DNA of 64,000 bases from an uncultured delta proteobacterium (GCA_963743305.1 CAVUPH010000022.1:53545-117544), one strand, 5' to 3'; positions 1 through 64,000 are shown, counted from the stretch's first letter. A program made the numbers and translations. Notes: generated by a model not told the origin, from the sequence alone.

Positions 1-1345
1 CTTGAAAGAGCATGGGGATACCGGGCGCAGTAAGCACCAAGGCCGCGCCCAGGGTGGAGCGTTTCTTGGAAAACCAGCTATCCACCTTGCCGGGCCAGAT
101 CTCCTCGGGCACGCGGGCCCGCCCATTGGCGACCTCGTCGTGCGACTCGGTATAAATGATCCGCCGAAAGACGTCTAAATCGTAACGATGCTCGATCGCA
201 TTGCGGACCGCCCCCAGATCGCGGAGTTTATCATCGGGGGAAATGACGGCCTGGCGAACGGGGTGAACAAATTCGGCATCCCATTGGGCATTGAAACCCG
301 CACCGCCCGCCCCCACCTCTTTAGTGATCCAGGGGTTATTCTTCATGCTTTCGCCGATGCTGATTTTGTCGGGAAATCGTTGTTTAATTTCCACGTTGAT
401 CCACTGCATCAGGCTCCAGCCTTCGGGGATGTCATTGGCCGGATTGTCGTCATTGCCGTCAATGCTTTTGATATAGGCAATCATGTCCCAGCGCAGGCCG
501 TCGGCGTGGTACTCCTCGAACCACATCAGCGCGTTATCGCGCAGATAGCGGCGCACTTCGTCGCGGCCATAATCGGGACGCGTCTCGCCCCAGGGGGTAT
601 TCGCCCGGCGATCTTCGTAAAAATAGATTCCCCCCTTCTCGTTTTCACTCCAACCGTCAAACTGCCACAAATCAAGATCCGAGGGGCCCAAGTGGTTGTA
701 GACGACATCTACAATCACAGCGATACGTTGCGCATGGGCCGCCTTCACAAATCGCTTGAGGGCATCGGGTCCGCCGTAAATACTTGCAACGGCAAAGGGA
801 TGCGCTGGATTGTAGCCCCACGAAAAGTCGCCCGCAAACTCCGCGATCGGCATCAATTCCACGGCATTGATGCCCAACTGTTGAAGGTAGGGCAGTTTTT
901 CAATGGCGCTATCCAGAGTGCCCGGATGCCCCGCTTCTTTCACATGAAAGGTGCCCACGTGCATCTCGTAAATGACCAGCTCATTCCCCGTTGCCTGGTG
1001 AAAGGCATCATCACCCCAGTCGAAGGCCTTCGGATCATAGATAACTCCATTGCCGATCGAGTGGGTCACCTTTCTGGCATAAGGGTCGATGCGGGAGAGG
1101 AGGCCCCGAGGACCGTGAATCAAGTATTTGTATTCATCCCCTGTTTTGGCCTCCGACACGTCGGTCGACCAGTACCCGTTCTCCTCTTTGGCCAGCGGTG
1201 TTGAGGTCTGGCTCCAGTCATTGAAAGTCCCGGTCAGGTAAACCTTGTCGGCGTGAGGCGCCCAGACGCGGAAGGTTACCCCCTCGGGACCGGGGTTGGC
1301 CCCCAGGCCGGAAGGTTTTGCCACCGTTTCGGCTTTTTCGGACAT
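1..1345 (-). CDS. GH13 1,4-alpha-glucan branching enzyme / maltooligosyltrehalose trehalohydrolase-like protein (3' end runs off the window)
   Basis: Manual minus-strand translation from ATG at 1345 (SD GGAGGGG) gives MSEKAETVAKPSGLGANPGPEGVTFRVWAPHA. GH13 motifs VIVDVVYNHLGP, EYHADGLRWDMIAY and IIYTESHDEVANG are present. Confidence 0.88.
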   Translation of the reverse strand, partial: MSEKAETVAKPSGLGANPGPEGVTFRVWAPHADKVYLTGTFNDWSQTSTPLAKEENGYWSTDVSEAKTGDEYKYLIHGPRGLLSRIDPYARKVTHSIGNGVIYDPKAFDWGDDAFHQATGNELVIYEMHVGTFHVKEAGHPGTLDSAIEKLPYLQQLGINAVELMPIAEFAGDFSWGYNPAHPFAVASIYGGPDALKRFVKAAHAQRIAVIVDVVYNHLGPSDLDLWQFDGWSENEKGGIYFYEDRRANTPWGETRPDYGRDEVRRYLRDNALMWFEEYHADGLRWDMIAYIKSIDGNDDNPANDIPEGWSLMQWINVEIKQRFPDKISIGESMKNNPWITKEVGAGGAGFNAQWDAEFVHPVRQAVISPDDKLRDLGAVRNAIEHRYDLDVFRRIIYTESHDEVANGRARVPEEIWPGKVDSWFSKKRSTLGAALVLTAPGIPMLFQ

Positions 1346-1665
1346 TTTCCCCTCCTTTTTCTTAATCAAGGCCATCGGGCCGGCGCCTGGCCTTGTTTGA
1401 ACCGATAAGGATTATTCTCCGGTCGTTCCCTTTGATGAGAATTTTCGGAGAAAAAAAGTATAGGGTGAGAAAAGGAAGGGGTCAAGAAGCAAATTAAGTC
1501 GGAAGACCAAGGGAAATAACCGAGGCCGGTTTGCTGGAGGCCCCGGGTCACCTTGAAAATACCCAGGCCGACCCGGGTGGAACGGAACCGCGGGCAACGC
1601 GGCAGGCTATTCTCAAAACCTCCTTCCGGTCTTTGAGAGGCTGCTCCGAGGGTTGGAAGTGACCC

Positions 1666-1755
1666 CTACCGTCGTCTGGTCCAATAGTAACCTCCGCCCC
1701 CGCCGAACAATATGACCAATATGACGATGACGATGATGAGCGTTGTAGTATCCAT
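1666..1755 (-). CDS. 29-aa single-pass membrane protein MDTTTLIIVIVILVILFGGGGGYYWTRRR
   Basis: Strong SD (GAGGAG) upstream, a hydrophobic helix, a Gly run and a basic tail. Below the ORF-track length cutoff. Confidence 0.75.
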   Translation of the reverse strand: MDTTTLIIVIVILVILFGGGGGYYWTRRR

Positions 1756-1857
1756 AGTAATTTTCTCCTCCTGATTAGGATTCCGATTTGACTGCTGGGC
1801 CGGCATCCCTTGCCAGGCTTGATTGAGCTTCCCCATCGGTTTGAATATCTATCTTCC

Positions 1858-1927
1858 AATCTAAACCTTTTCCCGGTAAATGAAATAATAAGAACCGTGT
1901 ATTTTTTCAAAAGAATGGCTGTATTTT
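1858..1927 (-). promoter_or_regulatory. Tandem activator box + -10 (motif family A, copy 1)
   Basis: Minus strand reads AAAATACAGCCATTCTTTTGAA AAAATACACGGTTCTTATTATT, then 20 nt, then TAGATT. Confidence 0.55.
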
Positions 1928-2045
1928 TGGTCTAACCCTTCGGGTCCCGATTGGGGCTTTCCTTTTTCCCCGATTCGTAGTACTTTTCACATGATGGCGC
2001 TCATTCCATTAGAGCATTCTCTTGCCTTAACCGGAGGACTAACGG

Positions 2046-4496
2046 ATGAACCGATTTATTTGTATCCATGGGCATTTTTATCAACCTCCCAGAGAAAGCC
2101 CCTGGCTGGAGGCCATTGAGATTCAAGATTCGGCGTTCCCGTACCACGACTGGAACGAGCGGATTACCGCTGAATGCTACGCGGCAAACGCCGTGTCGAG
2201 AATCTGGGATACGGAAGGACGAATCGCCCAACTGGTAAACAATTATGCCAGTATAAGCTTCAACTTCGGTCCGACGGTCTTGCTCTGGATGCAGCGGTAT
2301 GCCCCCGACGCCTATGAGGCCATTCTAGAGGCTGACCGGCAGAGCCTGGAGAAATGCTCCGGTCATGGAAATGCGTTGGCCCAAGCCTACAATCACATGA
2401 TTCTACCGCTGGCCAACAGCCGCGACAAGAACACCCAGATTATCTGGGGAATAAAAGATTTTGAATATCGCTTTGGACGCCAGCCGGAAGGGTTGTGGCT
2501 CCCGGAGACGGCGGTAGATCTGGAAACCCTGGATCTCATGGCTCAGCAGGGCATCGGCTTTGCCATCCTTGCCCCCCGGCAGGCCAGCCGGGTCCGGCCC
2601 ATTGATGGGAATGAATGGCAGGACGTGAGTGGTGGGAAAATCTATCCGGCCATAGCCTACCGGCTGTCGCTGCCGTCCGGCCGCGTCATGAACCTGTTCT
2701 TTTACGACGGTCCCATTGCCCAGGCGCTGGCCTTTGAAGGATTGCTCGACAACGGCGAGGCGTTCGCCAACCGGCTGCTGTCCGCCTTCGCCGACGATTC
2801 TCCTCGCCTCGTCCACATCGCCACGGATGGCGAAAGCTATGGACATCATCATCGCTACGGCGACATGGCCCTGGCGCATGCGCTCCATCACCTGGAGTCC
2901 AACGGGCTGGCCCAGGTGACGAATTACGGCCGATACCTGGAGGATCATCCGCCGGCGTACGAAGTGGAGATCTTTGAAAACAGCTCCTGGAGCTGCGAGC
3001 ACGGCGTAGAACGTTGGCGGTCCGATTGCGGGTGCAACAGCGGCGGCCACCCGGGTTGGAACCAGGGTTGGCGAGCCCCCCTGCGTGCGGCCCTGGACTG
3101 GCTCCGCGATGCCGTGAACCCGGCTTATGAACAACTGGCCGGACAGTTTCTGACCGACCCCTGGGTGGCTCGTGACGACTACATCGACGTCATCGTGGAT
3201 CGATCACCCGAACGCGTCAGGGCGTTTATGAACCGCCACGCCACCAGTCCCTTAAACTCCGAGGACGAGATCACGGTCCTGAATCTCATGGAGCTCCAAC
3301 GCCACCTGATGCTCATGTACACCAGTTGCGGTTGGTTTTTTGACGAGCTTTCCGGGATGGAGACGGTTCAGGTCATACAATACGCCGGCCGGGTTCTGCA
3401 ATTGGCCGACCAGCTTTTTAACGACTCTTTCGAACCCGGCTTTCTCGAACATCTGGAGCGTGCCAAGAGCAACCTGCCTGAACACCGTGACGGCCGCACC
3501 ATTTATGAAAAATTGGTCAGGCCGGCCATGCTCGATATGAAAGATGTGGGCGCCCACTATGCCTTAAGCTCGCTGTTCCAGGATATCGGTGAACGCAGTT
3601 CGATCTATGCCTATTCCGCCACCCGGGAGGACTACCGCAGCTTTCAGGTAGGAGGTTCCAGGCTGGTAATCGGGCGGGCCACGGTCACTTCAGACGTTAC
3701 GCGCGTATCCTCCAGCTTGTGCTTTGGCGTTCTGCATCTTGGTGATCATAGTATCGCCTGCGGGACCGGTGAATATCAAGGCGCGCAAAAATATGAAGCG
3801 CTGGCCAAAGAAATTTCAGCGGCTTTCGCCGGAGCTGACTTTCCGAAGACCATACTACTGCTGGGTAAATACTTCGGGACGTCCACGTATTCTCTGACCT
3901 CGTTGTTTGCCGATGAACGGCGAAAAGTCCTGAATATCATCATGGGGCCGACTCTGAGAGAGGCTGAAGCGGCCTATAGCTCGATTTATGAGCACCATGC
4001 TCCTTTGATTCGCTTTTTAGCCGGGTCCGGGACGCCACGGCCCCAAGTCCTGTCGGTCGCCGCGGACTTGTGCTTGAATGCCAAGTTTCGTAGGGTGCTT
4101 CAAGGGGAGGGTCTTGACCCCGAAGTCATCGGACCTCTTCTGGAAGAAGCTCGTTTGGCAGGCGCCACTCTGGATGCGACGGCTCTCGGCTTATTACTGG
4201 CCGTCAACATTGAGAGTCTGGCCGAGCAACTTCTCGATCAACCTGACGATCTTTCTCGCCTAAAGCTATTGAATAAGGCGGCCCAATTGGTCCGGACTTT
4301 GCCGTTCGAGGTTAATCTCTGGAAAACCCAAAACATCTGCTACAAGATCCTTCACACCCATTGTCCCACCTTAAATGAGGAGGCCGGCCCGGGCAACCAA
4401 AACGCGCAAGAATGGCTACGCCGTTACACGGTTTTGGCCGATAATTTTTTGCTGCGGGTGCCCCAATGTCCCGTAAACAGCAAAGCCGCGCCGTAA
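2046..4496 (+). CDS. Glycoside hydrolase family 57 protein with DUF3536 domain
   Basis: Motifs IHGHFYQPPRE, AQAYNHMILPL, GLWLPETAVD, IATDGESYGHH and MYTSCGWFFDE; SD GGAGG. Confidence 0.9.
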   Translation: MNRFICIHGHFYQPPRESPWLEAIEIQDSAFPYHDWNERITAECYAANAVSRIWDTEGRIAQLVNNYASISFNFGPTVLLWMQRYAPDAYEAILEADRQSLEKCSGHGNALAQAYNHMILPLANSRDKNTQIIWGIKDFEYRFGRQPEGLWLPETAVDLETLDLMAQQGIGFAILAPRQASRVRPIDGNEWQDVSGGKIYPAIAYRLSLPSGRVMNLFFYDGPIAQALAFEGLLDNGEAFANRLLSAFADDSPRLVHIATDGESYGHHHRYGDMALAHALHHLESNGLAQVTNYGRYLEDHPPAYEVEIFENSSWSCEHGVERWRSDCGCNSGGHPGWNQGWRAPLRAALDWLRDAVNPAYEQLAGQFLTDPWVARDDYIDVIVDRSPERVRAFMNRHATSPLNSEDEITVLNLMELQRHLMLMYTSCGWFFDELSGMETVQVIQYAGRVLQLADQLFNDSFEPGFLEHLERAKSNLPEHRDGRTIYEKLVRPAMLDMKDVGAHYALSSLFQDIGERSSIYAYSATREDYRSFQVGGSRLVIGRATVTSDVTRVSSSLCFGVLHLGDHSIACGTGEYQGAQKYEALAKEISAAFAGADFPKTILLLGKYFGTSTYSLTSLFADERRKVLNIIMGPTLREAEAAYSSIYEHHAPLIRFLAGSGTPRPQVLSVAADLCLNAKFRRVLQGEGLDPEVIGPLLEEARLAGATLDATALGLLLAVNIESLAEQLLDQPDDLSRLKLLNKAAQLVRTLPFEVNLWKTQNICYKILHTHCPTLNEEAGPGNQNAQEWLRRYTVLADNFLLRVPQCPVNSKAAP

Positions 4497-4540
4497 ACGT
4501 ATTCTTCCGTTGTTCGGCGGTTACGGTCTAAGTATCTGCA

Positions 4541-4611
4541 AAAATACACCCCTTTCCCTTCAAAAATTACGGGTTCACCCTATTCCCTTCATGGCCTGGC
4601 CCTGTTATCCT
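4541..4611 (+). promoter_or_regulatory. Tandem activator box + -10 (motif family A, copy 2)
   Basis: AAAATAC at 4541, box AAAATTACGGGTTCACCCTATT at 4563-4584, 21 nt, TATCCT at 4606-4611. Confidence 0.7.
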
Positions 4612-4645
4612 TTCAGCTCAAGGATCAGCTAAAGGAGGCCGCACC

Positions 4646-5056
4646 ATGTCCAGACTGATTAAGATCCTGCACATCGATCCCGATTACCAGATCACCTATC
4701 TCATTTATCGTCACAACTCATCTATCCGGACCTCGGTTCCCCTGAAGACGGCTATTGAGCTTTTGAAAAAAGAGGATTTTGACCTGATCCTATCGGAACC
4801 GCATAACAAGGCCATTCTGAAAAAGACGCCTCAGACCATTGAACCCAAACCCGGCTCGGCCGATGACCAAACTTTTATGCGGGCCATTCAAGGCGATTTC
4901 AGGAAGTACGATCCCATTGCTATTCATAGAAACAGGAGGTGTTCCATGAAACAGGAGGCCGTCATGGATTTAAAAAAAAGGATGTCTGATTTATTTTACG
5001 ACCAATCCTTTTTCTACGGCGTAGGTAGTCAGTGCCCAAATCGAATGCAGGTTTAA
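4646..5056 (+). CDS. Small protein with a degenerate receiver-like N-terminus
   Basis: SD AAGGAGG. KILHIDPD and AIELLKKEDFDLILSE resemble REC beta1 and alpha2-beta3. The C-terminal part overlaps the convergent gene and may not be real. Confidence 0.55.
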   Translation: MSRLIKILHIDPDYQITYLIYRHNSSIRTSVPLKTAIELLKKEDFDLILSEPHNKAILKKTPQTIEPKPGSADDQTFMRAIQGDFRKYDPIAIHRNRRCSMKQEAVMDLKKRMSDLFYDQSFFYGVGSQCPNRMQV

Positions 5057-5653
5057 TTTCTTCATGAGGTTCGAACGATGCTTCTCTACCGTATGGAGAC
5101 TGAGGCAGAGGTAGTCGGCAATGTTCTTGCTGCTATTCCCCTCCCCGATCAATTTCAAAATTTCCCGCTCTCTTGAGGTTAAGGTGTCCCAGGAGGTCTG
5201 GACGGATTCGGACTTTTTCCCGACCAGGTAGCCCTCGATCACCTTTTCGGAGATACTCGGACTGAGTACCCGCTTCCCGTCCAAAATATTCCGGATAGCC
5301 TGAATCAAATCGGTATGACTGGAATCCTTTAAAATATATCCGTCGGCCCCCGCCCGCAGAGCGGCCAGGATGTATTCTTCGGAATCGTTGACGGTCAGGG
5401 CCAGGATTTTTATTTGGGGCCATTTTTTCCTAATTTGCCGGATGGCCTCCACCCCGCCCACCCGCGGCATGGATAAATCCATCAACACCAAGGCGGGTAG
5501 GAGCTTCTCCGCTTGCTGGATGGCCTCCCGCCCGTCCCCGGCTTCGCCGATTACTTCCAGATCCGGGAGAGAGGAAAGGAGCGCCCGCAGTCCCTCCCGG
5601 ATAAGCGTATGGTCTTCGGCAATAAGTACGCCCCTCTTTTCACTGCCGATCAT
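4991..5653 (-). CDS. NarL/FixJ-family response regulator (REC + LuxR HTH)
   Basis: VLIAEDH, LVLMDLSMP, GYILK and LTSREREILKLIGEG...TVEKHRSNLMKKL. Confidence 0.95.
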   Translation of the reverse strand: MIGSEKRGVLIAEDHTLIREGLRALLSSLPDLEVIGEAGDGREAIQQAEKLLPALVLMDLSMPRVGGVEAIRQIRKKWPQIKILALTVNDSEEYILAALRAGADGYILKDSSHTDLIQAIRNILDGKRVLSPSISEKVIEGYLVGKKSESVQTSWDTLTSREREILKLIGEGNSSKNIADYLCLSLHTVEKHRSNLMKKLNLHSIWALTTYAVEKGLVVK

Positions 5654-5782
5654 AGTGCCCTCCTGATATCCTTATCCCTCCCGGGGTTCGACGGGCGAGA
5701 CTAAAGCCTGAACGATCTTTGATCAGGATATTACTTTAAAAGTGAAGAAAAAATCAATACCCGCCAAAAATATTTGAAAGAA

Positions 5783-7960
5783 TTAATCTGCTTGGTTCCC
5801 CCCCCTGATCTCCCCATTCAACGGCCAGGAAATTCCGATAATCGTGCCTTTACCTGGATGGGACTCGACGGAAAAGAAGCCCCCGGATAGTTCCGCCCGC
5901 TCTTTCATGATGGAAAGTCCCATCCCCGTCCCCTGTCCGGCCGCCCCCGGCAGTTGTTCATAATTGAATCCCACCCCGTTGTCCCCGATAGCCAGCTTTA
6001 TATGGCCCTGTTCCCGACTCAAGTGAATCCAAATTCGGGTCGCTTGGGCATGCTTTCCGGCATTGTTCAGGGCTTCCTGGGTTATCCGAAAAATTATGAC
6101 TTTCAACCGTTCCGGCACGTCCTCCTCCCGGACCTCCAACCCTTGTTCGACCGCAATCCGGGAATAGGTCTTTTGAAATTCCCGTGATAACCAGGACAAG
6201 GTGGGAAGAATACCCAGTTCATCCAGGTGGGGAGGCCGTAAATCATGCTGGATCCTCCTGGCCTCACGGATGGTCTCCTGAATGATCGAGATCAGGAAGC
6301 CCAGGGTTTCATTTATCTGTTGGAAATCCCGGTCGGACAAATTGAGAACCAGGTCCTCCAATTTATATTTGAGACCGCTCAGGGAGGCCCCCAGGCTGTC
6401 GTGCATCTCCCGGGCGATTCGCTTTCGTTCATTTTCCTGGGCACATAAAAGCTGGTTGGCCAGGAAACGAAGCTCCCGTTCTGAACTCCGCAGCGCTTCC
6501 TCGGTCGCCTGGCGATCGGTGACCTCCTCCAGAGAAAAAACTAAAGAAGCTACTTCACCCCGATCGTCCAACAACGGGGTCAGGGTCCAGTCCCAGAAGG
6601 TTACCCCCCTCTCGGGATGATCCGGGAAAAAAAAAGGTTTGGCTACCGCCTGAAAGGGGGTCTTGGTTTCCACCACCCGCCGGAAGATAGCCTCATTTTC
6701 TTCGTTAGGGTAGAACTCGAAATGGTTGTGCCCGGGGAAATCGGCTACCGCCCGCTGGCAGGACCGGGCGTAGGATTCGTTGACCCGGAGGAAGTTGAAA
6801 TCCCGGTCCAGAAGGACCAGGGGGGTAATCGTGTCCTTGAAAAAAGATTCCAGTATGCGGGATTGCTCCGCCAGGTGCGCATGGGCTTTTTCCAGTTCAG
6901 CCGTCCGTTCCTGCACCCGGAGTTCCAATTCATCCCTCACCGCTCTGACCGCCTCCGCGGCCTTTTTACTCTCCTCGATGTTAAGGACATGGACCACAAA
7001 TCCCTGGATTTGGTCTACCTCGTTGACGTCGGGGGTATAACTGGCTCGTACCCAGCGGCTATCGCCCCCCTGAAATGGCAATTGACGTTCGTACGTTATC
7101 GATTCCCCGGCCAGCGCCCTTTCCACATAGGGCTTAATTTCTTTCCACTGGGCCTCTCCAAGAATGTCGCTCATATGCCGCCCCGGGATGTCTTCGGCTG
7201 GGAAACCAAACCACCGGGCATAGTTCCGGTTGACCCGGCGATAACGGCCGTCGGTATCCACGTAAGCTATCAGGGCCGGGACCGCTTCCATAACCAAACG
7301 CAGGTCATTTTCCCGATTACGCAGGGCCTCCTCGGCCTGTTTTTGTTCGGTAATGTCCAGCAGGGCCGCCTGACATACCGGTTGGGTTCCCTCCTTCGGC
7401 TCTCCCGGGACCCCCTCGATGCGTACACCGGCCAGGCGGCCTCCGTCCTTAAGCAGGGTCACTTCACAGACCTGCTTGGTCCCGGTGGAAAAAACCTTTT
7501 CCACGAAATCATTAAAGAGGGCGATATCCCCCGGCATCACAAATAATTGAAAACGCCGGTTCACCAGGCGACTCCGCTCCTCTCCCAGCAGGCGAGCCCC
7601 GGTGAGGTTGATTTCAAGGATTTCCCCCTTCGGACCGAAGGTGGCATAGCCGACCGGGGCCAGGTCGTAGAGATCGAAGTATTTGCGGCGGGCCTGCTCG
7701 GCCTCTAAGTGGAGCTGTTGGAGTTCCTGGTTCTGTTGTTCCAGCTCGATCTGATAAACCTCCAGGTCATGGACCAGGGACCGGGAATTCTCCGGTTCCG
7801 GGCCTGGCTGGGTTGCCTTTTGGGGGTCCGTCAGCTCTTCGGCCCGACTGCGCGATTCCCGGCCGATTCTTTCCGCTTTAGAGTTCTGGGAGATCTTTTT
7901 GCTTTTCATATCCAAATCCGAATTCCAGGGAAGGTAGGCGAGATAATTTGATAAGTGCAT
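5783..7960 (-). CDS. Cytoplasmic multi-PAS sensor histidine kinase (HisKA_3); true start may be MKSKK, about 50 nt downstream
   Basis: Three PAS-like segments, H-box ERKRIAREMHDSLG, N-box QEALNNAGKHA, DNGVGF and GMGLSIMKER. Confidence 0.93.
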   Translation of the reverse strand: MHLSNYLAYLPWNSDLDMKSKKISQNSKAERIGRESRSRAEELTDPQKATQPGPEPENSRSLVHDLEVYQIELEQQNQELQQLHLEAEQARRKYFDLYDLAPVGYATFGPKGEILEINLTGARLLGEERSRLVNRRFQLFVMPGDIALFNDFVEKVFSTGTKQVCEVTLLKDGGRLAGVRIEGVPGEPKEGTQPVCQAALLDITEQKQAEEALRNRENDLRLVMEAVPALIAYVDTDGRYRRVNRNYARWFGFPAEDIPGRHMSDILGEAQWKEIKPYVERALAGESITYERQLPFQGGDSRWVRASYTPDVNEVDQIQGFVVHVLNIEESKKAAEAVRAVRDELELRVQERTAELEKAHAHLAEQSRILESFFKDTITPLVLLDRDFNFLRVNESYARSCQRAVADFPGHNHFEFYPNEENEAIFRRVVETKTPFQAVAKPFFFPDHPERGVTFWDWTLTPLLDDRGEVASLVFSLEEVTDRQATEEALRSSERELRFLANQLLCAQENERKRIAREMHDSLGASLSGLKYKLEDLVLNLSDRDFQQINETLGFLISIIQETIREARRIQHDLRPPHLDELGILPTLSWLSREFQKTYSRIAVEQGLEVREEDVPERLKVIIFRITQEALNNAGKHAQATRIWIHLSREQGHIKLAIGDNGVGFNYEQLPGAAGQGTGMGLSIMKERAELSGGFFSVESHPGKGTIIGISWPLNGEIRGGNQAD

Positions 7961-8325
7961 TTAGGGGGAAATTACCATGGTCGGAAAACAAGATCAAGCG
8001 AGACTTTTATCCCTCAATTCCCGGCCATCTCCTCTGCTGATAAACTCCTTCTAAAAGCCCATTCCGACCGTTTCAATCCTTCAGGTTTTTCTCAAAAATG
8101 CTTGGTTTTTAACCCTTCTGGGGCATAAACTGCTTAGTCAATTACAGAAGTTAGCGGACATGATAATTCTTGCTTCGGCCTATTCCAGGGGTTCATTTAT
8201 TCGCCCGTCTATAAGCTCCCGATGGCGCTTGATGGCACCCTGGAAACCACCACTACCCGCCGGCCGCATTTACCGAATAAGGGGAATTCGCAGAAAGCAG
8301 CGGGAATTACCCCCAAAAGAGATTA

Positions 8326-8396
8326 AGAATACCTCCATTTTCCTTTCAAAGTAACGGCTTCCACTTATTGAATCTATTTCCTTTTTCCTCTATCCT
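8326..8396 (+). promoter_or_regulatory. Tandem activator box + -10 (motif family A, copy 3)
   Basis: AGAATAC at 8326, box AAAGTAACGGCTTCCACTTATT at 8348-8369, 21 nt, TATCCT at 8391-8396. Confidence 0.62.
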
Positions 8397-8442
8397 ATCG
8401 CTTAAGGGATATAGAAGGAATTCACAATTGGAGGGGCAGGGA

Positions 8443-8535
8443 ATGATTTTCGTGGCCTTCATTCTCCTTGGTTTGATCGGCTGGGCCTTATTTTATCCCC
8501 GATTGGACGGCTTCCTGACCAGGCGAAAAATTTAA
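8443..8535 (+). CDS. 30-aa small membrane protein MIFVAFILLGLIGWALFYPRLDGFLTRRKI
   Basis: SD GGAGG, a hydrophobic helix and a basic tail, directly downstream of a family-A promoter. Confidence 0.55.
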   Translation: MIFVAFILLGLIGWALFYPRLDGFLTRRKI

Positions 8536-8560
8536 AGAGTCCGGCTATCTTCAAAGTCTC

Positions 8561-8707
8561 CCTCCATATTTGGAGGCCCCGCCAAATATGGAGGTCCAGC
8601 CCATCGTTTCTACCTTCTTTGCTGTTTGCTTCTATTAATATAACTAGCTGGTTTCAGTGTTTTTTTAAGACTTTTAATTTTTTTCGGGCTGTTGGTCAAC
8701 TACTTGC
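8561..8707 (+). promoter_or_regulatory. sigma54 promoter with double-palindrome enhancer and IHF-like site (motif family B, copy 1)
   Basis: CCTCCATATTTGGAGG at 8561-8576 and CCGCCAAATATGGAGG at 8579-8594. TAACTAGCTGGTT (IHF-like) near 8641. TTGGTCAACTACTTGCA has GG at 8694-5, N10, GC at 8706-7. Confidence 0.8.
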
Positions 8708-8857
8708 ACTTTGGATATTTTGTGAAGGATATTTGCCAAGCCCGAAAAAAGACAAGGGATGGAGACAGGATTTACGAAAACGCATAGACCCCCAACCATG
8801 ATCCAGGAATTGGGGAAATCTTGGCTCAGATAGAGCTTAGAAAGGAGGCCGGATACC

Positions 8858-8992
8858 ATGCAACTCATATTATCGCCACAGCCGGTGGTTGCGCTAATCG
8901 CGGGAATATTGATTCTTCTAATCCCGAGACTATTGAATTATATCGTTGCCATTTATCTCATTATATTTGGCATTCTCGGGTTGATCCGCTGA
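8858..8992 (+). CDS. DUF3096-family small membrane protein (44 aa)
   Basis: MQLILSPQPVVALIAGILILLIPRLLNYIVAIYLIIFGILGLIR; SD AAGGAGG. Confidence 0.85.
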   Translation: MQLILSPQPVVALIAGILILLIPRLLNYIVAIYLIIFGILGLIR

Positions 8993-9050
8993 TTGGCTGG
9001 CGAATCATCTTCAGTTGGGAATAATTTAGTAACAAGAAAGGAGAAAAGCT

Positions 9051-9203
9051 ATGGGACTTATATTGATCGTCATCTTAGTCCTGCTACTCATCGGCGTGCT
9101 GCCCACCTGGAACCATAGTAAATCCTGGGGGCCCTATCCCAGCGGCGGAATCGGACTGATCCTCCTGATTCTGCTCATCCTGTTTCTAATGGGGCGAATC
9201 TAA
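9051..9203 (+). CDS. DUF3309-family small membrane protein (50 aa)
   Basis: MGLILIVILVLLLIGVLPTWNHSKSWGPYPSGGIGLILLILLILFLMGRI; SD AAGGAG. Confidence 0.9.
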   Translation: MGLILIVILVLLLIGVLPTWNHSKSWGPYPSGGIGLILLILLILFLMGRI

Positions 9204-9308
9204 AGGGGGGGTAGGGCAGGTGCATTAGATTCTTACATCCACGTTTCATGCAGAACTTGAAAAGGAAGCCAGAGGCCATGCAAATCGGTATGGAGGTTAA
9301 ATAGATGG

Positions 9309-11828
9309 ATGGGGTTGGCGGTGTGTTTGTTTCTTGGAGCGGCGGCGACTGTTCAGCCGTCCAAGGCTGCAGACGCACCGGTCATGGTTGTAGGTCGCGT
9401 ATCTTATATCGAAGGAGATCTGCTCCGATATGTTCCTGAGGAGAAGGACTGGGTGGCTGTGGTCAGGGATACACCCTTTGGATCAGAGGATACACTCTTC
9501 TCCGGAAGCCGGGGGATGGCGGAGCTGATCGTTCCCAACGGGACCTGGATCAGGATTGGGAACAGCACCCAAATCCAGTTCTTCACCCTTGATACGGACC
9601 TGGCCGAAATGGACGTGGCTTCGGGCGTGGCCCGGTTCTACAACAAAAACCCCGAGACGGTCATCAAGGTCACGAGCCCCTTCGGGTACGTCCTGGCTTA
9701 TTCGGGCACGGTCTTTGACTTCTACGTGGGCGACAACTCCGTTGAAGTCGTTGCCGTAAAGGGAAGGGTAAGTTTCGTCCACTCGGCAACCGGGGCCAAA
9801 TACGACGTGGCGGCCGGGTCCGGTTCGATCCTCGCTGACCAGCAGCAGGTATCCTCCGGCGAGGGAACCGTCGATCCTGACTGGAACCGGTGGAACGGGG
9901 GTCGTGAAAACTTTTGGGCGGCAAAGGCCAGGGTGAGGGGCCGCTCGGTCGAATATCTTCCTCCCAATCTCCGAGACGAGGCGTATGCCTTTGAGGAGAA
10001 CGGAAGGTGGGAGCGAGTCCCCTATGAGGGCGCGGAGCGCTGGTGCTGGCGGCCAAGAGTAGTGGTCGGCTGGTCGCCTTTTACCGTGGGCCGCTGGACC
10101 GACTGGTACGGGGACCAGACCTGGATTCCGGCAGAACCCTTCGGTTACGTCACCCACCATTACGGCCACTGGATTTACCTGAGGAATTACTGGTACTGGG
10201 CCCCGCCGGTGGTGATCGGGCGCGGCGGCCCCCCCATTCTCGACACAGACTTCTTTTGGAGTCCTGGAAGGGTGTCCTGGATTCACAGTGGAGCGTATGT
10301 GGGCTGGGTGCCTCTGGCGCCTCGCGAAACGTACTACAGCTACCACCGCTGGGGAGGTCCCCATGACGTGGTCGTAACCAAGTCCAATTTCGGGCAGTTC
10401 AATCTCAATCCCCGGAATTATGCCTACGCCAACCGTGCCATCGTGGTCCCCCGGGCAGATTTCTACCGGGTGAGCAATTACCGGGATGTCCGGGTGACCA
10501 AAGTTGACCGTGCCAGCATCATCAAGGACTACCGTATGGCGCCGGTCGTCAATAACACGGTGATCGACAATTACACGAAAATCAAGCAGCGGTACAACTA
10601 CACCAACGTCAAGGTAAACGAGAAGCCCCACAACACCGTGATCAACCGGATTCAGAAGAATGAGGCGATTATTCATGGAGGCAGGGAAGAAAAAGCTTCC
10701 CTGCTCCAGGAGCGAGTGAAGGGCCTGCCGGAGGGGAGGATCAACCGCGAGGCCCGGATCGAAGCGCCCAGGGTCACGAACTATATCGTACCGGCGAGCG
10801 AGGTGAACCGACCGAAATCAGAAATAAAGCTTCAGCAAAAGGAAATTAAAAGGAGCGGAGAGGGAACAGCGGTGACCCGACCCGGAGTGGCTGTCAAGCC
10901 CGGGCAGCAGCCGGCGGCCCGACCGGAGCGCGTGGCGCCGGCCAAGCCGAGTCAGCCGGAACGGGTAGCGCCGGCGAGGCCGAGTCCGCCGGAGCAGCCG
11001 GGTCAAGCCGCCAGACCGGAACGGGTGAGTCCCGCCAGACCGGTGCCGCCGGAACAGCCGGCGGCCCGACCGGAGCGCGTAGCGCCGGCCAAGCCGAGTC
11101 AGCCGGAACGGGTAGCGCCGGCGAGGCCGAGTCCGCCGGAGCAGCCGGGTCAAGCCGCCAGACCGGAACGAGTGAGTCCCGCCAGACCGGTGCCGCCGGA
11201 ACAGCCGGCGGCCCGACCGGAGCGCGTAGCGCCGGCCAAGCCGAGTCAGCCGGAACGGGTAGCGCCGGCGAGGCCGAGTCCGCCGGAGCAGCCGGGTCAA
11301 GCCGCCAGACCGGAACGAGTGAGTCCCGCCAGACCGGTGCCGCCGGAACAGCCGGCGGCCCGACCGGAGCGCGTGGCGCCGGCCAAGCCGAGTCAGCCGG
11401 AACGGGTAGCGCCGGCGAGGCCGAGTCCGTCGGAGCAGCCGGGTCAAGCCGCCAGACCGGAACGAGTGAGTCCCGCCAGACCGGCGCCGCCGGAGCAGCC
11501 GGCGGCCCGACCGGAGCGCGTGGCGCCGGCCAAGCCGAGTCAGCCGGAACGGGTAGCGCCGACGAGACCGAGTCCGCCGGAGCAGCCGGGCCAAGCCGCC
11601 AGACCGGAACGAGTGAGTCCGGCCAGACCGGCGCCGCCGGAGCAGCCGGCGGCCCGACCGGAGCGTGTGGCGCCGGCCAAGCCGAGTCAGCCGGAACGGG
11701 TAGCGCCGACAAAACCGAGTCCGCCGGAGCGGCCCGGCCAAGCCGTAGAACCTGACCGAACGAAAAAGCAGAAGGAGCCCCCGGATGAGCGTGAGGACCA
11801 GCCCGAACAACGGGAGAAGAAGCGATAA
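9309..11828 (+). CDS. Secreted FecR-domain / DUF6600-like protein with a Pro-rich repeat tail
   Basis: Signal-peptide-like N-terminus, FecR-like beta region, Trp-rich GWSPFTVGRW...EPFGYVTHHYGHW...VGWVPLAPRE, and 49-aa repeats. Confidence 0.8.
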   Translation: MGLAVCLFLGAAATVQPSKAADAPVMVVGRVSYIEGDLLRYVPEEKDWVAVVRDTPFGSEDTLFSGSRGMAELIVPNGTWIRIGNSTQIQFFTLDTDLAEMDVASGVARFYNKNPETVIKVTSPFGYVLAYSGTVFDFYVGDNSVEVVAVKGRVSFVHSATGAKYDVAAGSGSILADQQQVSSGEGTVDPDWNRWNGGRENFWAAKARVRGRSVEYLPPNLRDEAYAFEENGRWERVPYEGAERWCWRPRVVVGWSPFTVGRWTDWYGDQTWIPAEPFGYVTHHYGHWIYLRNYWYWAPPVVIGRGGPPILDTDFFWSPGRVSWIHSGAYVGWVPLAPRETYYSYHRWGGPHDVVVTKSNFGQFNLNPRNYAYANRAIVVPRADFYRVSNYRDVRVTKVDRASIIKDYRMAPVVNNTVIDNYTKIKQRYNYTNVKVNEKPHNTVINRIQKNEAIIHGGREEKASLLQERVKGLPEGRINREARIEAPRVTNYIVPASEVNRPKSEIKLQQKEIKRSGEGTAVTRPGVAVKPGQQPAARPERVAPAKPSQPERVAPARPSPPEQPGQAARPERVSPARPVPPEQPAARPERVAPAKPSQPERVAPARPSPPEQPGQAARPERVSPARPVPPEQPAARPERVAPAKPSQPERVAPARPSPPEQPGQAARPERVSPARPVPPEQPAARPERVAPAKPSQPERVAPARPSPSEQPGQAARPERVSPARPAPPEQPAARPERVAPAKPSQPERVAPTRPSPPEQPGQAARPERVSPARPAPPEQPAARPERVAPAKPSQPERVAPTKPSPPERPGQAVEPDRTKKQKEPPDEREDQPEQREKKR
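10905..11750 (+). repeat. Intragenic 147-bp tandem repeat, about 5.7 copies
   Basis: Units start at 10905, 11052, 11199, 11346, 11493 and 11640 and encode EQPAARPERVAPAKPSQPERVAPARPSPPEQPGQAARPERVSPARP(V/A)PP. Confidence 0.95.
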
Positions 11829-11872
11829 GGCAGGCTGGGAACGAAGACGATTGATCGCCAGAGGAGATCCAA

Positions 11873-12073
11873 ATGATAAAACGGGGTAAGAGGGTCATGG
11901 CGGCATTAGTAATGGGTGCTTTGATTGCAGGGCTATCCTGCTGCCAGAAAAAAGAGGGTCCGCTGGAGAGCGCGGGTAAGCAAATGGATAAGGCGGTGGA
12001 AAAGGCCGGGCAGCAGATCGAAAAGACTGGGGATAAAATCGAGGATACGGCAAAAGACGCTAATAGAAAATAG
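11873..12073 (+). CDS. Small helical lipoprotein (stress-associated)
   Basis: Lipobox-like LSCC, then KKEGPLESAGKQMDKAVEKAGQQIEK amphipathic repeats; SD GAGGAG. Confidence 0.8.
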   Translation: MIKRGKRVMAALVMGALIAGLSCCQKKEGPLESAGKQMDKAVEKAGQQIEKTGDKIEDTAKDANRK

Positions 12074-12241
12074 CCTTGTGGGTGGCGCCATTCGCTCACC
12101 GTATTTGGCATCGTTTCCACCTGGATGAGCAATAAGAGAACACCGTTTTGTCCAGGGGGTGGGGTCTCCAGGGCGCGGCCTTATTATTTTCTGTTTGCCG
12201 TGTTCTCATTATCGAACCGATGGGAGTGGGGAAATAAGTAA

Positions 12242-13336
12242 ATGGAGGATAAGGGGAAGGGCCCGGCCAAGGCGCCCGCGATATTGATACTGGCCGGTTT
12301 TGTCATTGTGGTGGCAGGGATGAAGGCGGCCAGTTCCCTCCTGGTTCCTTTTTTTCTAGCGGTGTTCATTGCGGTCATTTGCGCTCCGCCATTATTCTGG
12401 CTGCAACGCCAGGGCGTGCCGAAGTTTATGGCGCTTCTTTCCATTCTGGCGGCCATCCTGGCTGTAGGATTACTCTTTGGCTTATTGATAGGGCCCTCGC
12501 TGAATCATTTCTTGACCTCTCTTCCCGGCTATCAAGAGCGCTTATCGACCCATATTGTTTCTTTATTGAGCTGGCTGCGCGAAAAGGGCGTTAACATTCC
12601 AGCCGGAGAGGTGCCGGGTACTTTACACGCGGGATGGGTAATGAATTGGGCGGGAAGCATATTCTCCGCCCTGAGCGGGGTCCTCACCAATGGGTTTCTG
12701 ATCCTGCTTACGGTTGTCTTCATCCTGCTGGAGGCAGCAGATTTGCCAAAGAAATTGCGAGTCGTATTACCAAATCCGGAGAGGTCGCTGGCTGCTATTG
12801 AGCAATTCAGCCGGAGCGCCAAACGCTATTTGGTCATTAAAACCCTGATCAGCGCGGCCGTCGGCCTGGCGATCTGGCTTTGGCTCATAATCCTCGGGGT
12901 CGATTATCCGGTGCTCTGGGGAACGCTCTCCTTTTTGCTGAACTATGTGCCTAATATTGGCGCAATCATTGCTGCCGTTCCGGTAGCCCTTCTCGCTCTA
13001 GTCCAGTTAGGGGTGGGATCTGCCCTTCTGGCGGTCCTTGGCTTTGTCGTGGTGCATATTGTTTTGGGTAGTATCATTGAACCGAAACTGACAGGCAAAG
13101 GCCTGGGTTTGTCGGTGCTGGTCGTCTTCCTTTCCATGGTTTTCTGGGGATGGGTCCTGGGACCGATTGGTATGATTCTTTCAGTGCCCATAACCAGGTT
13201 GGCCACGATCGCGCTGGAAAGTTTTGAAAAAACACGGGGGCTGGCCTTCATGCTGGGATCCGAAACCGAGATTGAGTGGGTCGAAGAGTTGGAGATGGCG
13301 GATGCGATAAAGCGCGAAAAAAAGAAGGATCGATGA
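12242..13336 (+). CDS. AI-2E (PerM/YhhT) family transporter
   Basis: Multi-TM protein with LLNYVPNIGAIIA, IIEPKL and FWGWVLGPIGMILSVP. Confidence 0.92.
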   Translation: MEDKGKGPAKAPAILILAGFVIVVAGMKAASSLLVPFFLAVFIAVICAPPLFWLQRQGVPKFMALLSILAAILAVGLLFGLLIGPSLNHFLTSLPGYQERLSTHIVSLLSWLREKGVNIPAGEVPGTLHAGWVMNWAGSIFSALSGVLTNGFLILLTVVFILLEAADLPKKLRVVLPNPERSLAAIEQFSRSAKRYLVIKTLISAAVGLAIWLWLIILGVDYPVLWGTLSFLLNYVPNIGAIIAAVPVALLALVQLGVGSALLAVLGFVVVHIVLGSIIEPKLTGKGLGLSVLVVFLSMVFWGWVLGPIGMILSVPITRLATIALESFEKTRGLAFMLGSETEIEWVEELEMADAIKREKKKDR

Positions 13337-14184
13337 GATTCAAACGGCTCAAAAAGATTCTCAAAGACTTCGGTTTCCTCTGGCAGGCTCTGAAAAAATT
13401 CAATGATGACAATGGGTTCTTTTTATCCGCGGGGATTGCCTTCAATATCCTCCTCAATTTGATTCCTTTTATCATGCTGTTATTGGCCCTGGTGGGAACC
13501 TATCTCTACAACGACCGGGAAGTGCTCAATCATATTCGGGCCTATTTCAGGGATGTGGCCCCAGCCTTGGATCCAAAGATTACGAGCAATCTGATGGACG
13601 TTATCCAGAACCGTCAGGTTGTGGGAATTTTGGGGTTTGTCGGTTTGCTCTGGTTCTCCACCTGGCTTTTCAGCTCCCTGCGCGTCGCTCTCAATATGGT
13701 GTTTCGGGAGGAGAAAAGCCGAAGAATGCTTCGAGGGGTAGCCGTGGATCTTTTAATGATTCTCCTGGCGGGAATCCTCCTCCTGGTGAGCATGATTCTT
13801 AGCTCTTTTGCCACTGTCCTACCGGATTACCAGGGACGGATTCCAGTGGCCATAGGACCGACGATTCAATGGACCCTCAAGTACCTATTTCCTTTTGCCC
13901 TCACCTATTGCATGTTTTTCTTGATTTACAAAATCATCCCTAACCAGAGAGTCCACTTCCTATCCGCCCTTCAGGCGGCCCTTTTTTCCGGTGTGCTCTG
14001 GGAACTGGCCAAACATCTATTTACCTGGTATGTGGTCCACCTCGCCCAGTACTCTTTTTTCTATGGCTCATTCAGTACCGTGATCATTTTCGTGTTGTGG
14101 GTCTATTATTCTTCGACGATTCTCATGGTGGGCGGGGAGTTTGCCTATTTCTTGGAAGAAGATCGACAGGGATCCGCGGCCTGA
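13333..14184 (+). CDS. YihY/BrkB family inner-membrane protein
   Basis: ATGA overlap with the upstream gene. DDNGFFLSAGIAF, LWELAKHLFTWY and YGSFSTVIIFVLWVYYSS..GGE. Confidence 0.9.
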   Translation: MRFKRLKKILKDFGFLWQALKKFNDDNGFFLSAGIAFNILLNLIPFIMLLLALVGTYLYNDREVLNHIRAYFRDVAPALDPKITSNLMDVIQNRQVVGILGFVGLLWFSTWLFSSLRVALNMVFREEKSRRMLRGVAVDLLMILLAGILLLVSMILSSFATVLPDYQGRIPVAIGPTIQWTLKYLFPFALTYCMFFLIYKIIPNQRVHFLSALQAALFSGVLWELAKHLFTWYVVHLAQYSFFYGSFSTVIIFVLWVYYSSTILMVGGEFAYFLEEDRQGSAA

Positions 14185-14238
14185 AAAGATCAGTATCTTG
14201 GAAGGCCGATAACAAAGAAGCGAAAAACGGAGGTGAAA

Positions 14239-14378
14239 CCAGGCCAAAGGTTGTCATGGTCGGCGCGGGAAGTGTGGGAACAACGCTGGCCCACACGTTG
14301 CAGATCACCGGCGTGGCCATGGAGATCGTTTTAATCGACAGAAATCACGAGCCGGCCGAGGGTCAGGCGCTGGCCTAA
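14239..14378 (+). pseudogene. ldh: L-lactate dehydrogenase N-terminal remnant
   Basis: KVVMVGAGSVGTTLAHTLQITGVAMEIVLIDRNHEPAEGQALA* matches the LDH Rossmann start (GAGxVG...EIVLID...AEGxALD) and stops after about 45 aa. Confidence 0.7.
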
Positions 14379-14386
14379 TGGTCGTT

Positions 14387-14457
14387 AAAATACTGCCATT
14401 TTTCTGCTAAAATTACAGTTTCCCCCCATTCCAATCATTGCCCGTCCCGGTTATCCT
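14387..14457 (+). promoter_or_regulatory. Tandem activator box + -10 (motif family A, copy 4)
   Basis: AAAATAC at 14387, box AAAATTACAGTTTCCCCCCATT at 14409-14430, 21 nt, TATCCT at 14452-14457. Confidence 0.68.
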
Positions 14458-14494
14458 GCCAACTGTAAGGATGTCCGGCTGTCTTTTAAGTTTC

Positions 14495-14639
14495 CCTCAA
14501 TATATGGAGGCCCCGCCAAATATGGAGGTCCGGCACCTCATTTCAACCTTCTTTACGGTGAGCTCCATTAATATAACTTGTTGATATAAAATAGGTTTAA
14601 GACTTATTTTTTTCCACCGGCTATTGGTAGGCTACTTGC
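14495..14639 (+). promoter_or_regulatory. sigma54 promoter with double-palindrome enhancer and IHF site (motif family B, copy 2)
   Basis: CCTCAATATATGGAGG at 14495-14510 and CCGCCAAATATGGAGG at 14513-14528. TAACTTGTTGATA (reverse complement TATCAACAAGTTA, IHF consensus WATCAAN4TTR) near 14574. GG at 14626-7, N10, GC at 14638-9. Confidence 0.82.
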
Positions 14640-14815
14640 AATGGTATTTAATAGAATGGAATTTAAATAAATGAACTTAAATAAATTTAGGAGGCGTAAA
14701 ATGAATTGAGACATCAAGGATGGTTAAACTCGAAAAAAAAATTTGGGACCTGAAGCAAGAAATTTAGTCCAAAAAACCGGAAACTTGTCATTAATCACCC
14801 AAAAGGAGACCGATC

Positions 14816-15319
14816 ATGAAACGAATTGCTCAGCAGTTTACTAATTCAACGGTAGTGGTTATTTCGGCGGTGGCCTTCTTGGTCACTATCGCTTTCGCCG
14901 GCGCCAATCTTTCCCGGGCGGCCTCGGCCGAACCGGCCCAGAAGCCCCCGGCTAAGGTCTCTAAAAAGGTCTCTAAAGTCGACCGTACCGAGGCTCGCAT
15001 TAAAGACCTTCAGGCCAAGCTCAAGATCACACCGGCCCAGGAGGAGCTATGGAATAAGGTCACCCAGGTGATGCGGGACAATGCCAAAACGATGGAGGCC
15101 CTTTACCAGGCCAGGGTCGAAAAAGCAAAGGACTTGACCGCCGTCGAGGATCTCAAATCCTATAGCGAAATCGCCCAGGCCCACGCGGAGGGGCTCAAGA
15201 ATTTCATCCCGGCCTTCGAGGCGCTCTATGCCAGCATGTCGGACGAGCAGAAAAAAGATGCGGATACCCTGTTCCGCTATGGCGGTCATCATAGGAAGGG
15301 CAAGGGCAGAAGCAAATGA
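14816..15319 (+). CDS. Spy/CpxP-family (LTXXQ motif) periplasmic chaperone
   Basis: Signal peptide, LKITPAQEELW and LYASMSDEQKKDAD. Confidence 0.85.
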   Translation: MKRIAQQFTNSTVVVISAVAFLVTIAFAGANLSRAASAEPAQKPPAKVSKKVSKVDRTEARIKDLQAKLKITPAQEELWNKVTQVMRDNAKTMEALYQARVEKAKDLTAVEDLKSYSEIAQAHAEGLKNFIPAFEALYASMSDEQKKDADTLFRYGGHHRKGKGRSK

Positions 15320-15360
15320 TCGCCGGCCTGACAACCACACGTCAAGAAAGGAAGGGACTT

Positions 15361-15648
15361 ATGAAAATTTCGATAGTCGGTAAGATCATGATGGCGCTTA
15401 TCTTTTTCTCCCTGATCGGCGGAATCTCCGCGGGGCCGGCGCTCGGCAGAAATGGCGATAGAGTCCAAAGGCCGCAGCAACGCGGCTGGGCCGATGACCG
15501 CGACCGGCATTGGGATCGCGGACGGCGAGGATATCGGTCCCGCGGTTACTACGACCGGGGACCCGTTTATGGTCCACCGATCTACGCTGTCCCGGTCCCA
15601 TCGCCGGGCGTCAGGATCTTCCTCCCCTTCCCGTTTGATATTCGCTAG
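15361..15648 (+). CDS. Small secreted Arg/Asp/Pro-rich protein
   Basis: Signal peptide MKISIVGK...AGPALG, a low-complexity R/D/G region and PPIYAVPVPSPGVRIFLPF. Confidence 0.7.
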   Translation: MKISIVGKIMMALIFFSLIGGISAGPALGRNGDRVQRPQQRGWADDRDRHWDRGRRGYRSRGYYDRGPVYGPPIYAVPVPSPGVRIFLPFPFDIR

Positions 15649-15763
15649 GGGAATCCTCAACGTCGATCGCCGATTGCTCACGGTTGCCTTTCTCTGCGCC
15701 GTCGTGAGCAATCGGGTTCGATGAGGATAAATAGATAACACTTAAAGAAGAAAGTATGGAAAA

Positions 15764-15934
15764 ATGAAAAAAATCATTATGTTATGGATTGTGTTGGGGA
15801 TGATATCCGTATCTCTGGGGGGCTGTTTTATACCCTATTATGATGACGGTGGAGGATACCGTGGACGTGATGGAGACAGAGGCGACAGACATGACCGCGG
15901 GGGCAGAGACGACAGATATGATCATAGATACTAA
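15764..15934 (+). CDS. 56-aa lipoprotein with an Arg/Asp/Gly low-complexity tail
   Basis: MKKIIMLWIVLGMISVSLGGC (lipobox LGGC) followed by FIPYYDDGGGYRGRDGDRGDRHDRGGRDDRYDHRY. Confidence 0.75.
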   Translation: MKKIIMLWIVLGMISVSLGGCFIPYYDDGGGYRGRDGDRGDRHDRGGRDDRYDHRY

Positions 15935-16003
15935 AGGGGCCGAAGGGGCTTTTTGTTCGCCCCGGATCTCGGATTATTCCTTTAAAAAAGGGGGGGATAA
16001 AAC

Positions 16004-16270
16004 ATGGCAGCATTTGATCGAGGCAAAGGACTGGCCAAGGGATTTTTTTGGGGTGGCCTAATTGGGCTGGTGATCGGCATCCTCCTGACCACGAAAAGGG
16101 AAAAGGCGACCTGGGAGGAAATCGGGAAATCCGCGGATGCACTGGTTGATAAAACCAAGGAGCAGATGGGACAGGCGCGGAGGAAAATGGAGGAACTGGC
16201 GAATCGGAGGAAGGATTCATCCGCCGGGGAACAGGAAAGTCCACAGGAAGCCAGTGCCCCTCAGTTATAA
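16004..16270 (+). CDS. YtxH-like general stress protein
   Basis: KGFFWGGLIGLVIGILL anchor followed by a charged helix. Confidence 0.72.
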   Translation: MAAFDRGKGLAKGFFWGGLIGLVIGILLTTKREKATWEEIGKSADALVDKTKEQMGQARRKMEELANRRKDSSAGEQESPQEASAPQL

Positions 16271-16367
16271 GGGGCATTATGAGAAGAACCCTCCGTTCCC
16301 GATGGCTGATCGAACAATCAACCAGAATACCCGCAGTCAAACCGAAGTTCGAGAGGAGGAAACCATT

Positions 16368-16547
16368 ATGAAATCCAGCACCGAAGACCAGGCTCAAGGC
16401 AAGTTTCATGAAGTGAAGGGTAAGGTTAAGGAGGAAATCGGCAAACTCACCTCAAATCCCACGCTGGAAGCCGAAGGCCAAAGCGAGAAGGGCGCCGGAA
16501 AAGTCCAACAAGTGGTCGGTAAGGTCAAGAATATCCTGGGGAAGTAG
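16368..16547 (+). CDS. csbD: CsbD-family stress protein
   Basis: MKSSTEDQAQGKFHEVKGKVKEEIGKLTSNPTLEAEG; SD GAGGAGG. Confidence 0.9.
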   Translation: MKSSTEDQAQGKFHEVKGKVKEEIGKLTSNPTLEAEGQSEKGAGKVQQVVGKVKNILGK

Positions 16548-16686
16548 CGGAGGTCCAGACGGTCCTCTGCTACGCGGCCTCAAGGTTCGAATGAGCATGG
16601 CCGTTGAATAGTTCTTCTGCAGTGCCTAAGCCGGAGCGGACCTTGTTGGCCCGCTTCCGATAACAAGAGAGGAGGTGTATTCGATC

Positions 16687-16878
16687 ATGCCTTTAACGCA
16701 AGTCATTGTGGTTCTGATCGTGGTGGGTGTTATTCTCTGGCTCATCAACCGATTCATCCCCATGGCGGGCTCCATTAAGTCGATTTTGAATGCCGTCGTG
16801 GTTATCGTCGTTGTCCTGTGGCTCCTGAGTGTTTTTGGGATTTTGGGTTCCCTTTCTCAAATCCGCGTAGGGAAGTAA
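16687..16878 (+). CDS. Thivi_2564-like small two-TM membrane protein
   Basis: MPLTQVIVVLIVVGVILWLINRFIPMAGSIKSILNAVVVIVVVLWLL; SD GGAGG. Confidence 0.85.
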   Translation: MPLTQVIVVLIVVGVILWLINRFIPMAGSIKSILNAVVVIVVVLWLLSVFGILGSLSQIRVGK

Positions 16879-17001
16879 CACCCTTGGTTCAGCGCGGATG
16901 GGGCCCCGTCGTCATGATTGAAAACGAAGCCATCCGCGCGCGGGAAACGTTAGTGGGGTTCTATTGGGAAAAGCGCAGTGGTACGGCTTTCGGCCGCCAA
17001 G

Positions 17002-17154
17002 TAAGAACCCGTCAAGAAATAAGCTGTACAATGCCGCTAATATCTCCGTTCATGCTGAGCCTGTCGAAGCATTGCCGTATCGTTCACCCTTCGACAAGCT
17101 CAGGGCGAACGGTTGTAGGGCCGTTTGTTAAGGTTATTTGTTTACAGATCCTAA
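17002..17154. mobile_element. MITE family 1, copy A (IS5-like TIRs, TAA target duplication, internal REP-like hairpins)
   Basis: TAA|GAACCCGTCAAGAAATAA...TTATTTGTTTACAGATCC|TAA, with an inverted near-identical copy at 55639-55806. Confidence 0.85.
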
Positions 17155-17229
17155 GGATAACCGGACTACCCCTTATCCTGAAATCTGCGTTGGACTTTTT
17201 TGACAATGTTTTTTTAGAAAGGAAATATC

Positions 17230-17508
17230 ATGCCGACGACCTTAAAATCCAAGAGTATAGATGAATTACTGGCGGAGGCCGATGAACTTGTCCAAAAATA
17301 TAATTCCGAATTCCTCGAAGACCTGAAAGAGGAGCATCGCCTCCAGTTTGAAAAACATGCTCAAAAATTGCAGGAAATCAAATCTGAAATTCAGGCCAAG
17401 ACCGAGGAGAAAGGAACCATAGAATCTTTTTCCACGGCCGAGGGAATGCACCAGGCGGTCCTGGATATTATCAAGGCCATGAAGGATTTAACGAGTTACT
17501 TTTCCTGA
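17230..17508 (+). CDS. Hypothetical helical protein (92 aa)
   Basis: SD AAGGA and a coherent charged helical sequence. Confidence 0.7.
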   Translation: MPTTLKSKSIDELLAEADELVQKYNSEFLEDLKEEHRLQFEKHAQKLQEIKSEIQAKTEEKGTIESFSTAEGMHQAVLDIIKAMKDLTSYFS

Positions 17509-17589
17509 TTTTCGACAAAGGGGTTCATCCAACGGTAATAGCGCGCCTCTTTTTAATTCTCTCCCGCGGGGGCGCATAGACAGCGATCC

Positions 17590-17689
17590 CTGACCACGAG
17601 CCGATTACCTGAAGCCGTCCGGAACCGACCAGATCATCGCGGGCGATGGCGACGGGTACAACCCCAAGCCCGAAGAGGCGACCGGATGA
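17590..17689 (+). pseudogene. zwf: Degraded 3' end of glucose-6-phosphate dehydrogenase
   Basis: EPIT*...PSGTDQIIAGDGDGYNPKPEEATG* resembles the G6PDH C-terminus (YEPxTWGP..AD.II...GWHNP). Its stop overlaps the HAD ATG. Confidence 0.5.
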
Positions 17690-18393
17690 TCTCAGCCGAC
17701 GAAGTGGTATTCTTGTTTGACGTGGATAACACCCTGCTCGACAACGACCGCGTGCGAGAGGATCTCAAAAGCCATCTGGAGCGGGGGTTCGGGGCCGCGA
17801 CCCGGGATCGGTACTGGGCCATCTTTGAAGCGCTGCGCGCCGAGCTTGGCTACACGGACTACCTGGGCGCCTTACAGCGCTACCGGATCGAGGATCTGTG
17901 CGATCCTCGGCTGCTGCGGATGTCTTCATTCCTCGTTGATTATCCGTTTGCCGACCGACTCTATCCGGGGGCACTCGATGCGCTTAAATACGCTCGCACC
18001 TGGGGGAAGACGGTCATTCTGTCCGACGGAGACGTGGTCTTTCAGCCTCGCAAAGTGGAAAGATCGGGCCTCTGGGCTGCGGTCGAAGGCCGCGTGCTCA
18101 TTTACATTCACAAAGAGCAGATGCTGGCTGACGTGGAGCGGCACTACCCGGCCGGGCACTATGTGATGATAGACGATAAGCTGCGTATCCTCACGGTGAT
18201 GAAAAAGATCTGGAGGGATAAGCTCACTACGGTATTCCCGCGCCAGGGACATTACGCGCTTGATCCCAAAACCATCGCCTCCTATCCGACGGCTGACCTC
18301 ACCATCCATCGTATCGGCGATCTGCTCCACTCTGATTTACCCGCCTTACTCGGCGACACAAAAGCCGACAGCGCACACCAGGAGGTACCATGA
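17686..18393 (+). CDS. HAD-family hydrolase
   Basis: FLFDVDNTLLD motif I, LSDGD, IHKE and MIDDK. Confidence 0.9.
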   Translation: MISADEVVFLFDVDNTLLDNDRVREDLKSHLERGFGAATRDRYWAIFEALRAELGYTDYLGALQRYRIEDLCDPRLLRMSSFLVDYPFADRLYPGALDALKYARTWGKTVILSDGDVVFQPRKVERSGLWAAVEGRVLIYIHKEQMLADVERHYPAGHYVMIDDKLRILTVMKKIWRDKLTTVFPRQGHYALDPKTIASYPTADLTIHRIGDLLHSDLPALLGDTKADSAHQEVP

Positions 18394-18614
18394 AAGCGAC
18401 CCAACGACTCCATAATCTCGGGCAGAGCCTTTGGCTCGACCATATTACCCGTGAGCTCCTGACCCAAGGGACCCTCCGTCATTATATCGCCGAACTTTCG
18501 GTGACGGGGCTCACCTCGAACCCCACGGTCTTCGATCAGGCCATCAAAAATAATGACTTCTACGATGAGACCATCCGCCGCGTCCAAGATCAGCGCGCTC
18601 GGGAAGCCGACTAA
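18390..18614 (+). pseudogene. tal: Transaldolase with a large internal deletion
   Basis: GQSLWLDHITR...VTGLTSNPTVF N-terminus, only 74 aa long. An alternative frame at the end reads ASKISAL, like the Tal C-terminus. Confidence 0.85.
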
Positions 18615-18629
18615 ATCGGGAGGGAAACG

Positions 18630-20288
18630 ATGATGACCACGAAGCCCACCTCGAAATCGCGGTCCTTGACGGAGAAGTTGGCCTGGAAAGCCTTGGGAGA
18701 GCATTACCAGCGTCTTCGCCAAGTGCATCTGCGGTCGCTTTTCGCCGATGATCCCCGACGCGGCGAGCGTCTGGCCGCCGAAGGGGCCGGCCTTTACCTG
18801 GACTATTCGAAGAATCGCGTTACCGCTGAGACGATCGGACTCCTCCTCCATCTGGCCGAGGAGTGCGGATTGCGCCGGCACCTCGAAGACATGTTCCAGG
18901 GCCGGAAGATCAATGTTACCGAGAATCGGGCCGTTCTCCACATTGCCTTGCGGGCGCCTAAGGGCGAGCAAATTCTCGTGGACGGAGTCGATGTGGTGCC
19001 CGAGGTGCACGCCGTACTCGAGCGGATGGCCGTCTTCTCAGACCAAGTCCGCAGCGGTCAGTGGCGGGGATACAGTGGAAAGCGCATCCGCAACGTCATC
19101 AACATCGGCATCGGTGGCTCCGATCTGGGCCCGGTCATGGCCTATGAGGCGCTAAAACACTATAGTCAGCGAGACCTGACCTTCCGTTTCGTCTCGAACG
19201 CGGACAGCACCGACTTCGTAGAAGCCACCCGCGACCTGGACCCCGAAGAAACGCTTTTTATTATCTCTTCGAAGACCTTCACCACCCTGGAAACGATGAC
19301 CAACGCCCACACGGCCCGTAGTTGGGCGCTGAAAGCGCTGCACCGGGAAGAGGCTGTGGCCCGGCATTTCGTGGCGGTCTCCACCAACGCCGAGGCGGTG
19401 GCGAAGTTCGGCATCGACACCGCGAACAGGTTCGGATTCTGGGACTGGGTCGGCGGCCGCTATTCTATGGAGTCAGCCATCGGTCTTTCAACCCTGATAG
19501 CCATCGGCCCCGAAAATTTTCGGGCCCTGTTGGCCGGCTTTCGCTCGATGGACGAACACTTCCGGACCGCTCCCTTCGAGAAGAACCTGCCCGTCATCCT
19601 GGGGCTTCTCTCCGTCTGGTACAGTAACTTCTTTGCCGCGCCGACGGTTGCGGTCCTGCCTTACGCGCACTATCTCAAACGCTTCCCGGCCTATCTCCAG
19701 CAATTGACCATGGAGAGTAACGGCAAGCACGTCACGCAGGACGGCGCGGTCGTCACCTATCAAACGGGACCTATCTATTGGGGCGAGCCGGGCACCAACG
19801 GCCAGCACTCCTTCTACCAGCTCATCCACCAGGGAACCAGACTGATTCCTTGCGATTTCATCGGCTTCTGCCGGACGTTGAACCCGCTGGGTACTCATCA
19901 CGACCTGTTGATGGCCAACCTTTTTGCTCAGACGGAGGCGCTGGCCTTTGGGAAGACCGGGGACCAGCTTAAGGCCGAGGGAACTCCGGACTGGCTGGTA
20001 CCGCATCGTGTCTGCGAAGGCAATCGTCCGACGAACACTATTCTGGCGGAGCGGCTGACGCCGGAGACGCTCGGCCAATTGATCGCGCTTTATGAGCACG
20101 CGGTCTTCACCCAAGGGGTTATCTGGCACATCGATTCCTTTGACCAGTGGGGCGTCGAGCTCGGGAAGGTCCTGGCGCAGCGCATTTATCCCGAGCTGGA
20201 GGGTGCCGGAAAACCGAAACTTCAGCATGACAGTTCGACCAATGCCCTCATCCGGCGCTACCGGGGGTTCAACGGCGGCCAATCATGA
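18630..20288 (+). CDS. pgi: Glucose-6-phosphate isomerase
   Basis: [44 protein letters not shown] and [11 protein letters not shown]. Confidence 0.98.
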
Positions 20289-21510
20289 AAAAGAGCCCTC
20301 TGGCCGGAAAGCCGGCTGAACCGGCCATGCTGGTTAACGTGCCCAAACTGATTACGGCCTATTATACCGACGTCCCTGATCCTTCGGTGCCGGAGCAACG
20401 GGTGGCCTTCGGCACTTCGGGGCATCGCGGCTCGTCCTTTCAGAAAGCTTTCAATGAAGGGCATATTCTCGCCATCAGTCAGGCCATTTGCCTGCACCGC
20501 GGGCAGCAGAAGATCGATGGCCCGCTGTTTCTCGGCATGGACACCCATGCCCTTTCCGTGCCGGCCCTGGCCAGCGCCCTGGAGGTGCTGGCGGCCAACG
20601 GGGTGGAAGTCATGGTAGCCGGAAAAGATGAATATACGCCGACCCCGGTCATATCCCATGCCATTCTCACCTATAACCAAGGTCGCCGGACCGGTTTGGC
20701 CGACGGGATTGTTATTACCCCTTCGCATAATCCGCCCCCTGATGGCGGCTTCAAGTACAACCCGCCCAACGGCGGACCGGCGGAACGCGCCGTCACCGAC
20801 TGGATCGAAGCGAAGTCCAACGCCTTTCTGGAGAGCGGCCTGCGGGGGGTGAAGCGAATTTCCTTCGAAAAAGCCCTGCGCGCCTCCACTACGCACCGTC
20901 ACGACTACCTTAATACCTACGTTAGCGATCTGGGGCAGATCATCGACCTGGACGCCGTTCGCGACGCGAAGATCAGTCTGGGGGTGGATCCGCTCGGCGG
21001 CGCCGGGGTCCATTACTGGGCGCCGATCGCCGAACGCTACGGGTTGAACCTCACGGTGGTCAACGAGGCCGTCGACCCGACTTTCCGTTTTATGACGGTG
21101 GATTGGGACGGCCAGATCCGCATGGACCCATCCTCGCCTGACGCCATGCAGCGGTTAATCGGTCTGAAGGATCGCTTCGAAATCGCCTTCGCCTGCGATA
21201 CCGATCACGACCGGCACGGGATTGTCACCCGGAGCGCGGGACTGCTGCCGCCCAACCACTACCTGGCGGTTGCCATCTTCTACCTTTTTCAACACCGACC
21301 GAAATGGCCCGCGAAAGCGGCGGTGGGCAAGACGGTGGTGAGCAGCCAAATGATAGATCGCGTTACGGCGAAGCTGGGCGGAAGCTCTACGAGTGCCGGG
21401 GCTTCAAGTGGTTCGTGGAGGACCTGCTCGACAGCTCGCTGGGTTTCGGCGGCGAGGAGAGCGCGGGGGCGTCGTTCGTCCGTCGAGACGGCCGCGTCTG
21501 GACGACGCTT
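20285..21510 (+). pseudogene. pgm: Phosphoglucomutase (alpha-D-glucose-1,6-bisphosphate dependent), frameshifted near 21380 and 3'-truncated
   Basis: FGTSGHRG, ITPSHNPP and [10 protein letters not shown] second frame gives GFKWFV...[11 protein letters not shown]...VWTT, then unrelated sequence where DKDG is expected. Confidence 0.88.
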
Positions 21511-21599
21511 AGAAAAGAATATTGGCAAGCGATAAATGAAAAATTAATACATATTAGATTTTATTGTAAAGAATCAAAACTCAAAACGATTATCGGACA

Positions 21600-22846
21600 G
21601 GCAACAAAAGAATTCAGAGCAGGATCTGATCCAAGGACTCCAGGTGCATCAGATCGAACTGGAGATGCAAAATGAAGAACTGCGCCGGACCCAGACGGAG
21701 CTGGAAGCTTCGCGGGCCCGCTATTTTGATCTCACAATACGGCGCCGTGGGCTATATCACCCTCAGTGAAAAAGGGTTGATCAAGGAGGCCAATCTCACT
21801 GTTGCCACCATGTTGGGGGTGGAGAGAAGCGAATTGGTCAACCAGCCATTGTCCCGCTTTATCCTCCCCGAGGACCAGGACCTCTACTATCTCCATCAAA
21901 ATCGACTTCTTGAAGCCCCTCGGCCGGCTCAGGACAAGCCGGTGCAACGCAGGTGTGGGAAATGCGGCTGATTAAAAAAGATGGCGTCCCTTTCTGGACG
22001 CGGGCTGGAAGTTGGCGCCGTTCAACAAGGCTATGACTTTGATGGGCCGTTGTGGCGCGTCATATCAAGCGACATCACCGAGCTCCAGCAGGTGGTAGCG
22101 GCGCTCCTGGAATCCGAAAAGGGACTTCGGAAATTGAACGAGCGGATTCTGAATATGGTCATGATCCTGTCTCATGATGTCAGGGGGCCGCTGATCTCCA
22201 TCATATCCATCTTGAAACTCCTGTTTCGAGGCTCCTTCGGAAAGCTGGATCAAAATCTGGCCAACACCGTCAAGGACCTTTTGTCCCGCTGCCTGCGCCT
22301 GCTGGGGACTGCGGAAGATTATATAGGGAAAGCCTCCATCGTCGACGGCTCAGTGAAGATGGAACGAGAGGTCTTGGACCTGAGACAGGATATCATTGAT
22401 ACTGTTCTGGAGGAACTGGCTGACGATATCGCTAAGCATGAGATCGTAATCGATAATCGTTTAGGAACCATTCCCGCTGGATCTATTGCCATCAGTGCCA
22501 GCAAGACCTGGCTCAAAGCCGTCTATCGAAACCTATTCACCAATGCCATCAAGTATGGCGGAAGGGGTGTACTATCTCTTTTGGTTTTGAGCCTCATGAA
22601 TCGCATTACCGTCTGAACGTCTACAACAGCGGAAATCCGGTTCCGGAACCCGATCGTGGGAAGCTGTTCTCTCGGTTTGAACGGATCGAAAGCGAGGGAA
22701 GACCATTCCGGGAGGGTGTCGGTCTTGGGTTGAGCCTCTGTCAGGAAATCATCCTCGATCACGGCGGAGAGATATGGTATGAAGCCCTGCCCGACGGTTC
22801 GAACTTTGTATTTACCATTTCCAAGGAAGAGGTGGTTAAGAGGTAA
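21600..22846 (+). pseudogene. PAS sensor histidine kinase with multiple frameshifts
   Basis: Fragments [53 protein letters not shown] and GVGLGLSLCQEIILDHGGEIW lie in different frames. Confidence 0.8.
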
Positions 22847-22978
22847 TTAATAACTAAGCGATATGCCCAGTTTTAGCGCGGTACAGAATTATGAAAAAGT
22901 TATTTTATAAGCAGTAAAGTATCCTAGATGGTAATTTAATATATTTGGTTTCGGATTGTCCGGGGGAGGGAAGAGAAA

Positions 22979-23720
22979 ATGCAATCCAGTGTAAAAGATC
23001 TGAAAGGCTACGCATCGGCGCGACGGATGGTGATATTGGAAAGTTGGATGATTTCTATTTGACGACGAATTCTGGACCATCCGATATCTGGTGACCGAAA
23101 CCGGTAATTGGCTTCTAACTGAAAGGGCTGATCTCGCCCTTCGCGATCATCAAAGCGGATTTAGCAAAGGAGCGGCTCAATGTGACGCTGACAAAGAAGC
23201 AAGTAACTGAGAGCCCCAGCATTGATACTGACAAGCCGGTTTCCCGGCAGCACGAGGCATATTACCACGACACACTGTTATTCCTATTATTGTAATGGTC
23301 TTATTTGTGGGTCCCACGTTCGATCCTCAGATACAAGTCGCCGTTCAAAAACGGATTGAAGAGCGTCGGAGAAGCGAGAAAAAGCAAGCGACTTGCACCT
23401 GCGCAGCGTTAATAAGTGACCGGCTATCATATCGAGGTGACCGATGGCGTCATCGGTCATGTCCAAGACTTTATCATTGACCTTGAAACATGGGAATTCG
23501 TTATCTGGTTGTGGATACGCAGAATTGGTGGCCGGGCAGGAAGGTGCTGGTCGCGCCACGGTGGCTCGACCGGGTGAGCTGGAACGATTCCAAGGTATAG
23601 AAGCGTATTCCGGAAGGCGATTAAGAACGCACCAAGTATTATTCTGTAGCTCTCAACCGGGAGTACGAGGAGAAGCTTTACGATCACTACAAACGGCCGA
23701 AATATTGGGACATTTGAGTT
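22979..23720 (+). pseudogene. Degraded tandem PRC-barrel protein (paralog of 27368)
   Basis: FYFDDEFWTIRYLV, SPSIDTDKPVSRQHE, IGHVQDFIID and NWWPGRKVLV occur across frames, with indels and an in-frame stop. Confidence 0.8.
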
Positions 23721-24004
23721 GACCATTAAAACCATCACAGGAAAGTGATAAAAATAGACCAAGTTCCCGAATTTGGATTTGGTCTACAAATGCGATTGAT
23801 TGTTTTTGTGGATAATAAAGAGATACTGCCGGTTTACCTGGGCCCGTCTACTACCTTATAGGCCCTTGGCAAGCAAAACATTTTAGATTTGTCTTTTCCT
23901 TAAATTAGGCCCCAATACCCAGCGGTAGTCGGGGGCTTAGGGCTATCCACGGAGATAAGGTGGTGTCAAAATGAGCAAAAGCAGAGGAGCCGTGAAGGAG
24001 AAAC

Positions 24005-24190
24005 ATGAGTAAACAAAACGGCCGGCTACGAACACAGCCTCGCCTATGATGTCGAAGGATTCGATTCCTGGCGAATTGCTCTACAATGCGCGGTCATGGA
24101 ATCATGCTCTATGAAGTCTGGCGCAACTGGATCCCGCGCTTTGGGAGTTATTCAAAACCTTTTGGGTGTCCTCCAGACGGTCCGAGACTA
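24005..24190 (+). pseudogene. glgP: Alpha-glucan (glycogen) phosphorylase N-terminal remnant
   Basis: With indels the DNA reads DVEGFDSL..SWNHA..EVW.QLDPALWEL.QN...VLQTV, the GlgP N-terminal signature. It ends after about 60 codons. Confidence 0.65.
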
Positions 24191-24262
24191 TGTAATGTGT
24201 TGATTTATTTTCTTTTCTGATTACCAAGAGGCATTAACATCCAGAGGGGAGGTGTCATTGTT

Positions 24263-24820
24263 ATGTTGAAAGGTGTGCTTTGGGGAGTCGCATTAACGCT
24301 CGCCGTTACGCTGATCGGCGCTTACTTTTTGGTGGGAAGCGGGCTCATTCCGGCCAATGCCGATGCAAAACCCGGTTGGCTGGAAACCTGGATGGCCCGC
24401 ACTTCGCTAGAGGCGACACTGCGTCGCGAAGCCCCCAAGGGCCAAAATCCGGTGTCGCTGAACGAGCAGAATCTCCTCAATGGAGTTCATCTTTTCGCGC
24501 AGAACTGCGCGGTTTGCCATGGTTCCGCAAAGGGAACGGCGTCGCTATCGCCGCTAGCGAAGGGTCTTTATCAAAAACCGCCGCAATTGGCGACCGATGG
24601 GGTGGAGGACGACCCGGAAGGTGTTTCGTTCTGGAAGATCAAGCACGGTATTCGTCTGACGGGTATGCCTTCGTTCGGGTCCTCCCTCAGTGACCGGCAG
24701 ATCTGGACGTTGGCGCTTTTTCTGAAACACATGGACAAGCTGCCGCCCGCGGTTCAGCAGATTTGGCAGCAAGTCCAGAATTGGCCGATGGCGTCCGTGA
24801 ACCAGACGGTTCAGAAATAA
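24263..24820 (+). CDS. Membrane-anchored mono-heme cytochrome c
   Basis: N-terminal TM, CAVCH and FWKIKHGIRLTGMPSF (distal Met). Confidence 0.9.
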   Translation: MLKGVLWGVALTLAVTLIGAYFLVGSGLIPANADAKPGWLETWMARTSLEATLRREAPKGQNPVSLNEQNLLNGVHLFAQNCAVCHGSAKGTASLSPLAKGLYQKPPQLATDGVEDDPEGVSFWKIKHGIRLTGMPSFGSSLSDRQIWTLALFLKHMDKLPPAVQQIWQQVQNWPMASVNQTVQK

Positions 24821-24884
24821 CCTTTTCGACGCCTCCTGCGGTGAATCCCGAGTGATGGCTCACGTACGCCGTAAACACTTGCCA

Positions 24885-24975
24885 GTCAGCAATTCGGGCT
24901 TTTACCGGTGCGGGCTTCACCATGGCCGTTACGGCGGTCATCGGGCTCTTGCCTGGACTTCTCGTGGTGGGCTGA
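24885..24975 (+). pseudogene. Possible 3' remnant of a VIT1/CCC1-family transporter
   Basis: AIRAFTGAGFTMAVTAVIGLLPGLLVVG* resembles the last VIT TM helix. Short match. Confidence 0.35.
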
Positions 24976-24976
24976 C

Positions 24977-25942
24977 ATGACAGTGGGTCGACCAAAAACT
25001 CTCGCCCGTTGGGTTTCGTGGTTCTTTGGACTGGGCCTTCTGGTCGGTGTGGTGCTGTTGGCGACACATTACAGCCAGGAGATGGCCTTCGCCCAACTCC
25101 TGCTCCAAGTTCGGCCTGCTTGGCTGCTCATCGCCTTCTTGTTCCAGGGGGGAACTTACCTAACGGACGCCCTGATCTGGCAACGAGTCCTTAACCACGC
25201 GAATATATTGAGGCCGCTCCGTTCCTATGTCGGTTTGGCGCTGGCGAAGCTCTTCATGGACCAGGCCATTCCTAGCGTTGGCCTGAGCGGCACGTTGCTG
25301 GTCATCCGGGCCCTGGACCGCCGCGGCGTGCCGAGAGGCGCCAGCATGGCCGCGGTCGTCATCGATCTCGTGAGCTACTACACCGCCTACGTTCTGGCTC
25401 TGGGTATCGCCCTCGGCATCGTTTGGGCACACGGAGACCTCACCCCGTTGATGGCCTTGCCGGCGGGCGTTTTCGCGCCCTTGGCAGCAGCCGTTCCCAT
25501 AGCCCTCCTGTGGGTGAGCCGCGGCCGGACGCTGCCCGGTTGGCTCGAACGGTTACCTTTTATCCGGCCGGCACTTCAAGCGCTTGGTGAGGCGACGCCT
25601 GCCATTGCGCACGATGTCTCGCTCATTACGCGCTGCACTGGCCTCCAGCTCGCGATCATCGCGCTCGATGCGGGGACACTCTGGGTCATGCTGTGGGCCC
25701 TCGGCCTTGAGGTCGATCCAGCGCCGGTCTTTGCGAGTTTCATGCTCTCGACGCTGGCGCGGACGCTGGGAGTGGTTCCTGGAGGGCTTGGGGTTTTCGA
25801 GGCCGTCTCCGTGACCACGCTCAAGCTCATCGGAGTGCCGGTCGCCGCCGGTCTCGCGGCGACACTCCTCTTCCGTTTCTTCACCTTCTGGCTGCCCATG
25901 GCGCCCGGACTGATCCTCGCGCGACGTGAGGCGAGGGCCTGA
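24977..25942 (+). CDS. Lysylphosphatidylglycerol-synthase TM (flippase-like, UPF0104) domain protein
   Basis: Multi-TM protein with FMDQAIPSVGLSG, VPGGLGVFEA and AATLLFRFFTFWLP. Confidence 0.85.
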   Translation: MTVGRPKTLARWVSWFFGLGLLVGVVLLATHYSQEMAFAQLLLQVRPAWLLIAFLFQGGTYLTDALIWQRVLNHANILRPLRSYVGLALAKLFMDQAIPSVGLSGTLLVIRALDRRGVPRGASMAAVVIDLVSYYTAYVLALGIALGIVWAHGDLTPLMALPAGVFAPLAAAVPIALLWVSRGRTLPGWLERLPFIRPALQALGEATPAIAHDVSLITRCTGLQLAIIALDAGTLWVMLWALGLEVDPAPVFASFMLSTLARTLGVVPGGLGVFEAVSVTTLKLIGVPVAAGLAATLLFRFFTFWLPMAPGLILARREARA

Positions 25943-26051
25943 TGACGACCGCACTTTATTGGTGCGTGCCGTTGCCTGCGTTGGAGAGGAGATGCCAGGC
26001 CGAGCGCGGTACCGGCTTTTTTCGAATGGCAAAATGACGAAAAGAGGCATC

Positions 26052-27284
26052 ATGAAACCAGATAACCCACGCATCCTGACGATCAATGGCGGCTCGTCGA
26101 GCATCAAATTCGCGCTGTTTAAGGCCGGCGGTCCGCTCCGGCGGATTCTGCAGGGCGGGCTTGAGCGGATTGGACTGCCGGAGGCCATCTTGGGGGTGAA
26201 AGGTTTGAATCCGGCGGACAACTTTTCGCGGCCGGTGACGGCGCCGGATTACACGACGGCGGTGGGCATTCTGATGGATTGGATCGAGGACCGCAGCGGG
26301 CGTGAGGTCTTGATCGCGGTGGGGCATCGCGTGGTGCATGGCGGGCCAAAGTATAGCCAGCCGCAACGAATCACAACGGAAATGGTGGAGGAGCTTCACC
26401 GGCTCAGTCCATTCGATCCTGAGCATCTGCCGGGGGAGATTCTGTTGACCGAAGCCTTTCAGCGCCGATTACCCGATCTGCCCCAAGTGGCCTGTTTCGA
26501 CACGGCTTTTCACCATGACCTGCCCCGTATCGCCAGGATCTTGCCGATCCCGAGACGATACGAAGCGCAGGGAGTGCGGCGGTACGGGTTTCACGGGTTG
26601 TCGTATGCCTTTCTGATGGAAGAACTGGCCCGCCTGACCGGATCGGAAGCGGCCCAAGGGCGAATCATCCTCGCTCATCTCGGGAATGGCGCGAGCCTGG
26701 CCGCGGTGTCTGGTGGGAAAAGCATCGACACCAGCATGGCCTTCACGCCTGCAGCGGGTCTGGTGATGAGCACCCGCTCCGGTGATTTGGACCCGGGACT
26801 GATGTCGTTTATGGCGCGAAGCGAACAGATGTCAGCGGACCAATTTGACCGGATGGTTAACCACGAATCGGGGCTGCTCGGAGTTTCGGAGACCAGCCCC
26901 GACCTGCGCGACTTGCTCGACCTTGAAACGGTAGACGTCCGAGCTGCGGAAGCGGTCGCGTTGTTCTGCTACCAGGTAAAAAAGTGGATCGGTGCGTTCG
27001 CGGCGGCGCTGGGCGGACTGGATACGCTCGTCTTCGCCGGAGGCATCGGCGAAAACGCGCCACTCATCCGCGCCCGCATCTGTGAGGGACTGGGCTTCCT
27101 CGGCATCGAACTGGATGAGGCGCGCAATGTGGAGGGGGCGGGCGTGATTTCCACGGACGCCAGGCGGGCCACGGTTCGCGTCATTCATACGGACGAGGAA
27201 GTGATGATTGCGCGCTCGGTGCGCCGCGTTTTGGGACTTGGCCCGGACATTGAAAAAGAAAATTCCGAACAGGCGGCGAAATAG
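26052..27284 (+). CDS. ackA: Acetate/propionate kinase
   Basis: ILTINGGSSSIKF, GHRVVHGG, FDTAFH, RRYGFHGLSY, HLGNGAS, FAGGIGEN and TDEE. Confidence 0.96.
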   Translation: MKPDNPRILTINGGSSSIKFALFKAGGPLRRILQGGLERIGLPEAILGVKGLNPADNFSRPVTAPDYTTAVGILMDWIEDRSGREVLIAVGHRVVHGGPKYSQPQRITTEMVEELHRLSPFDPEHLPGEILLTEAFQRRLPDLPQVACFDTAFHHDLPRIARILPIPRRYEAQGVRRYGFHGLSYAFLMEELARLTGSEAAQGRIILAHLGNGASLAAVSGGKSIDTSMAFTPAAGLVMSTRSGDLDPGLMSFMARSEQMSADQFDRMVNHESGLLGVSETSPDLRDLLDLETVDVRAAEAVALFCYQVKKWIGAFAAALGGLDTLVFAGGIGENAPLIRARICEGLGFLGIELDEARNVEGAGVISTDARRATVRVIHTDEEVMIARSVRRVLGLGPDIEKENSEQAAK

Positions 27285-27367
27285 ATCTCTGGGCTGGATC
27301 CGTTTCCGGGAGGCGGTGTCCCCAGAGCGAAGAAAAACGAAAGGCAAAGAATGAAAGGAGTACGGTT

Positions 27368-28123
27368 ATGCTAATCAAAGCCAAAACACTAAAGGGTTAC
27401 AAATTGAAGAGTCTTGATGGGGAAATAGGGAAGGTCAATGAATTCTACTTCGATGACCATCACTGGACAATTCGCTATCTGGTCGCCGACACGGGGAGGA
27501 GCTGGCTCTTGGACAAGCAGGTGCTGATTTCCCCTTATGCGCTGGTCGCCGTGAACCAAGAAGAGCGGCACCTATCCATCGATTTGACTAAAAAGCAGAT
27601 CGAGGACAGTCCCTCCTTGAATAGTGACAAACCCGTTTCGCGACAGTTCGAGGAGGCCTACTACCGATATTATGGATGGCCGATGTATTGGAACGGCCCA
27701 AACATGTGGGGGTCTTATCCCTACCTTGAGCGGGACCCTGAAAAATGGAGAGCCTCCACCCCGGCGGATAAGGCAGCAGGGGATCCCCATTTGCGCAGCA
27801 CTCAGGATGTGAGCGGCCATTACCTCCAAGCCGTGGACGGCGAAATTGGCCACGTCGAGGATTTTATTATCGATGACGATACCTGGGCGATCCGTTACCT
27901 GATCATCGATACCCGGAACTGGTGGCCGGGGAAAAAGGTCCTGGTTTCACCGCAGTGGATCGAGCGCATTAGTTGGCGGGAATCGAAAGTCTTTATCAAT
28001 CTTACCCGCGAGATCATCAAGCAGTCTCCGGAATACACGGAGGAGTCTCTGCTGACCCGGGATTATGAAACCGATCTGCATCGACATTACAATCGCAAGG
28101 ATACTGGGTCGATGAACCGGTAG
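27368..28123 (+). CDS. Tandem PRC-barrel domain protein
   Basis: Two DGEIG.V..F..DD..W.IRYL..DT repeats; SD AAGGAG. Confidence 0.9.
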   Translation: MLIKAKTLKGYKLKSLDGEIGKVNEFYFDDHHWTIRYLVADTGRSWLLDKQVLISPYALVAVNQEERHLSIDLTKKQIEDSPSLNSDKPVSRQFEEAYYRYYGWPMYWNGPNMWGSYPYLERDPEKWRASTPADKAAGDPHLRSTQDVSGHYLQAVDGEIGHVEDFIIDDDTWAIRYLIIDTRNWWPGKKVLVSPQWIERISWRESKVFINLTREIIKQSPEYTEESLLTRDYETDLHRHYNRKDTGSMNR

Positions 28124-28144
28124 CCATTGAAAAGGAACCTGATC

Positions 28145-30616
28145 ATGAAAACAAAAAAGGGGCCTGAAAGGAGCATTGGTATGAAGGTGAAAAATGGGGT
28201 TAAGGAGAACATCGCCGTGGAAACGGAGAAGAGGAATAAAACGGACAAGCCGTTGTCGCCCGATCTGCTGCGAAAGATGAACGCCTACTGGCGCGCCGCC
28301 AACTATCTATCGGTCGGCCAGATTTATCTTTACGACAATCCGTTGCTGAAGCAGCCGCTGAAACTGTCGCACGTCAAGCCGCTGGTGGTCGGACACTGGG
28401 GCACGACGCCGGGTCAGAACTTCATCTACGTGCACCTGAACCGGGTCATCAAGAAGTATGACCTCAATATGATTTACATTGCCGGTCCCGGTCACGGCGG
28501 CCCGGCGATTGTGGGCAACGTCTACCTCGAAGGCACCTGGAGTGAGATTTATCCGAACGTCACCCAGGATGAAGCCGGGCTGAAAAAGCTGTTCACGCAG
28601 TTCTCGTTTCCCGGCGGGATTTCCAGCCACGTTGCGCCGACCACGCCAGGCTCGATTCACGAAGGCGGCGAGCTGGGGTACTCGCTCAGCCATGCCTTCG
28701 GGGCCGCCTTCGACAATCCCGATCTGATTGTCGCCTGCGTCGTCGGCGACGGTGAAGCGGAAACGGGTCCCTTGGCGACCGCCTGGCAGTCCAACAAGTT
28801 TCTCAACCCGATCACCGACGGGGCCGTGCTGCCGATCCTGCACCTCAATGGCTACAAGATCAGCAACCCGACCGTGCTGGCCCGCATCGAGGCCTGAGGA
28901 ACTGGATCAATTTTTTCGAGGCTGCGGTTGGACGCCCTACTTTGTGGAAGGCGATGACCCGGAAAAGATGCATCAACTCATGGCCGTCATCTTGGATAAG
29001 GCCATCGAGGAGATTCGGCACATCCAAAGCCAGGCCCGGAACAAGAACGACACCACTCGGCCGCGGTGGCCCATGATCGTCCTGAGGTCACCCAAGGGCT
29101 GGACCGGACCGAAAGTCGTCGATGGCCTGCAGGTTGAAGGCACCTTTCGAGCCCACCAGGTGCCGATCCTGGTGGATCCCCAGCATCCCGATCATCTCAA
29201 GCAGCTGGAAGACTGGCTGAAGAGCTACAAGGCCGGAGGAATTATTCGACAAAAAGGGTCGACTCAGGCCGGAGCTGGCCGAGCTGGCGCCGAAAGGCGA
29301 CCGGCGGATGGGCGCCAATCCCCACGCCAACGGCGGCCTTCTGCTGCGCGACCTGCGCATGCCGGATTTCCATGCCCACGCGGTGAAGGTGCCTTCGCCC
29401 GGCGCCGTTGTCGGGCAGGATACGCTTGTGCTGGGCAGTTCCTGCGGGATGTGGTAAAACTGAACAGGATCAACGGAATTTCCGGGTCTTCGGTCCCGAC
29501 GAGACGCTCTCCAATGTCCTGGACGCGGTCTTTGAAGTGACCAAACGTCAGTGGGACGCCCGAGTCGTAAAGAATGACGAATTCCTCGCGCCGGCCGGAC
29601 GGGTGCTGGATCGATGCTCAGCGAGCACCAGTGCGAGGGTTGGCTGGAGGGTTATCTGCTCACCGGACGGCACGGGTTGTTCAATTGCTACGAGGCCTTC
29701 ATTCACATCATCGATTCGATGTTCAACCAGCACGCCAAGTGGCTGAAGGTTACCGCGGAACTTCCCTGGCGGCGGAAGATCGCCTCGCTGAACTATCTGC
29801 TGGCCTCCCACGTCTGGCAGCAGGATCATAACGGATTCACCCACCAGGATCCCGGTTTCATCGATCACGTCGTGAACAAGAAGGCCGATATCGTGCGGGT
29901 TTATCTGCCGCCGGACGCCAACTGCCTGTTGTCGGTCATGGATCACTGCCTGCGCAGCCGCCATTATGTCAATGTGGTCATCGCCGGGAAAGCACGCGCT
30001 GCCCGCAATGGTTGACGATGGACGCCGCCGTCAACCATTGCACCGAGGGCATCGGCATCTGGTCCTGGGCCAGCAACGACCAGGGCGCTTCGCCCGACGT
30101 GGTGATGGCTTGCTGTGGCGACGTGCCTACTCTGGAGACGCTCGCCGCCGTCTCCCTGATGCGCGCGCATCTGCCCGACCTGAAAATCCGGGTGATTAAT
30201 GTCGTCGATCTCATGAAGCTCCAGCCGCAAAGCGAACACCCCCATGGGTTAAGCGACATGGATTTTGACGAACTCTTTACCAAGGACAAGCCGGTCGTCT
30301 TCGCCTTCCATGGCTACCCCTGGCTGATCCACCGGCTGACCTACCGCCGTACCAATCACGCAACATTCACGTCCGCGGCTACAAGGAAGAAGGAACCATC
30401 ACCACGCCTTTCGACATGACGGTTTTGAACGATCTGGACCGCTTCCATTTGGTGATGGACACCATCGACCGTCTGCCGCAGACCGGCGACCAGGGCATCT
30501 ACTTGAAGCAGCAGTTCAAGGACAAGCTTATCGAACACAAGCAATACATCGACAAATACGGCGAGGACCTGCCGGAGATTCGGAACTGGAAGTGGGGTGC
30601 GTCCACCGCAGGCTAA
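28145..30616 (+). pseudogene. xfp: Xylulose-5-P/fructose-6-P phosphoketolase with about 7 single-base frameshifts (real decay or sequencing error)
   Basis: [74 protein letters not shown] and EIRNWKW. Full length but split over frames. Confidence 0.92.
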
Positions 30617-30856
30617 ACGACGGAATAGAGAGTTGACGGCACGCCGGGCTGTTCTCCACCGAAGCGACCTGGTTGAGTTCCCTCGGTTGTCCTCTAAGTG
30701 GGCGGGTCAGTCGAGCGAGAGCTTTGGACGGACAGGAGAAGTCCATGAACCCAGCTTTTAAACATTTTTGAAAGGAGATGATGTGCCGTGATAGATAAGG
30801 ATTAGATGGTATGGGAGCCCGATAAAAATATTTATCCAAGAAAGGAGAGCTTTAAA

Positions 30857-32239
30857 ATGAAGCTACAAAAGAAGTACCGTTTAGCGTTAATCGCGATCTG
30901 CATTCTGAGTGTCGCGGGGGCCGCCACTGCAGTTGTCTCTGCGCAGCAGGGGAAGGTTGTCTCCAGCTATGGACCGACGAACCAGGACGTCACCTTCGAC
31001 CAAATTAAAGCCGCGCGCATGGCCGTGAAAGCTGAGCGGGCTAAACAGCACCTGGAATTGCTGAACTCCCGGTATAACCTTTCAAAGAAAAACACTGCCG
31101 AGTCCGTTATGTCAGGGGGAAAATCCCTCCCCGTGGGACCGACAGCCAAACTTCAAGGGGTAACGTGGGAGCAACTTGGTAAAATGACCCCTGAACAGAT
31201 CAAGGAGAAGGGTGTTTTCCCATACAAGCCCCTACCCTTTGCAGACCACGCGGAAGGGGGCATGCTCTTCCCGGAGATGATCACGAAACCACTGCCACGG
31301 TTGGTTCGCTTCGACTTGGATTTCGACCTGCCGGAACATATCCTGCCGGACCCGGCCCCAGCAATTTACCTGACCACCCGGCCTGACCTCGGTGATGTGG
31401 CCAAAGGGCGTCTGATTACCATCGACAACTACTACGAGATTTTCAACGGTATCCTGAACCCCAAGCAGCTTGAGGGTCTGCGCCTTCTCGTGACCCAGTT
31501 TCCGCAACAGCAATTTAACGCGACGGAAGACCGCCGGACCGACAGGCCCAGCTTGGGCGTAACCTGCTTCGACTGTCATGCCAACGGCCATACCAACGGG
31601 GCGAATCATCTGGTGGGGGACATTCGCCCGCAGGAATTCAGGCATCGTATCGAAACGCCTTCCTTGCGGGGTGTGAACATCCAGCGGCTATTCGGTTCAC
31701 AGCGCGCTTTGAAGACAGTGGAGGATTTCACGGAGTTTGAACAGCGAGCCGCCTATTTTGATGGCGATATCTGTATGGCCGCCAAGAAGGGGGTGAACAT
31801 TCTGGAAAGGGGATCGCAAGTGCATTTCATGGCGGAATTCCTGGCGATCCTTGATTTTCCTCCGGCGCCCAAGCTCAATATCTACGGCGAACTCGACCGG
31901 ACCAAGGCTAGCGCAAGTGAATTAAGCGGTGAGACCCTTTTTAACGGGAAAGCTCGATGCGCCGCCTGCCATTCTGCCCCTTATTATACCGACAACAGCA
32001 TGCATAACCTCAGAGCGGAGCGGTTTTACAGGCAGGAGTTGGTCAATGGTATGATGATGGCCCACGACGGGCCCATTAAGACCTTTCCTTTGAGAGGCAT
32101 CAAGGATTCCCCGCCCTATCTACATGACGGGCGGTGCTTCACCCTTGAGGATACGGTGGAATATTTCAACCTGGTGCAGCAACTCCAATTGACCGCCAAG
32201 GAAAAGAGCGACATCGTTGCCTTCTTAAGGTCTTTGTAG
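30857..32239 (+). CDS. Periplasmic di-heme cytochrome c (CCP/MauG superfamily, often annotated cytochrome B6)
   Basis: Signal peptide, CFDCH, TPSLRG, CAACH and KTFPLRGIKDSPPYLHDGR. Confidence 0.88.
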   Translation: MKLQKKYRLALIAICILSVAGAATAVVSAQQGKVVSSYGPTNQDVTFDQIKAARMAVKAERAKQHLELLNSRYNLSKKNTAESVMSGGKSLPVGPTAKLQGVTWEQLGKMTPEQIKEKGVFPYKPLPFADHAEGGMLFPEMITKPLPRLVRFDLDFDLPEHILPDPAPAIYLTTRPDLGDVAKGRLITIDNYYEIFNGILNPKQLEGLRLLVTQFPQQQFNATEDRRTDRPSLGVTCFDCHANGHTNGANHLVGDIRPQEFRHRIETPSLRGVNIQRLFGSQRALKTVEDFTEFEQRAAYFDGDICMAAKKGVNILERGSQVHFMAEFLAILDFPPAPKLNIYGELDRTKASASELSGETLFNGKARCAACHSAPYYTDNSMHNLRAERFYRQELVNGMMMAHDGPIKTFPLRGIKDSPPYLHDGRCFTLEDTVEYFNLVQQLQLTAKEKSDIVAFLRSL

Positions 32240-32387
32240 GGCTGGTTCGCGGTGATTTGCATGAAGGGTGCTGGGCAGTACAAGGAGGGGATACAATAAG
32301 AAAGGGGGTGGTCAAGGATATGATAGTCAATCCGACTCAAGTCACGTCCTAACTATGAACATAACCAGAATCAAAGGAGGATTAACC

Positions 32388-32903
32388 ATGTCAAAGGGAA
32401 ATGTGGCTGTGGCTATATTCAATACTCACGTCGAGGCCGAAAATGCCGTGAAGGAATTGCAGAAATCAGGTTTTGATATGAAGAAACTGTCCATCGTGGG
32501 CAAAGATTATCACACGGAGGAACAGGTGGTCGGCTACTACCAAATGGGTGACCGCATGAAGTACTGGGGCAAAATGGGCGCCTTTTGGGGCGGCCTGTGG
32601 GGTATTTTATTCGGTGCCGCCTTCTTCTGGATTCCCGGAATTGGTCCGCTTGTCGTAGCCGGCCCGCTCGTTTCCTCCATTATTGGAGGATTGGAGGGTG
32701 CTGTAGCCGTTGGAGGGTTAACTGCCCTTGGGGCAGGGCTTTACAGCATTGGGATTCCAAAGGACAGCATTATCAATTATGAATCCTCCATCAAGTCCGA
32801 CAAGTTTCTGCTGGTGGTTCATGGATCTGGGGATGAGCTGGCTAGGGCCAAGGATATTCTGAAAAGCGCCGGCCACGAGGTGTCCGTTCATTCTCCAAGT
32901 TAG
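32388..32903 (+). CDS. General stress protein (DUF1269 / YflT-17M-like membrane protein)
   Basis: AENAVKELQKSGF..LSIVGKD, a Gly-zipper TM with IPGIGPLVVAGP, and YESSIKSDKFLLVVHG; SD AAGGAGG. Confidence 0.88.
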   Translation: MSKGNVAVAIFNTHVEAENAVKELQKSGFDMKKLSIVGKDYHTEEQVVGYYQMGDRMKYWGKMGAFWGGLWGILFGAAFFWIPGIGPLVVAGPLVSSIIGGLEGAVAVGGLTALGAGLYSIGIPKDSIINYESSIKSDKFLLVVHGSGDELARAKDILKSAGHEVSVHSPS

Positions 32904-33272
32904 AAATGATCGTTCCGGTGCCTATTCTATTGCCGGAGCTGTCCGACCGATGGGGAGGAAGCTCCGGCCAACCCGAGAAAAGGCCCCTATCTTTTAGGGG
33001 CCTGAATCATAGAGGTATTTGAAACGAGAAAAGGCGACTCTTTTTCAGCATTGACCTTCATCGTAATCCTCGGCCATGGTGTAGGATTAGCCTTTTCCAG
33101 GTATAGCGCAACGACTGACCTGGAAAGCGCCTCCAAAACATCAAACAGCAGTTTGGGGGGTTCGGGCCAGCAGATGCTGGAGTCCGAGGAAATGGTCCGG
33201 GCGCTCCATCCAGGATACCGTGATAAAGTGTGAATCAGCGTGCTGGCGAATATCGAGAATGGAGAGGAAGAT

Positions 33273-35717
33273 ATGGCAATTGAAAAAGGGATTTCCAAGG
33301 ATCTAAAAGTCAAAAGCACATCAGACTATAAGAACATCTCCTTGGAGGAGATCGTTAAATTCCTGGGAACCTCCATGGACGGTCTTTCCGAGTCAGAAGC
33401 CGGAAAACGCGTCGAGGTATTCGGGTATAATGAAATACTCGAGAAGAAAAAGAATCTTTTTCTTGAATTCTTGTTGCGCTACTGGGGGCCCATGCCGTGG
33501 CTGCTGGAGCTGGCGATGGGGCTTTCAATCGTGCTGAGACATTACCTGGAAGGAATAATCATCTTTGTGTTGCTCACGGTGAACGCCGTCATCGGCCACC
33601 TCCATTCACGCGGTTCGCAAAAAGCGGTCGAACTCCTTAAAAAGAAGCTGGCGATAAAAGCGAAGATAGTACGGAACGGGAAATGGCTCATAAAGGACGC
33701 GAAGGAGATCGTGCCCGGAGACCTCATCATCGTCGGCCTCGGGGATATTGTGCCGGCTGATGCCGTGATGGTGAGCGGAGAGATTTCAATGGATCAGTCA
33801 GCGCTCACCGGGGAATCCCTGCCAGTAGAGGCACACCGATCGGACATACTCTACTCCAGCTCCGTCGTCAAGCGTGGGGAAGCCCGGTGTGTTATTGTCA
33901 ATACCGGTGCGAATACGTACTTCGGCAAAACAACGGAATTGGTCAAAACAGCAAAGCCGAATTCCCATCAAGAGCAAGTGATGATGGCGGTGGTCAAATA
34001 TATGATGTACCTGGGGATAGCCGCCTCAATCTTGGTTTCATTGTATGCGGTGGTGATGCATTTAAGTCTACTACTGATACTGACCTTCGCCGTAATCTTC
34101 CTCATGGGTGCAGTTCCAGTGGCCCTTCCGGCCGTTCTGACCATAGTCCAGTCAGTTGGCGCCCTGGAGCTTGCCAAAAAAGGAGCGCTGGTAACCAGAC
34201 TCGATTCAATCGAGGATGCCGCTTCGATTGACATTCTCTGCTTTGATAAGACCGGGACGATAACCCAGAACCGATTGTCAGTTGCCGAAAGCATACCATT
34301 CTCCGGGCAGACGAAAGAGGAGGTCATCACCACCGCCGCGCTGGCATCGCAAGAAGAAGGCCTGGACGTCATCGATCTGGCGGTTCTCGAATATGCCAAA
34401 AGCACGGGCGTTGATTTCAACGCCTACCAGCGGATTTCTCATACACCTTTTGATCCGTCGACTAAGAGGACCGAGGCGATCATCGGAGTCGGCGCAGCGC
34501 GTTTCAAAGCGGTTAAAGGCGCGCCACAGATAGTCCTCTCCCTATGCCGGGAAATCGATAAGGACGACTTGGCCAAGGCAGACAGGATGATAGGCGAGCT
34601 TTCCCGGAAAGGATACCGAACGATAGCCCTCGCCCGTTCGGAAGGCAGCGATCTGGATAGACTTAAACTGGTCGGATTGCTGGCCCTCTCTGACCCGCTC
34701 AGGCCGGACTCAAAAAACATGATAGAACAGGCACGAAAGCTGGGAGTAAGGCCAATAATGCTGACCGGCGATAATATGTCCATAGCTAAGGAGATAGCCC
34801 TTCAGGTGGGGATCGGCGGTAACATTATCCGGATGGCGGATATCGAGGGTTTGAGTCCTGACGAACAGGTAAAGGTTGTGGGAGAAAGTGATGGGTTTGC
34901 CGAGATATATCCTGAAGACAAGTACAAAATCGTCAAACTCTTGCAATCCAGGGGCCACATGGTAGGGATGACCGGTGACGGCGTGAATGATGCGCCGGCG
35001 CTGAAGCAGGCGGAGATGGGGATAGCCGTGAGTAATGCAACCGATGTGGCCAAGGCTTCCGCGAGTGTGGTTCTCACCGAACCGGGGATCGGCGTCATTA
35101 TCAACGCCATAACCATCAGCCGGCAAACCTATCAGCGAATGCTGACCTGGGTCATCAATAAGGTTACGAAGGTCATAGAATTTGTCGGCCTTCTGACCCT
35201 GACCTTTTTCTGGCTCCATGACATTGTGCTCTCTCTCCTGGGGATGTCGCTGCTGGTATTTGCAAACGATTTCGTGACCATGTCTCTGGCGACGGACAAT
35301 GTAAAGCATACCCCGAATCCTAATCAGTGGAATGTGAAAAATATTACTCTGGCCTCCCTCATTCCGGGAATACTGCTGGTTGTAGAAGGTTTGATAGTCA
35401 TATTCATTGGCAAGAATTATTTTCATCTCGAAGGGGAAAAACTGCGAACCCTGGTCATGCTTAATCTTATATTCAACAGTCAGTTCAGGGTCCTGATCGT
35501 GAGGGAGAGACGGCATTTCTGGTCGTCGCTCCCGGGAAGGGAACTGCTTATCCTGAGCACGGCGACGATAATCGGGTTTGCATTGATGGGCCTATACGGC
35601 GTCCTGGTCCCGTCCTTGACATGGAATCAGGTTCTTATGGTTCTGGGATTTTCGACGCTGTTTACGCTGGGTATAGATTTCCCTAAATACTATCTTTTCA
35701 AAAGATTCGGATTATGA
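33273..35717 (+). CDS. P3A-type plasma-membrane proton-efflux P-type ATPase
   Basis: YWGPMPWLLE, TGES, TM4 VPVALPAV, DKTGT, KGAP, GDGVNDAPAL and TM6 FANDFVTMSL. Confidence 0.9.
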   Translation: MAIEKGISKDLKVKSTSDYKNISLEEIVKFLGTSMDGLSESEAGKRVEVFGYNEILEKKKNLFLEFLLRYWGPMPWLLELAMGLSIVLRHYLEGIIIFVLLTVNAVIGHLHSRGSQKAVELLKKKLAIKAKIVRNGKWLIKDAKEIVPGDLIIVGLGDIVPADAVMVSGEISMDQSALTGESLPVEAHRSDILYSSSVVKRGEARCVIVNTGANTYFGKTTELVKTAKPNSHQEQVMMAVVKYMMYLGIAASILVSLYAVVMHLSLLLILTFAVIFLMGAVPVALPAVLTIVQSVGALELAKKGALVTRLDSIEDAASIDILCFDKTGTITQNRLSVAESIPFSGQTKEEVITTAALASQEEGLDVIDLAVLEYAKSTGVDFNAYQRISHTPFDPSTKRTEAIIGVGAARFKAVKGAPQIVLSLCREIDKDDLAKADRMIGELSRKGYRTIALARSEGSDLDRLKLVGLLALSDPLRPDSKNMIEQARKLGVRPIMLTGDNMSIAKEIALQVGIGGNIIRMADIEGLSPDEQVKVVGESDGFAEIYPEDKYKIVKLLQSRGHMVGMTGDGVNDAPALKQAEMGIAVSNATDVAKASASVVLTEPGIGVIINAITISRQTYQRMLTWVINKVTKVIEFVGLLTLTFFWLHDIVLSLLGMSLLVFANDFVTMSLATDNVKHTPNPNQWNVKNITLASLIPGILLVVEGLIVIFIGKNYFHLEGEKLRTLVMLNLIFNSQFRVLIVRERRHFWSSLPGRELLILSTATIIGFALMGLYGVLVPSLTWNQVLMVLGFSTLFTLGIDFPKYYLFKRFGL

Positions 35718-35726
35718 ATAGGAGAA

Positions 35727-36176
35727 ATGATGCGCATAGGCCTAGCTGCAGACCATGGCGGGTTAGCGTTGAAAGTTCAACTGACCGCGGCCCTCAAGGA
35801 CGCCGGTCAGGAGGTGATGGACTTCGGCGCCCATGAGTTGGAACCCGGAGATGACTACCCGGATTTTGTGGTGCCCCTGGCCAGGGCGGTGGCGAGGGGT
35901 GAGGTCACCCGCGGCCTGGCCATCTGCGGCAGCGGGGTGGGGGCTTGCGTGGCGGCCAACAAGGTGCCTGGCGTACGGGCAGCTTTGATCACGGATTCCT
36001 TCTCCGCCCATCAGGGGGTAGAGGATGACGACATGAACGTCATGTGTCTGGGCGGTCGGGTCACCGGACAAGCCCTCTCCTGGGATTTGGTTCAGATCTT
36101 CCTGAACGCCCATTTCAAAGGGGGCGAACGGTTCAGGCGCCGTCTGGCGAAAGTGGCGGCGTTGGAAAGGATCTGA
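35727..36176 (+). CDS. rpiB: Ribose-5-phosphate isomerase B
   Basis: AADHGG, DDYPD, ICGSGVG, ANKVPGVRAA and NVMCLGGR. Confidence 0.93.
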   Translation: MMRIGLAADHGGLALKVQLTAALKDAGQEVMDFGAHELEPGDDYPDFVVPLARAVARGEVTRGLAICGSGVGACVAANKVPGVRAALITDSFSAHQGVEDDDMNVMCLGGRVTGQALSWDLVQIFLNAHFKGGERFRRRLAKVAALERI

Positions 36177-36259
36177 GCGGGACAAAAGGTTCCGAAACTC
36201 ACGAAAACTGCGGCAGAGCAAAGAATCGAATCACGCCAAACTAAGTTAGGGGGAGGAAG

Positions 36260-36447
36260 ATGAAAAAATAATGATTGTTTTGGCGAATTTGTTTGTTTTG
36301 AGTCATTCCGCATTTGCCCAGATGGGCAACGGTTATGGTGGCGGCCTGATGGGTGGCCATTGGGGATGGGGAATGGGCTATGGAGGGGGTTTTGGGATCA
36401 TTATTGCGATTCTCGTTATTTTTGGTATCATCTATATGCTGGAATGA
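36260..36447 (+). CDS. Small Gly/Met-rich membrane protein (frameshift in an A-run after the first ATG, or start at 36271)
   Basis: SD GGAGG. MIVLANLFVLSHSAFAQMGNGYGGGLMGGHWGWGMGYGGGFGIIIAILVIFGIIYMLE, similar in style to 41431. Confidence 0.6.
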
Positions 36448-36717
36448 TGAGTTGAGATAACGTACCGAAATGGAAACCATTTTAGTTTTGCTCTTCGAGG
36501 CGGCGCTTTAAGTCGAGTTCAAACAATTCTGGCGTAACCGCCTCACCAGGAAAAGTTGCTCGCGGATATCGACGGGCAGTTGCTGCGTCTCGAATCGGGA
36601 GAAACGGAAGCGTCCAACGAGCAACACCCGCCCCCGGACGGCGCCCCTAGACCGAACCCGGGGGGGATAGTTGAACGTGAAAACCGGACTAACGAACGGG
36701 ATAATGAAAGGAGTACT

Positions 36718-38652
36718 ATGCCCATCAAAAAATTGAAAGAAACAATGGATAAATTGAAGGACCAGCTTCGTTCGCTCTTCAACCCCCAGGACCCCCAGAA
36801 AAAGCAGAACGCCCTGCCCCCTAAGGCGCATTTCAGCATCTGGTATTTTCTGATCGTTTTCCTATTATTTAGTTTCGTCCAACAATACTTTCTTTCTGGA
36901 AAAGTGGAGACCATCCCTTACAGCCAATTTAAGCAATACCTGGCCGAGGGGACCGTAGTTAAACTGACCATCGGCCCGGATAACATCAACGGAACGCTGA
37001 AAGGAAAAGAAAAAAAGCCGGGGCAGGAGTTCACCACGATTCGGGTGAACGATCCCGACCTGGTGAAAGATCTGGACGCGCATAAGGTCAATTACTCCGG
37101 ACACTATGAGAGTAAATTCCTGAGCGGTCTTCTTTCCTGGATTATTCCCATCGGCATTTTTTTCCTGATCTGGCGATTCGCCATGAAAAAGATGGGGCCG
37201 GGGATGGGGGTCATGTCTTTTAGCAAGAGCAAAGCCAAGCTTTTCGCCCAGAACGAAACCCAGATCACTTTCGCCGATGTCGCCGGGATCGACGAGGCCA
37301 AGGAAGAACTTCAGGAAGTCGTGGAGTTTTTGAAGAGCCCCGGGAAGTTCCAAAAGCTGGGAGGGAAAATTCCGAAAGGCGTACTCCTGCTCGGCGCACC
37401 CGGAACGGGAAAGACCCTTCTGGCCAAGGCGGTGGCCGGAGAGGCCCAAGTCCCTTTCTTCAGCATCAGCGGGTCTGAGTTCGTGGAGATGTTCGTCGGC
37501 GTGGGCGCGGCGCGCGTTCGCGATCTGTTTTCACAGGCCACCAGCCAGGCCCCCTGCATCATCTTCATCGATGAATTGGACGCTTTGGGGAAGGCCCGGG
37601 GAATGAATGTCATGGGTGGGCATGACGAACAGGAGCAGACGCTCAATCAGCTCCTGGTGGAGATGGATGGATTCGAAACGAACAAGGGGGTCATCATCAT
37701 GGCCGCCACCAACCGACCCGAAATCCTGGATCCAGCCTTGTTGCGTCCGGGACGGTTTGACCGACAGATCCTGGTCGATCGCCCGGATATTAACGGCCGG
37801 GAGGCCATCCTGAAGATCCATTCCCGAAGCGTACTTTTAGGTCCCGATGTCGATCTCCGTTTGGTCGCCGGCCGCACTTCGGGTTTTGTGGGAGCCGACT
37901 TGGCCAACCTGATCAATGAAGCCGCCCTCCTGGCCGCCCGGAAAAACAAAGAATTGGTCGAGATGACGGATTTCGACGAGGCCATCGATCGGGTGGTTGG
38001 AGGTCTGCAGAAAAAGAACCGGGTGATGAACGCCCAGGAAAAAGAAATCGTTGCCTTTCATGAGTCCGGTCACGCGATTGTGGCTGAATCGGTCGACCAT
38101 GCCGACCCGGTGGCCAAAATCTCCATTATCCCTCGCGGGATCGCGGCCCTTGGCTATACCCAACAGCAACCCACCGAGGATCGCTATTTGATGACTCGCC
38201 CGGAACTGCTGGACCGACTGGCTGTTTTTTTAGGAGGGCGGGTGGCGGAGGAGCTGGTTTTCGGAGAAATCTCCACCGGAGCCCAAAATGATCTGCAGCG
38301 GGCTACCGACATGGCCCGTTCCATGGTCGCGGAATACGGCATGAGCGATCGCCTGGGACTGGTGACCTATGAGCGCCCCCGTCAGCCGATGTTCCTTCCG
38401 GGAAATTATCCTTCTCAGAAAACCTATAGCGAAGCGAAAGCATCCCAAATTGATGATGAGGTCGCCCGTGTCCTCGAGGAAGCCCATCAAAGAGTCCAGG
38501 GAATCCTCTCCGGGCGGCGTCCGATCCTGGATGAATTGGCCCATCTCCTTTCGCAGAAGGAAATTGTTCAGGGGGCAGAGCTCAGAGAGATGTTGGCCAA
38601 GGCCTCATCCAAACCCTTGACTCTTCTGCCGGAGACCACGGAGCCTTCTTAA
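36718..38652 (+). CDS. ftsH: ATP-dependent zinc metalloprotease FtsH
   Basis: Two TMs, [40 protein letters not shown] and HESGH; SD AAGGAG. Confidence 0.97.
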
Positions 38653-38748
38653 AACCCCAGGACAAAATGGGTTGAGGCCGCCTCAATCCGAGAGACTTTT
38701 GGCTCGAAAAGCTGGTTTTGTATTAAGTTCGAATCTCCCATACGCTTC

Positions 38749-38893
38749 CCTCCATATCTGGAGGTTCCGCCAAATATGGAGGCCTGGCCGCAAGTTCAAA
38801 CGCGACTGCCTTTCGCACCTATCTACTTAACATACTGTTTTCAATAGATGTTTCCATGTCCGGCCAATCTCCGGTTGTTGGCAACCTCTTTGC
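38749..38893 (+). promoter_or_regulatory. sigma54 promoter with double-palindrome enhancer and IHF-like site (motif family B, copy 3)
   Basis: CCTCCATATCTGGAGG at 38749-38764 and CCGCCAAATATGGAGG at 38767-38782. TAACATACTGTTT near 38828. TTGGCAACCTCTTTGCA has GG at 38880-1 and GC at 38892-3. Confidence 0.82.
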
Positions 38894-38906
38894 AATTGCT
38901 GACCTT

Positions 38907-39242
38907 ATGATCCTGGTCATCACCCGAATGAAGATTTCGGCTGCCAAGCGGCTGGAGCTGTCACAGACCATTGCTTTATTGATCGGTTCCATGAGGACGG
39001 AACCGGGATGTCGGCGTTTCGACTTTTGCCAAAATGTGGAGAATGAAAATGACCTCTATCTTCTTGAGGAATGGGAAAACCAGGAAAGTCTTAAAAACCA
39101 CCTGAGATCGGAGCGTTTTAAGGTACTTCGCGGAGCCATGAACCTTCTCCGGGAGCCCTATGAGATGCAGTTTCACACCCTCGTCCAACTATCGGGGTCG
39201 GAGAATTTAATGAGATTAGTGAACCCACCCTTGATGGACTAA
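38907..39242 (+). CDS. ABM-domain (putative quinol monooxygenase) protein
   Basis: MILVITRMKI...RTEPGC..F...LLEEWENQESLKNHLRSERF. Confidence 0.85.
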   Translation: MILVITRMKISAAKRLELSQTIALLIGSMRTEPGCRRFDFCQNVENENDLYLLEEWENQESLKNHLRSERFKVLRGAMNLLREPYEMQFHTLVQLSGSENLMRLVNPPLMD

Positions 39243-39314
39243 AACGAAGGGGATGTTTGGACGAAGGACCTTGCCGGCAAATTAATCACTTACCAAAAGA
39301 AAGAGAGGCAGCTT

Positions 39315-39845
39315 ATGCGTTTTAGCAAGATCTTCCTATTGATGACTTTGAGTCTGGCCGTTGGTTTCTTGGGTTGCACGACAGCGCAAAAGACGGAGGC
39401 TCCCAAACAGGAGCAGGTTACAAAAAATCTGGTTCCCCCAAAGGCCGAGGTCAAGGGCCAGAATTTTCTTTTGGAGCTTAGCGACCTTCAAGTCACTATG
39501 ATGGTAGACAAAACTTCGAAGGAGATCACCGGTACACCGAACCTTAAAGGCCGCATCAAAATAACCAATCAATCAACTGATAATCTGGAAATACAAGGGG
39601 TTACCTTGGAATACCTGGATCAAGCGGGTCAGCCCATTCCTTTTACCTCCGGAGAGAAAATATCGAAGGCCACCATTTTCTTGCAGGCGGTTAAGCCCGG
39701 AGAGATTACCGAAGGTTCCATCGACGCCACCATCCCCAGGATGGCGCTCAAGGAAAAGGCCCTGGGAAAAATTGAAGTCAACCTGGTCTATGTCCCGACG
39801 CCGCTTAAACGAGAGAAGTTGTCCTTTTCTCAAAAGGTTGAATAG
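39315..39845 (+). CDS. Lipoprotein of unknown function
   Basis: Lipobox FLGC and a beta-rich body. Confidence 0.75.
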   Translation: MRFSKIFLLMTLSLAVGFLGCTTAQKTEAPKQEQVTKNLVPPKAEVKGQNFLLELSDLQVTMMVDKTSKEITGTPNLKGRIKITNQSTDNLEIQGVTLEYLDQAGQPIPFTSGEKISKATIFLQAVKPGEITEGSIDATIPRMALKEKALGKIEVNLVYVPTPLKREKLSFSQKVE

Positions 39846-39857
39846 CCTGACGGGCTA

Positions 39858-39928
39858 GAAATACCGTCTTTTATTCAATAAAATACAGGATTAACCCTAT
39901 TTGAAAATTATTTATGTCAGAGTAATTT
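39858..39928 (+). promoter_or_regulatory. Tandem activator box + -10 (motif family A, copy 5)
   Basis: GAAATAC at 39858, box AAAATACAGGATTAACCCTATT at 39880-39901, 21 nt, TAATTT at 39923-39928. Confidence 0.68.
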
Positions 39929-40013
39929 TTAAAAGAGGGGCTGGTTTGGGGTACTCGTGGCGCCCGGGTGATCGATCCGAAAAAAATAATCAACTTTTCT
40001 TAAAAAGAGGAGG

Positions 40014-40451
40014 GTGTTTCACGTGAGTATAACCATGCCGGGAATGGAAACAAAGGGTGATTTTGAAAAAATCAGCAAGAAAAAACTAATGGAAGACCTC
40101 ATGACCGTGGTGAACGATGCGGAAGAGTTGCTGAAAAGGGTTGCTTCCGACCAGACCAGGGAATGGATTGCCATGGCGCAGGCCAAGGCGAAAAAATCGC
40201 TAAAGGCCGCCAATGACTGGCTCGCCGAGGAAGAAGCAACGATGACGGCCAAGGCCAGGGCAACGGCCAGGGCTACCGAGGACTATGTCCGGACCAATAC
40301 CTGGATGGTCATGGGGATGGCGGCTATGGCCGGCTTGGTCGTCGGTATTTTGGCTGTACGACGCGGGCTGCCCGTCATAGAGGAGGGGAAAAGGCTGGTC
40401 ACTCAAGTTTTGGGTACCGGGGACGATGGAAAAGTGCTGGAGAAACTCTAG
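40014..40451 (+). CDS. DUF883 / ElaB-YqjD family tail-anchored protein
   Basis: KKLMEDLMTVVNDAEELLK...ATEDYVRTNTWMVMGMAAMAGLVVGILAVRR. Confidence 0.85.
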   Translation: MFHVSITMPGMETKGDFEKISKKKLMEDLMTVVNDAEELLKRVASDQTREWIAMAQAKAKKSLKAANDWLAEEEATMTAKARATARATEDYVRTNTWMVMGMAAMAGLVVGILAVRRGLPVIEEGKRLVTQVLGTGDDGKVLEKL

Positions 40452-40481
40452 GAGAACAATCCCTATAAAGGAAGGATAACC

Positions 40482-41126
40482 ATGCCACAGAAGATATTCT
40501 TTTCAATGCTTTTCATAGGTTTTCTCCTGATCGCCTGGGCTTTCCCTTCAGGACCGAAAGCTCAACCTGCTCAATCTTCAACGGTTAAGGCAGAGGAACC
40601 TGAATCTTCATTTCAGAAAGCTGATGAGTTCTTTCTGAAGAAAGACTTAAAAGCGGCTGCCGCTGAAATTCGCAAAGGCGCCGGATTTCTAAAAAAGGAA
40701 GTAAAAAAGGCCTCAAAGGATGGGAAAAGGGGCCTCCAGGCGTCCGTTCAAGAATTAGAGCAATTAGCCAAGGAGGTTGAAAAAGGGACAGTGACTTCCG
40801 AGGACAAACTCAAAGAAACCTTTGCGAGATCCTATGAGGCCTTAGCGCATCATCAATATCTCAAGGCTTCTGAATCCTGGGCGAAGAAAAAGACCAAAGA
40901 GACCGGCCAGGCCCTGACCGCCGCAGCGCAGTATCTGGAGGAAACGGCCAGATGGTCGGGTCGCAAACTGGAAACGGGTACGGCTGACGCCGTAAGCTAC
41001 GCCCGTACGGTCGGCGGAAAACTCATCAAAGGTGCAGGTTATGGCGTGGAAGAGGTTGGAAAAGGGATCAAAGAAATGGGCCGTGAGCTTTCCAACCTCG
41101 TCAAAAAGACGGAGCCTCAAAAATAA
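40482..41126 (+). CDS. Secreted helical protein (YfdX-like)
   Basis: Signal peptide and an all-helical Lys/Ala/Glu-rich body. The family name is tentative. Confidence 0.65.
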   Translation: MPQKIFFSMLFIGFLLIAWAFPSGPKAQPAQSSTVKAEEPESSFQKADEFFLKKDLKAAAAEIRKGAGFLKKEVKKASKDGKRGLQASVQELEQLAKEVEKGTVTSEDKLKETFARSYEALAHHQYLKASESWAKKKTKETGQALTAAAQYLEETARWSGRKLETGTADAVSYARTVGGKLIKGAGYGVEEVGKGIKEMGRELSNLVKKTEPQK

Positions 41127-41146
41127 TTAGTGGGCACGATCATTCT

Positions 41147-41302
41147 TGATGGTTAAGCAAAAAGTCGCCAGCGCTGTCATTGCGAGGAGTGAAGCGACGA
41201 AGCAATCCCCAAGAATTATCCGGTTACCATGGGGGGATTGCTTCCCCCGGATCAGGTCCGGGGTCGCAATGACAGGTTCTTGGACTTTTTGCGAGGTTGT
41301 CA
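41147..41302. mobile_element. MITE family 2, copy A (20-bp TIRs, internal REP-like hairpin)
   Basis: TGATGGTTAAGCAAAAAGTC...GACTTTTTGCGAGGTTGTCA, with internal GTCATTGCGAGGAGTGAAGCGACGAAGCAATC...GATTGCTTC...CGCAATGAC. Second copy at 58669. Confidence 0.85.
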
Positions 41303-41430
41303 CTCTTTAGGCGTATAAAAAGCGGCTTGTTACTAGACAACCTATTTAGTTCCCGGAAAGATGGAACTTCAAAAAGTCGCGGAGGCAGCAGAAGGGCAGT
41401 TCGATGATCCAAAAATAGGAGATCCCTGAA

Positions 41431-41754
41431 ATGAAAAGATATCTGGCATTGTCTCTTCCGATGATAACCGGTTGGCTCGTCTCCTGCAGCGGTCAAGGAT
41501 ACTATGGCCCGCAAGGTCCCGGTGGATGGGGGCCCATGATGCATTACGGATTTGGATATGGAGGGATGTTCATGTGGATCCTATTCCTGATCGTCATTGG
41601 ATTTCTGATCTATTTTATGGCGCAGACCCAAAAAACGAAGGGCCAGACGCCGAACCAGCCTGAAAGTCCCCTGGATATCCTGAAGAGGCGTTACGCCAAA
41701 GGGGAAATCGGAAAGGAAGAATATGAGAGCCTGAAAAAAGACCTTTCAGAATAG
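41431..41754 (+). CDS. SHOCT-domain membrane (lipo)protein
   Basis: LVSC, Gly-rich region, TM and ESPLDILKRRYAKGEIGKEEYE. Confidence 0.88.
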   Translation: MKRYLALSLPMITGWLVSCSGQGYYGPQGPGGWGPMMHYGFGYGGMFMWILFLIVIGFLIYFMAQTQKTKGQTPNQPESPLDILKRRYAKGEIGKEEYESLKKDLSE

Positions 41755-41811
41755 ATCCTGACGGTGGGTCGAGTCAAAATAGGCACTTTGGTTGCCGGAA
41801 AGGAGGTCTCG

Positions 41812-41952
41812 ATGCTTTGGACCATAGTGGTAATCCTCTTAATTTTGTGGTTGCTGGGATTTATCGGTCATGTAGGCGGTGGACTCGTTCATCTCCTGTT
41901 GGTCATCGCCGTCGTCGTGGTACTGATCCAAGTGATCCAGGGACGCAGGTGA
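41812..41952 (+). CDS. lmo0937-family small membrane protein
   Basis: MLWTIVVILLILWLLGFIGHVGGGLVHLLLVIAVVVVLIQVIQGRR; SD AAGGAGG. Confidence 0.9.
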   Translation: MLWTIVVILLILWLLGFIGHVGGGLVHLLLVIAVVVVLIQVIQGRR

Positions 41953-42106
41953 TGGTATCCGTTGGGGGACTTGCCGGAAAAGGATGAGTATTTGGAAAAA
42001 AAGTATTCGGGAGGTCCGGAAAGATTTAGCCGAACCGTACGAGACTTTCAGTTAGAAAGACTTTCGTAACCCATTAACCGCTAAACGACAGATAGGAGTA
42101 ATCGCC

Positions 42107-42421
42107 ATGAAAAAGAGAAATTTTGTTATCCGTTATTTTGTTCTTTTATTACTGGTCGCCTTCTTGGCAGCCTGTGCCTCGACACGCACCCAGGAAAGTA
42201 CCGGTGAATATGTTGACGATTCGGTCATTACCACCAAGGTAAAATCCCTGCTGGCCGCGGATGATTTTTTGAAGTCATTCAAAATTGGGGTGGAAACGTA
42301 CAAGGGCGTCGTTCAACTGAGCGGATTTGTCAATACCCAAAAGGCTGTTGATAAAGCCATTCAAATTACCAGGAGCGTCAAAGGGGTCACTTCCATAAAG
42401 AATGACCTGGTCGTGAAATAG
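42107..42421 (+). CDS. BON-domain (OsmY-like) lipoprotein
   Basis: Lipobox LAAC, then GEYVDDSVITTKVK...VETYKGVVQLSGFV. Confidence 0.93.
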   Translation: MKKRNFVIRYFVLLLLVAFLAACASTRTQESTGEYVDDSVITTKVKSLLAADDFLKSFKIGVETYKGVVQLSGFVNTQKAVDKAIQITRSVKGVTSIKNDLVVK

Positions 42422-42460
42422 AGGGTCGCTGTCCCTATTTTTGAGATCTATAATTCAATG

Positions 42461-42860
42461 GAGACCCGGCGGCCACGGAGGCCCGATTTTAGGTTAATCT
42501 AATATGGTTGGTCGCCCTTTTGGGTGGGTGGCCACAAATATCTGGTAAATTAGACTGAAATCAGGCCCTCGTGGCCGACTGGTCTCGGCGAAAGGTTTTT
42601 CCAAAGGTACTCCGGACTTCGAATCCGGGCCAAATTTGCTAATTTTATTTGAAGCAGGCCCAAACTCAGAGACTTTTGATGCTTCCCAGGCTGGCCCTGC
42701 CTCCGGGAAGATTTAGAAACACGGGGGCCGGGTTAGAACCTAATAATGCAAGGTGGAAAACCCTTTCTCCGAGACCAGTCGGCCATGCCAGATGTGGGGA
42801 GTACCCACCCCAAAGGGCGAAGCGTCTCTAATAATTGTAGCCATCCACCCCAAAGGGGAA
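42461..42860. repeat. Nested inverted-repeat element
   Basis: 42462-42498 pairs with 42549-42586, and 42571-42603 pairs with 42753-42786. The motif ACCCACCC(C/A)AAAGGG(C/G)GA occurs at 42512 (reverse), 42803, 42843 and 61177. Confidence 0.75.
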
Positions 42861-42990
42861 AAATCTGGTTTATAAGGCCAGGTTTCGTTAAAGCCGATGG
42901 TATACGGAGTATATTCTGAATAGAACTCCGTATACCATCTTCCGCGTTTTCTGGTTATTAGCAGTAATCATTGGAAGGAAGGGAGAAATC

Positions 42991-44739
42991 GTGCCAGGGT
43001 CAGAAAAAATATTCAAGGCAACTTTTGCGGTGCTCCAGGCGGGCCTGGTAATCGCTTTTAGTAGTTGGGCCTTTGCCCAGGGGGGCGGCATCTCAGGTTC
43101 CGTAAAGGATCTGATCAACAACCAGGGCCTTCCAGGGGTCATCATCACGGTCAAAGATGCCGGTACCGGTGCCTGGGCCGGGACAGGGACTACGGATGCG
43201 GCGGGTAACTACTCGGTGGGTATTCCCGCCCCGGGGAATTACACGCTCGAGGCGGCGAAACCTGGATATAACGATGGGGCGGCCGCGGAGGTGGTGGAGC
43301 TTTCCGATAGGGTCCCGAATCGGACCGTACCCATCACTATGGGCGGGAAAGCCTGGGTGAAGAACAAGCCCCGGGCGCCGGCCGCGGCCCTGTCCTGGGA
43401 GACGGGGGCCGGTAAGAGCTACCTCATCCCCGCCCTCGAAATACCGGGTTTCATTTTGCTCCTGAACGGGTATGACCGGCTGGCCTACCCCAACGAACTA
43501 TCGGGAGGGAAAAAAACCTATGACACGAACCTGTCAACCTTCTGGGACCACGTCGTCCACGGGCCCTGGGGGGTCGATCAGGACGCCTTCGCCATGAACC
43601 AGTTCAACCATCCGTATCAGGGATCCATGTATTATGGGTTCGCGCGCTCGGCCGGCCTCAATTACTGGGAGTCGCTCCTCTATACCAACGCCGGCAGCTT
43701 TCTCTGGGAAACGTACGGGGAGAACACCCCGCCCTCCGGCAATGACCAGATCGCCAGCGGCATTGCCGGGTCCTTCTTCGGGGAGGCGTTGTTCCGGATG
43801 GCCAGTCTGATGCTCGAGAGCGATGGCGGCCAACCCGGCTTCTGGCGGGAGTTGGGCGCGGCCATGATTTCGCCGCCCACGGGCTTCAATCGTCTGGCCT
43901 TCGGCAATCGCTTCAAACCGGTTTTTCCGAGTCATGATCCGGCCGTCTTCTGGCGCCTGCGGCTAGGCGCCAGTCTGAATTCGTCCCTGAACGACCAGGG
44001 CAATTCGAGCACCATCAACCGGAACGAGGTGACCGCAGACTACTCCATGGCTTACGGGCTCCCCGGGAAGCCCGGCTATAGCTATACGCGTCCTTTCGAC
44101 TATTTCCATTTTGAAGTGACCAGCGTCAGCACCGCGGATAACCCTATCGAAAACCTCATGATCCGCGGCCTTCTGCTCGGAAAGGACTACGAGGTCGGCA
44201 ACGCCTATCGCGGAATATGGGGCCTCTACGGCGGCTATGACTACATCTCGCCGCACATCTTCCGCGTTTCCAGCACGTCCCTCTCTCTCGGCACTACCTT
44301 TCAATGGTGGCTTTCACGAGCGGTAGCGCTCCAGGGCACGGCCCTCGGCGGCGTCGGCTATGCCGCGGCCGGCAATATCAGCCAAATAGGTGAGCGCGAC
44401 TACCACTACGGCGTCGCCCCGCAGGGGCTCCTCGGGCTCCGCTTCCTCTTGGGCGACAGGGCCATGTTTGACTTGACCCACCGCGCGTATTATGTAACCG
44501 GTCTGGGCGGCACCGAACCGGGGGGAAGGGAGATCGTCAACCGCCTGAACATGGGATTCACGGTTCGCATTTTCGGCCGTCACGCTCTGGGGCTCCAATA
44601 CATCATGTCCATCCGGGATGCGCATTATCCCGACCGGGCCGACAGCAACCAGACGGTGGGAACCGTGAGCCTGGTTTACACCTATCTGGGCAGCAGCCGA
44701 TTCGGCGCTGTCGAGTGGCGCGGCCCCGACAGCCGCTGA
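42991..44739 (+). CDS. DUF3943-domain outer-membrane protein with an N-terminal carboxypeptidase-regulatory-like Ig domain
   Basis: Signal peptide, ISGSVKD...GLPGVIITV...TTDAAGNYSV, DQDAFAMNQFNHPYQGSMYYGFARS, and a C-terminal beta-strand pattern. Confidence 0.8.
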   Translation: MPGSEKIFKATFAVLQAGLVIAFSSWAFAQGGGISGSVKDLINNQGLPGVIITVKDAGTGAWAGTGTTDAAGNYSVGIPAPGNYTLEAAKPGYNDGAAAEVVELSDRVPNRTVPITMGGKAWVKNKPRAPAAALSWETGAGKSYLIPALEIPGFILLLNGYDRLAYPNELSGGKKTYDTNLSTFWDHVVHGPWGVDQDAFAMNQFNHPYQGSMYYGFARSAGLNYWESLLYTNAGSFLWETYGENTPPSGNDQIASGIAGSFFGEALFRMASLMLESDGGQPGFWRELGAAMISPPTGFNRLAFGNRFKPVFPSHDPAVFWRLRLGASLNSSLNDQGNSSTINRNEVTADYSMAYGLPGKPGYSYTRPFDYFHFEVTSVSTADNPIENLMIRGLLLGKDYEVGNAYRGIWGLYGGYDYISPHIFRVSSTSLSLGTTFQWWLSRAVALQGTALGGVGYAAAGNISQIGERDYHYGVAPQGLLGLRFLLGDRAMFDLTHRAYYVTGLGGTEPGGREIVNRLNMGFTVRIFGRHALGLQYIMSIRDAHYPDRADSNQTVGTVSLVYTYLGSSRFGAVEWRGPDSR

Positions 44740-44802
44740 ATCGGGAAAGGAAAAGTTCGAGGTATTAATTGATTATCATAATAAAACCCCCATGTCCGAG
44801 GC

Positions 44803-45363
44803 ATGCACCCACGAAACATGAAACGTTGCTATTTCCGGGCTAACGTCTTGCTATTGGGAATGCTGTTCTGCCTCTCTATCGGTGTGGATGTTCAAGCGGG
44901 CAATAGCGTTGAATCCGCAGGTGACGCTTTGAGGTTTATTTTACCCGCCGCCGCAGCGGGTCTGACCCTCATCTTTCAGGACGACCAGGGTGCCTGGCAG
45001 CTTGCAGAGTCAGCGGCCCTCGCGCTGGGTGTGACTTTCGGACTTCAATACACCATCGATGAGAAACGCCCCAATGGGGAGCCCCATTCCTTCCCATCGG
45101 GTCATGCTTCGATTTCCTTCGCCTCCGCTGAGTTTGTGCGCAATCGCTACGGCTGGAGGTATGGCCTACCCGCTTACGTTTTAGCATCTTTTGTGGCGTA
45201 CAGCCGGGTTGAGGCAAATCAGCACTATACCCACGACGTAATGGCGGGAGCAGCTATCGGCATAGTAAGCAGCTATCTTTTTACCCGGCCATACGAAGGT
45301 TGGCACATTCAGGCAGAGGGCGATCTCAACTATTTCGGTATGCGATTAAACCACACCTGGTAA
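44803..45363 (+). CDS. PAP2-family phosphatase
   Basis: KRP, SFPSGH and SRVEANQHYTHDV motifs. Confidence 0.9.
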   Translation: MHPRNMKRCYFRANVLLLGMLFCLSIGVDVQAGNSVESAGDALRFILPAAAAGLTLIFQDDQGAWQLAESAALALGVTFGLQYTIDEKRPNGEPHSFPSGHASISFASAEFVRNRYGWRYGLPAYVLASFVAYSRVEANQHYTHDVMAGAAIGIVSSYLFTRPYEGWHIQAEGDLNYFGMRLNHTW

Positions 45364-45558
45364 AATTAAGGTTTATAAAACAATTAAGTGAAGAGCCAAG
45401 GAAAGACCATAGAACCGCGGCCTGACAAAATATCCCGCCGGACAACCGTTTGGCTCTCTCGATGATTCGGGCCGGTAACCGTTAAGGAAACGCTTTTTTA
45501 TGCCCCGCAACAGGCTTAAAACCATCCCCATCCCTCTTGTCATCCTCTGGTTGTTGGG

Positions 45559-48500
45559 GTGGCTGGTGTGACCCCTCGCCGGGATCCGGATCCCTTTACC
45601 GCTTCCCTTGATCGTGATGGGGAAGCCGGTCTGCTCTTAGGTTATTTTGCCGAACGCCAGGAAGCCCGCAGGGCTATCCGTAAGCTGCGGAGCAAGGGCT
45701 TTCGCCGCGCCGCCCTGGTGCACAAGACCCCAGCCGGAGAGATCATCACGCAAGACCCCTTCCGTTGGCGCCGCTTTTACGGGACGATCCTGACGGCCAT
45801 TCTTTTCGGGGGCTTCAGCGGGGGGCTATTCCTGTTCCTGGACTGGGCGGGGCTGGTTCTGAGCCGAAGCCTTTCCCTCCCGATTTCGATCCTGATCGGT
45901 GGATTGATTGGAACCCTCTCAGGAGGGTTGTGGTTAAGACGGTCGAAATTCGGCGTCGACCGGAAGCTGTTGGATAATCAGCGGCGCTGGTTGATGTCCG
46001 GGGAGACCGTTCTGATCCTCCAGTCGACCCTGGAAACCATGCAGTTTCCCGTGGCGGTCCTTCGGGAAGGCGGCGAGATCCCCCCCGCGGTTTTTGTCCT
46101 GCATCCGCGGCGGGAGAACCCGATTAGCGAGGTGCGAAGCTCCGTAGTTACCCTCTCCCCGGCCCAGATCCGGGAACAGGGACAACACCTGGCCCGGGAC
46201 CAGTACGTGGGCACCCGGTCGCGGCGGAAGGCCGAGCTGCTCCGGCAGCTCGAAAAAGCCCGTCGCCGGATCCACCAGGCAGGCTCGGATCTCTCCGGGG
46301 CGGGTCGTCTGGAACAGGGCTTGCCTCCCACCGCGGAGTGGATACTCGACAACGAGTACGTTATCGAAAGCCAGGCGCGGGACGTTCAGAGAAATCTTCC
46401 TCGACGCTACTACCAGAAACTGCCGGTATTGGCCAACGAGCCCTACCGGGGCCTGCCCCGCATTTACGGCCTGGCCAAGGCCCTCGTCTCCCATACGGAA
46501 TTGCGCCTGGACCGGGAGAACATCCTGGCCTTTGGCGAGGCCTATCAGTCCGTGCAAACGCTGACGATCGGCGAACTCTGGGCGATCCCTCAGATGCTGC
46601 GCATCGCCCTGATCGAGGCCATTCAAAACCTGGCCGCCGGGGCGTTGACCGAAATGCGGGAACGGGAAGTGGCCGGCTTTTGGGCCAACCGGCTCCTGAC
46701 GGCCAACCGGCGCGATCCCACCCAACTTTTTTCGATCCTGGCGGAACTGGCCGAAAGCCACCCCGATCCGAGCCCCTATTTCGCGGCCCAACTGGTCGAT
46801 CACCTCTACGACGAAGAAGCGGCCCTGGCGCCCGTCCAGAGTTGGCTGGAACGCCTCTACCGCAAACCCTTGTGCGAACTCAACCTGCGCGAGCAAAACC
46901 GGCAAACGAAGGACCAGATCGCCATCGGCAATGCCTTTACCAGCCTGCGTCAACTCACCCTGCTGGATTGGCGGAAGATCTTCGAGCATCTCAGCCGGGT
47001 GGAGCGGATCCTGCGTCTGGATCCTGCCGGCGTCTATTACCAGATGGATTTTGAAACCCGGGATCGCTATCGCGGGAAGATTGAAGAGCTGTCCCGCGGG
47101 TCCGGTCTGGCGGAAGACCGGGTCGCCCAAAAGGCCGTCGACCTGGCCCGGGACGAGGTCCCGGGAGGGGCGGCCGATGATCTGGGGACCCATGTCGGGA
47201 CCTACCTGATTGGTGAAGGAAGGCAGAAGCTGGCGCGGGTAATCGGGGGCCGGGAGGGGCTGCGGTTACGTCTCCGGCGCTGGGTAGAAGCCCGGCATTC
47301 AGCCGTCTACTTACTGGGGCTTTGTTTCCTGACCGCTTTCCTGGTCGGCTTAATCTCCTGGCTGGGTCTGAAGGGACAGACCCCCCGTATCCGAGTGGTA
47401 ATCGCCCTCCTCCTCTTGATTCCCGCCAGCCAACTGGCGCTCGAAGTGTTGAATTATCTGGTCACCCGGCTGCTTCCGCCCCGAACCCTGCCCAAGATGG
47501 ACTTCGAAGCGGCGGGCATTCCCGATACCTTTCAGACTTTGGTCGTTGTGCCCATGATGCTGACGGATGCGGAAACCATCCGGGCCGAGGTAGAGAAGCT
47601 GGAAATACGATATCTGGCCAACCCTGAAGATCATCTGCTCTTCAGCCTCTTTACGGATTACGGCGATGCGGATCAAGCCCAGGGTGAGGACGACAGCCGA
47701 TTCCTGCGGATGGTGACTGAAGGTCTGGCGGCACTCAATCAACGGTATGGAGAGGGCCGTTTCTACCTTTTTCATCGGGACCGCACCTGGAGTGAATCCG
47801 AGCAAAAATTCATCGGTTGGGAGCGTAAACGCGGCAAGCTGGAAGAACTCAATCGTCTGCTGGACGGAACCCGGCCGGAAGGCGCCGATCGTCTGGTACA
47901 GGTAGGCGATCCGGGCCAACTGGCCAAGGTCCGCTTCGTCATCACCCTGGACAGCGACACGCAACTGCCTCCCGGCACGGCCCGCCGGATGATCGAAACC
48001 CTGGCGCATCCTCTCAATCGGCCGCGTTTTGCTGCGGAAGGAAGAATCATCGCCGGCTATACCATTATCCAGCCGCGGGTGAGCCCGACACTTCTCAGCA
48101 CGAGCAGCTCACCCTTCAGCCGGCTTTTCGCGGATGCGGTGGGAATCGATCCCTATACCAAGGCCGTTTCCGACGTCCATCAGGATCTCACTGGTGAAGG
48201 TTCCTACCACGGCAAGGGGATCTATGATATCCGCGCCTTCAGCCGGGTGCTGACGGGCCGGTTTCCCGAAGGACGGGTGCTGAGCCACGACCTGATCGAA
48301 GGGGCCCATGTCCGGGTGGGGCTGGCCAGCGATATCGAACTTTATGATGAATTTCCCCGGGGATATGAAAGCTATATCGGCCGGCAGCATCGCTGGATTC
48401 GAGGGGACTGGCAGATCGTGGATTGGATTTTCCCCCGCGTTCCTCGGCCGGGAGGGGGGCGGGTGCCGAACCCGCTCTCCGGATTCAACCGCTGGAAGAT

Positions 48501-51500
48501 TTTCGACAACTTGCGACGGAGCTTGCTGCCCGTGACTATTGTAGGTTTGCTGGTCACCTCCTGGCTGATTTCTCCTCAGCTCGGATGGATCGCCGCGCTG
48601 CTGGTCGCCACGCAACTGCTCAGCCAGCCTTTGGCGTCGCCCTTGACCATGGCGACCACCCGCCGGGGCTGGAAGGGATTCTCCTTCTCGAAAGTGGGCC
48701 ACGATCTGCGGCGGGCCGTGGTGGATGGTGCCCTGCTTCCCCACCAGGCCGGGTTGGCCCTGGACGCCATTCTCCGGGTCGGGTATCGCCGCCTTTTCTC
48801 TCACCGGGGGTTGCTCCAGTGGACTTCGGCCCAGACCCTGTCAGGGCGGGACAGCGATCGACTGCCCCGCTTCGTGCTCGCCATGGGCCTGGCGAGTGTC
48901 TTCAGCGGGCTGGTGGTTTGGGCGCTGTGGTCTCGGATGCCTTCGAGCCTGGCCCCGGCGGGCCCCTGGCTCTTCTTATGGTTTTTATCCCCCCTGATCG
49001 GCTGGCTCTTGAACCTTCGGCCGCCGGTACTGCAACCGCAAGGTCTGCTGTCTGAAAAGGATCGCCGCTTCCTGAGGCAGGTGGCCCGACGAACCTGGCG
49101 TTATTTTTCGGACTTGGTCAACGAAGAGACGTCCTGGCTTCCACCCGACAACTACCAGGTCTCCCCCCGGAACCACCTGGCCATGAGGACCAGTCCAACC
49201 AACATTGGTCTCTGGATGGTCAGCACGCTGGCTGCCGCCGATTTTGGATACCTGACGGTGGATGAGGTCATCGACAAGCTGACCCGGACCATGAAAACGA
49301 TCGATAGGCTGGAGCGTTATGAGGGGCATCTATTAAATTGGTATGATATTCAGACCTTGTCCCCTCTCGAACCTCGATACGTCTCCGCCGTGGACAGCGG
49401 AAATCTTTTGGGCGCCCTCTGGTCTCTGGAGCAGGGACTTTTAGAACTCCTTCGGGGACCTGTCCTGGACGGGAAAGCCTTCGAGGGCCTGCGGGACACC
49501 GACGAAATTTTGAACCGGATGGGCGCCGTGGAAGGCCTGTCGGTCCCCAGGGCTCAGACTTTCGAAGAACTAGGGCGCGCCGGGGAAGACCCGCCGGCTC
49601 AGCTCGCCGACGCGCTCCGTCTGTTGAGGCGGTTGGGGGGCAGCCCTGAAAGCACGTCCGGGGAAGCGCCGGAGTCCGCCGCCAGGGGGGGGGAAGCGGT
49701 TTATTGGGCCGGGCAGATGGACCAGCAGGTCGGGGCTTGGCGCAAAATCGCGGATCGTTATCTTGGCTGGATCGAAATCCTTGCTGAAAAAGGGGAAGAG
49801 GAACTCGTCCCACTGGGGCCGGAAGCCCTGCCGGCCATTCGTCGGGCCTTATCTCAGGCGCCTTCACTCCTTGACTTGGCCCAGGGGCGCGTCGACTGTA
49901 TCTCGATCCTGCAATCGATCCGGGCCCGGGCAGCGCCGGCTGTCGGCCCCCTCGTGGAATGGCTTGACCCGTCTGCTGGAAGCTTTCGCCAACTCGAGAT
50001 GGCTGGCCGGTGAAGTCCTGGGTTTGATCGAAGGGCTCATCCAGGACGGACGCCGGTTGTCCGAATCGATCACCATGCGTTTTTTGTATGACCCCGAACG
50101 GCGGTTGTTCTCCATCGGCTTCAACGTTTCCGAAGGCCGCTTGGATGGCTCCTACTATGACCTCCTGGCGAGCGAGGCGCGGCTGGGGAGTTTTGTCGCC
50201 ATCGCCCGGGGGGATGTGCCCGTAGAGCACTGGTTTTCCCTGAGTCGTCCCTACGGCCTGATCGGTCGGCGGCGGGTGCTGCTGAGTTGGACCGGGACGA
50301 TGTTCGAATATCTGATGCCCCTGATTTTTCAACAATCCCTGGGAAACACTCTTCTGGATGAAGCGGCCCGGGAAGCGGTGGCGGTCCAGGTGGCCTATGG
50401 CCGGCGGCGACAAGTGCCCTGGGGGATCTCGGAGTCGGCCTACAGCGATCTGGATCTCAACCAGACCTACCAATACAAGGCTTTCGGCGTTCCGGCGCTG
50501 GGATTGAAACGCGGCTTGGAGGAACAAGTCGTCGTAGCACCCTATGCCTCCCTGCTGGCGGTGTCCATGGCGCCGCGAGAGACGGTGCGGAATCTGAAAC
50601 GACTGGCCGGCTTGGGACTCCTTCAGGATTATGGCTACTACGAAGCGATTGACTTCAGTCGATTATCGGGTCGCGAACGCGAGCGGGGAGTCGTCGTCCA
50701 GGCCTACATGGCCCATCATCAAGGCATGAGTTTCCTGTCGCTGACCAATTTCCTTCAGGGCAATGCGATCCGGCGTCGTTTTCACGGCGACCCCCGGGTG
50801 CGGGCCGTTGAGGCCTTGCTCCAGGAACGGGTCCCCTCTTCGCCTCCGCTGCACCAGATCTCCACCCGTGAAGGAGCGCCTGCGGCCAAAAGCGTCGGCG
50901 AAGTCGCGCCCTCGGCGAGCAAGTTCGATACCCCCCATACCCGGACGCCCAAAACCCAACTCCTCTGTAACGGTCGGTATGGTTTGATGATCACGAACGC
51001 CGGCGGCGGTTACAGCCGCTGGGACAACCGGGAGATAACCCGCTGGCGGTCGGATCGGACCCAGGACCCCTGGGGGACTTTTTGCTACCTCCAAGAGGCC
51101 GACGCGGATCGGGTCTGGTCCAACACCTATGGGCCGGTGGGCGGGAAGGTGGAGGCCTATTCGGTCAACTTCGCCCTGGATCGGGCGGTTTTTCTGCGTA
51201 CGGATCACGGAATTCAAACCAAAACCGAAGTGGTCGTCTCACCGGAAGACGATGTGGAGATCCGGCGGGTCACCCTGACCAACCGTTCCCTGCGCACCCG
51301 CCGACTTAATCTCACCAGCTATGTGGAACTCTCGCTGGCGCCGCACAACGCCGACCGGCAGCATCCGGCCTTCAATAAACTGTTCATCCACACCGAGGCG
51401 GTCGCTCAGCAGCAAGCCCTCCTGGCGCACCGTCGCCCTCGCGGGACCGACGATCCCCCCATCTTTGTGGCGCACCGCCTGACGCTTAATCGAGCCGAGG

Positions 51501-54500
51501 ACCAACCTTGGCAGTTCGAGACCGACCGGCGCCGATTCATCGGCCGAGGGCGGACGCTCGCCAATCCGATGGGGGTCTTTCAGGGGCTCAGCAACAGCCA
51601 GGGTTTTGTCCTGGACCCGATCCTCAGCCTGCGCCGGAACCTGACGCTGAAGGCGGGGGAGGCGGTCCAGGTTTCCCTGATTCTCGCTGCCGGCGATACC
51701 CGCCAACAGGTCTTGGGGCTGATGGGCAAGTATAGCGAATCCCACGCCATCGATCGGGCCCTGGACTTTGCCTGGGCCTCGGCCCAGCTTGAATTGCGGG
51801 TCATGCGCCTCCAGCCCGATGAAGCCCGTCGCTTCCAGGAACTCGCCGGGCACCTGCTTTTTCCCAATCCCCGCCTGCGCCCTTCCGCCGAGCGTCTCCA
51901 AGAGAACCGCCAGGGCCAGGCCGGCTTATGGCCCTATGGAATTTCGGGCGACTTGCCCATGGCCGTGGTGACCATAGGCGAGGCGCGGGAGATCAATCTG
52001 GTCCGCCAAATGCTTCAGGCCCATACCTATTGGCGACGGCACGGATTGCTGGCCGACCTGGTGATCCTCAACGAGGAAGCCGGCGGCTATGAGCAGCCGT
52101 TGCGGGAACGCCTCGAAGGGTTGATCCAGGCCCATTCCACGGTAACCGGCAGAGATCAGCCGGGTGGGATCTTTCTGCGCAGCACGGATCAAATTCCGGC
52201 GGAAGACCTGACGCTCCTCTTGACCGCGGCCGCGGTGGTGCTGGTGGCGGCCCGAGGCCTCCTCCCTCAACAGTTGGGATTGCCGGCAGAGGTCACCGAG
52301 ACGCCGGAACTTTTGGTCAAAAAGCGCGTCCCGCGGGAGCCTTCGGCGGCGCTGCCTTTCCTGGAGCTGCCCTACTTCAACAGCCTCGGCGGGTTTACCC
52401 CGGATGGTCGGGAATATGCCATCTATCTCGGTCCCGGCACCCATACCCCGGCGCCCTGGGTGAACGTCATGGCCAATCCGAACTTCGGGACCCTGGTCAG
52501 CGAGACGGGCTCCGGCTTTACCTGGTTTGGCAACAGCCAACGCAATCGTCTGACGCCCTGGTCGAACGACCCGGTCACGGATCCCCCGGCCGAGGCCCTC
52601 TACCTTCGGGACGAGGAGACCGGTGTGACCTGGACGCCGACCGCTGCACCGATCCGCGAGGAGACCGCCTACCGGGTGCGGCATGGAGCGGGGTACACGG
52701 TTTTCGAGCACAACAGCCAGGGGATTGAACAGGAGCTGACGGTCTTCGTTCCCGTGGATGAAAACGGTGGAGACCCGGTCAAGCTGCAGCGGCTGCGGAT
52801 ACGAAACGACTCCGCCAGGCCGCGCAAATTGTCGCTAACGTATTATCTGGAGTGGACCCTGGGGGAAAACCGCGAAGCGTCTCAAATGCAGGTCGTGACC
52901 CACTGGGATGACGAAATCCAGGCCTTGATCGCCCGGAATCGCTATCACCCCGAGTACGGGGACCGGGTCGCCTTCGCCGCTATCAATCCGCCGGCGGATT
53001 CCTACAGCGGCGACCGCACCGCGTTCATCGGCCGCAACCGATCGCTGGGAAACCCGGCGGCCATGGGACGAATCCGGCTCTCCTCTCGGACGGGGGCGGG
53101 TCTCGACCCCTGCGCGGCGTTGCGGGTCACCTTGGATCTGTCTCCCGGCGGGCGGGCGGAGGTTATCTGCCTGCTCGGCCAGGCCGAGTCTCTGGAAGAG
53201 GCCCAGCACCTGGTTTCAACCTACCGGGAAGGCCTGGCCTTGGAGGCCGCCCTTAGCCGGACAAAAGCCTGGTGGGATGATCTCTTAGGGACGATCGAAG
53301 TGCGGACTCCCGAACGCGCCGCGGACTTCCTGATCAACCGCTGGCTACTCTACCAGAGCCTGAGCTGTCGAATCTGGGGACGGTCCGCCTTTTACCAGTC
53401 CGGGGGGGCCTTCGGCTTTCGAGATCAACTGCAGGACGTGATGGCGCTGATCTACGCCGCCCCCCAGTTGGCGCGCCGGCACCTGTTGCTCGCGGCGAGC
53501 CGTCAGTTCAAGGAAGGCGATGTCCAGCATTGGTGGCATCCGCCGAGTGGCGCGGGGACCCGGACGCGGATCTCCGATGATCCCCTCTGGCTGCCCTACG
53601 TCGTCGCTCATTACGTCCGCGGCAGCGGCGATGTGGACCTGCTCAACCGGGAGGTCCCTTTTCTCGAGGGGCCGCTGCTAAAAAGCGGACAGCCCGAAAG
53701 CTTCGGCACACCGGAGATCGCCTCGGAACGGGCCACTCTGTTTGAGCACTGCCGGCGTGCCGTTCAGTGCAGCCTGAATTTTGGGCCTCATGGGTTGCCC
53801 CTCATGGGGGCCGGGGATTGGAATGATGGGATGAACCGGGTGGGGGCCGGGGGTCGGGGGGAGAGCGTTTGGCTGGCCTGGTTCCTGGTGGATGTGCTGC
53901 AGGGCATGGTGGAGTTGTCCGAGGTGCTGGATCAGGCCGAATTGAGCCGGACCTATCAGCAGGAGAGGAAAGCCCTGATTGAGCGGGTGGAGCGATCCGC
54001 CTGGGATGGGGAGTGGTATCTTCGGGCGATTTTCGACCAGGGCACTCTCGTCGGGTCATCGTCCAGTCAGGAGGCGAAGATCGATTCCCTGCCTCAATCG
54101 TGGGCCTGGCTGAGCGGCGCCGCCGACCCCGATCGCGCGGGACGGGCTTTAGAATCCGGCTGGAAATATCTGGTTAAGGAGGAGGAAGGCCTGGTCCTGC
54201 TTTTCGATCCACCCTTTGACCGGTCGGAGCCCTCGCCCGGTTATATCCAGGCCTACCCTCCGGGAGTGAGGGAGAACGGAGGCCAATACACCCAGGCCGC
54301 CCTGTGGTTTGCCATGGCCCTGGCGCGTCGAGGGGATGGGCGCCGGGCGGTAGAACTGTTGCGTCTGCTCAACCCGATTGAGCGGGCCCGTGACCCGGAA
54401 ACCCTTTGGCGCTACGGGTTGGAACCTTACGTGGCGGCGGCGGATATTTACCGCTTGCCCGGACGGATCGGTCAGGGCGGTTGGTCCTGGTATACCGGTT

Positions 54501-54791
54501 CGGCCGCCTGGATGTACCGGGCCTGGGTGGAAGAGGTCCTGGGTTTGAAAATACGCGGAGATACGCCTGCAACTGAATCCGGTCATCCCCGGGAATTGGG
54601 AAGGCTTCCATTTGCGCTATCGTCACGGTGAAGCGGTCTACGACATTCAGGTCGAGAATCCGGAAGGTCTGGAACGAGGCGTGGACTGGGTCGAGCTGGA
54701 TGGGCGGCGTCTACCGGAGGGGCTGATTCCACTGGAACGGACGCTGATCAAGCATCGGGTGGTCGTCCGTCTGGGGCCGCCGCGGCTCTAA
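45559..54791 (+). CDS. Cyclic beta-1,2-glucan synthase (Cgs/NdvB/ChvB type: GT84 + cyclisation + GH94 domains), with apparent frameshifts near 49970 and 54565
   Basis: EWILDNEY, GWERKRGKLEE, ITLDSDT, YHGKGIYD, LSHDLIEG, RWIRGDWQ, RTSPTNIG, YDLLASEARL, WGISES, GAFGFRDQLQD, GDWNDGMN and ENGGQYT. ORFs 45559-50013 and 49763-54631 are consecutive pieces, and a third frame ends at TAA 54791. Confidence 0.9.
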
Positions 54792-54917
54792 AGGCCGCAA
54801 CCTCTATCCCTTTCATTCCCCTCCGCCCTGACTGCTGAAGTAAAATTGGAAGGCGGGGTCCTGGCGGAGAGCAGGCGGCACGACCATTCCCGCCAAAGTA
54901 GGGTCCCCGTACCATGA

Positions 54918-54988
54918 AAAATACCGTAGATCTTCGTTTAAAATCACGGATTCACCCTATTTATTTCTTATTTCATTTTCTATATTCT
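54918..54988 (+). promoter_or_regulatory. Tandem activator box + -10 (motif family A, copy 6)
   Basis: AAAATAC at 54918, box AAAATCACGGATTCACCCTATT at 54940-54961, 21 nt, TATTCT at 54983-54988. Confidence 0.72.
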
Positions 54989-55066
54989 TTATTTTAAAGA
55001 TGAAAACATCTCTTCTTCCCGGGGTTTATTCCCTAGCGACTATTTACGGGGGAAAGGAGGCATCCT

Positions 55067-55327
55067 ATGGAAACGATTACCATTCCGATGAAAGAGGAGA
55101 ACATCAGCCTGGAGTTGGCTTGGGGAATTTCCTGGTTTCTGGCCAAAATCTATAATCCGGGAACCTCCCTGGCGGCCTGGTCCGATAAAAAGAGAGGCAA
55201 ATATTCACCTTCCCGATTCGAATGCGCCGCCGAAGGAATTTCGGATTGGGAAGAATACGGCCGGCATCATGGGGGACGAATAAAGTTTATCGTTGGCAGC
55301 GCTGATTATGTGTTTATCTATACCTGA
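55067..55327 (+). CDS. AF1514-family protein
   Basis: LAAWSDKKRGKYSP...WEEYGRHHGGRIKFIVGSADYVFIY; SD AAGGAGG. Confidence 0.75.
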   Translation: METITIPMKEENISLELAWGISWFLAKIYNPGTSLAAWSDKKRGKYSPSRFECAAEGISDWEEYGRHHGGRIKFIVGSADYVFIYT

Positions 55328-55342
55328 TAGAGGAGAAAGATC

Positions 55343-55642
55343 ATGGTAAAAACCGCCTTACTGGTTCGATTGGAGGCCAAACCCGGAAAAGAGTCGGCTG
55401 TTGAGGAATTTATAAAGTCCGGTCTGCCGATCGTCCAGGATGAACCGGCCACGATCGCCTGGTTCGGAATCCGTCTGGGACCGGCCACCTTCGGCATCTT
55501 CGACGCCTTTCCGGACGAACCCGGCCGACAGGCCCATCTGGCGGGCAGGGTGGCGGCCGCCCTGATGGCCAACGCTTCCGAATTGTTGGCCCAGCCGCCG
55601 CTTATTGAGAAATGTGATATCCTGGCGGCCAAGCTTCCTTAG
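55343..55642 (+). CDS. ABM-domain (putative quinol monooxygenase) protein
   Basis: LLVRLEAKPGKE...EPATIAWF...TFGIFDAFPDEPGRQAHL. Confidence 0.88.
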   Translation: MVKTALLVRLEAKPGKESAVEEFIKSGLPIVQDEPATIAWFGIRLGPATFGIFDAFPDEPGRQAHLAGRVAAALMANASELLAQPPLIEKCDILAAKLP

Positions 55643-55806
55643 GATCTGTAAACAAATAACCTTGACAAAGCGACACTGCAACCGTTCGCCCTGAGCTGCG
55701 AGCCTGTCGAGCAGTCGAAGGGTGAACGATACGGCCATGCTTCGACAGGCTCAGCATGAACGGCGATACCGCGGCATTGTACAGCTTATTTCTTGACGGG
55801 TTCTTA
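55639..55806. mobile_element. MITE family 1, copy B (inverted)
   Basis: TTA|GGATCTGTAAACAAATAA...TTATTTCTTGACGGGTTC|TTA is the reverse complement of 17002-17154, with a small insertion. Confidence 0.85.
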
Positions 55807-58056
55807 GTGTGCGCCGGGGTCAGCGCCGGGGTCAGCGGTGGGAGGAGATGCGGCCAATTCTCCCTTCACCGCTCGCCCTAGTTCCTCCAGGATTATCGGT
55901 TTATTTAGGAATCGGCCGGCTCCCAATATCAAGCTTTCTTTCACCTGGTCCGTTTCAGCAAACCCGCTGACGATGATGGCCTTTTGGTCAGGATGTGTCT
56001 TCTTGATCCTCTCGTAGGTCTCACGACCATTCATTCCGGGATCCATGATCATATCCAATAGCAGCAAATCCACGCGGTGTTCTCTCAAATAGTCGATAGC
56101 CTCCTGACCCCCTGAAACGGCCTTGGTTTTATACCGTAAGGTCTCCAACATCTGGCAAAGGATTTCCCTTTGGGTTTTCAGGTCATCTACGACCAGGATC
56201 ATCTCTCCGTGGCCGAAGAGGTCTTCCAGGGGGACGAATGATTTCCTGCTCGGGACCGAGTCTCTGGTTACAGGGAAATATAGCTCGAATTTGGTGCCAT
56301 CTTGGCCGCTAATTACGTCAATATAGCCATCGTGATCCTGGACCACATTCCAGACCAGCGTTAATCCTAAACCGGTGCCGCTTCTACCCATCACTTTTTT
56401 TGTGAAGAAAGGTTCAAAGATCCGTTTAAGATCATCTGAGGACATTCCCGATCCATTGTCCTCAACGACTAGAACGGCATATTCACCGATGATTACATTG
56501 TCTAGCGGCTGGTCTATAAAGCGATTCATCGTCGAGACGACTATATTTCCCTGGCCCTTAATGGCTTCACAGGCATTGGATATTAGATTCATAACAATCA
56601 TCCCGATGTGTACCGAAGAACCCCTGACCTTCAATAAACTTGAAGCCAAGTCGGCTTTAACCGCAACAGCAGGATGATATTGCAAAAGTTTTTTATATTC
56701 CGGAGATTTTAAATAACCGCTGATTACCTCGTTTAGGTTAAGTGGTTCTTTGGAGACGGCTACGCCTCTGGCCATGGTTAACAAGTCCTGAACGATAGCT
56801 GCCGCTTTTTTTCCGGATTCCTGCATGGTTTCAATTGGTTTTCTGAATTTGCTGTCTTTGGGCAAATCAAGCAGAATCAAATCCGGATAGCCGACAATCC
56901 CCGAAAGAACATTATTCAAATCATGGGCTACGCCGCCCGCTAAAAGTCCCAGAGATTCCATCTTCCTCAGTCGGAAAAGTTTTTCCTCGCTGGCTCGCAG
57001 CGCCTCTTCTTTTCGAATCCTTTCCGTTACATCCCGCAGTATGGCGAGGGTGGCCGGCCTGTTTCTATAGCGCATAACGCTTTCTCTGATTTCAACCGTC
57101 CGATCTTCCCGATCCGCACGCTTTAGGCGGATCAGGAGCGAATCAGGGGAGTCCATCGCAGGCAGCACCCCGCGATAGTGGGCTAGGAGTTTTTGCCTGT
57201 CTTCCGGGATGACCGCCTCAAGGAGTTCTTCAGCGGACGAACCGATCACCGGACGGCCGATCAAGATAGGGCAGGCCGGGTTGGCGAAGACCACGTCGCC
57301 GTCTTGAATCACCAGAATACCGTCATTGGCAAATTCAGTAATGGCGCGGTATTTCTCCTCTGCGGATATTTCAACAAAGCTATCAAAGACGACCCAGAGG
57401 ACCACAATAGAGAATCCCAAAAATCCGTATTCCATCAAATATTGAAAAACAGGTACCCCCAGGGAGGCTAGTCCGTCATGGATACCCAAGGCGATCCAAA
57501 AGATTATGCCTATGAGGTATGGGGTCCTATGTCTTGGATCGGGACCTTTGTGCCTCCACCATATTAGAATCCCGCCGATTGCTGACAGCGCGGCGTAAAG
57601 TTCAAAGAAAGGCCCAAGAGGTCCCAGATCCGCTTCGATAAAAGGCTTCGCCAACCCGATGAAGTGGCGGGCAACAAATCTATCGGCAACGATAGAGTCG
57701 GTAGACCACAAAACGACTAAAATGAGAGAATTAAAAATTCCCGCCAGGAGGTGATACCGTTTGGCGCTCATCCCCAGATAGGCAAAAGTAAATCCATACA
57801 GGCAATGGACCAGGCAGATAATGGCCGTAAATTCCAGCAATCCTCCAAATCGATTGAGGGGGCCAAGTGTATTGTATTCGAGAACAATGCCGAGGGAATA
57901 AACCATGCCTGAAAAAGAGCCGGCCGCGCCCCAGCCATACCATCGGAATTGGGGCTTTCGGAAAAAGAAAGCCACCTGTAAGATCGTCATTATGAGGGCT
58001 AGAACAGCTACCGATAATGACCCTGCCGATTGGGGCACGATACTTTCAAATATCAT
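55804..58056 (-). CDS. Hybrid sensor kinase (7TM N-terminus, PAS, HisKA, HATPase, REC)
   Basis: Seven hydrophobic segments, AGGVAHDLNNVL, NLISNA, EPFFTKK, GTGLGL, ILVVDD and LLLLDMIM. Confidence 0.93.
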   Translation of the reverse strand: MIFESIVPQSAGSLSVAVLALIMTILQVAFFFRKPQFRWYGWGAAGSFSGMVYSLGIVLEYNTLGPLNRFGGLLEFTAIICLVHCLYGFTFAYLGMSAKRYHLLAGIFNSLILVVLWSTDSIVADRFVARHFIGLAKPFIEADLGPLGPFFELYAALSAIGGILIWWRHKGPDPRHRTPYLIGIIFWIALGIHDGLASLGVPVFQYLMEYGFLGFSIVVLWVVFDSFVEISAEEKYRAITEFANDGILVIQDGDVVFANPACPILIGRPVIGSSAEELLEAVIPEDRQKLLAHYRGVLPAMDSPDSLLIRLKRADREDRTVEIRESVMRYRNRPATLAILRDVTERIRKEEALRASEEKLFRLRKMESLGLLAGGVAHDLNNVLSGIVGYPDLILLDLPKDSKFRKPIETMQESGKKAAAIVQDLLTMARGVAVSKEPLNLNEVISGYLKSPEYKKLLQYHPAVAVKADLASSLLKVRGSSVHIGMIVMNLISNACEAIKGQGNIVVSTMNRFIDQPLDNVIIGEYAVLVVEDNGSGMSSDDLKRIFEPFFTKKVMGRSGTGLGLTLVWNVVQDHDGYIDVISGQDGTKFELYFPVTRDSVPSRKSFVPLEDLFGHGEMILVVDDLKTQREILCQMLETLRYKTKAVSGGQEAIDYLREHRVDLLLLDMIMDPGMNGRETYERIKKTHPDQKAIIVSGFAETDQVKESLILGAGRFLNKPIILEELGRAVKGELAASPPTADPGADPGAH

Positions 58057-58303
58057 TCTATCTTCCTCAGAGTTTCAATAGCGACGCCAGGATCTCGGAA
58101 CTATCGACAGCCCGCAAGCCACCCTGATCTCCTTGAAAGTTCCTGAAAATCCCTCAAGGGCCGGGTGAACTTAAAGGGCTGCTCGAATGCAGGCTGGAAA
58201 ACGAAATATTTTCCGGGAAAAGGGGCACCGATCAACGAAGGGGCGAAATCCATTGACTGTGGCCCCGGGGAGGCCAAACCTAAAAGGAAGCAGGGGGTGC
58301 CGC

Positions 58304-58633
58304 CTAGCGTCGGCGGGGTCGGGAGGTGCGTTTCCCGAGTTTTTCAATGATCTCCTCAACCTCTTCATAGCCGGTTTGGTAAAATTTCTCTTCTTCCGGT
58401 TCCAATTCCCGCAACAGGCGGAGGAACTCCCCGGCATGTTCTTTTTCCTCGTTGGCGATGTCGAGGAGAACGTCCCGGGCCAAGGGATTATCCGTGCTTT
58501 CCGCCGTTTGTTGATAAAGCTGGATGGCTTCGTATTCGGCGGCAATCATAAAGCGGACGGCGCGGACCAGTTCTTCCCGGGTGAGTTTTCGTCCGTTTTT
58601 CAGGCCCGCAAAAGGGTTAGAAAATTCCGGCAT
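58304..58633 (-). CDS. Ferritin-like (rubrerythrin / encapsulated-ferritin-type) protein
   Basis: MPEFSNPF...RAVRFMIAAEYEAIQLY...DIANEEKEHAGEF; SD AAGGAG. Confidence 0.85.
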   Translation of the reverse strand: MPEFSNPFAGLKNGRKLTREELVRAVRFMIAAEYEAIQLYQQTAESTDNPLARDVLLDIANEEKEHAGEFLRLLRELEPEEEKFYQTGYEEVEEIIEKLGKRTSRPRRR

Positions 58634-58668
58634 GGTTTTCTCCTTTCGAATAAGTTGATTATCCACCT

Positions 58669-58814
58669 TGATGGTTTCGCAAAAAATCCCCAGTCCTGTC
58701 ATTGCGAGGAGTGAAGCGACGAAGCAATCCCCAAGAATCAGCTAGTTACCATGGTGGGGATTGCTTCGCTGTCGCTCGCCATGACAGGTTTTTGGACTTT
58801 TTGCGAGTCCGTCA
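58669..58814. mobile_element. MITE family 2, copy B (ACCT target duplication)
   Basis: ACCT|TGATGGTTTCGCAAAAAATC...GACTTTTTGCGAGTCCGTCA|ACCT. Confidence 0.87.
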
Positions 58815-58986
58815 ACCTTTACCGTTTTCCCCGCTGGTTTTAAATCTACCAGCCGGCCCGCCGGCTGTCAATATCCGCCTTCAAATCCGAGCTCACGGAA
58901 GGGGTCCAGCCGGGCGCTGGAGACGAACCACTCCCCTTGATTTTATCCAAAGACGATCTCCGTGCGTATTCCGGCGCTGCGGGCAT

Positions 58987-59517
58987 CTATTGCTCCACCG
59001 GGCGCAGGGATTTAAGGGACCGCACCGCCAGCGTTTGGTACATGCGGATTCCCTCCAGTTTTCCGGCGATCTCCGCCTCGGTCAGGCTACGGATGACTTT
59101 GGCGGGGACGCCGGCGACCAGTTTGTTGGCCGGGATCTCCTTGCCGGCCGGCACCAGGGCCCCGGCGGCGACCAGGGAGTTTTCGCCCACCACGGCCTTG
59201 TCCAGCACCACGGCGTTGATCCCCACCATGGCGTTCATTCTAATGGTACAGCCGTGAATCACGGCCCCGTGTCCCAGGAGACCGCCGGTTTCGATGATGA
59301 CCTCCTGGTCGGGGAAGGTATGAATCACGCAGGTATCCTGGACGGTGGTCCCGGCCTCCAGCCGAATGCGCCCGAAGTCTCCCCGCAGGCAGGCGCAGGG
59401 ACCGATATAGCAGCCCGGCCCGATGCGGACGTCGCCGATCAGCACCGCCTCGGGGTGGACGAAAGCGGTGGGGTCAACGGAGGGTGTCTTTCCATCAATG
59501 GAGTATAGTTTAGCCAT
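58987..59517 (-). CDS. Gamma carbonic anhydrase / PaaY-CaiE-like hexapeptide-repeat protein
   Basis: IGDVRIG, LRGD, VQDTCVIH and GHGAVIHGC. Confidence 0.9.
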   Translation of the reverse strand: MAKLYSIDGKTPSVDPTAFVHPEAVLIGDVRIGPGCYIGPCACLRGDFGRIRLEAGTTVQDTCVIHTFPDQEVIIETGGLLGHGAVIHGCTIRMNAMVGINAVVLDKAVVGENSLVAAGALVPAGKEIPANKLVAGVPAKVIRSLTEAEIAGKLEGIRMYQTLAVRSLKSLRPVEQ

Positions 59518-59654
59518 CTACCAATCCTTCCCTTGTATCCGGATCCGCCGCGAAAAAGCAGCCGGCTTTCCTGACCAGGCGGAATCAAAGATGCGTTACA
59601 TCGGGCGACTCTATCACCCCGCTCCACCATAAAGATGGCTACCCGATGTCTCAA

Positions 59655-59969
59655 TTAGGCGGCACTCAACGGCCTGATTCGCTGCAAGTCTTTTTCGATT
59701 GTCTGTGCCGCGTCCCAAAGGTCTACCGCGCGCTGGGCGTTTAGCCAGAACTCCGGAGAATTGCCGAAGAGGCGCGCGAGCCGAAGAGCTGTTCCCGGAG
59801 AGATCGCCCGGCGACCCCGCAGCAGCTCATTGATAGTCTGACGGGAAACCCCTACGGCATCGGCCAGGCCGGCAACAGTGAGCCCGTAGTCCGACAAGAA
59901 ATCCTCGCGCAGCATCTCACCCGGGTGGGTAGGCCGCCGTTTGATCCCTCCTGTGTTTAAAATGCTCAT
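59655..59969 (-). CDS. higA: HigA-family antitoxin
   Basis: PTHPGEMLREDFL, HTH and ALRLARLFGNSPEFWLNAQ. Confidence 0.93.
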   Translation of the reverse strand: MSILNTGGIKRRPTHPGEMLREDFLSDYGLTVAGLADAVGVSRQTINELLRGRRAISPGTALRLARLFGNSPEFWLNAQRAVDLWDAAQTIEKDLQRIRPLSAA

Positions 59970-59981
59970 AGCAACCTCGTT

Positions 59982-60263
59982 TCAATGGTAGTCACAAATT
60001 TCGACGTCGTTGGCGTCTCCGTCAATGAACCGGAAGCAGATGCGCCACTGGTCGTTGACGGAAATCGAGTACTGACCCTTCCGGTGACCCTCGAGCGAAT
60101 GGCGCCGATTACCCGTTGGGACCTTCAGGTCGTCCAACCGCGTTGCCAGATCGACATACTCCAGCTTGCGAGCTGCCTGCCGGGTGACATCCGGCGGGAA
60201 TCGTTTCGACTTGCCCGTAGCGTACAGTTCCTGGGTACGCCTGTCCGTGAACGTCTTGATCAT
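59982..60263 (-). CDS. higB: HigB (RelE/ParE-family) toxin
   Basis: MIKTF...LDDLKVPTGNR..SLEG.RKGQYSISVNDQWRICFRF...VEICDYH. Confidence 0.93.
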   Translation of the reverse strand: MIKTFTDRRTQELYATGKSKRFPPDVTRQAARKLEYVDLATRLDDLKVPTGNRRHSLEGHRKGQYSISVNDQWRICFRFIDGDANDVEICDYH

Positions 60264-60269
60264 GGTCCA

Positions 60270-60298
60270 ATATTATCGTGTCACGTGACACTGGTCAA
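60270..60298 (-). promoter_or_regulatory. higBA promoter with a palindromic operator in the spacer
   Basis: TTGACC-17 nt-TAATAT-6 nt-ATG, with the perfect palindrome GTGTCACGTGACAC at 60278-60291. Confidence 0.8.
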
Positions 60299-60409
60299 AT
60301 GAAATTTAACAAAATGAGATGGGACACGCCCCCTTGACCGGCGAAGAAACCCGTCTTCCAATCTTGAAAAACTTGGCCGGCATGGTTAGATTAAATACAC
60401 ATAAAAGGA

Positions 60410-61114
60410 ATGAGAGCCATGCCTAAAGACATCCCTATTTCCCGACGCACCTTCCTGGCAGCAGCCGGCGGCACCATGGTCACTATCGGCCTGCCGGGGA
60501 CTTTTATGAAACTCCTTGATCTTGAACAACAGGCGCTGGCGAGCCAAACCAGGCCTGACGGCAAGCCGCGTATCCCCCCCGGTCAGGAGGCGATAAAAAA
60601 GATTTTGGATATGGGCGGTCAACCGGGGACGGCCTCAGTGGACAACTTTACGCTCCACCTCGAAGGTGAGGTGGAAAAACCACTGGTTCTCTCCTATAAG
60701 GAGCTGCTGGCATTGGAACAGGTTCAATTAACCTGTGATGTGCATTGCGTTACGGGCTGGACGCTCTTGGATTCCCATTGGACCGGGGTCCGCCTGAGCA
60801 CCATCATGCGTCTGGCGAAACCGCGAAAAGAGGCCAATTTTGTTATCTTTGGGGCCGCCGCCGGTTATTCCGCCAACATCCCGATAACGGAAGCCCGCAA
60901 GGAAAATGTCATCCTCGCCCATAGTTTCTTTGGCCGGAAGCTCCCCAAGGAGCATGGCGCCCCTGTACGGGCCCTGGTGCCCGACCGCTACTTTTACAAA
61001 AGTGCCAAATGGCTCGAAACAATTAAATTTACAGCTAAAGATGAGCCGGGCTATTGGGAGCGGAATGGCTACAGTAATTCCGCCGACCCCTGGAAGGAAG
61101 AGCGTTATAAGTAA
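60410..61114 (+). CDS. Tat-exported molybdopterin-dependent oxidoreductase (sulfite oxidase / MsrP-like family)
   Basis: SRRTFL Tat motif, DVHCVTGW, HGAPVR, YKSAKW and GYWERNGY. Confidence 0.9.
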   Translation: MRAMPKDIPISRRTFLAAAGGTMVTIGLPGTFMKLLDLEQQALASQTRPDGKPRIPPGQEAIKKILDMGGQPGTASVDNFTLHLEGEVEKPLVLSYKELLALEQVQLTCDVHCVTGWTLLDSHWTGVRLSTIMRLAKPRKEANFVIFGAAAGYSANIPITEARKENVILAHSFFGRKLPKEHGAPVRALVPDRYFYKSAKWLETIKFTAKDEPGYWERNGYSNSADPWKEERYK

Positions 61115-61529
61115 CGACGACGGCGCTATTGGATACGGTTCGGGGTCGGCCCACGGCCATACTAGATCTGGGGGGTACCCACCCAAAAGGGCGAAGCGTC
61201 CAATATGTCGAGGAAATCCAAGGGGCCGTTTGACGCGCGTCCGTGTGAATACTTTGATTTTCGCAATTATTTCAGGAAGTAAAAAGATACACGCCCGACA
61301 TTCCCAAATAGGCTTTTCAAAATAGCCGTTCATCTTATCCGGATTCGAATCCGATTTGGTTTCCTGTCCTTGAGTCCACTCCTGCGCCAAGTCTTTCCGG
61401 GGTAGGTGCCTTTCTTCCCCTCGCGAAAAAAAGTAAGCCAAATTTTGAATTGATGAAAAAATGGTATACTTTCGGTCACACCGGATGCTTTCTGAGCGTC
61501 AAAAGATATAAGAAACCTGAAAAGGAAGA

Positions 61530-62186
61530 ATAAATAGAGGAGAAAGCGCCTTTACTACCTGGATGTACCGGGTGGCCGTCAACCATTTGTTGACCATTCG
61601 CAAGCGTCGGGCGGAACTTGAGGCGGTGTCTTTTGAAGAATACGAAAAAAGTCTTGAATTGGACTCGGCCGTAGACTGGAAAGAGTCTCATTCCGGCGCC
61701 TTACAGAATGTTTTTGTGGAGGAGATCAAGATCAGTTGCCTGCAAGGGTTGCTGCTTTGCCTGGATAGGGAACACCGTCTGGCCTTTCTCCTGGCGGATG
61801 TTTTCGATGTGAGCAGCGAGCAAGGGGCGGCCATCCTAGAGATTACCCCGATGGCCTTTCGAAAACGTCTTTCGAGAGCCCGGGAACGGCTACGGGAATT
61901 TCTGATGAAAAATTGTGCCCTGATGAATCCGGACAATCCTTGTACCTGCGAACGTTATTTGATTTCGCAGCATTATATGGAGAAGGTCGAGGAGAAGGAT
62001 TTGGTTTTTGCTAAACACCCCTGCCGTATCAGGCCGGAAGGAGGGGCCGTGAATCGGATCAGGGAATTGGATGAACTGAGTCGAATGGCCACTCTCTATA
62101 AGCGGTACCCCGACTTTCATCCCCCGAGCTCTTTTATTGCCAATATCAGAGACTTGGTGCATTCAAGAAAATATGAATTACTCTAA
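61530..62186 (+). pseudogene. ECF RNA polymerase sigma factor, 5'-truncated
   Basis: RGESAFTTWMYRVAVNH (end of region 2) follows an in-frame stop. Region 4 (FRKRLSRARERL) and a Cys-rich extension CALMNPDNPCTC are present. Confidence 0.75.
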
Positions 62187-62438
62187 GTCGCAAGATGTGT
62201 CCCCATTGTTTGGGTATCAAAAAAGATCCGAAGGAAGGCGGTGGGGCTCATGATCATCGCCCCAAGAACGGCTTTTCAGCCATTGTCGGGTTTGTGAGAT
62301 AAGGAAATGCGGCCGGGAAAAACAACTGAAGAACTGCGCCCACTGTGATGACTATATCTGCTCAAAATTGAATGAATTGTTTCAGATGATCCCCCAGGGG
62401 AAAGCCGCCCTGGATGAAATAAGGAAAGAGTTGTCATT

Positions 62439-62960
62439 ATGAAACAGACCGCTCGAAAAACGATCGCCTTTGAATCCTTCGGTTTTAGCCAGGCGCTGAT
62501 AGCTTCCGGACCGGCTTCTGATCGGGCCGAGAAGATGATGCTCTATGGACAATTCATCGGATCCTCGGATGGACCAGTCAGCATACAATGGTCGGACGGT
62601 CAACGTTTCGAGAACTCATGCGAAGTTCATTTCGCTTGGGCACTGGCCGGGCGGTGCGATCCAGGAGACGTTTGGATCGCGCCATCCCGCAAAGCGAGGG
62701 CTGCTGGATCGGAAGACGGAATGTATGGTACCACCTAAGAGGTCTATGATCCGAAGACTGATCAGTGGGAGATCACCTGGATCGATCCAGTCCGGCGGAA
62801 CTTCAACAGAATGCTGGGTCGCCCGGTGGGAAACGAGATCATACAGGAGTACCGTGATGAGGCTGGAAATATCTGTCAGTGGTGTTTCACGGATATTCAT
62901 CCCGACTCGTTTCATTGGATCAGCCGCGAATCAAACGACGAACGATCAACCTGGAATCCG
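62439..62960 (+). pseudogene. Hypothetical protein, frameshifted and interrupted by the IS110 end
   Basis: Pieces LYGQFIGS.D..., EVHFAWALAGR, YGTT, WEITWIDP and W.FTDIHPDSFHW lie in different frames. The sequence switches to IS DNA at about 62960. Confidence 0.65.
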
Positions 62961-63029
62961 ATATGGCTGACAGTTGTCAAGAAAAAAAATCTTCCTGTCC
63001 CTTAGTTGAGGGTTATGCTGTTAGAATGT

Positions 63030-63220
63030 TCCAGAGCACAAGCAGAGACGGGACCGTTTTGCGACGTTTGATCATTCTGATATTCGCGTGTTGATTCGCC
63101 TGACTTGACTACATCACGGGAGCTGCCTCGCTCTAGGCTCGGAAATTCGGTTGCCCTTATTCCTTGGATTCCCCGAGGATTCTCCCAACGTGGTCGCGTC
63201 TCTGCTGGTACTCTGGACCG
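63030..63220 (-). ncRNA. Putative IS110 bridge/seek RNA
   Basis: Downstream of the transposase. A long closing stem (63030-63055 with 63192-63217) encloses CCTCG...CGAGG and GCGAATATCAGAATGATC segments. Confidence 0.6.
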
Positions 63221-63279
63221 GATATCGTTTAGGCTCTACGGACCTCCTGATAGAGCGCTATGGTTTTTTGACCTATGGT

Positions 63280-64000
63280 TTACACACTGGGCAACGGAAC
63301 CTCTTGGGCAATAGCCCAGATGAAACCGGAGAGTTCCCGGGCGATGGCGGTTACCACTTTGGTTTTCAATTTTCCTTTGGCCATCAGCCTGCGGAACCGG
63401 CCGCACAGCCGGACCTGGGCCTTCCAGGCGATCTCCCGGATGGGTTGCGGCAGATCCTGCTGGCGTTTGAGCAGCAACCGGCTAACCCGGGCCGGAAAAG
63501 CATAGGCATGGGCCGCTTCGACCAGCACGCGTCGGACGTGCCCATTGCCGGTTTTGGTGATACTGCCCCGTTTTACGGACGTACCGGTGGAATGTTCCGA
63601 AGGCACCAGCCCCAGATAGGCCATGAATTGCCGGGGGTTCTCAAAACGGGTGATATCGCCAATCTCGGACACGGTGGTCGTCGCCACAATAGGGGCTACC
63701 CCCCGGAGGGCCTGGAGGGCTTCCACCACCGGGGCCAGGCGCCACTGGGGCAACAGCTTGAGAATCTGATCCACCAAACGATCCACCCGCGAGCTGCACT
63801 CCGTGACGGCGTGAATATATTCCTGGAGCGTAATTTGCTGGGCCGGGTGAGGCATGGTGATATCCGCTAACCAACGGATATGCGACGGGGTCCAGGATGT
63901 CCTACCGGGGTACCGGTGGCCATAGCGAAGCAGGAAGGCCCCTAAGTGCTGCCGGGCCGTGCGCAGGGCCCGGACCGCATCTTCCCGGGCGCGGGTCAGA
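63280..64000 (-). CDS. IS110-family transposase/recombinase (5' partial)
   Basis: The frame is open to the window edge: LTRAREDA..., ALQALRGV, EIGDITRF, YLGLVPSEHSTG (catalytic Ser), ITKTGN..RRVLVEAA and AIAREL. Confidence 0.95.
   Translation of the reverse strand, partial: LTRAREDAVRALRTARQHLGAFLLRYGHRYPGRTSWTPSHIRWLADITMPHPAQQITLQEYIHAVTECSSRVDRLVDQILKLLPQWRLAPVVEALQALRGVAPIVATTTVSEIGDITRFENPRQFMAYLGLVPSEHSTGTSVKRGSITKTGNGHVRRVLVEAAHAYAFPARVSRLLLKRQQDLPQPIREIAWKAQVRLCGRFRRLMAKGKLKTKVVTAIARELSGFIWAIAQEVPLPSV

Follow-up and report, generated by a model that had tools for sequence, protein, structure and literature searches.

Two independent regulons appear to overlap in one genomic island of an uncultured anaerobic deltaproteobacterium of a Syntrophales family (4.9 Mb assembly). 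Regulon A would be controlled by a PAS-domain activator acting with sigma-54, and regulon B by a subfamily of NarL/GerE response regulators acting with sigma-70, a reading to which we give a probability of roughly 0.7. The window, by which we mean the whole 64,000-nt stretch of DNA analyzed, carries nine promoters of two rigid architectures, as the preliminary description of this DNA had claimed. Three belong to family A and six to family B, and both families face the genes downstream of them. Matrices for the two motifs, scanned across the genome, recovered five A loci and at least 24 B promoters, both above the reversed-genome control. Family A is thus local and family B genome-wide, and the single "dual-input general stress regulon" proposed earlier is not supported. 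Transcription start sites are predicted throughout, solely from promoter geometry.

The earlier list of stress-type genes holds by Pfam for DUF3096, DUF3309, LTXXQ/Spy-like, YtxH, CsbD, DUF883/ElaB-like, DUF5670, BON, ABM and DUF5619. The supposed GH13 gene (2046-4496) instead encodes a GH57 protein with DUF3536 and has no A or B promoter in front of it; the B site at 1929 faces the opposite way.

Family A has the makeup of a textbook sigma-54 promoter with a distant enhancer. Its elements and predicted targets in the window are:

8561-8594, plus strand: enhancer 1, palindrome CCTCCATATTTGGAGG, 5 nt, then CCAAATATGGAGG
8630-8652, plus strand: conserved AT-rich block ATTAATATAACT between enhancer 1 and the promoter, a candidate IHF bending site
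8693-8708, plus strand: sigma-54 -24/-12 element TGGTCAACTACTTGCA; predicted targets DUF3096 (8858-8992), DUF3309 (9051-9203) and FecR/DUF6600 (9309-11828)
14495-14528, plus strand: enhancer 2, tandem palindromes
14625-14640, plus strand: sigma-54 -24/-12 element TGGTAGGCTACTTGCA; predicted targets LTXXQ/Spy-like (14816-15319), a 56-aa ORF (15764-15934), YtxH (16004-16270), CsbD (16368-16547) and a 63-aa membrane ORF (16687-16878)
38749-38782, plus strand: enhancer 3, tandem palindromes
38879-38894, plus strand: sigma-54 -24/-12 element TGGCAACCTCTTTGCA; predicted targets the ABM gene (38907-39242), then a 176-aa ORF (39315-39845)

Across the whole assembly, the 13-mer CCAWATWTGGAGG has seven matches at five loci, every one on the window's contig (C22). 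The 40-nt enhancer matrix scores 26-61 at the five A loci only (next best, 14.6; reversed-genome maximum, 13.5). All five loci place the enhancer centre at -140 to -142 and the proximal box 97-99 nt from the GG, and all five elements have GG-N10-GC with TTGCA, in the form TGG(C/T)N-N6-TTGCA. The strict pattern TGG[CT]A[CT]-N5-TTGC has no match in the window, and relaxed sigma-54 forms were used. An AT-rich block of the ATTAATATAACT or TGTTAAT type is conserved between enhancer and promoter. The IHF consensus is WATCAANNNNTTR, and a match to it was found by eye at 14.57 kb only. Downstream of the five loci lie a cardiolipin-synthase-like gene, a CsbD-VIT1-iron permease cluster, DUF3096-DUF3309-FecR-like genes, Spy-like-YtxH-CsbD genes and the ABM gene, whose ATG falls at the predicted +3 of its promoter. 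An enhancer-like match at 32674 was counted as chance because it lacks a promoter and sits within the coding frame of YflT. The enhancer at C22:21987 had been read as a minus-strand copy with a defective promoter, a reading dropped because a canonical element lies on the plus strand.

The putative activator of family A is encoded just outside the window:

C22:47645-49405: gene for a PAS/AAA+/HTH enhancer-binding protein, on the window's contig, about 4 kb upstream of the window

The predicted protein is single-component, with a coiled coil, a single PAS domain, an AAA+ domain (PF00158, 7.5e-70) whose translation contains GAFTGA, and a Fis-type HTH (HTH_8, 1.1e-6). One of the five enhancers begins 23 nt past the end of its gene. 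The assembly also has rpoN, as one PF04552 match (203.8 bits, C6:194608-195081). The exact A 13-mer occurs in 15 of 20 genomes of the same family versus none of 20 genomes of other families, and in seven relatives it lies within 6 kb of an activator orthologue. The earlier claim of sigma-54 and enhancer control is supported by rpoN, by the activator gene adjoining an enhancer and by the persistence of that link in relatives.

The module reaches beyond the family. We collected 79 activator loci from named Desulfobacterota MAGs and inspected 20 of them by reading the DNA. At 15 of the 20, the stop codon of the activator gene is followed by a tandem enhancer of variant form, with TTGAGG arms; the enhancer is partial at one and absent from four. 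A -24/-12 element or its 5' part lies downstream at 14 of the 15 enhancer-bearing loci (260 nt examined). The exact TGGAGG-type pattern was matched at only 1 of the 79 loci, the TTGAGG variant prevailing when the DNA is read. An ABM gene lies downstream of the module in 6 of 13 annotated loci, and some other activator loci carry CsbD, DUF883, DsbD-AhpC/TSA fusions or glutaredoxin. Judged by these sequences, many Desulfobacterota MAGs have the module of activator gene, enhancer and promoter, usually with an ABM-domain gene behind it. Neither the activator nor ABM matched an NCBIfam equivalog, and a PDB sequence search with ABM returned only uncharacterised ABM-fold proteins.

We propose that the activator, in dimeric form, would occupy two neighbouring 16-bp palindromes whose centre lies about 141 nt before the start site. 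A bend at the AT-rich block would bring it to sigma-54 RNA polymerase on the -24/-12 element, and ATP hydrolysis would then open the promoter. The PAS domain would gate the activator, probably in response to a redox- or oxygen-related signal. The ancestral target may be the ABM-domain gene directly 3' of the activator gene, with the enhancer-promoter cassette copied, in this family, to five places on one contig.

A close parallel by architecture is OrpR of Desulfovibrio vulgaris, described as a single-component PAS-AAA+-HTH sigma-54 activator with a small local regulon that requires IHF, binding an imperfect palindrome adjoining its own gene and detecting redox state by way of an Fe-S cluster held by three conserved cysteines of its PAS domain (PMC8359166). 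The regulon A activator comes from the same phylum and shares this domain order, a palindrome beside its own gene and few targets. It differs from OrpR, as described there, in having one cysteine in its first 275 residues, in its palindrome (CCTCCATATTTGGAGG versus GGGCGYRTTTTGCGCCC for OrpR) and in its targets (ABM, CsbD and others versus the orp genes). That genes labelled general stress can be under sigma-54 control in Desulfobacterota has a precedent in the D. vulgaris DVU3305 regulon, annotated as "general stress response, transmembrane transport" (PMC4641369). DVU3305, as presented in that source, is a two-component response-regulator-type activator with GAFSGA, whereas the regulon A activator is a PAS single-component protein with GAFTGA. 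The main text of PMC4641369 makes no mention of CsbD, BON or monooxygenase.

The family B sites have the character of sigma-70-type, activator-dependent promoters, and they are distributed genome-wide. Those in the window are:

1858-1929, minus strand: motif 1929-1880, -10 TAGATT 1863-1858; predicted target the gene for a 29-aa hydrophobic membrane peptide (1666-1755, minus strand)
4539-4611, plus strand: motif 4539-4588, -10 TATCCT 4606-4611; predicted target the gene for a small receiver-like protein, start 4646
8324-8396, plus strand: motif 8324-8373, -10 TATCCT 8391-8396; divergent from the HK-RR operon, facing a 30-aa peptide ORF (8443-8535) and reading towards enhancer 1
14385-14457, plus strand: motif 14385-14434, -10 TATCCT 14452-14457; one of the stacked sites, 110 nt upstream of enhancer 2
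39856-39928, plus strand: 50-nt motif from 39856; predicted targets ElaB-like DUF883 (40014-40451) and a 214-aa ORF (40482-41126), with SHOCT (41431-41754), DUF5670 (41764-41952) and BON (42107-42421) farther downstream
54916-54988, plus strand: 50-nt motif from 54916; predicted target DUF5619 (55067-55327)

The motif spans 50 nt, and genome-wide 24 sites reach a score of 25 or more (reversed-genome maximum, 20.2), giving a regulon of at least 24 promoters over 12 contigs. The matrix was refined once on informative columns with a reversed-genome control; an iterated version drifted into AT-rich DNA, gave 3701 matches and was discarded. AAAATAC repeats overlap the -35 region and a TAnnnT -10 follows at a fixed distance. 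Conservation is strongest in two ATAC blocks that lie 22 nt apart. At 13 of the 24 sites the distance from the TATTT adenine to the start of TAnnnT is exactly 24 nt, and at 19 it is within 1 nt of that value; for a 49-site set the modal position holds 29 and the neighbouring nucleotide on either side brings this to 40. Seventeen of the 24 sites lie outside greedy ORFs of at least 80 aa, and the seven that overlap such calls are read as falling in 5' over-extensions or unsupported short ORFs. The genome-wide targets include small membrane peptides and genes for ElaB-like, Spy-like, HSP20, glycine-zipper, DUF5619, NrfHA, pseudo-receiver and CheY-like proteins; the pseudo-receiver has no NCBIfam equivalog match. 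NrfHA and the outer-membrane efflux protein, sugar transferase and FG-GAP genes that B also fronts are not stress proteins. A cytochrome c gene is found among the B-fronted genes.

The candidate regulators of family B include a pair encoded in the window:

4991-5653, minus strand: NarL/GerE-family response regulator (REC + GerE), one of three paralogues
5783-7960, minus strand: partner histidine kinase with three PAS domains, HisKA_3 and HATPase_c

All three paralogues have the recognition helix TVEKHR(S/A)NLMxKL, lie 455, 360 and 3 nt from B sites (n=3, this genome) and adjoin a cytoplasmic, multi-PAS/GAF HisKA_3 kinase. The association extends to relatives, where 14 of 16 regulator orthologue loci carry B sites (25 matches in 146,232 nt) versus none of 15 control loci in the same genomes (0 matches in 143,386 nt). 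It also holds at the level of whole genomes. Among 20 genomes of the family, 14 have the regulator, defined as an orthologue of at least 59% identity, and six lack it. Motif/control counts are 14/5, 33/3, 25/2, 3/1, 17/5, 18/0, 10/9, 39/13, 32/7, 32/9, 31/10, 36/8, 54/8 and 32/8 with the regulator, and 3/6, 5/9, 6/11, 5/4, 7/10 and 8/13 without it; since these genomes are not independent, the counts overstate the support. Two regulator-bearing genomes, G008 (10/9) and G004 (3/1), show little or no enrichment. Regulator status forecast from motif counts before inspection was correct for eight of eight genomes.

With a regulator link found for each family, both of the regulator guesses made earlier are supported. 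For family B, adjacency and the phyletic match uphold a NarL/GerE-type regulator of the kind encoded at 4991-5653; the pair at 4991-7960 is not singled out as the controller, there being three paralogues. Nor are the boxes NarL heptamers, as had been supposed: AAAATAC alone is conserved and the bases past TAC are not. E. coli NarL sites are TACYYMT heptamers in a 7-2-7 arrangement, whereas the information content of B after TAC is below 0.4 bits and its AAAATAC units lie 22 nt apart. The B regulator resembles NarL in combining REC and GerE and in its HisKA_3 partner, and it scores 167 bits with the NarL model; this is below the 250-bit cut-off, and its 145 bits with NarP fall short of a cut-off of 343. 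Neither regulator nor kinase matched an NCBIfam equivalog above cut-off.

Another likeness is to DevR/DosR of Mycobacterium tuberculosis, a NarL/GerE-family regulator with GAF-domain HisKA_3 kinases that controls a few dozen promoters, including that of an HSP20/alpha-crystallin gene. DosR sites overlap the -35, and the DosR box is a 20-bp GGGACT..AGTCCC palindrome. Regulon B likewise combines a NarL/GerE regulator, GAF HisKA_3 kinases, an HSP20 target and -35 overlap; unlike DosR, it belongs to another phylum and has an AAAATAC box. The phosphorylated regulator would bind AAAATAC-type half-sites in two units: the distal one lies near -70, and the proximal one, AAAATAC-N10-(G/C)TATTT, is centred near -43.5. 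Because the latter extends over the -35, the regulator would bring sigma-70 polymerase to the TAnnnT -10 in class-II-type activation.

Family B could instead consist of sigma-32 (RpoH) promoters, with CCCTATTT as the -10, the A-run as the -35 and the regulator adjacency secondary. The right arm, CCCTATTT/CCCCATTT, does resemble the sigma-32 -10 consensus CCCCATNT, bases resembling TTGAAA or TTCAAA stand 13-14 nt upstream at some sites, HSP20 is a target and relatives have RpoH. We consider this very improbable. In front of two core heat-shock genes the B matrix gives -16.8 (dnaK) and -11.6 (groES, where a CIRCE-like element is found instead). The would-be -35 does not keep its TTG, sigma-32 promoters have no need of two ATAC blocks 22 nt apart, and TAnnnT stands downstream at a fixed distance. 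Enrichment moreover tracks the response regulator; genomes G006, G009 and G010 have an RpoH-like gene and no enrichment. Another activator might also bind B, for example one of the AraC type, the NarL-type genes being frequent targets of it. The sites of AraC-type proteins are direct repeats spaced by about 21 nt and overlapping the -35, and the 22-nt repeat over the B -35 fits this AraC/XylS-type geometry. That the motif follows the regulator subfamily over 20 genomes, forecasts included, and stands at orthologue loci rather than at controls makes this improbable, and no further regulator gene recurs beside the B sites examined.

The repeats of both families might be nothing more than copies of a DNA cassette, mobile or recombining, that does not regulate anything. 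Over 92 nt the A blocks at 8.5 and 14.5 kb share 84% identity, and the first codons of the ABM gene recur in three A promoters. Conservation among B sites is confined to motif positions while the spacers vary, both families are oriented towards downstream genes, A is kept beside its activator across orders, and no transposase or terminal repeats flank the copies. These features leave the cassette idea with hardly any probability.

B is stacked upstream of A at 8.3-8.7 kb and at 14.4-14.6 kb, both as claimed. The two loci are paralogous and share the duplicated A block; a MAFFT alignment of their B parts was not convincing. In relatives, no B site was found upstream of A at any of 11 enhancer matches in seven genomes. 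The relatives G009, G010 and G016 have A without B.

The gene content and family names of the targets suggest a stress role for both regulons. CsbD, YtxH, BON/OsmY-like, ElaB, Spy-like, HSP20, glycine-zipper and DUF3309-type proteins are general-stress regulon members in other phyla. In both target sets CsbD, YtxH, BON, ElaB-like, Spy-like, glycine-zipper and DUF3309-type peptides predominate, which argues against the possibility that both circuits are real and neither serves general stress. A would then be a narrow redox/oxidant response, consistent with its five promoters and with the DsbD-AhpC/TSA fusions, glutaredoxin and ABM beside the module in other MAGs; B would be a DosR-like low-energy or electron-acceptor switch, consistent with NrfHA, cytochrome c, HSP20 and CheY-like targets and with kinases bearing GAF and PAS domains. 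We regard this as possible, with the odds against it.

The effector families CsbD, YtxH, BON/OsmY-like, ElaB and HSP20 are shared with the SigB, RpoS and EcfG responses; unlike in those responses, the predicted controllers here are a sigma-54 activator and a two-component sigma-70 activator, with no dedicated alternative sigma factor. RpoS and RpoH models matched only RpoD and two FliA/WhiG-type factors in this assembly. An RpoS or SigB equivalog, the two stress sigma factors that the search covered, was found neither here nor, above cut-off, in 20 relatives. RpoH occurs in close relatives, and we take it to be merely missing from this 90%-complete assembly through incompleteness.

A literature search found no description of the activator/ABM/CsbD regulon or of the AAAATAC motif of family B. 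Syntrophic deltaproteobacteria are key in methanogenic carbon turnover, yet most have never been cultured and very little has been learned of how they regulate their genes. The analysis offers two testable regulator-motif assignments, each with a defined list of targets. One pairs a PAS enhancer-binding protein with a palindromic site and an ABM-gene core target in many Desulfobacterota MAGs; the other pairs a subfamily of NarL-type regulators with an AAAATAC-based site at no fewer than 24 promoters. Both motifs are directly usable for annotating regulons in related MAGs and for reading metatranscriptomes. Small stress proteins that stand under a stress sigma factor in other phyla can, it appears, come under ordinary activators, a placement that bears on the evolution of general stress responses. 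We tentatively speculate, against the balance of probability, that a Syntrophales family without RpoS, SigB and EcfG splits its general-stress effectors (CsbD, YtxH, BON, ElaB, Spy-like, HSP20 and small membrane peptides) between a sigma-54 PAS activator and DosR-like NarL-type systems acting via sigma-70. This would be a fourth wiring, and the PAS activator/ABM module may be its ancient core across Desulfobacterota.

Two promoter families occur in the window, as the preliminary description had observed, and both were confirmed overall by scans of the window and the whole genome. Repeat finding recovered a 48-nt family at 8553, 14487 and 38741 (family A, sigma-54 promoters with a tandem palindromic enhancer) and a 22-nt family at 4563, 8348, 14409, 39880 and 54940 (family B, activator-dependent promoters of the sigma-70 type with AAAATAC repeats). 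DNA reading and the whole-genome scan added a sixth B member at 1929 on the minus strand, which brings the set to the nine promoters claimed, three A and six B. Pfam also bore out the gene list: DUF3096, DUF3309, LTXXQ/Spy-like, YtxH, CsbD, DUF883/ElaB-like, DUF5670, BON, ABM and DUF5619. The gene described as GH13 was instead assigned to GH57 and DUF3536, and the promoter beside it faces away, toward a gene for a 29-aa hydrophobic peptide. The claimed island of CsbD, BON and glucan genes loses its glucan part, which belongs to neither regulon because no A or B promoter precedes the following gene.

49763-54631: 1622-aa protein with glucoamylase-like, GH94 supersandwich and GH94 catalytic domains, like the C-terminal part of a cyclic beta-1,2-glucan synthase

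Each A enhancer comprises a 16-bp palindrome, CCTCCATATTTGGAGG or a close variant of it, then 5 nt and CCAAATATGGAGG; the partly conserved stretch after it includes an AT-rich block, which reads ATTAATATAACT in two copies. The -24/-12 element reads TGG(C/T)N-N6-TTGCA, with exactly 10 nt from GG to GC. In 5/5 genomic copies the proximal box ends 97-99 nt before the GG; with the start predicted about 12 nt past the GC, the centre of the enhancer thus falls at -140 to -142. All seven matches of the 13-mer CCAWATWTGGAGG in the genome are on C22 (contig CAVUPH010000022.1), at five loci. A 40-nt matrix scores 26-61 at these five loci on both strands and at most 14.6 elsewhere in the whole genome; the control, a reversed genome, reaches 13.5. 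Two A copies lie outside the window:

C22:21984-22023: A copy before a PLD/cardiolipin-synthase-like gene, the putative target
C22:47583-47622: A copy after the activator gene

The genome carries one copy of rpoN. The sigma-54 interaction domain is matched 41 times, and a single match is on C22:

C22:47645-49405, minus strand: candidate activator gene, the sole C22 match to the sigma-54 interaction domain

The encoded protein has a low-complexity N-terminus, a coiled-coil, one PAS domain, a linker, AAA+ (GAFTGA), an AAA lid and HTH_8. Directly after its stop come an enhancer, a canonical promoter (TGGCAACCCCTTTGCA) and a 15-codon remnant resembling the start of the ABM gene, and past these CsbD, a 54-aa ORF, VIT1 and a low-affinity iron permease. 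With this gene the probable activator is identified, and the proposed sigma-54 enhancer and activator class is supported.

The first codons (MIL/PV..RMKI) are shared by the ABM gene, its remnant and the cardiolipin-synthase-like gene. An ATG stands at the predicted +3 in three of the five A promoters (window 38879-38909; C22:22120-22137; C22:47470 region), with no room for a Shine-Dalgarno sequence, so the ABM mRNA looks leaderless and sigma-54-driven. Relatives' A promoters have ATGATCCTGG 11-13 nt after TTGCA (loci L027, L030, L033 and L135-L144). In the A operon at 8.7 kb, the gene for a FecR/DUF6600 protein (9309-11828), which is the first large one, contains six tandem 147-nt units (10761-11795; GC 65.7%) that encode 49-aa repeats. 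Four core copies are 96-100% identical and the outer two 84% and 64%.

Of 20 genomes of the same family, 15 contain the exact 13-mer, versus 0/20 genomes that represent 20 other families in the phylum; the reversed pattern, as control, matches 0-1 times per genome. The 13-mer lies on one contig with the best activator orthologue, at most 6 kb away, in G001, G005, G008, G009, G010, G011 and G012, and within 100 nt of the activator gene end in G001, G005 and G009. Of 79 activator loci from named Desulfobacterota MAGs, 20 were inspected over the 260 nt that follow the activator gene. A full variant tandem enhancer (CCCTCAAYATATTGAGG, 5 nt, CCAAATATTGAGG) follows the activator at 15 of these, one (L029) has the first box only, and four have none within the 260 nt. 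TTGGCA-N5-TTGC, or its 5' part at the stretch edge, lies downstream at 14 of the 15 enhancer-bearing loci; at L031 the enhancer is too close to the 260-nt edge for this element to show. The enhancer arm reads TGGAGG or TTGAGG according to lineage while the rest of the site is kept, the pattern that a co-evolving protein-site pair would show. At L029, right after the activator gene, the first box abuts AAAAAATACAGGGAACCCATTATTTACC, which resembles the B motif; it looks as though the sigma-54 promoter has given way to a B promoter. Genes downstream of the activator, annotated at 13 of the 79 loci, encode ABM (6), CsbD (2, one weak), DsbD-AhpC/TSA fusions (2), DUF883 with a holin-X-like gene (1) and glutaredoxin (1).

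The family B matrix, built on the five window copies, detected 21 sites at first and 24 after one refinement on informative columns. These 24 score at least 25 (reversed-genome maximum 20.2) and are spread over 12 contigs; C22 makes up 2.4% of the assembly yet holds six. The consensus of 49 sites (24 own, 25 from relatives) is aAAAATAC..t.tTtTt.t...aAAAATAC....TT.aCccTATTTattTt, 15 nt, tAa..Tt. TAnnnT starts exactly 24 nt after the TATTT adenine in 13/24 own sites and within 1 nt of this in 19/24; in the 49-site set its modal position accounts for 29 sites, and 40 fall within 1 nt. If TAnnnT is the -10, the predicted start lies about 7 nt beyond it, CCCTATTT falls at -40 to -33, and the two AAAATAC units occupy -55 to -49 (proximal) and -77 to -71 (distal). 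The proximal unit of relatives is often a clear palindrome, AAATACAG-N6-CTGTATTT, centred near -43.5, and its predicted geometry is the one expected for a class-II activator whose site overlaps the -35. Of the 24 sites, 17 lie outside greedy ORFs of at least 80 aa; the other seven overlap 5' extensions of longest ORFs or short ORFs, either unscanned or with no Pfam match. Among the first genes after B sites are those of DUF1579, NrfH-NrfA, a CheY-like receiver, two glycine-zipper operons, HSP20, LTXXQ, glyoxalase, an outer-membrane efflux protein, FG-GAP, AHSA1, 5'-nucleotidase, an ElaB-like protein, DUF5619 and two pseudo-receiver paralogues:

4646-5056: pseudo-receiver P0001
C42, L007:2231-2506: its paralogue P0002

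Their first ~60 residues resemble half a receiver domain (KILHIDPD ... DLILSEP) in which the phospho-acceptor Asp is missing at the usual place, and neither has a match in Pfam or NCBIfam. Each follows a B promoter, its putative driver, beside a regulator paralogue, and they may be a feedback component.

The proposed regulator of family B, a GerE-type response regulator at 4991-5653, has two paralogues in the genome, at C42:87865-88515 (71% identity) and C1:18489-19136 (62%). The nearest B sites to the three genes are 455, 360 and 3 nt away, respectively; two remoter GerE regulators (47% and 41% identity) have no B site within 20 kb. A multi-PAS/GAF HisKA_3 kinase adjoins each of the three paralogues, which are identical in the recognition helix TVEKHR(S/A)NLMxKL. 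Around relatives' orthologue loci the matrix found 25 B sites scoring above 20.5, in 14 of 16 loci (146,232 nt), versus none around 15 control loci of the same genomes (other GerE regulators and other sigma-54 activators; 143,386 nt). The 79 activator loci (809,821 nt) contain two B matrix matches and the whole own genome 30.

We also counted the B core pattern, with at most two mismatches, against a reversed control in 20 genomes of the family. Motif/control counts are 14/5, 33/3, 25/2, 3/1, 17/5, 18/0, 10/9, 39/13, 32/7, 32/9, 31/10, 36/8, 54/8 and 32/8 in the 14 genomes with an orthologue of at least 59% identity, and 3/6, 5/9, 6/11, 5/4, 7/10 and 8/13 in the six without one; the genomes are mutually related, and the case is weak for G008 and G004. 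For G013-G020, regulator status was predicted from motif counts before the search, and 8/8 predictions held. Gene proximity, orthologue loci and phyletic counts thus support the response-regulator class proposed for a probable B regulator. The boxes themselves had been called NarL-type, but the bases after TAC carry less than 0.4 bits, so they are not NarL heptamers, and the protein falls under the NarL equivalog cut-off.

Family B could alternatively consist of sigma-32 promoters, given the similarity of CCCTATTT to a sigma-32 -10. This is unlikely, since the B matrix scores -11.6 upstream of groES and -16.8 upstream of dnaK, sigma-32 leaves the ATAC blocks and the downstream TAnnnT unexplained, and B enrichment tracks the regulator rather than an RpoH-like gene. 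A sigma-32 passes the subfamily cut-off in same-genus relatives (275.7 vs 241 bits) and was not found in this 90%-complete assembly, where it most likely falls in the missing 10%. The sigma factors in the assembly are RpoD, RpoN and two of the FliA/WhiG type; no RpoS/SigB equivalog was found there, and RpoS had no match above cut-off in 21 genomes.

The groES gene (C14:173.2-173.57 kb) is apparently frameshift-split into two matches. A CIRCE-like inverted repeat (TTAGCACTG-N9-GAGTGCCAA) stands in front of it and hints at control by HrcA. Intergenic repeats that are 85-89% identical lie dispersed (41145-41309 vs 58667-58821; 42780-42826 vs 61154-61200) and occur upstream of groES at C14:173.3 kb as well. 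They contain cores like GGGGTACCCACCCCAAAGGGCGAAGCG, resemble a family of REP-like elements and have no relation to A or B.

A single dual-input general-stress regulon behind all nine promoters, as first proposed, is not supported; we conclude that A and B are independent. Family A has five promoters on one contig and family B at least 24 across the genome. In G009, G010 and G016 the A motif is present, and the regulator and B enrichment are absent. The 350 nt upstream of each of 11 enhancer matches in seven relatives contain no B site, and the best scores there are all negative. The stacking of both promoter types at two window loci may stem from one duplication, as the A blocks of these loci are 84% identical over 92 nt. 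There the two would form tandem promoters, with a B transcript that begins ~95 nt (14.4 kb) or ~160 nt (8.3 kb) before the enhancer and runs across it.

The assembly comprises 4.9 Mb in 43 contigs (90% complete, 5.7% contamination), and the window corresponds to C22:53545-117544. MAG labels on close relatives of one protein (uncultured delta proteobacterium, Syntrophaceae, Smithellaceae, Smithella, Syntrophus, Desulfatiglandales, Desulfobacterales) indicate an uncultured Syntrophales-like Desulfobacterota host. Split or truncated genes are many (28127-30419; 14097-14378; 18390-18614; 20285-21535; 21672-22616; kinases on C42 and C1, L131 and L132). They include a phosphoketolase in three pieces, an Ldh N-terminal fragment, a transaldolase fragment, a short PGM, PAS/HisKA fragments and two multi-PAS kinases. 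The pattern suggests assembly indel errors or real decay and limits readings of gene loss.

The effector families fit a stress role of the A and B targets on the basis of gene content. In the Desulfovibrio vulgaris sigma-54 regulome, DVU3305, a response-regulator-type activator, is placed under 'general stress response', and the main text does not mention CsbD, BON or monooxygenase (PMC4641369). Term searches of a Geobacter RpoN regulon paper (PMC2725144) and a 2025 cross-phylum sigma-54 survey (PMC12316311) returned neither CsbD nor general stress. OrpR is likewise a PAS activator, working with IHF and from a palindromic site (PMC8359166); the PAS domain and palindromic site are common to OrpR and our candidate activator, whereas the Fe-S basis is OrpR's. 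Full-text searches gave no account of the activator, the ABM module or the AAAATAC motif.

The A and B circuits are new, uncharacterised examples of two well-known circuit types. Conservation in the MAG loci indicates that the module of activator, enhancer, sigma-54 promoter and ABM is old and widespread, and in the host's family the A cassette has spread to more operons.
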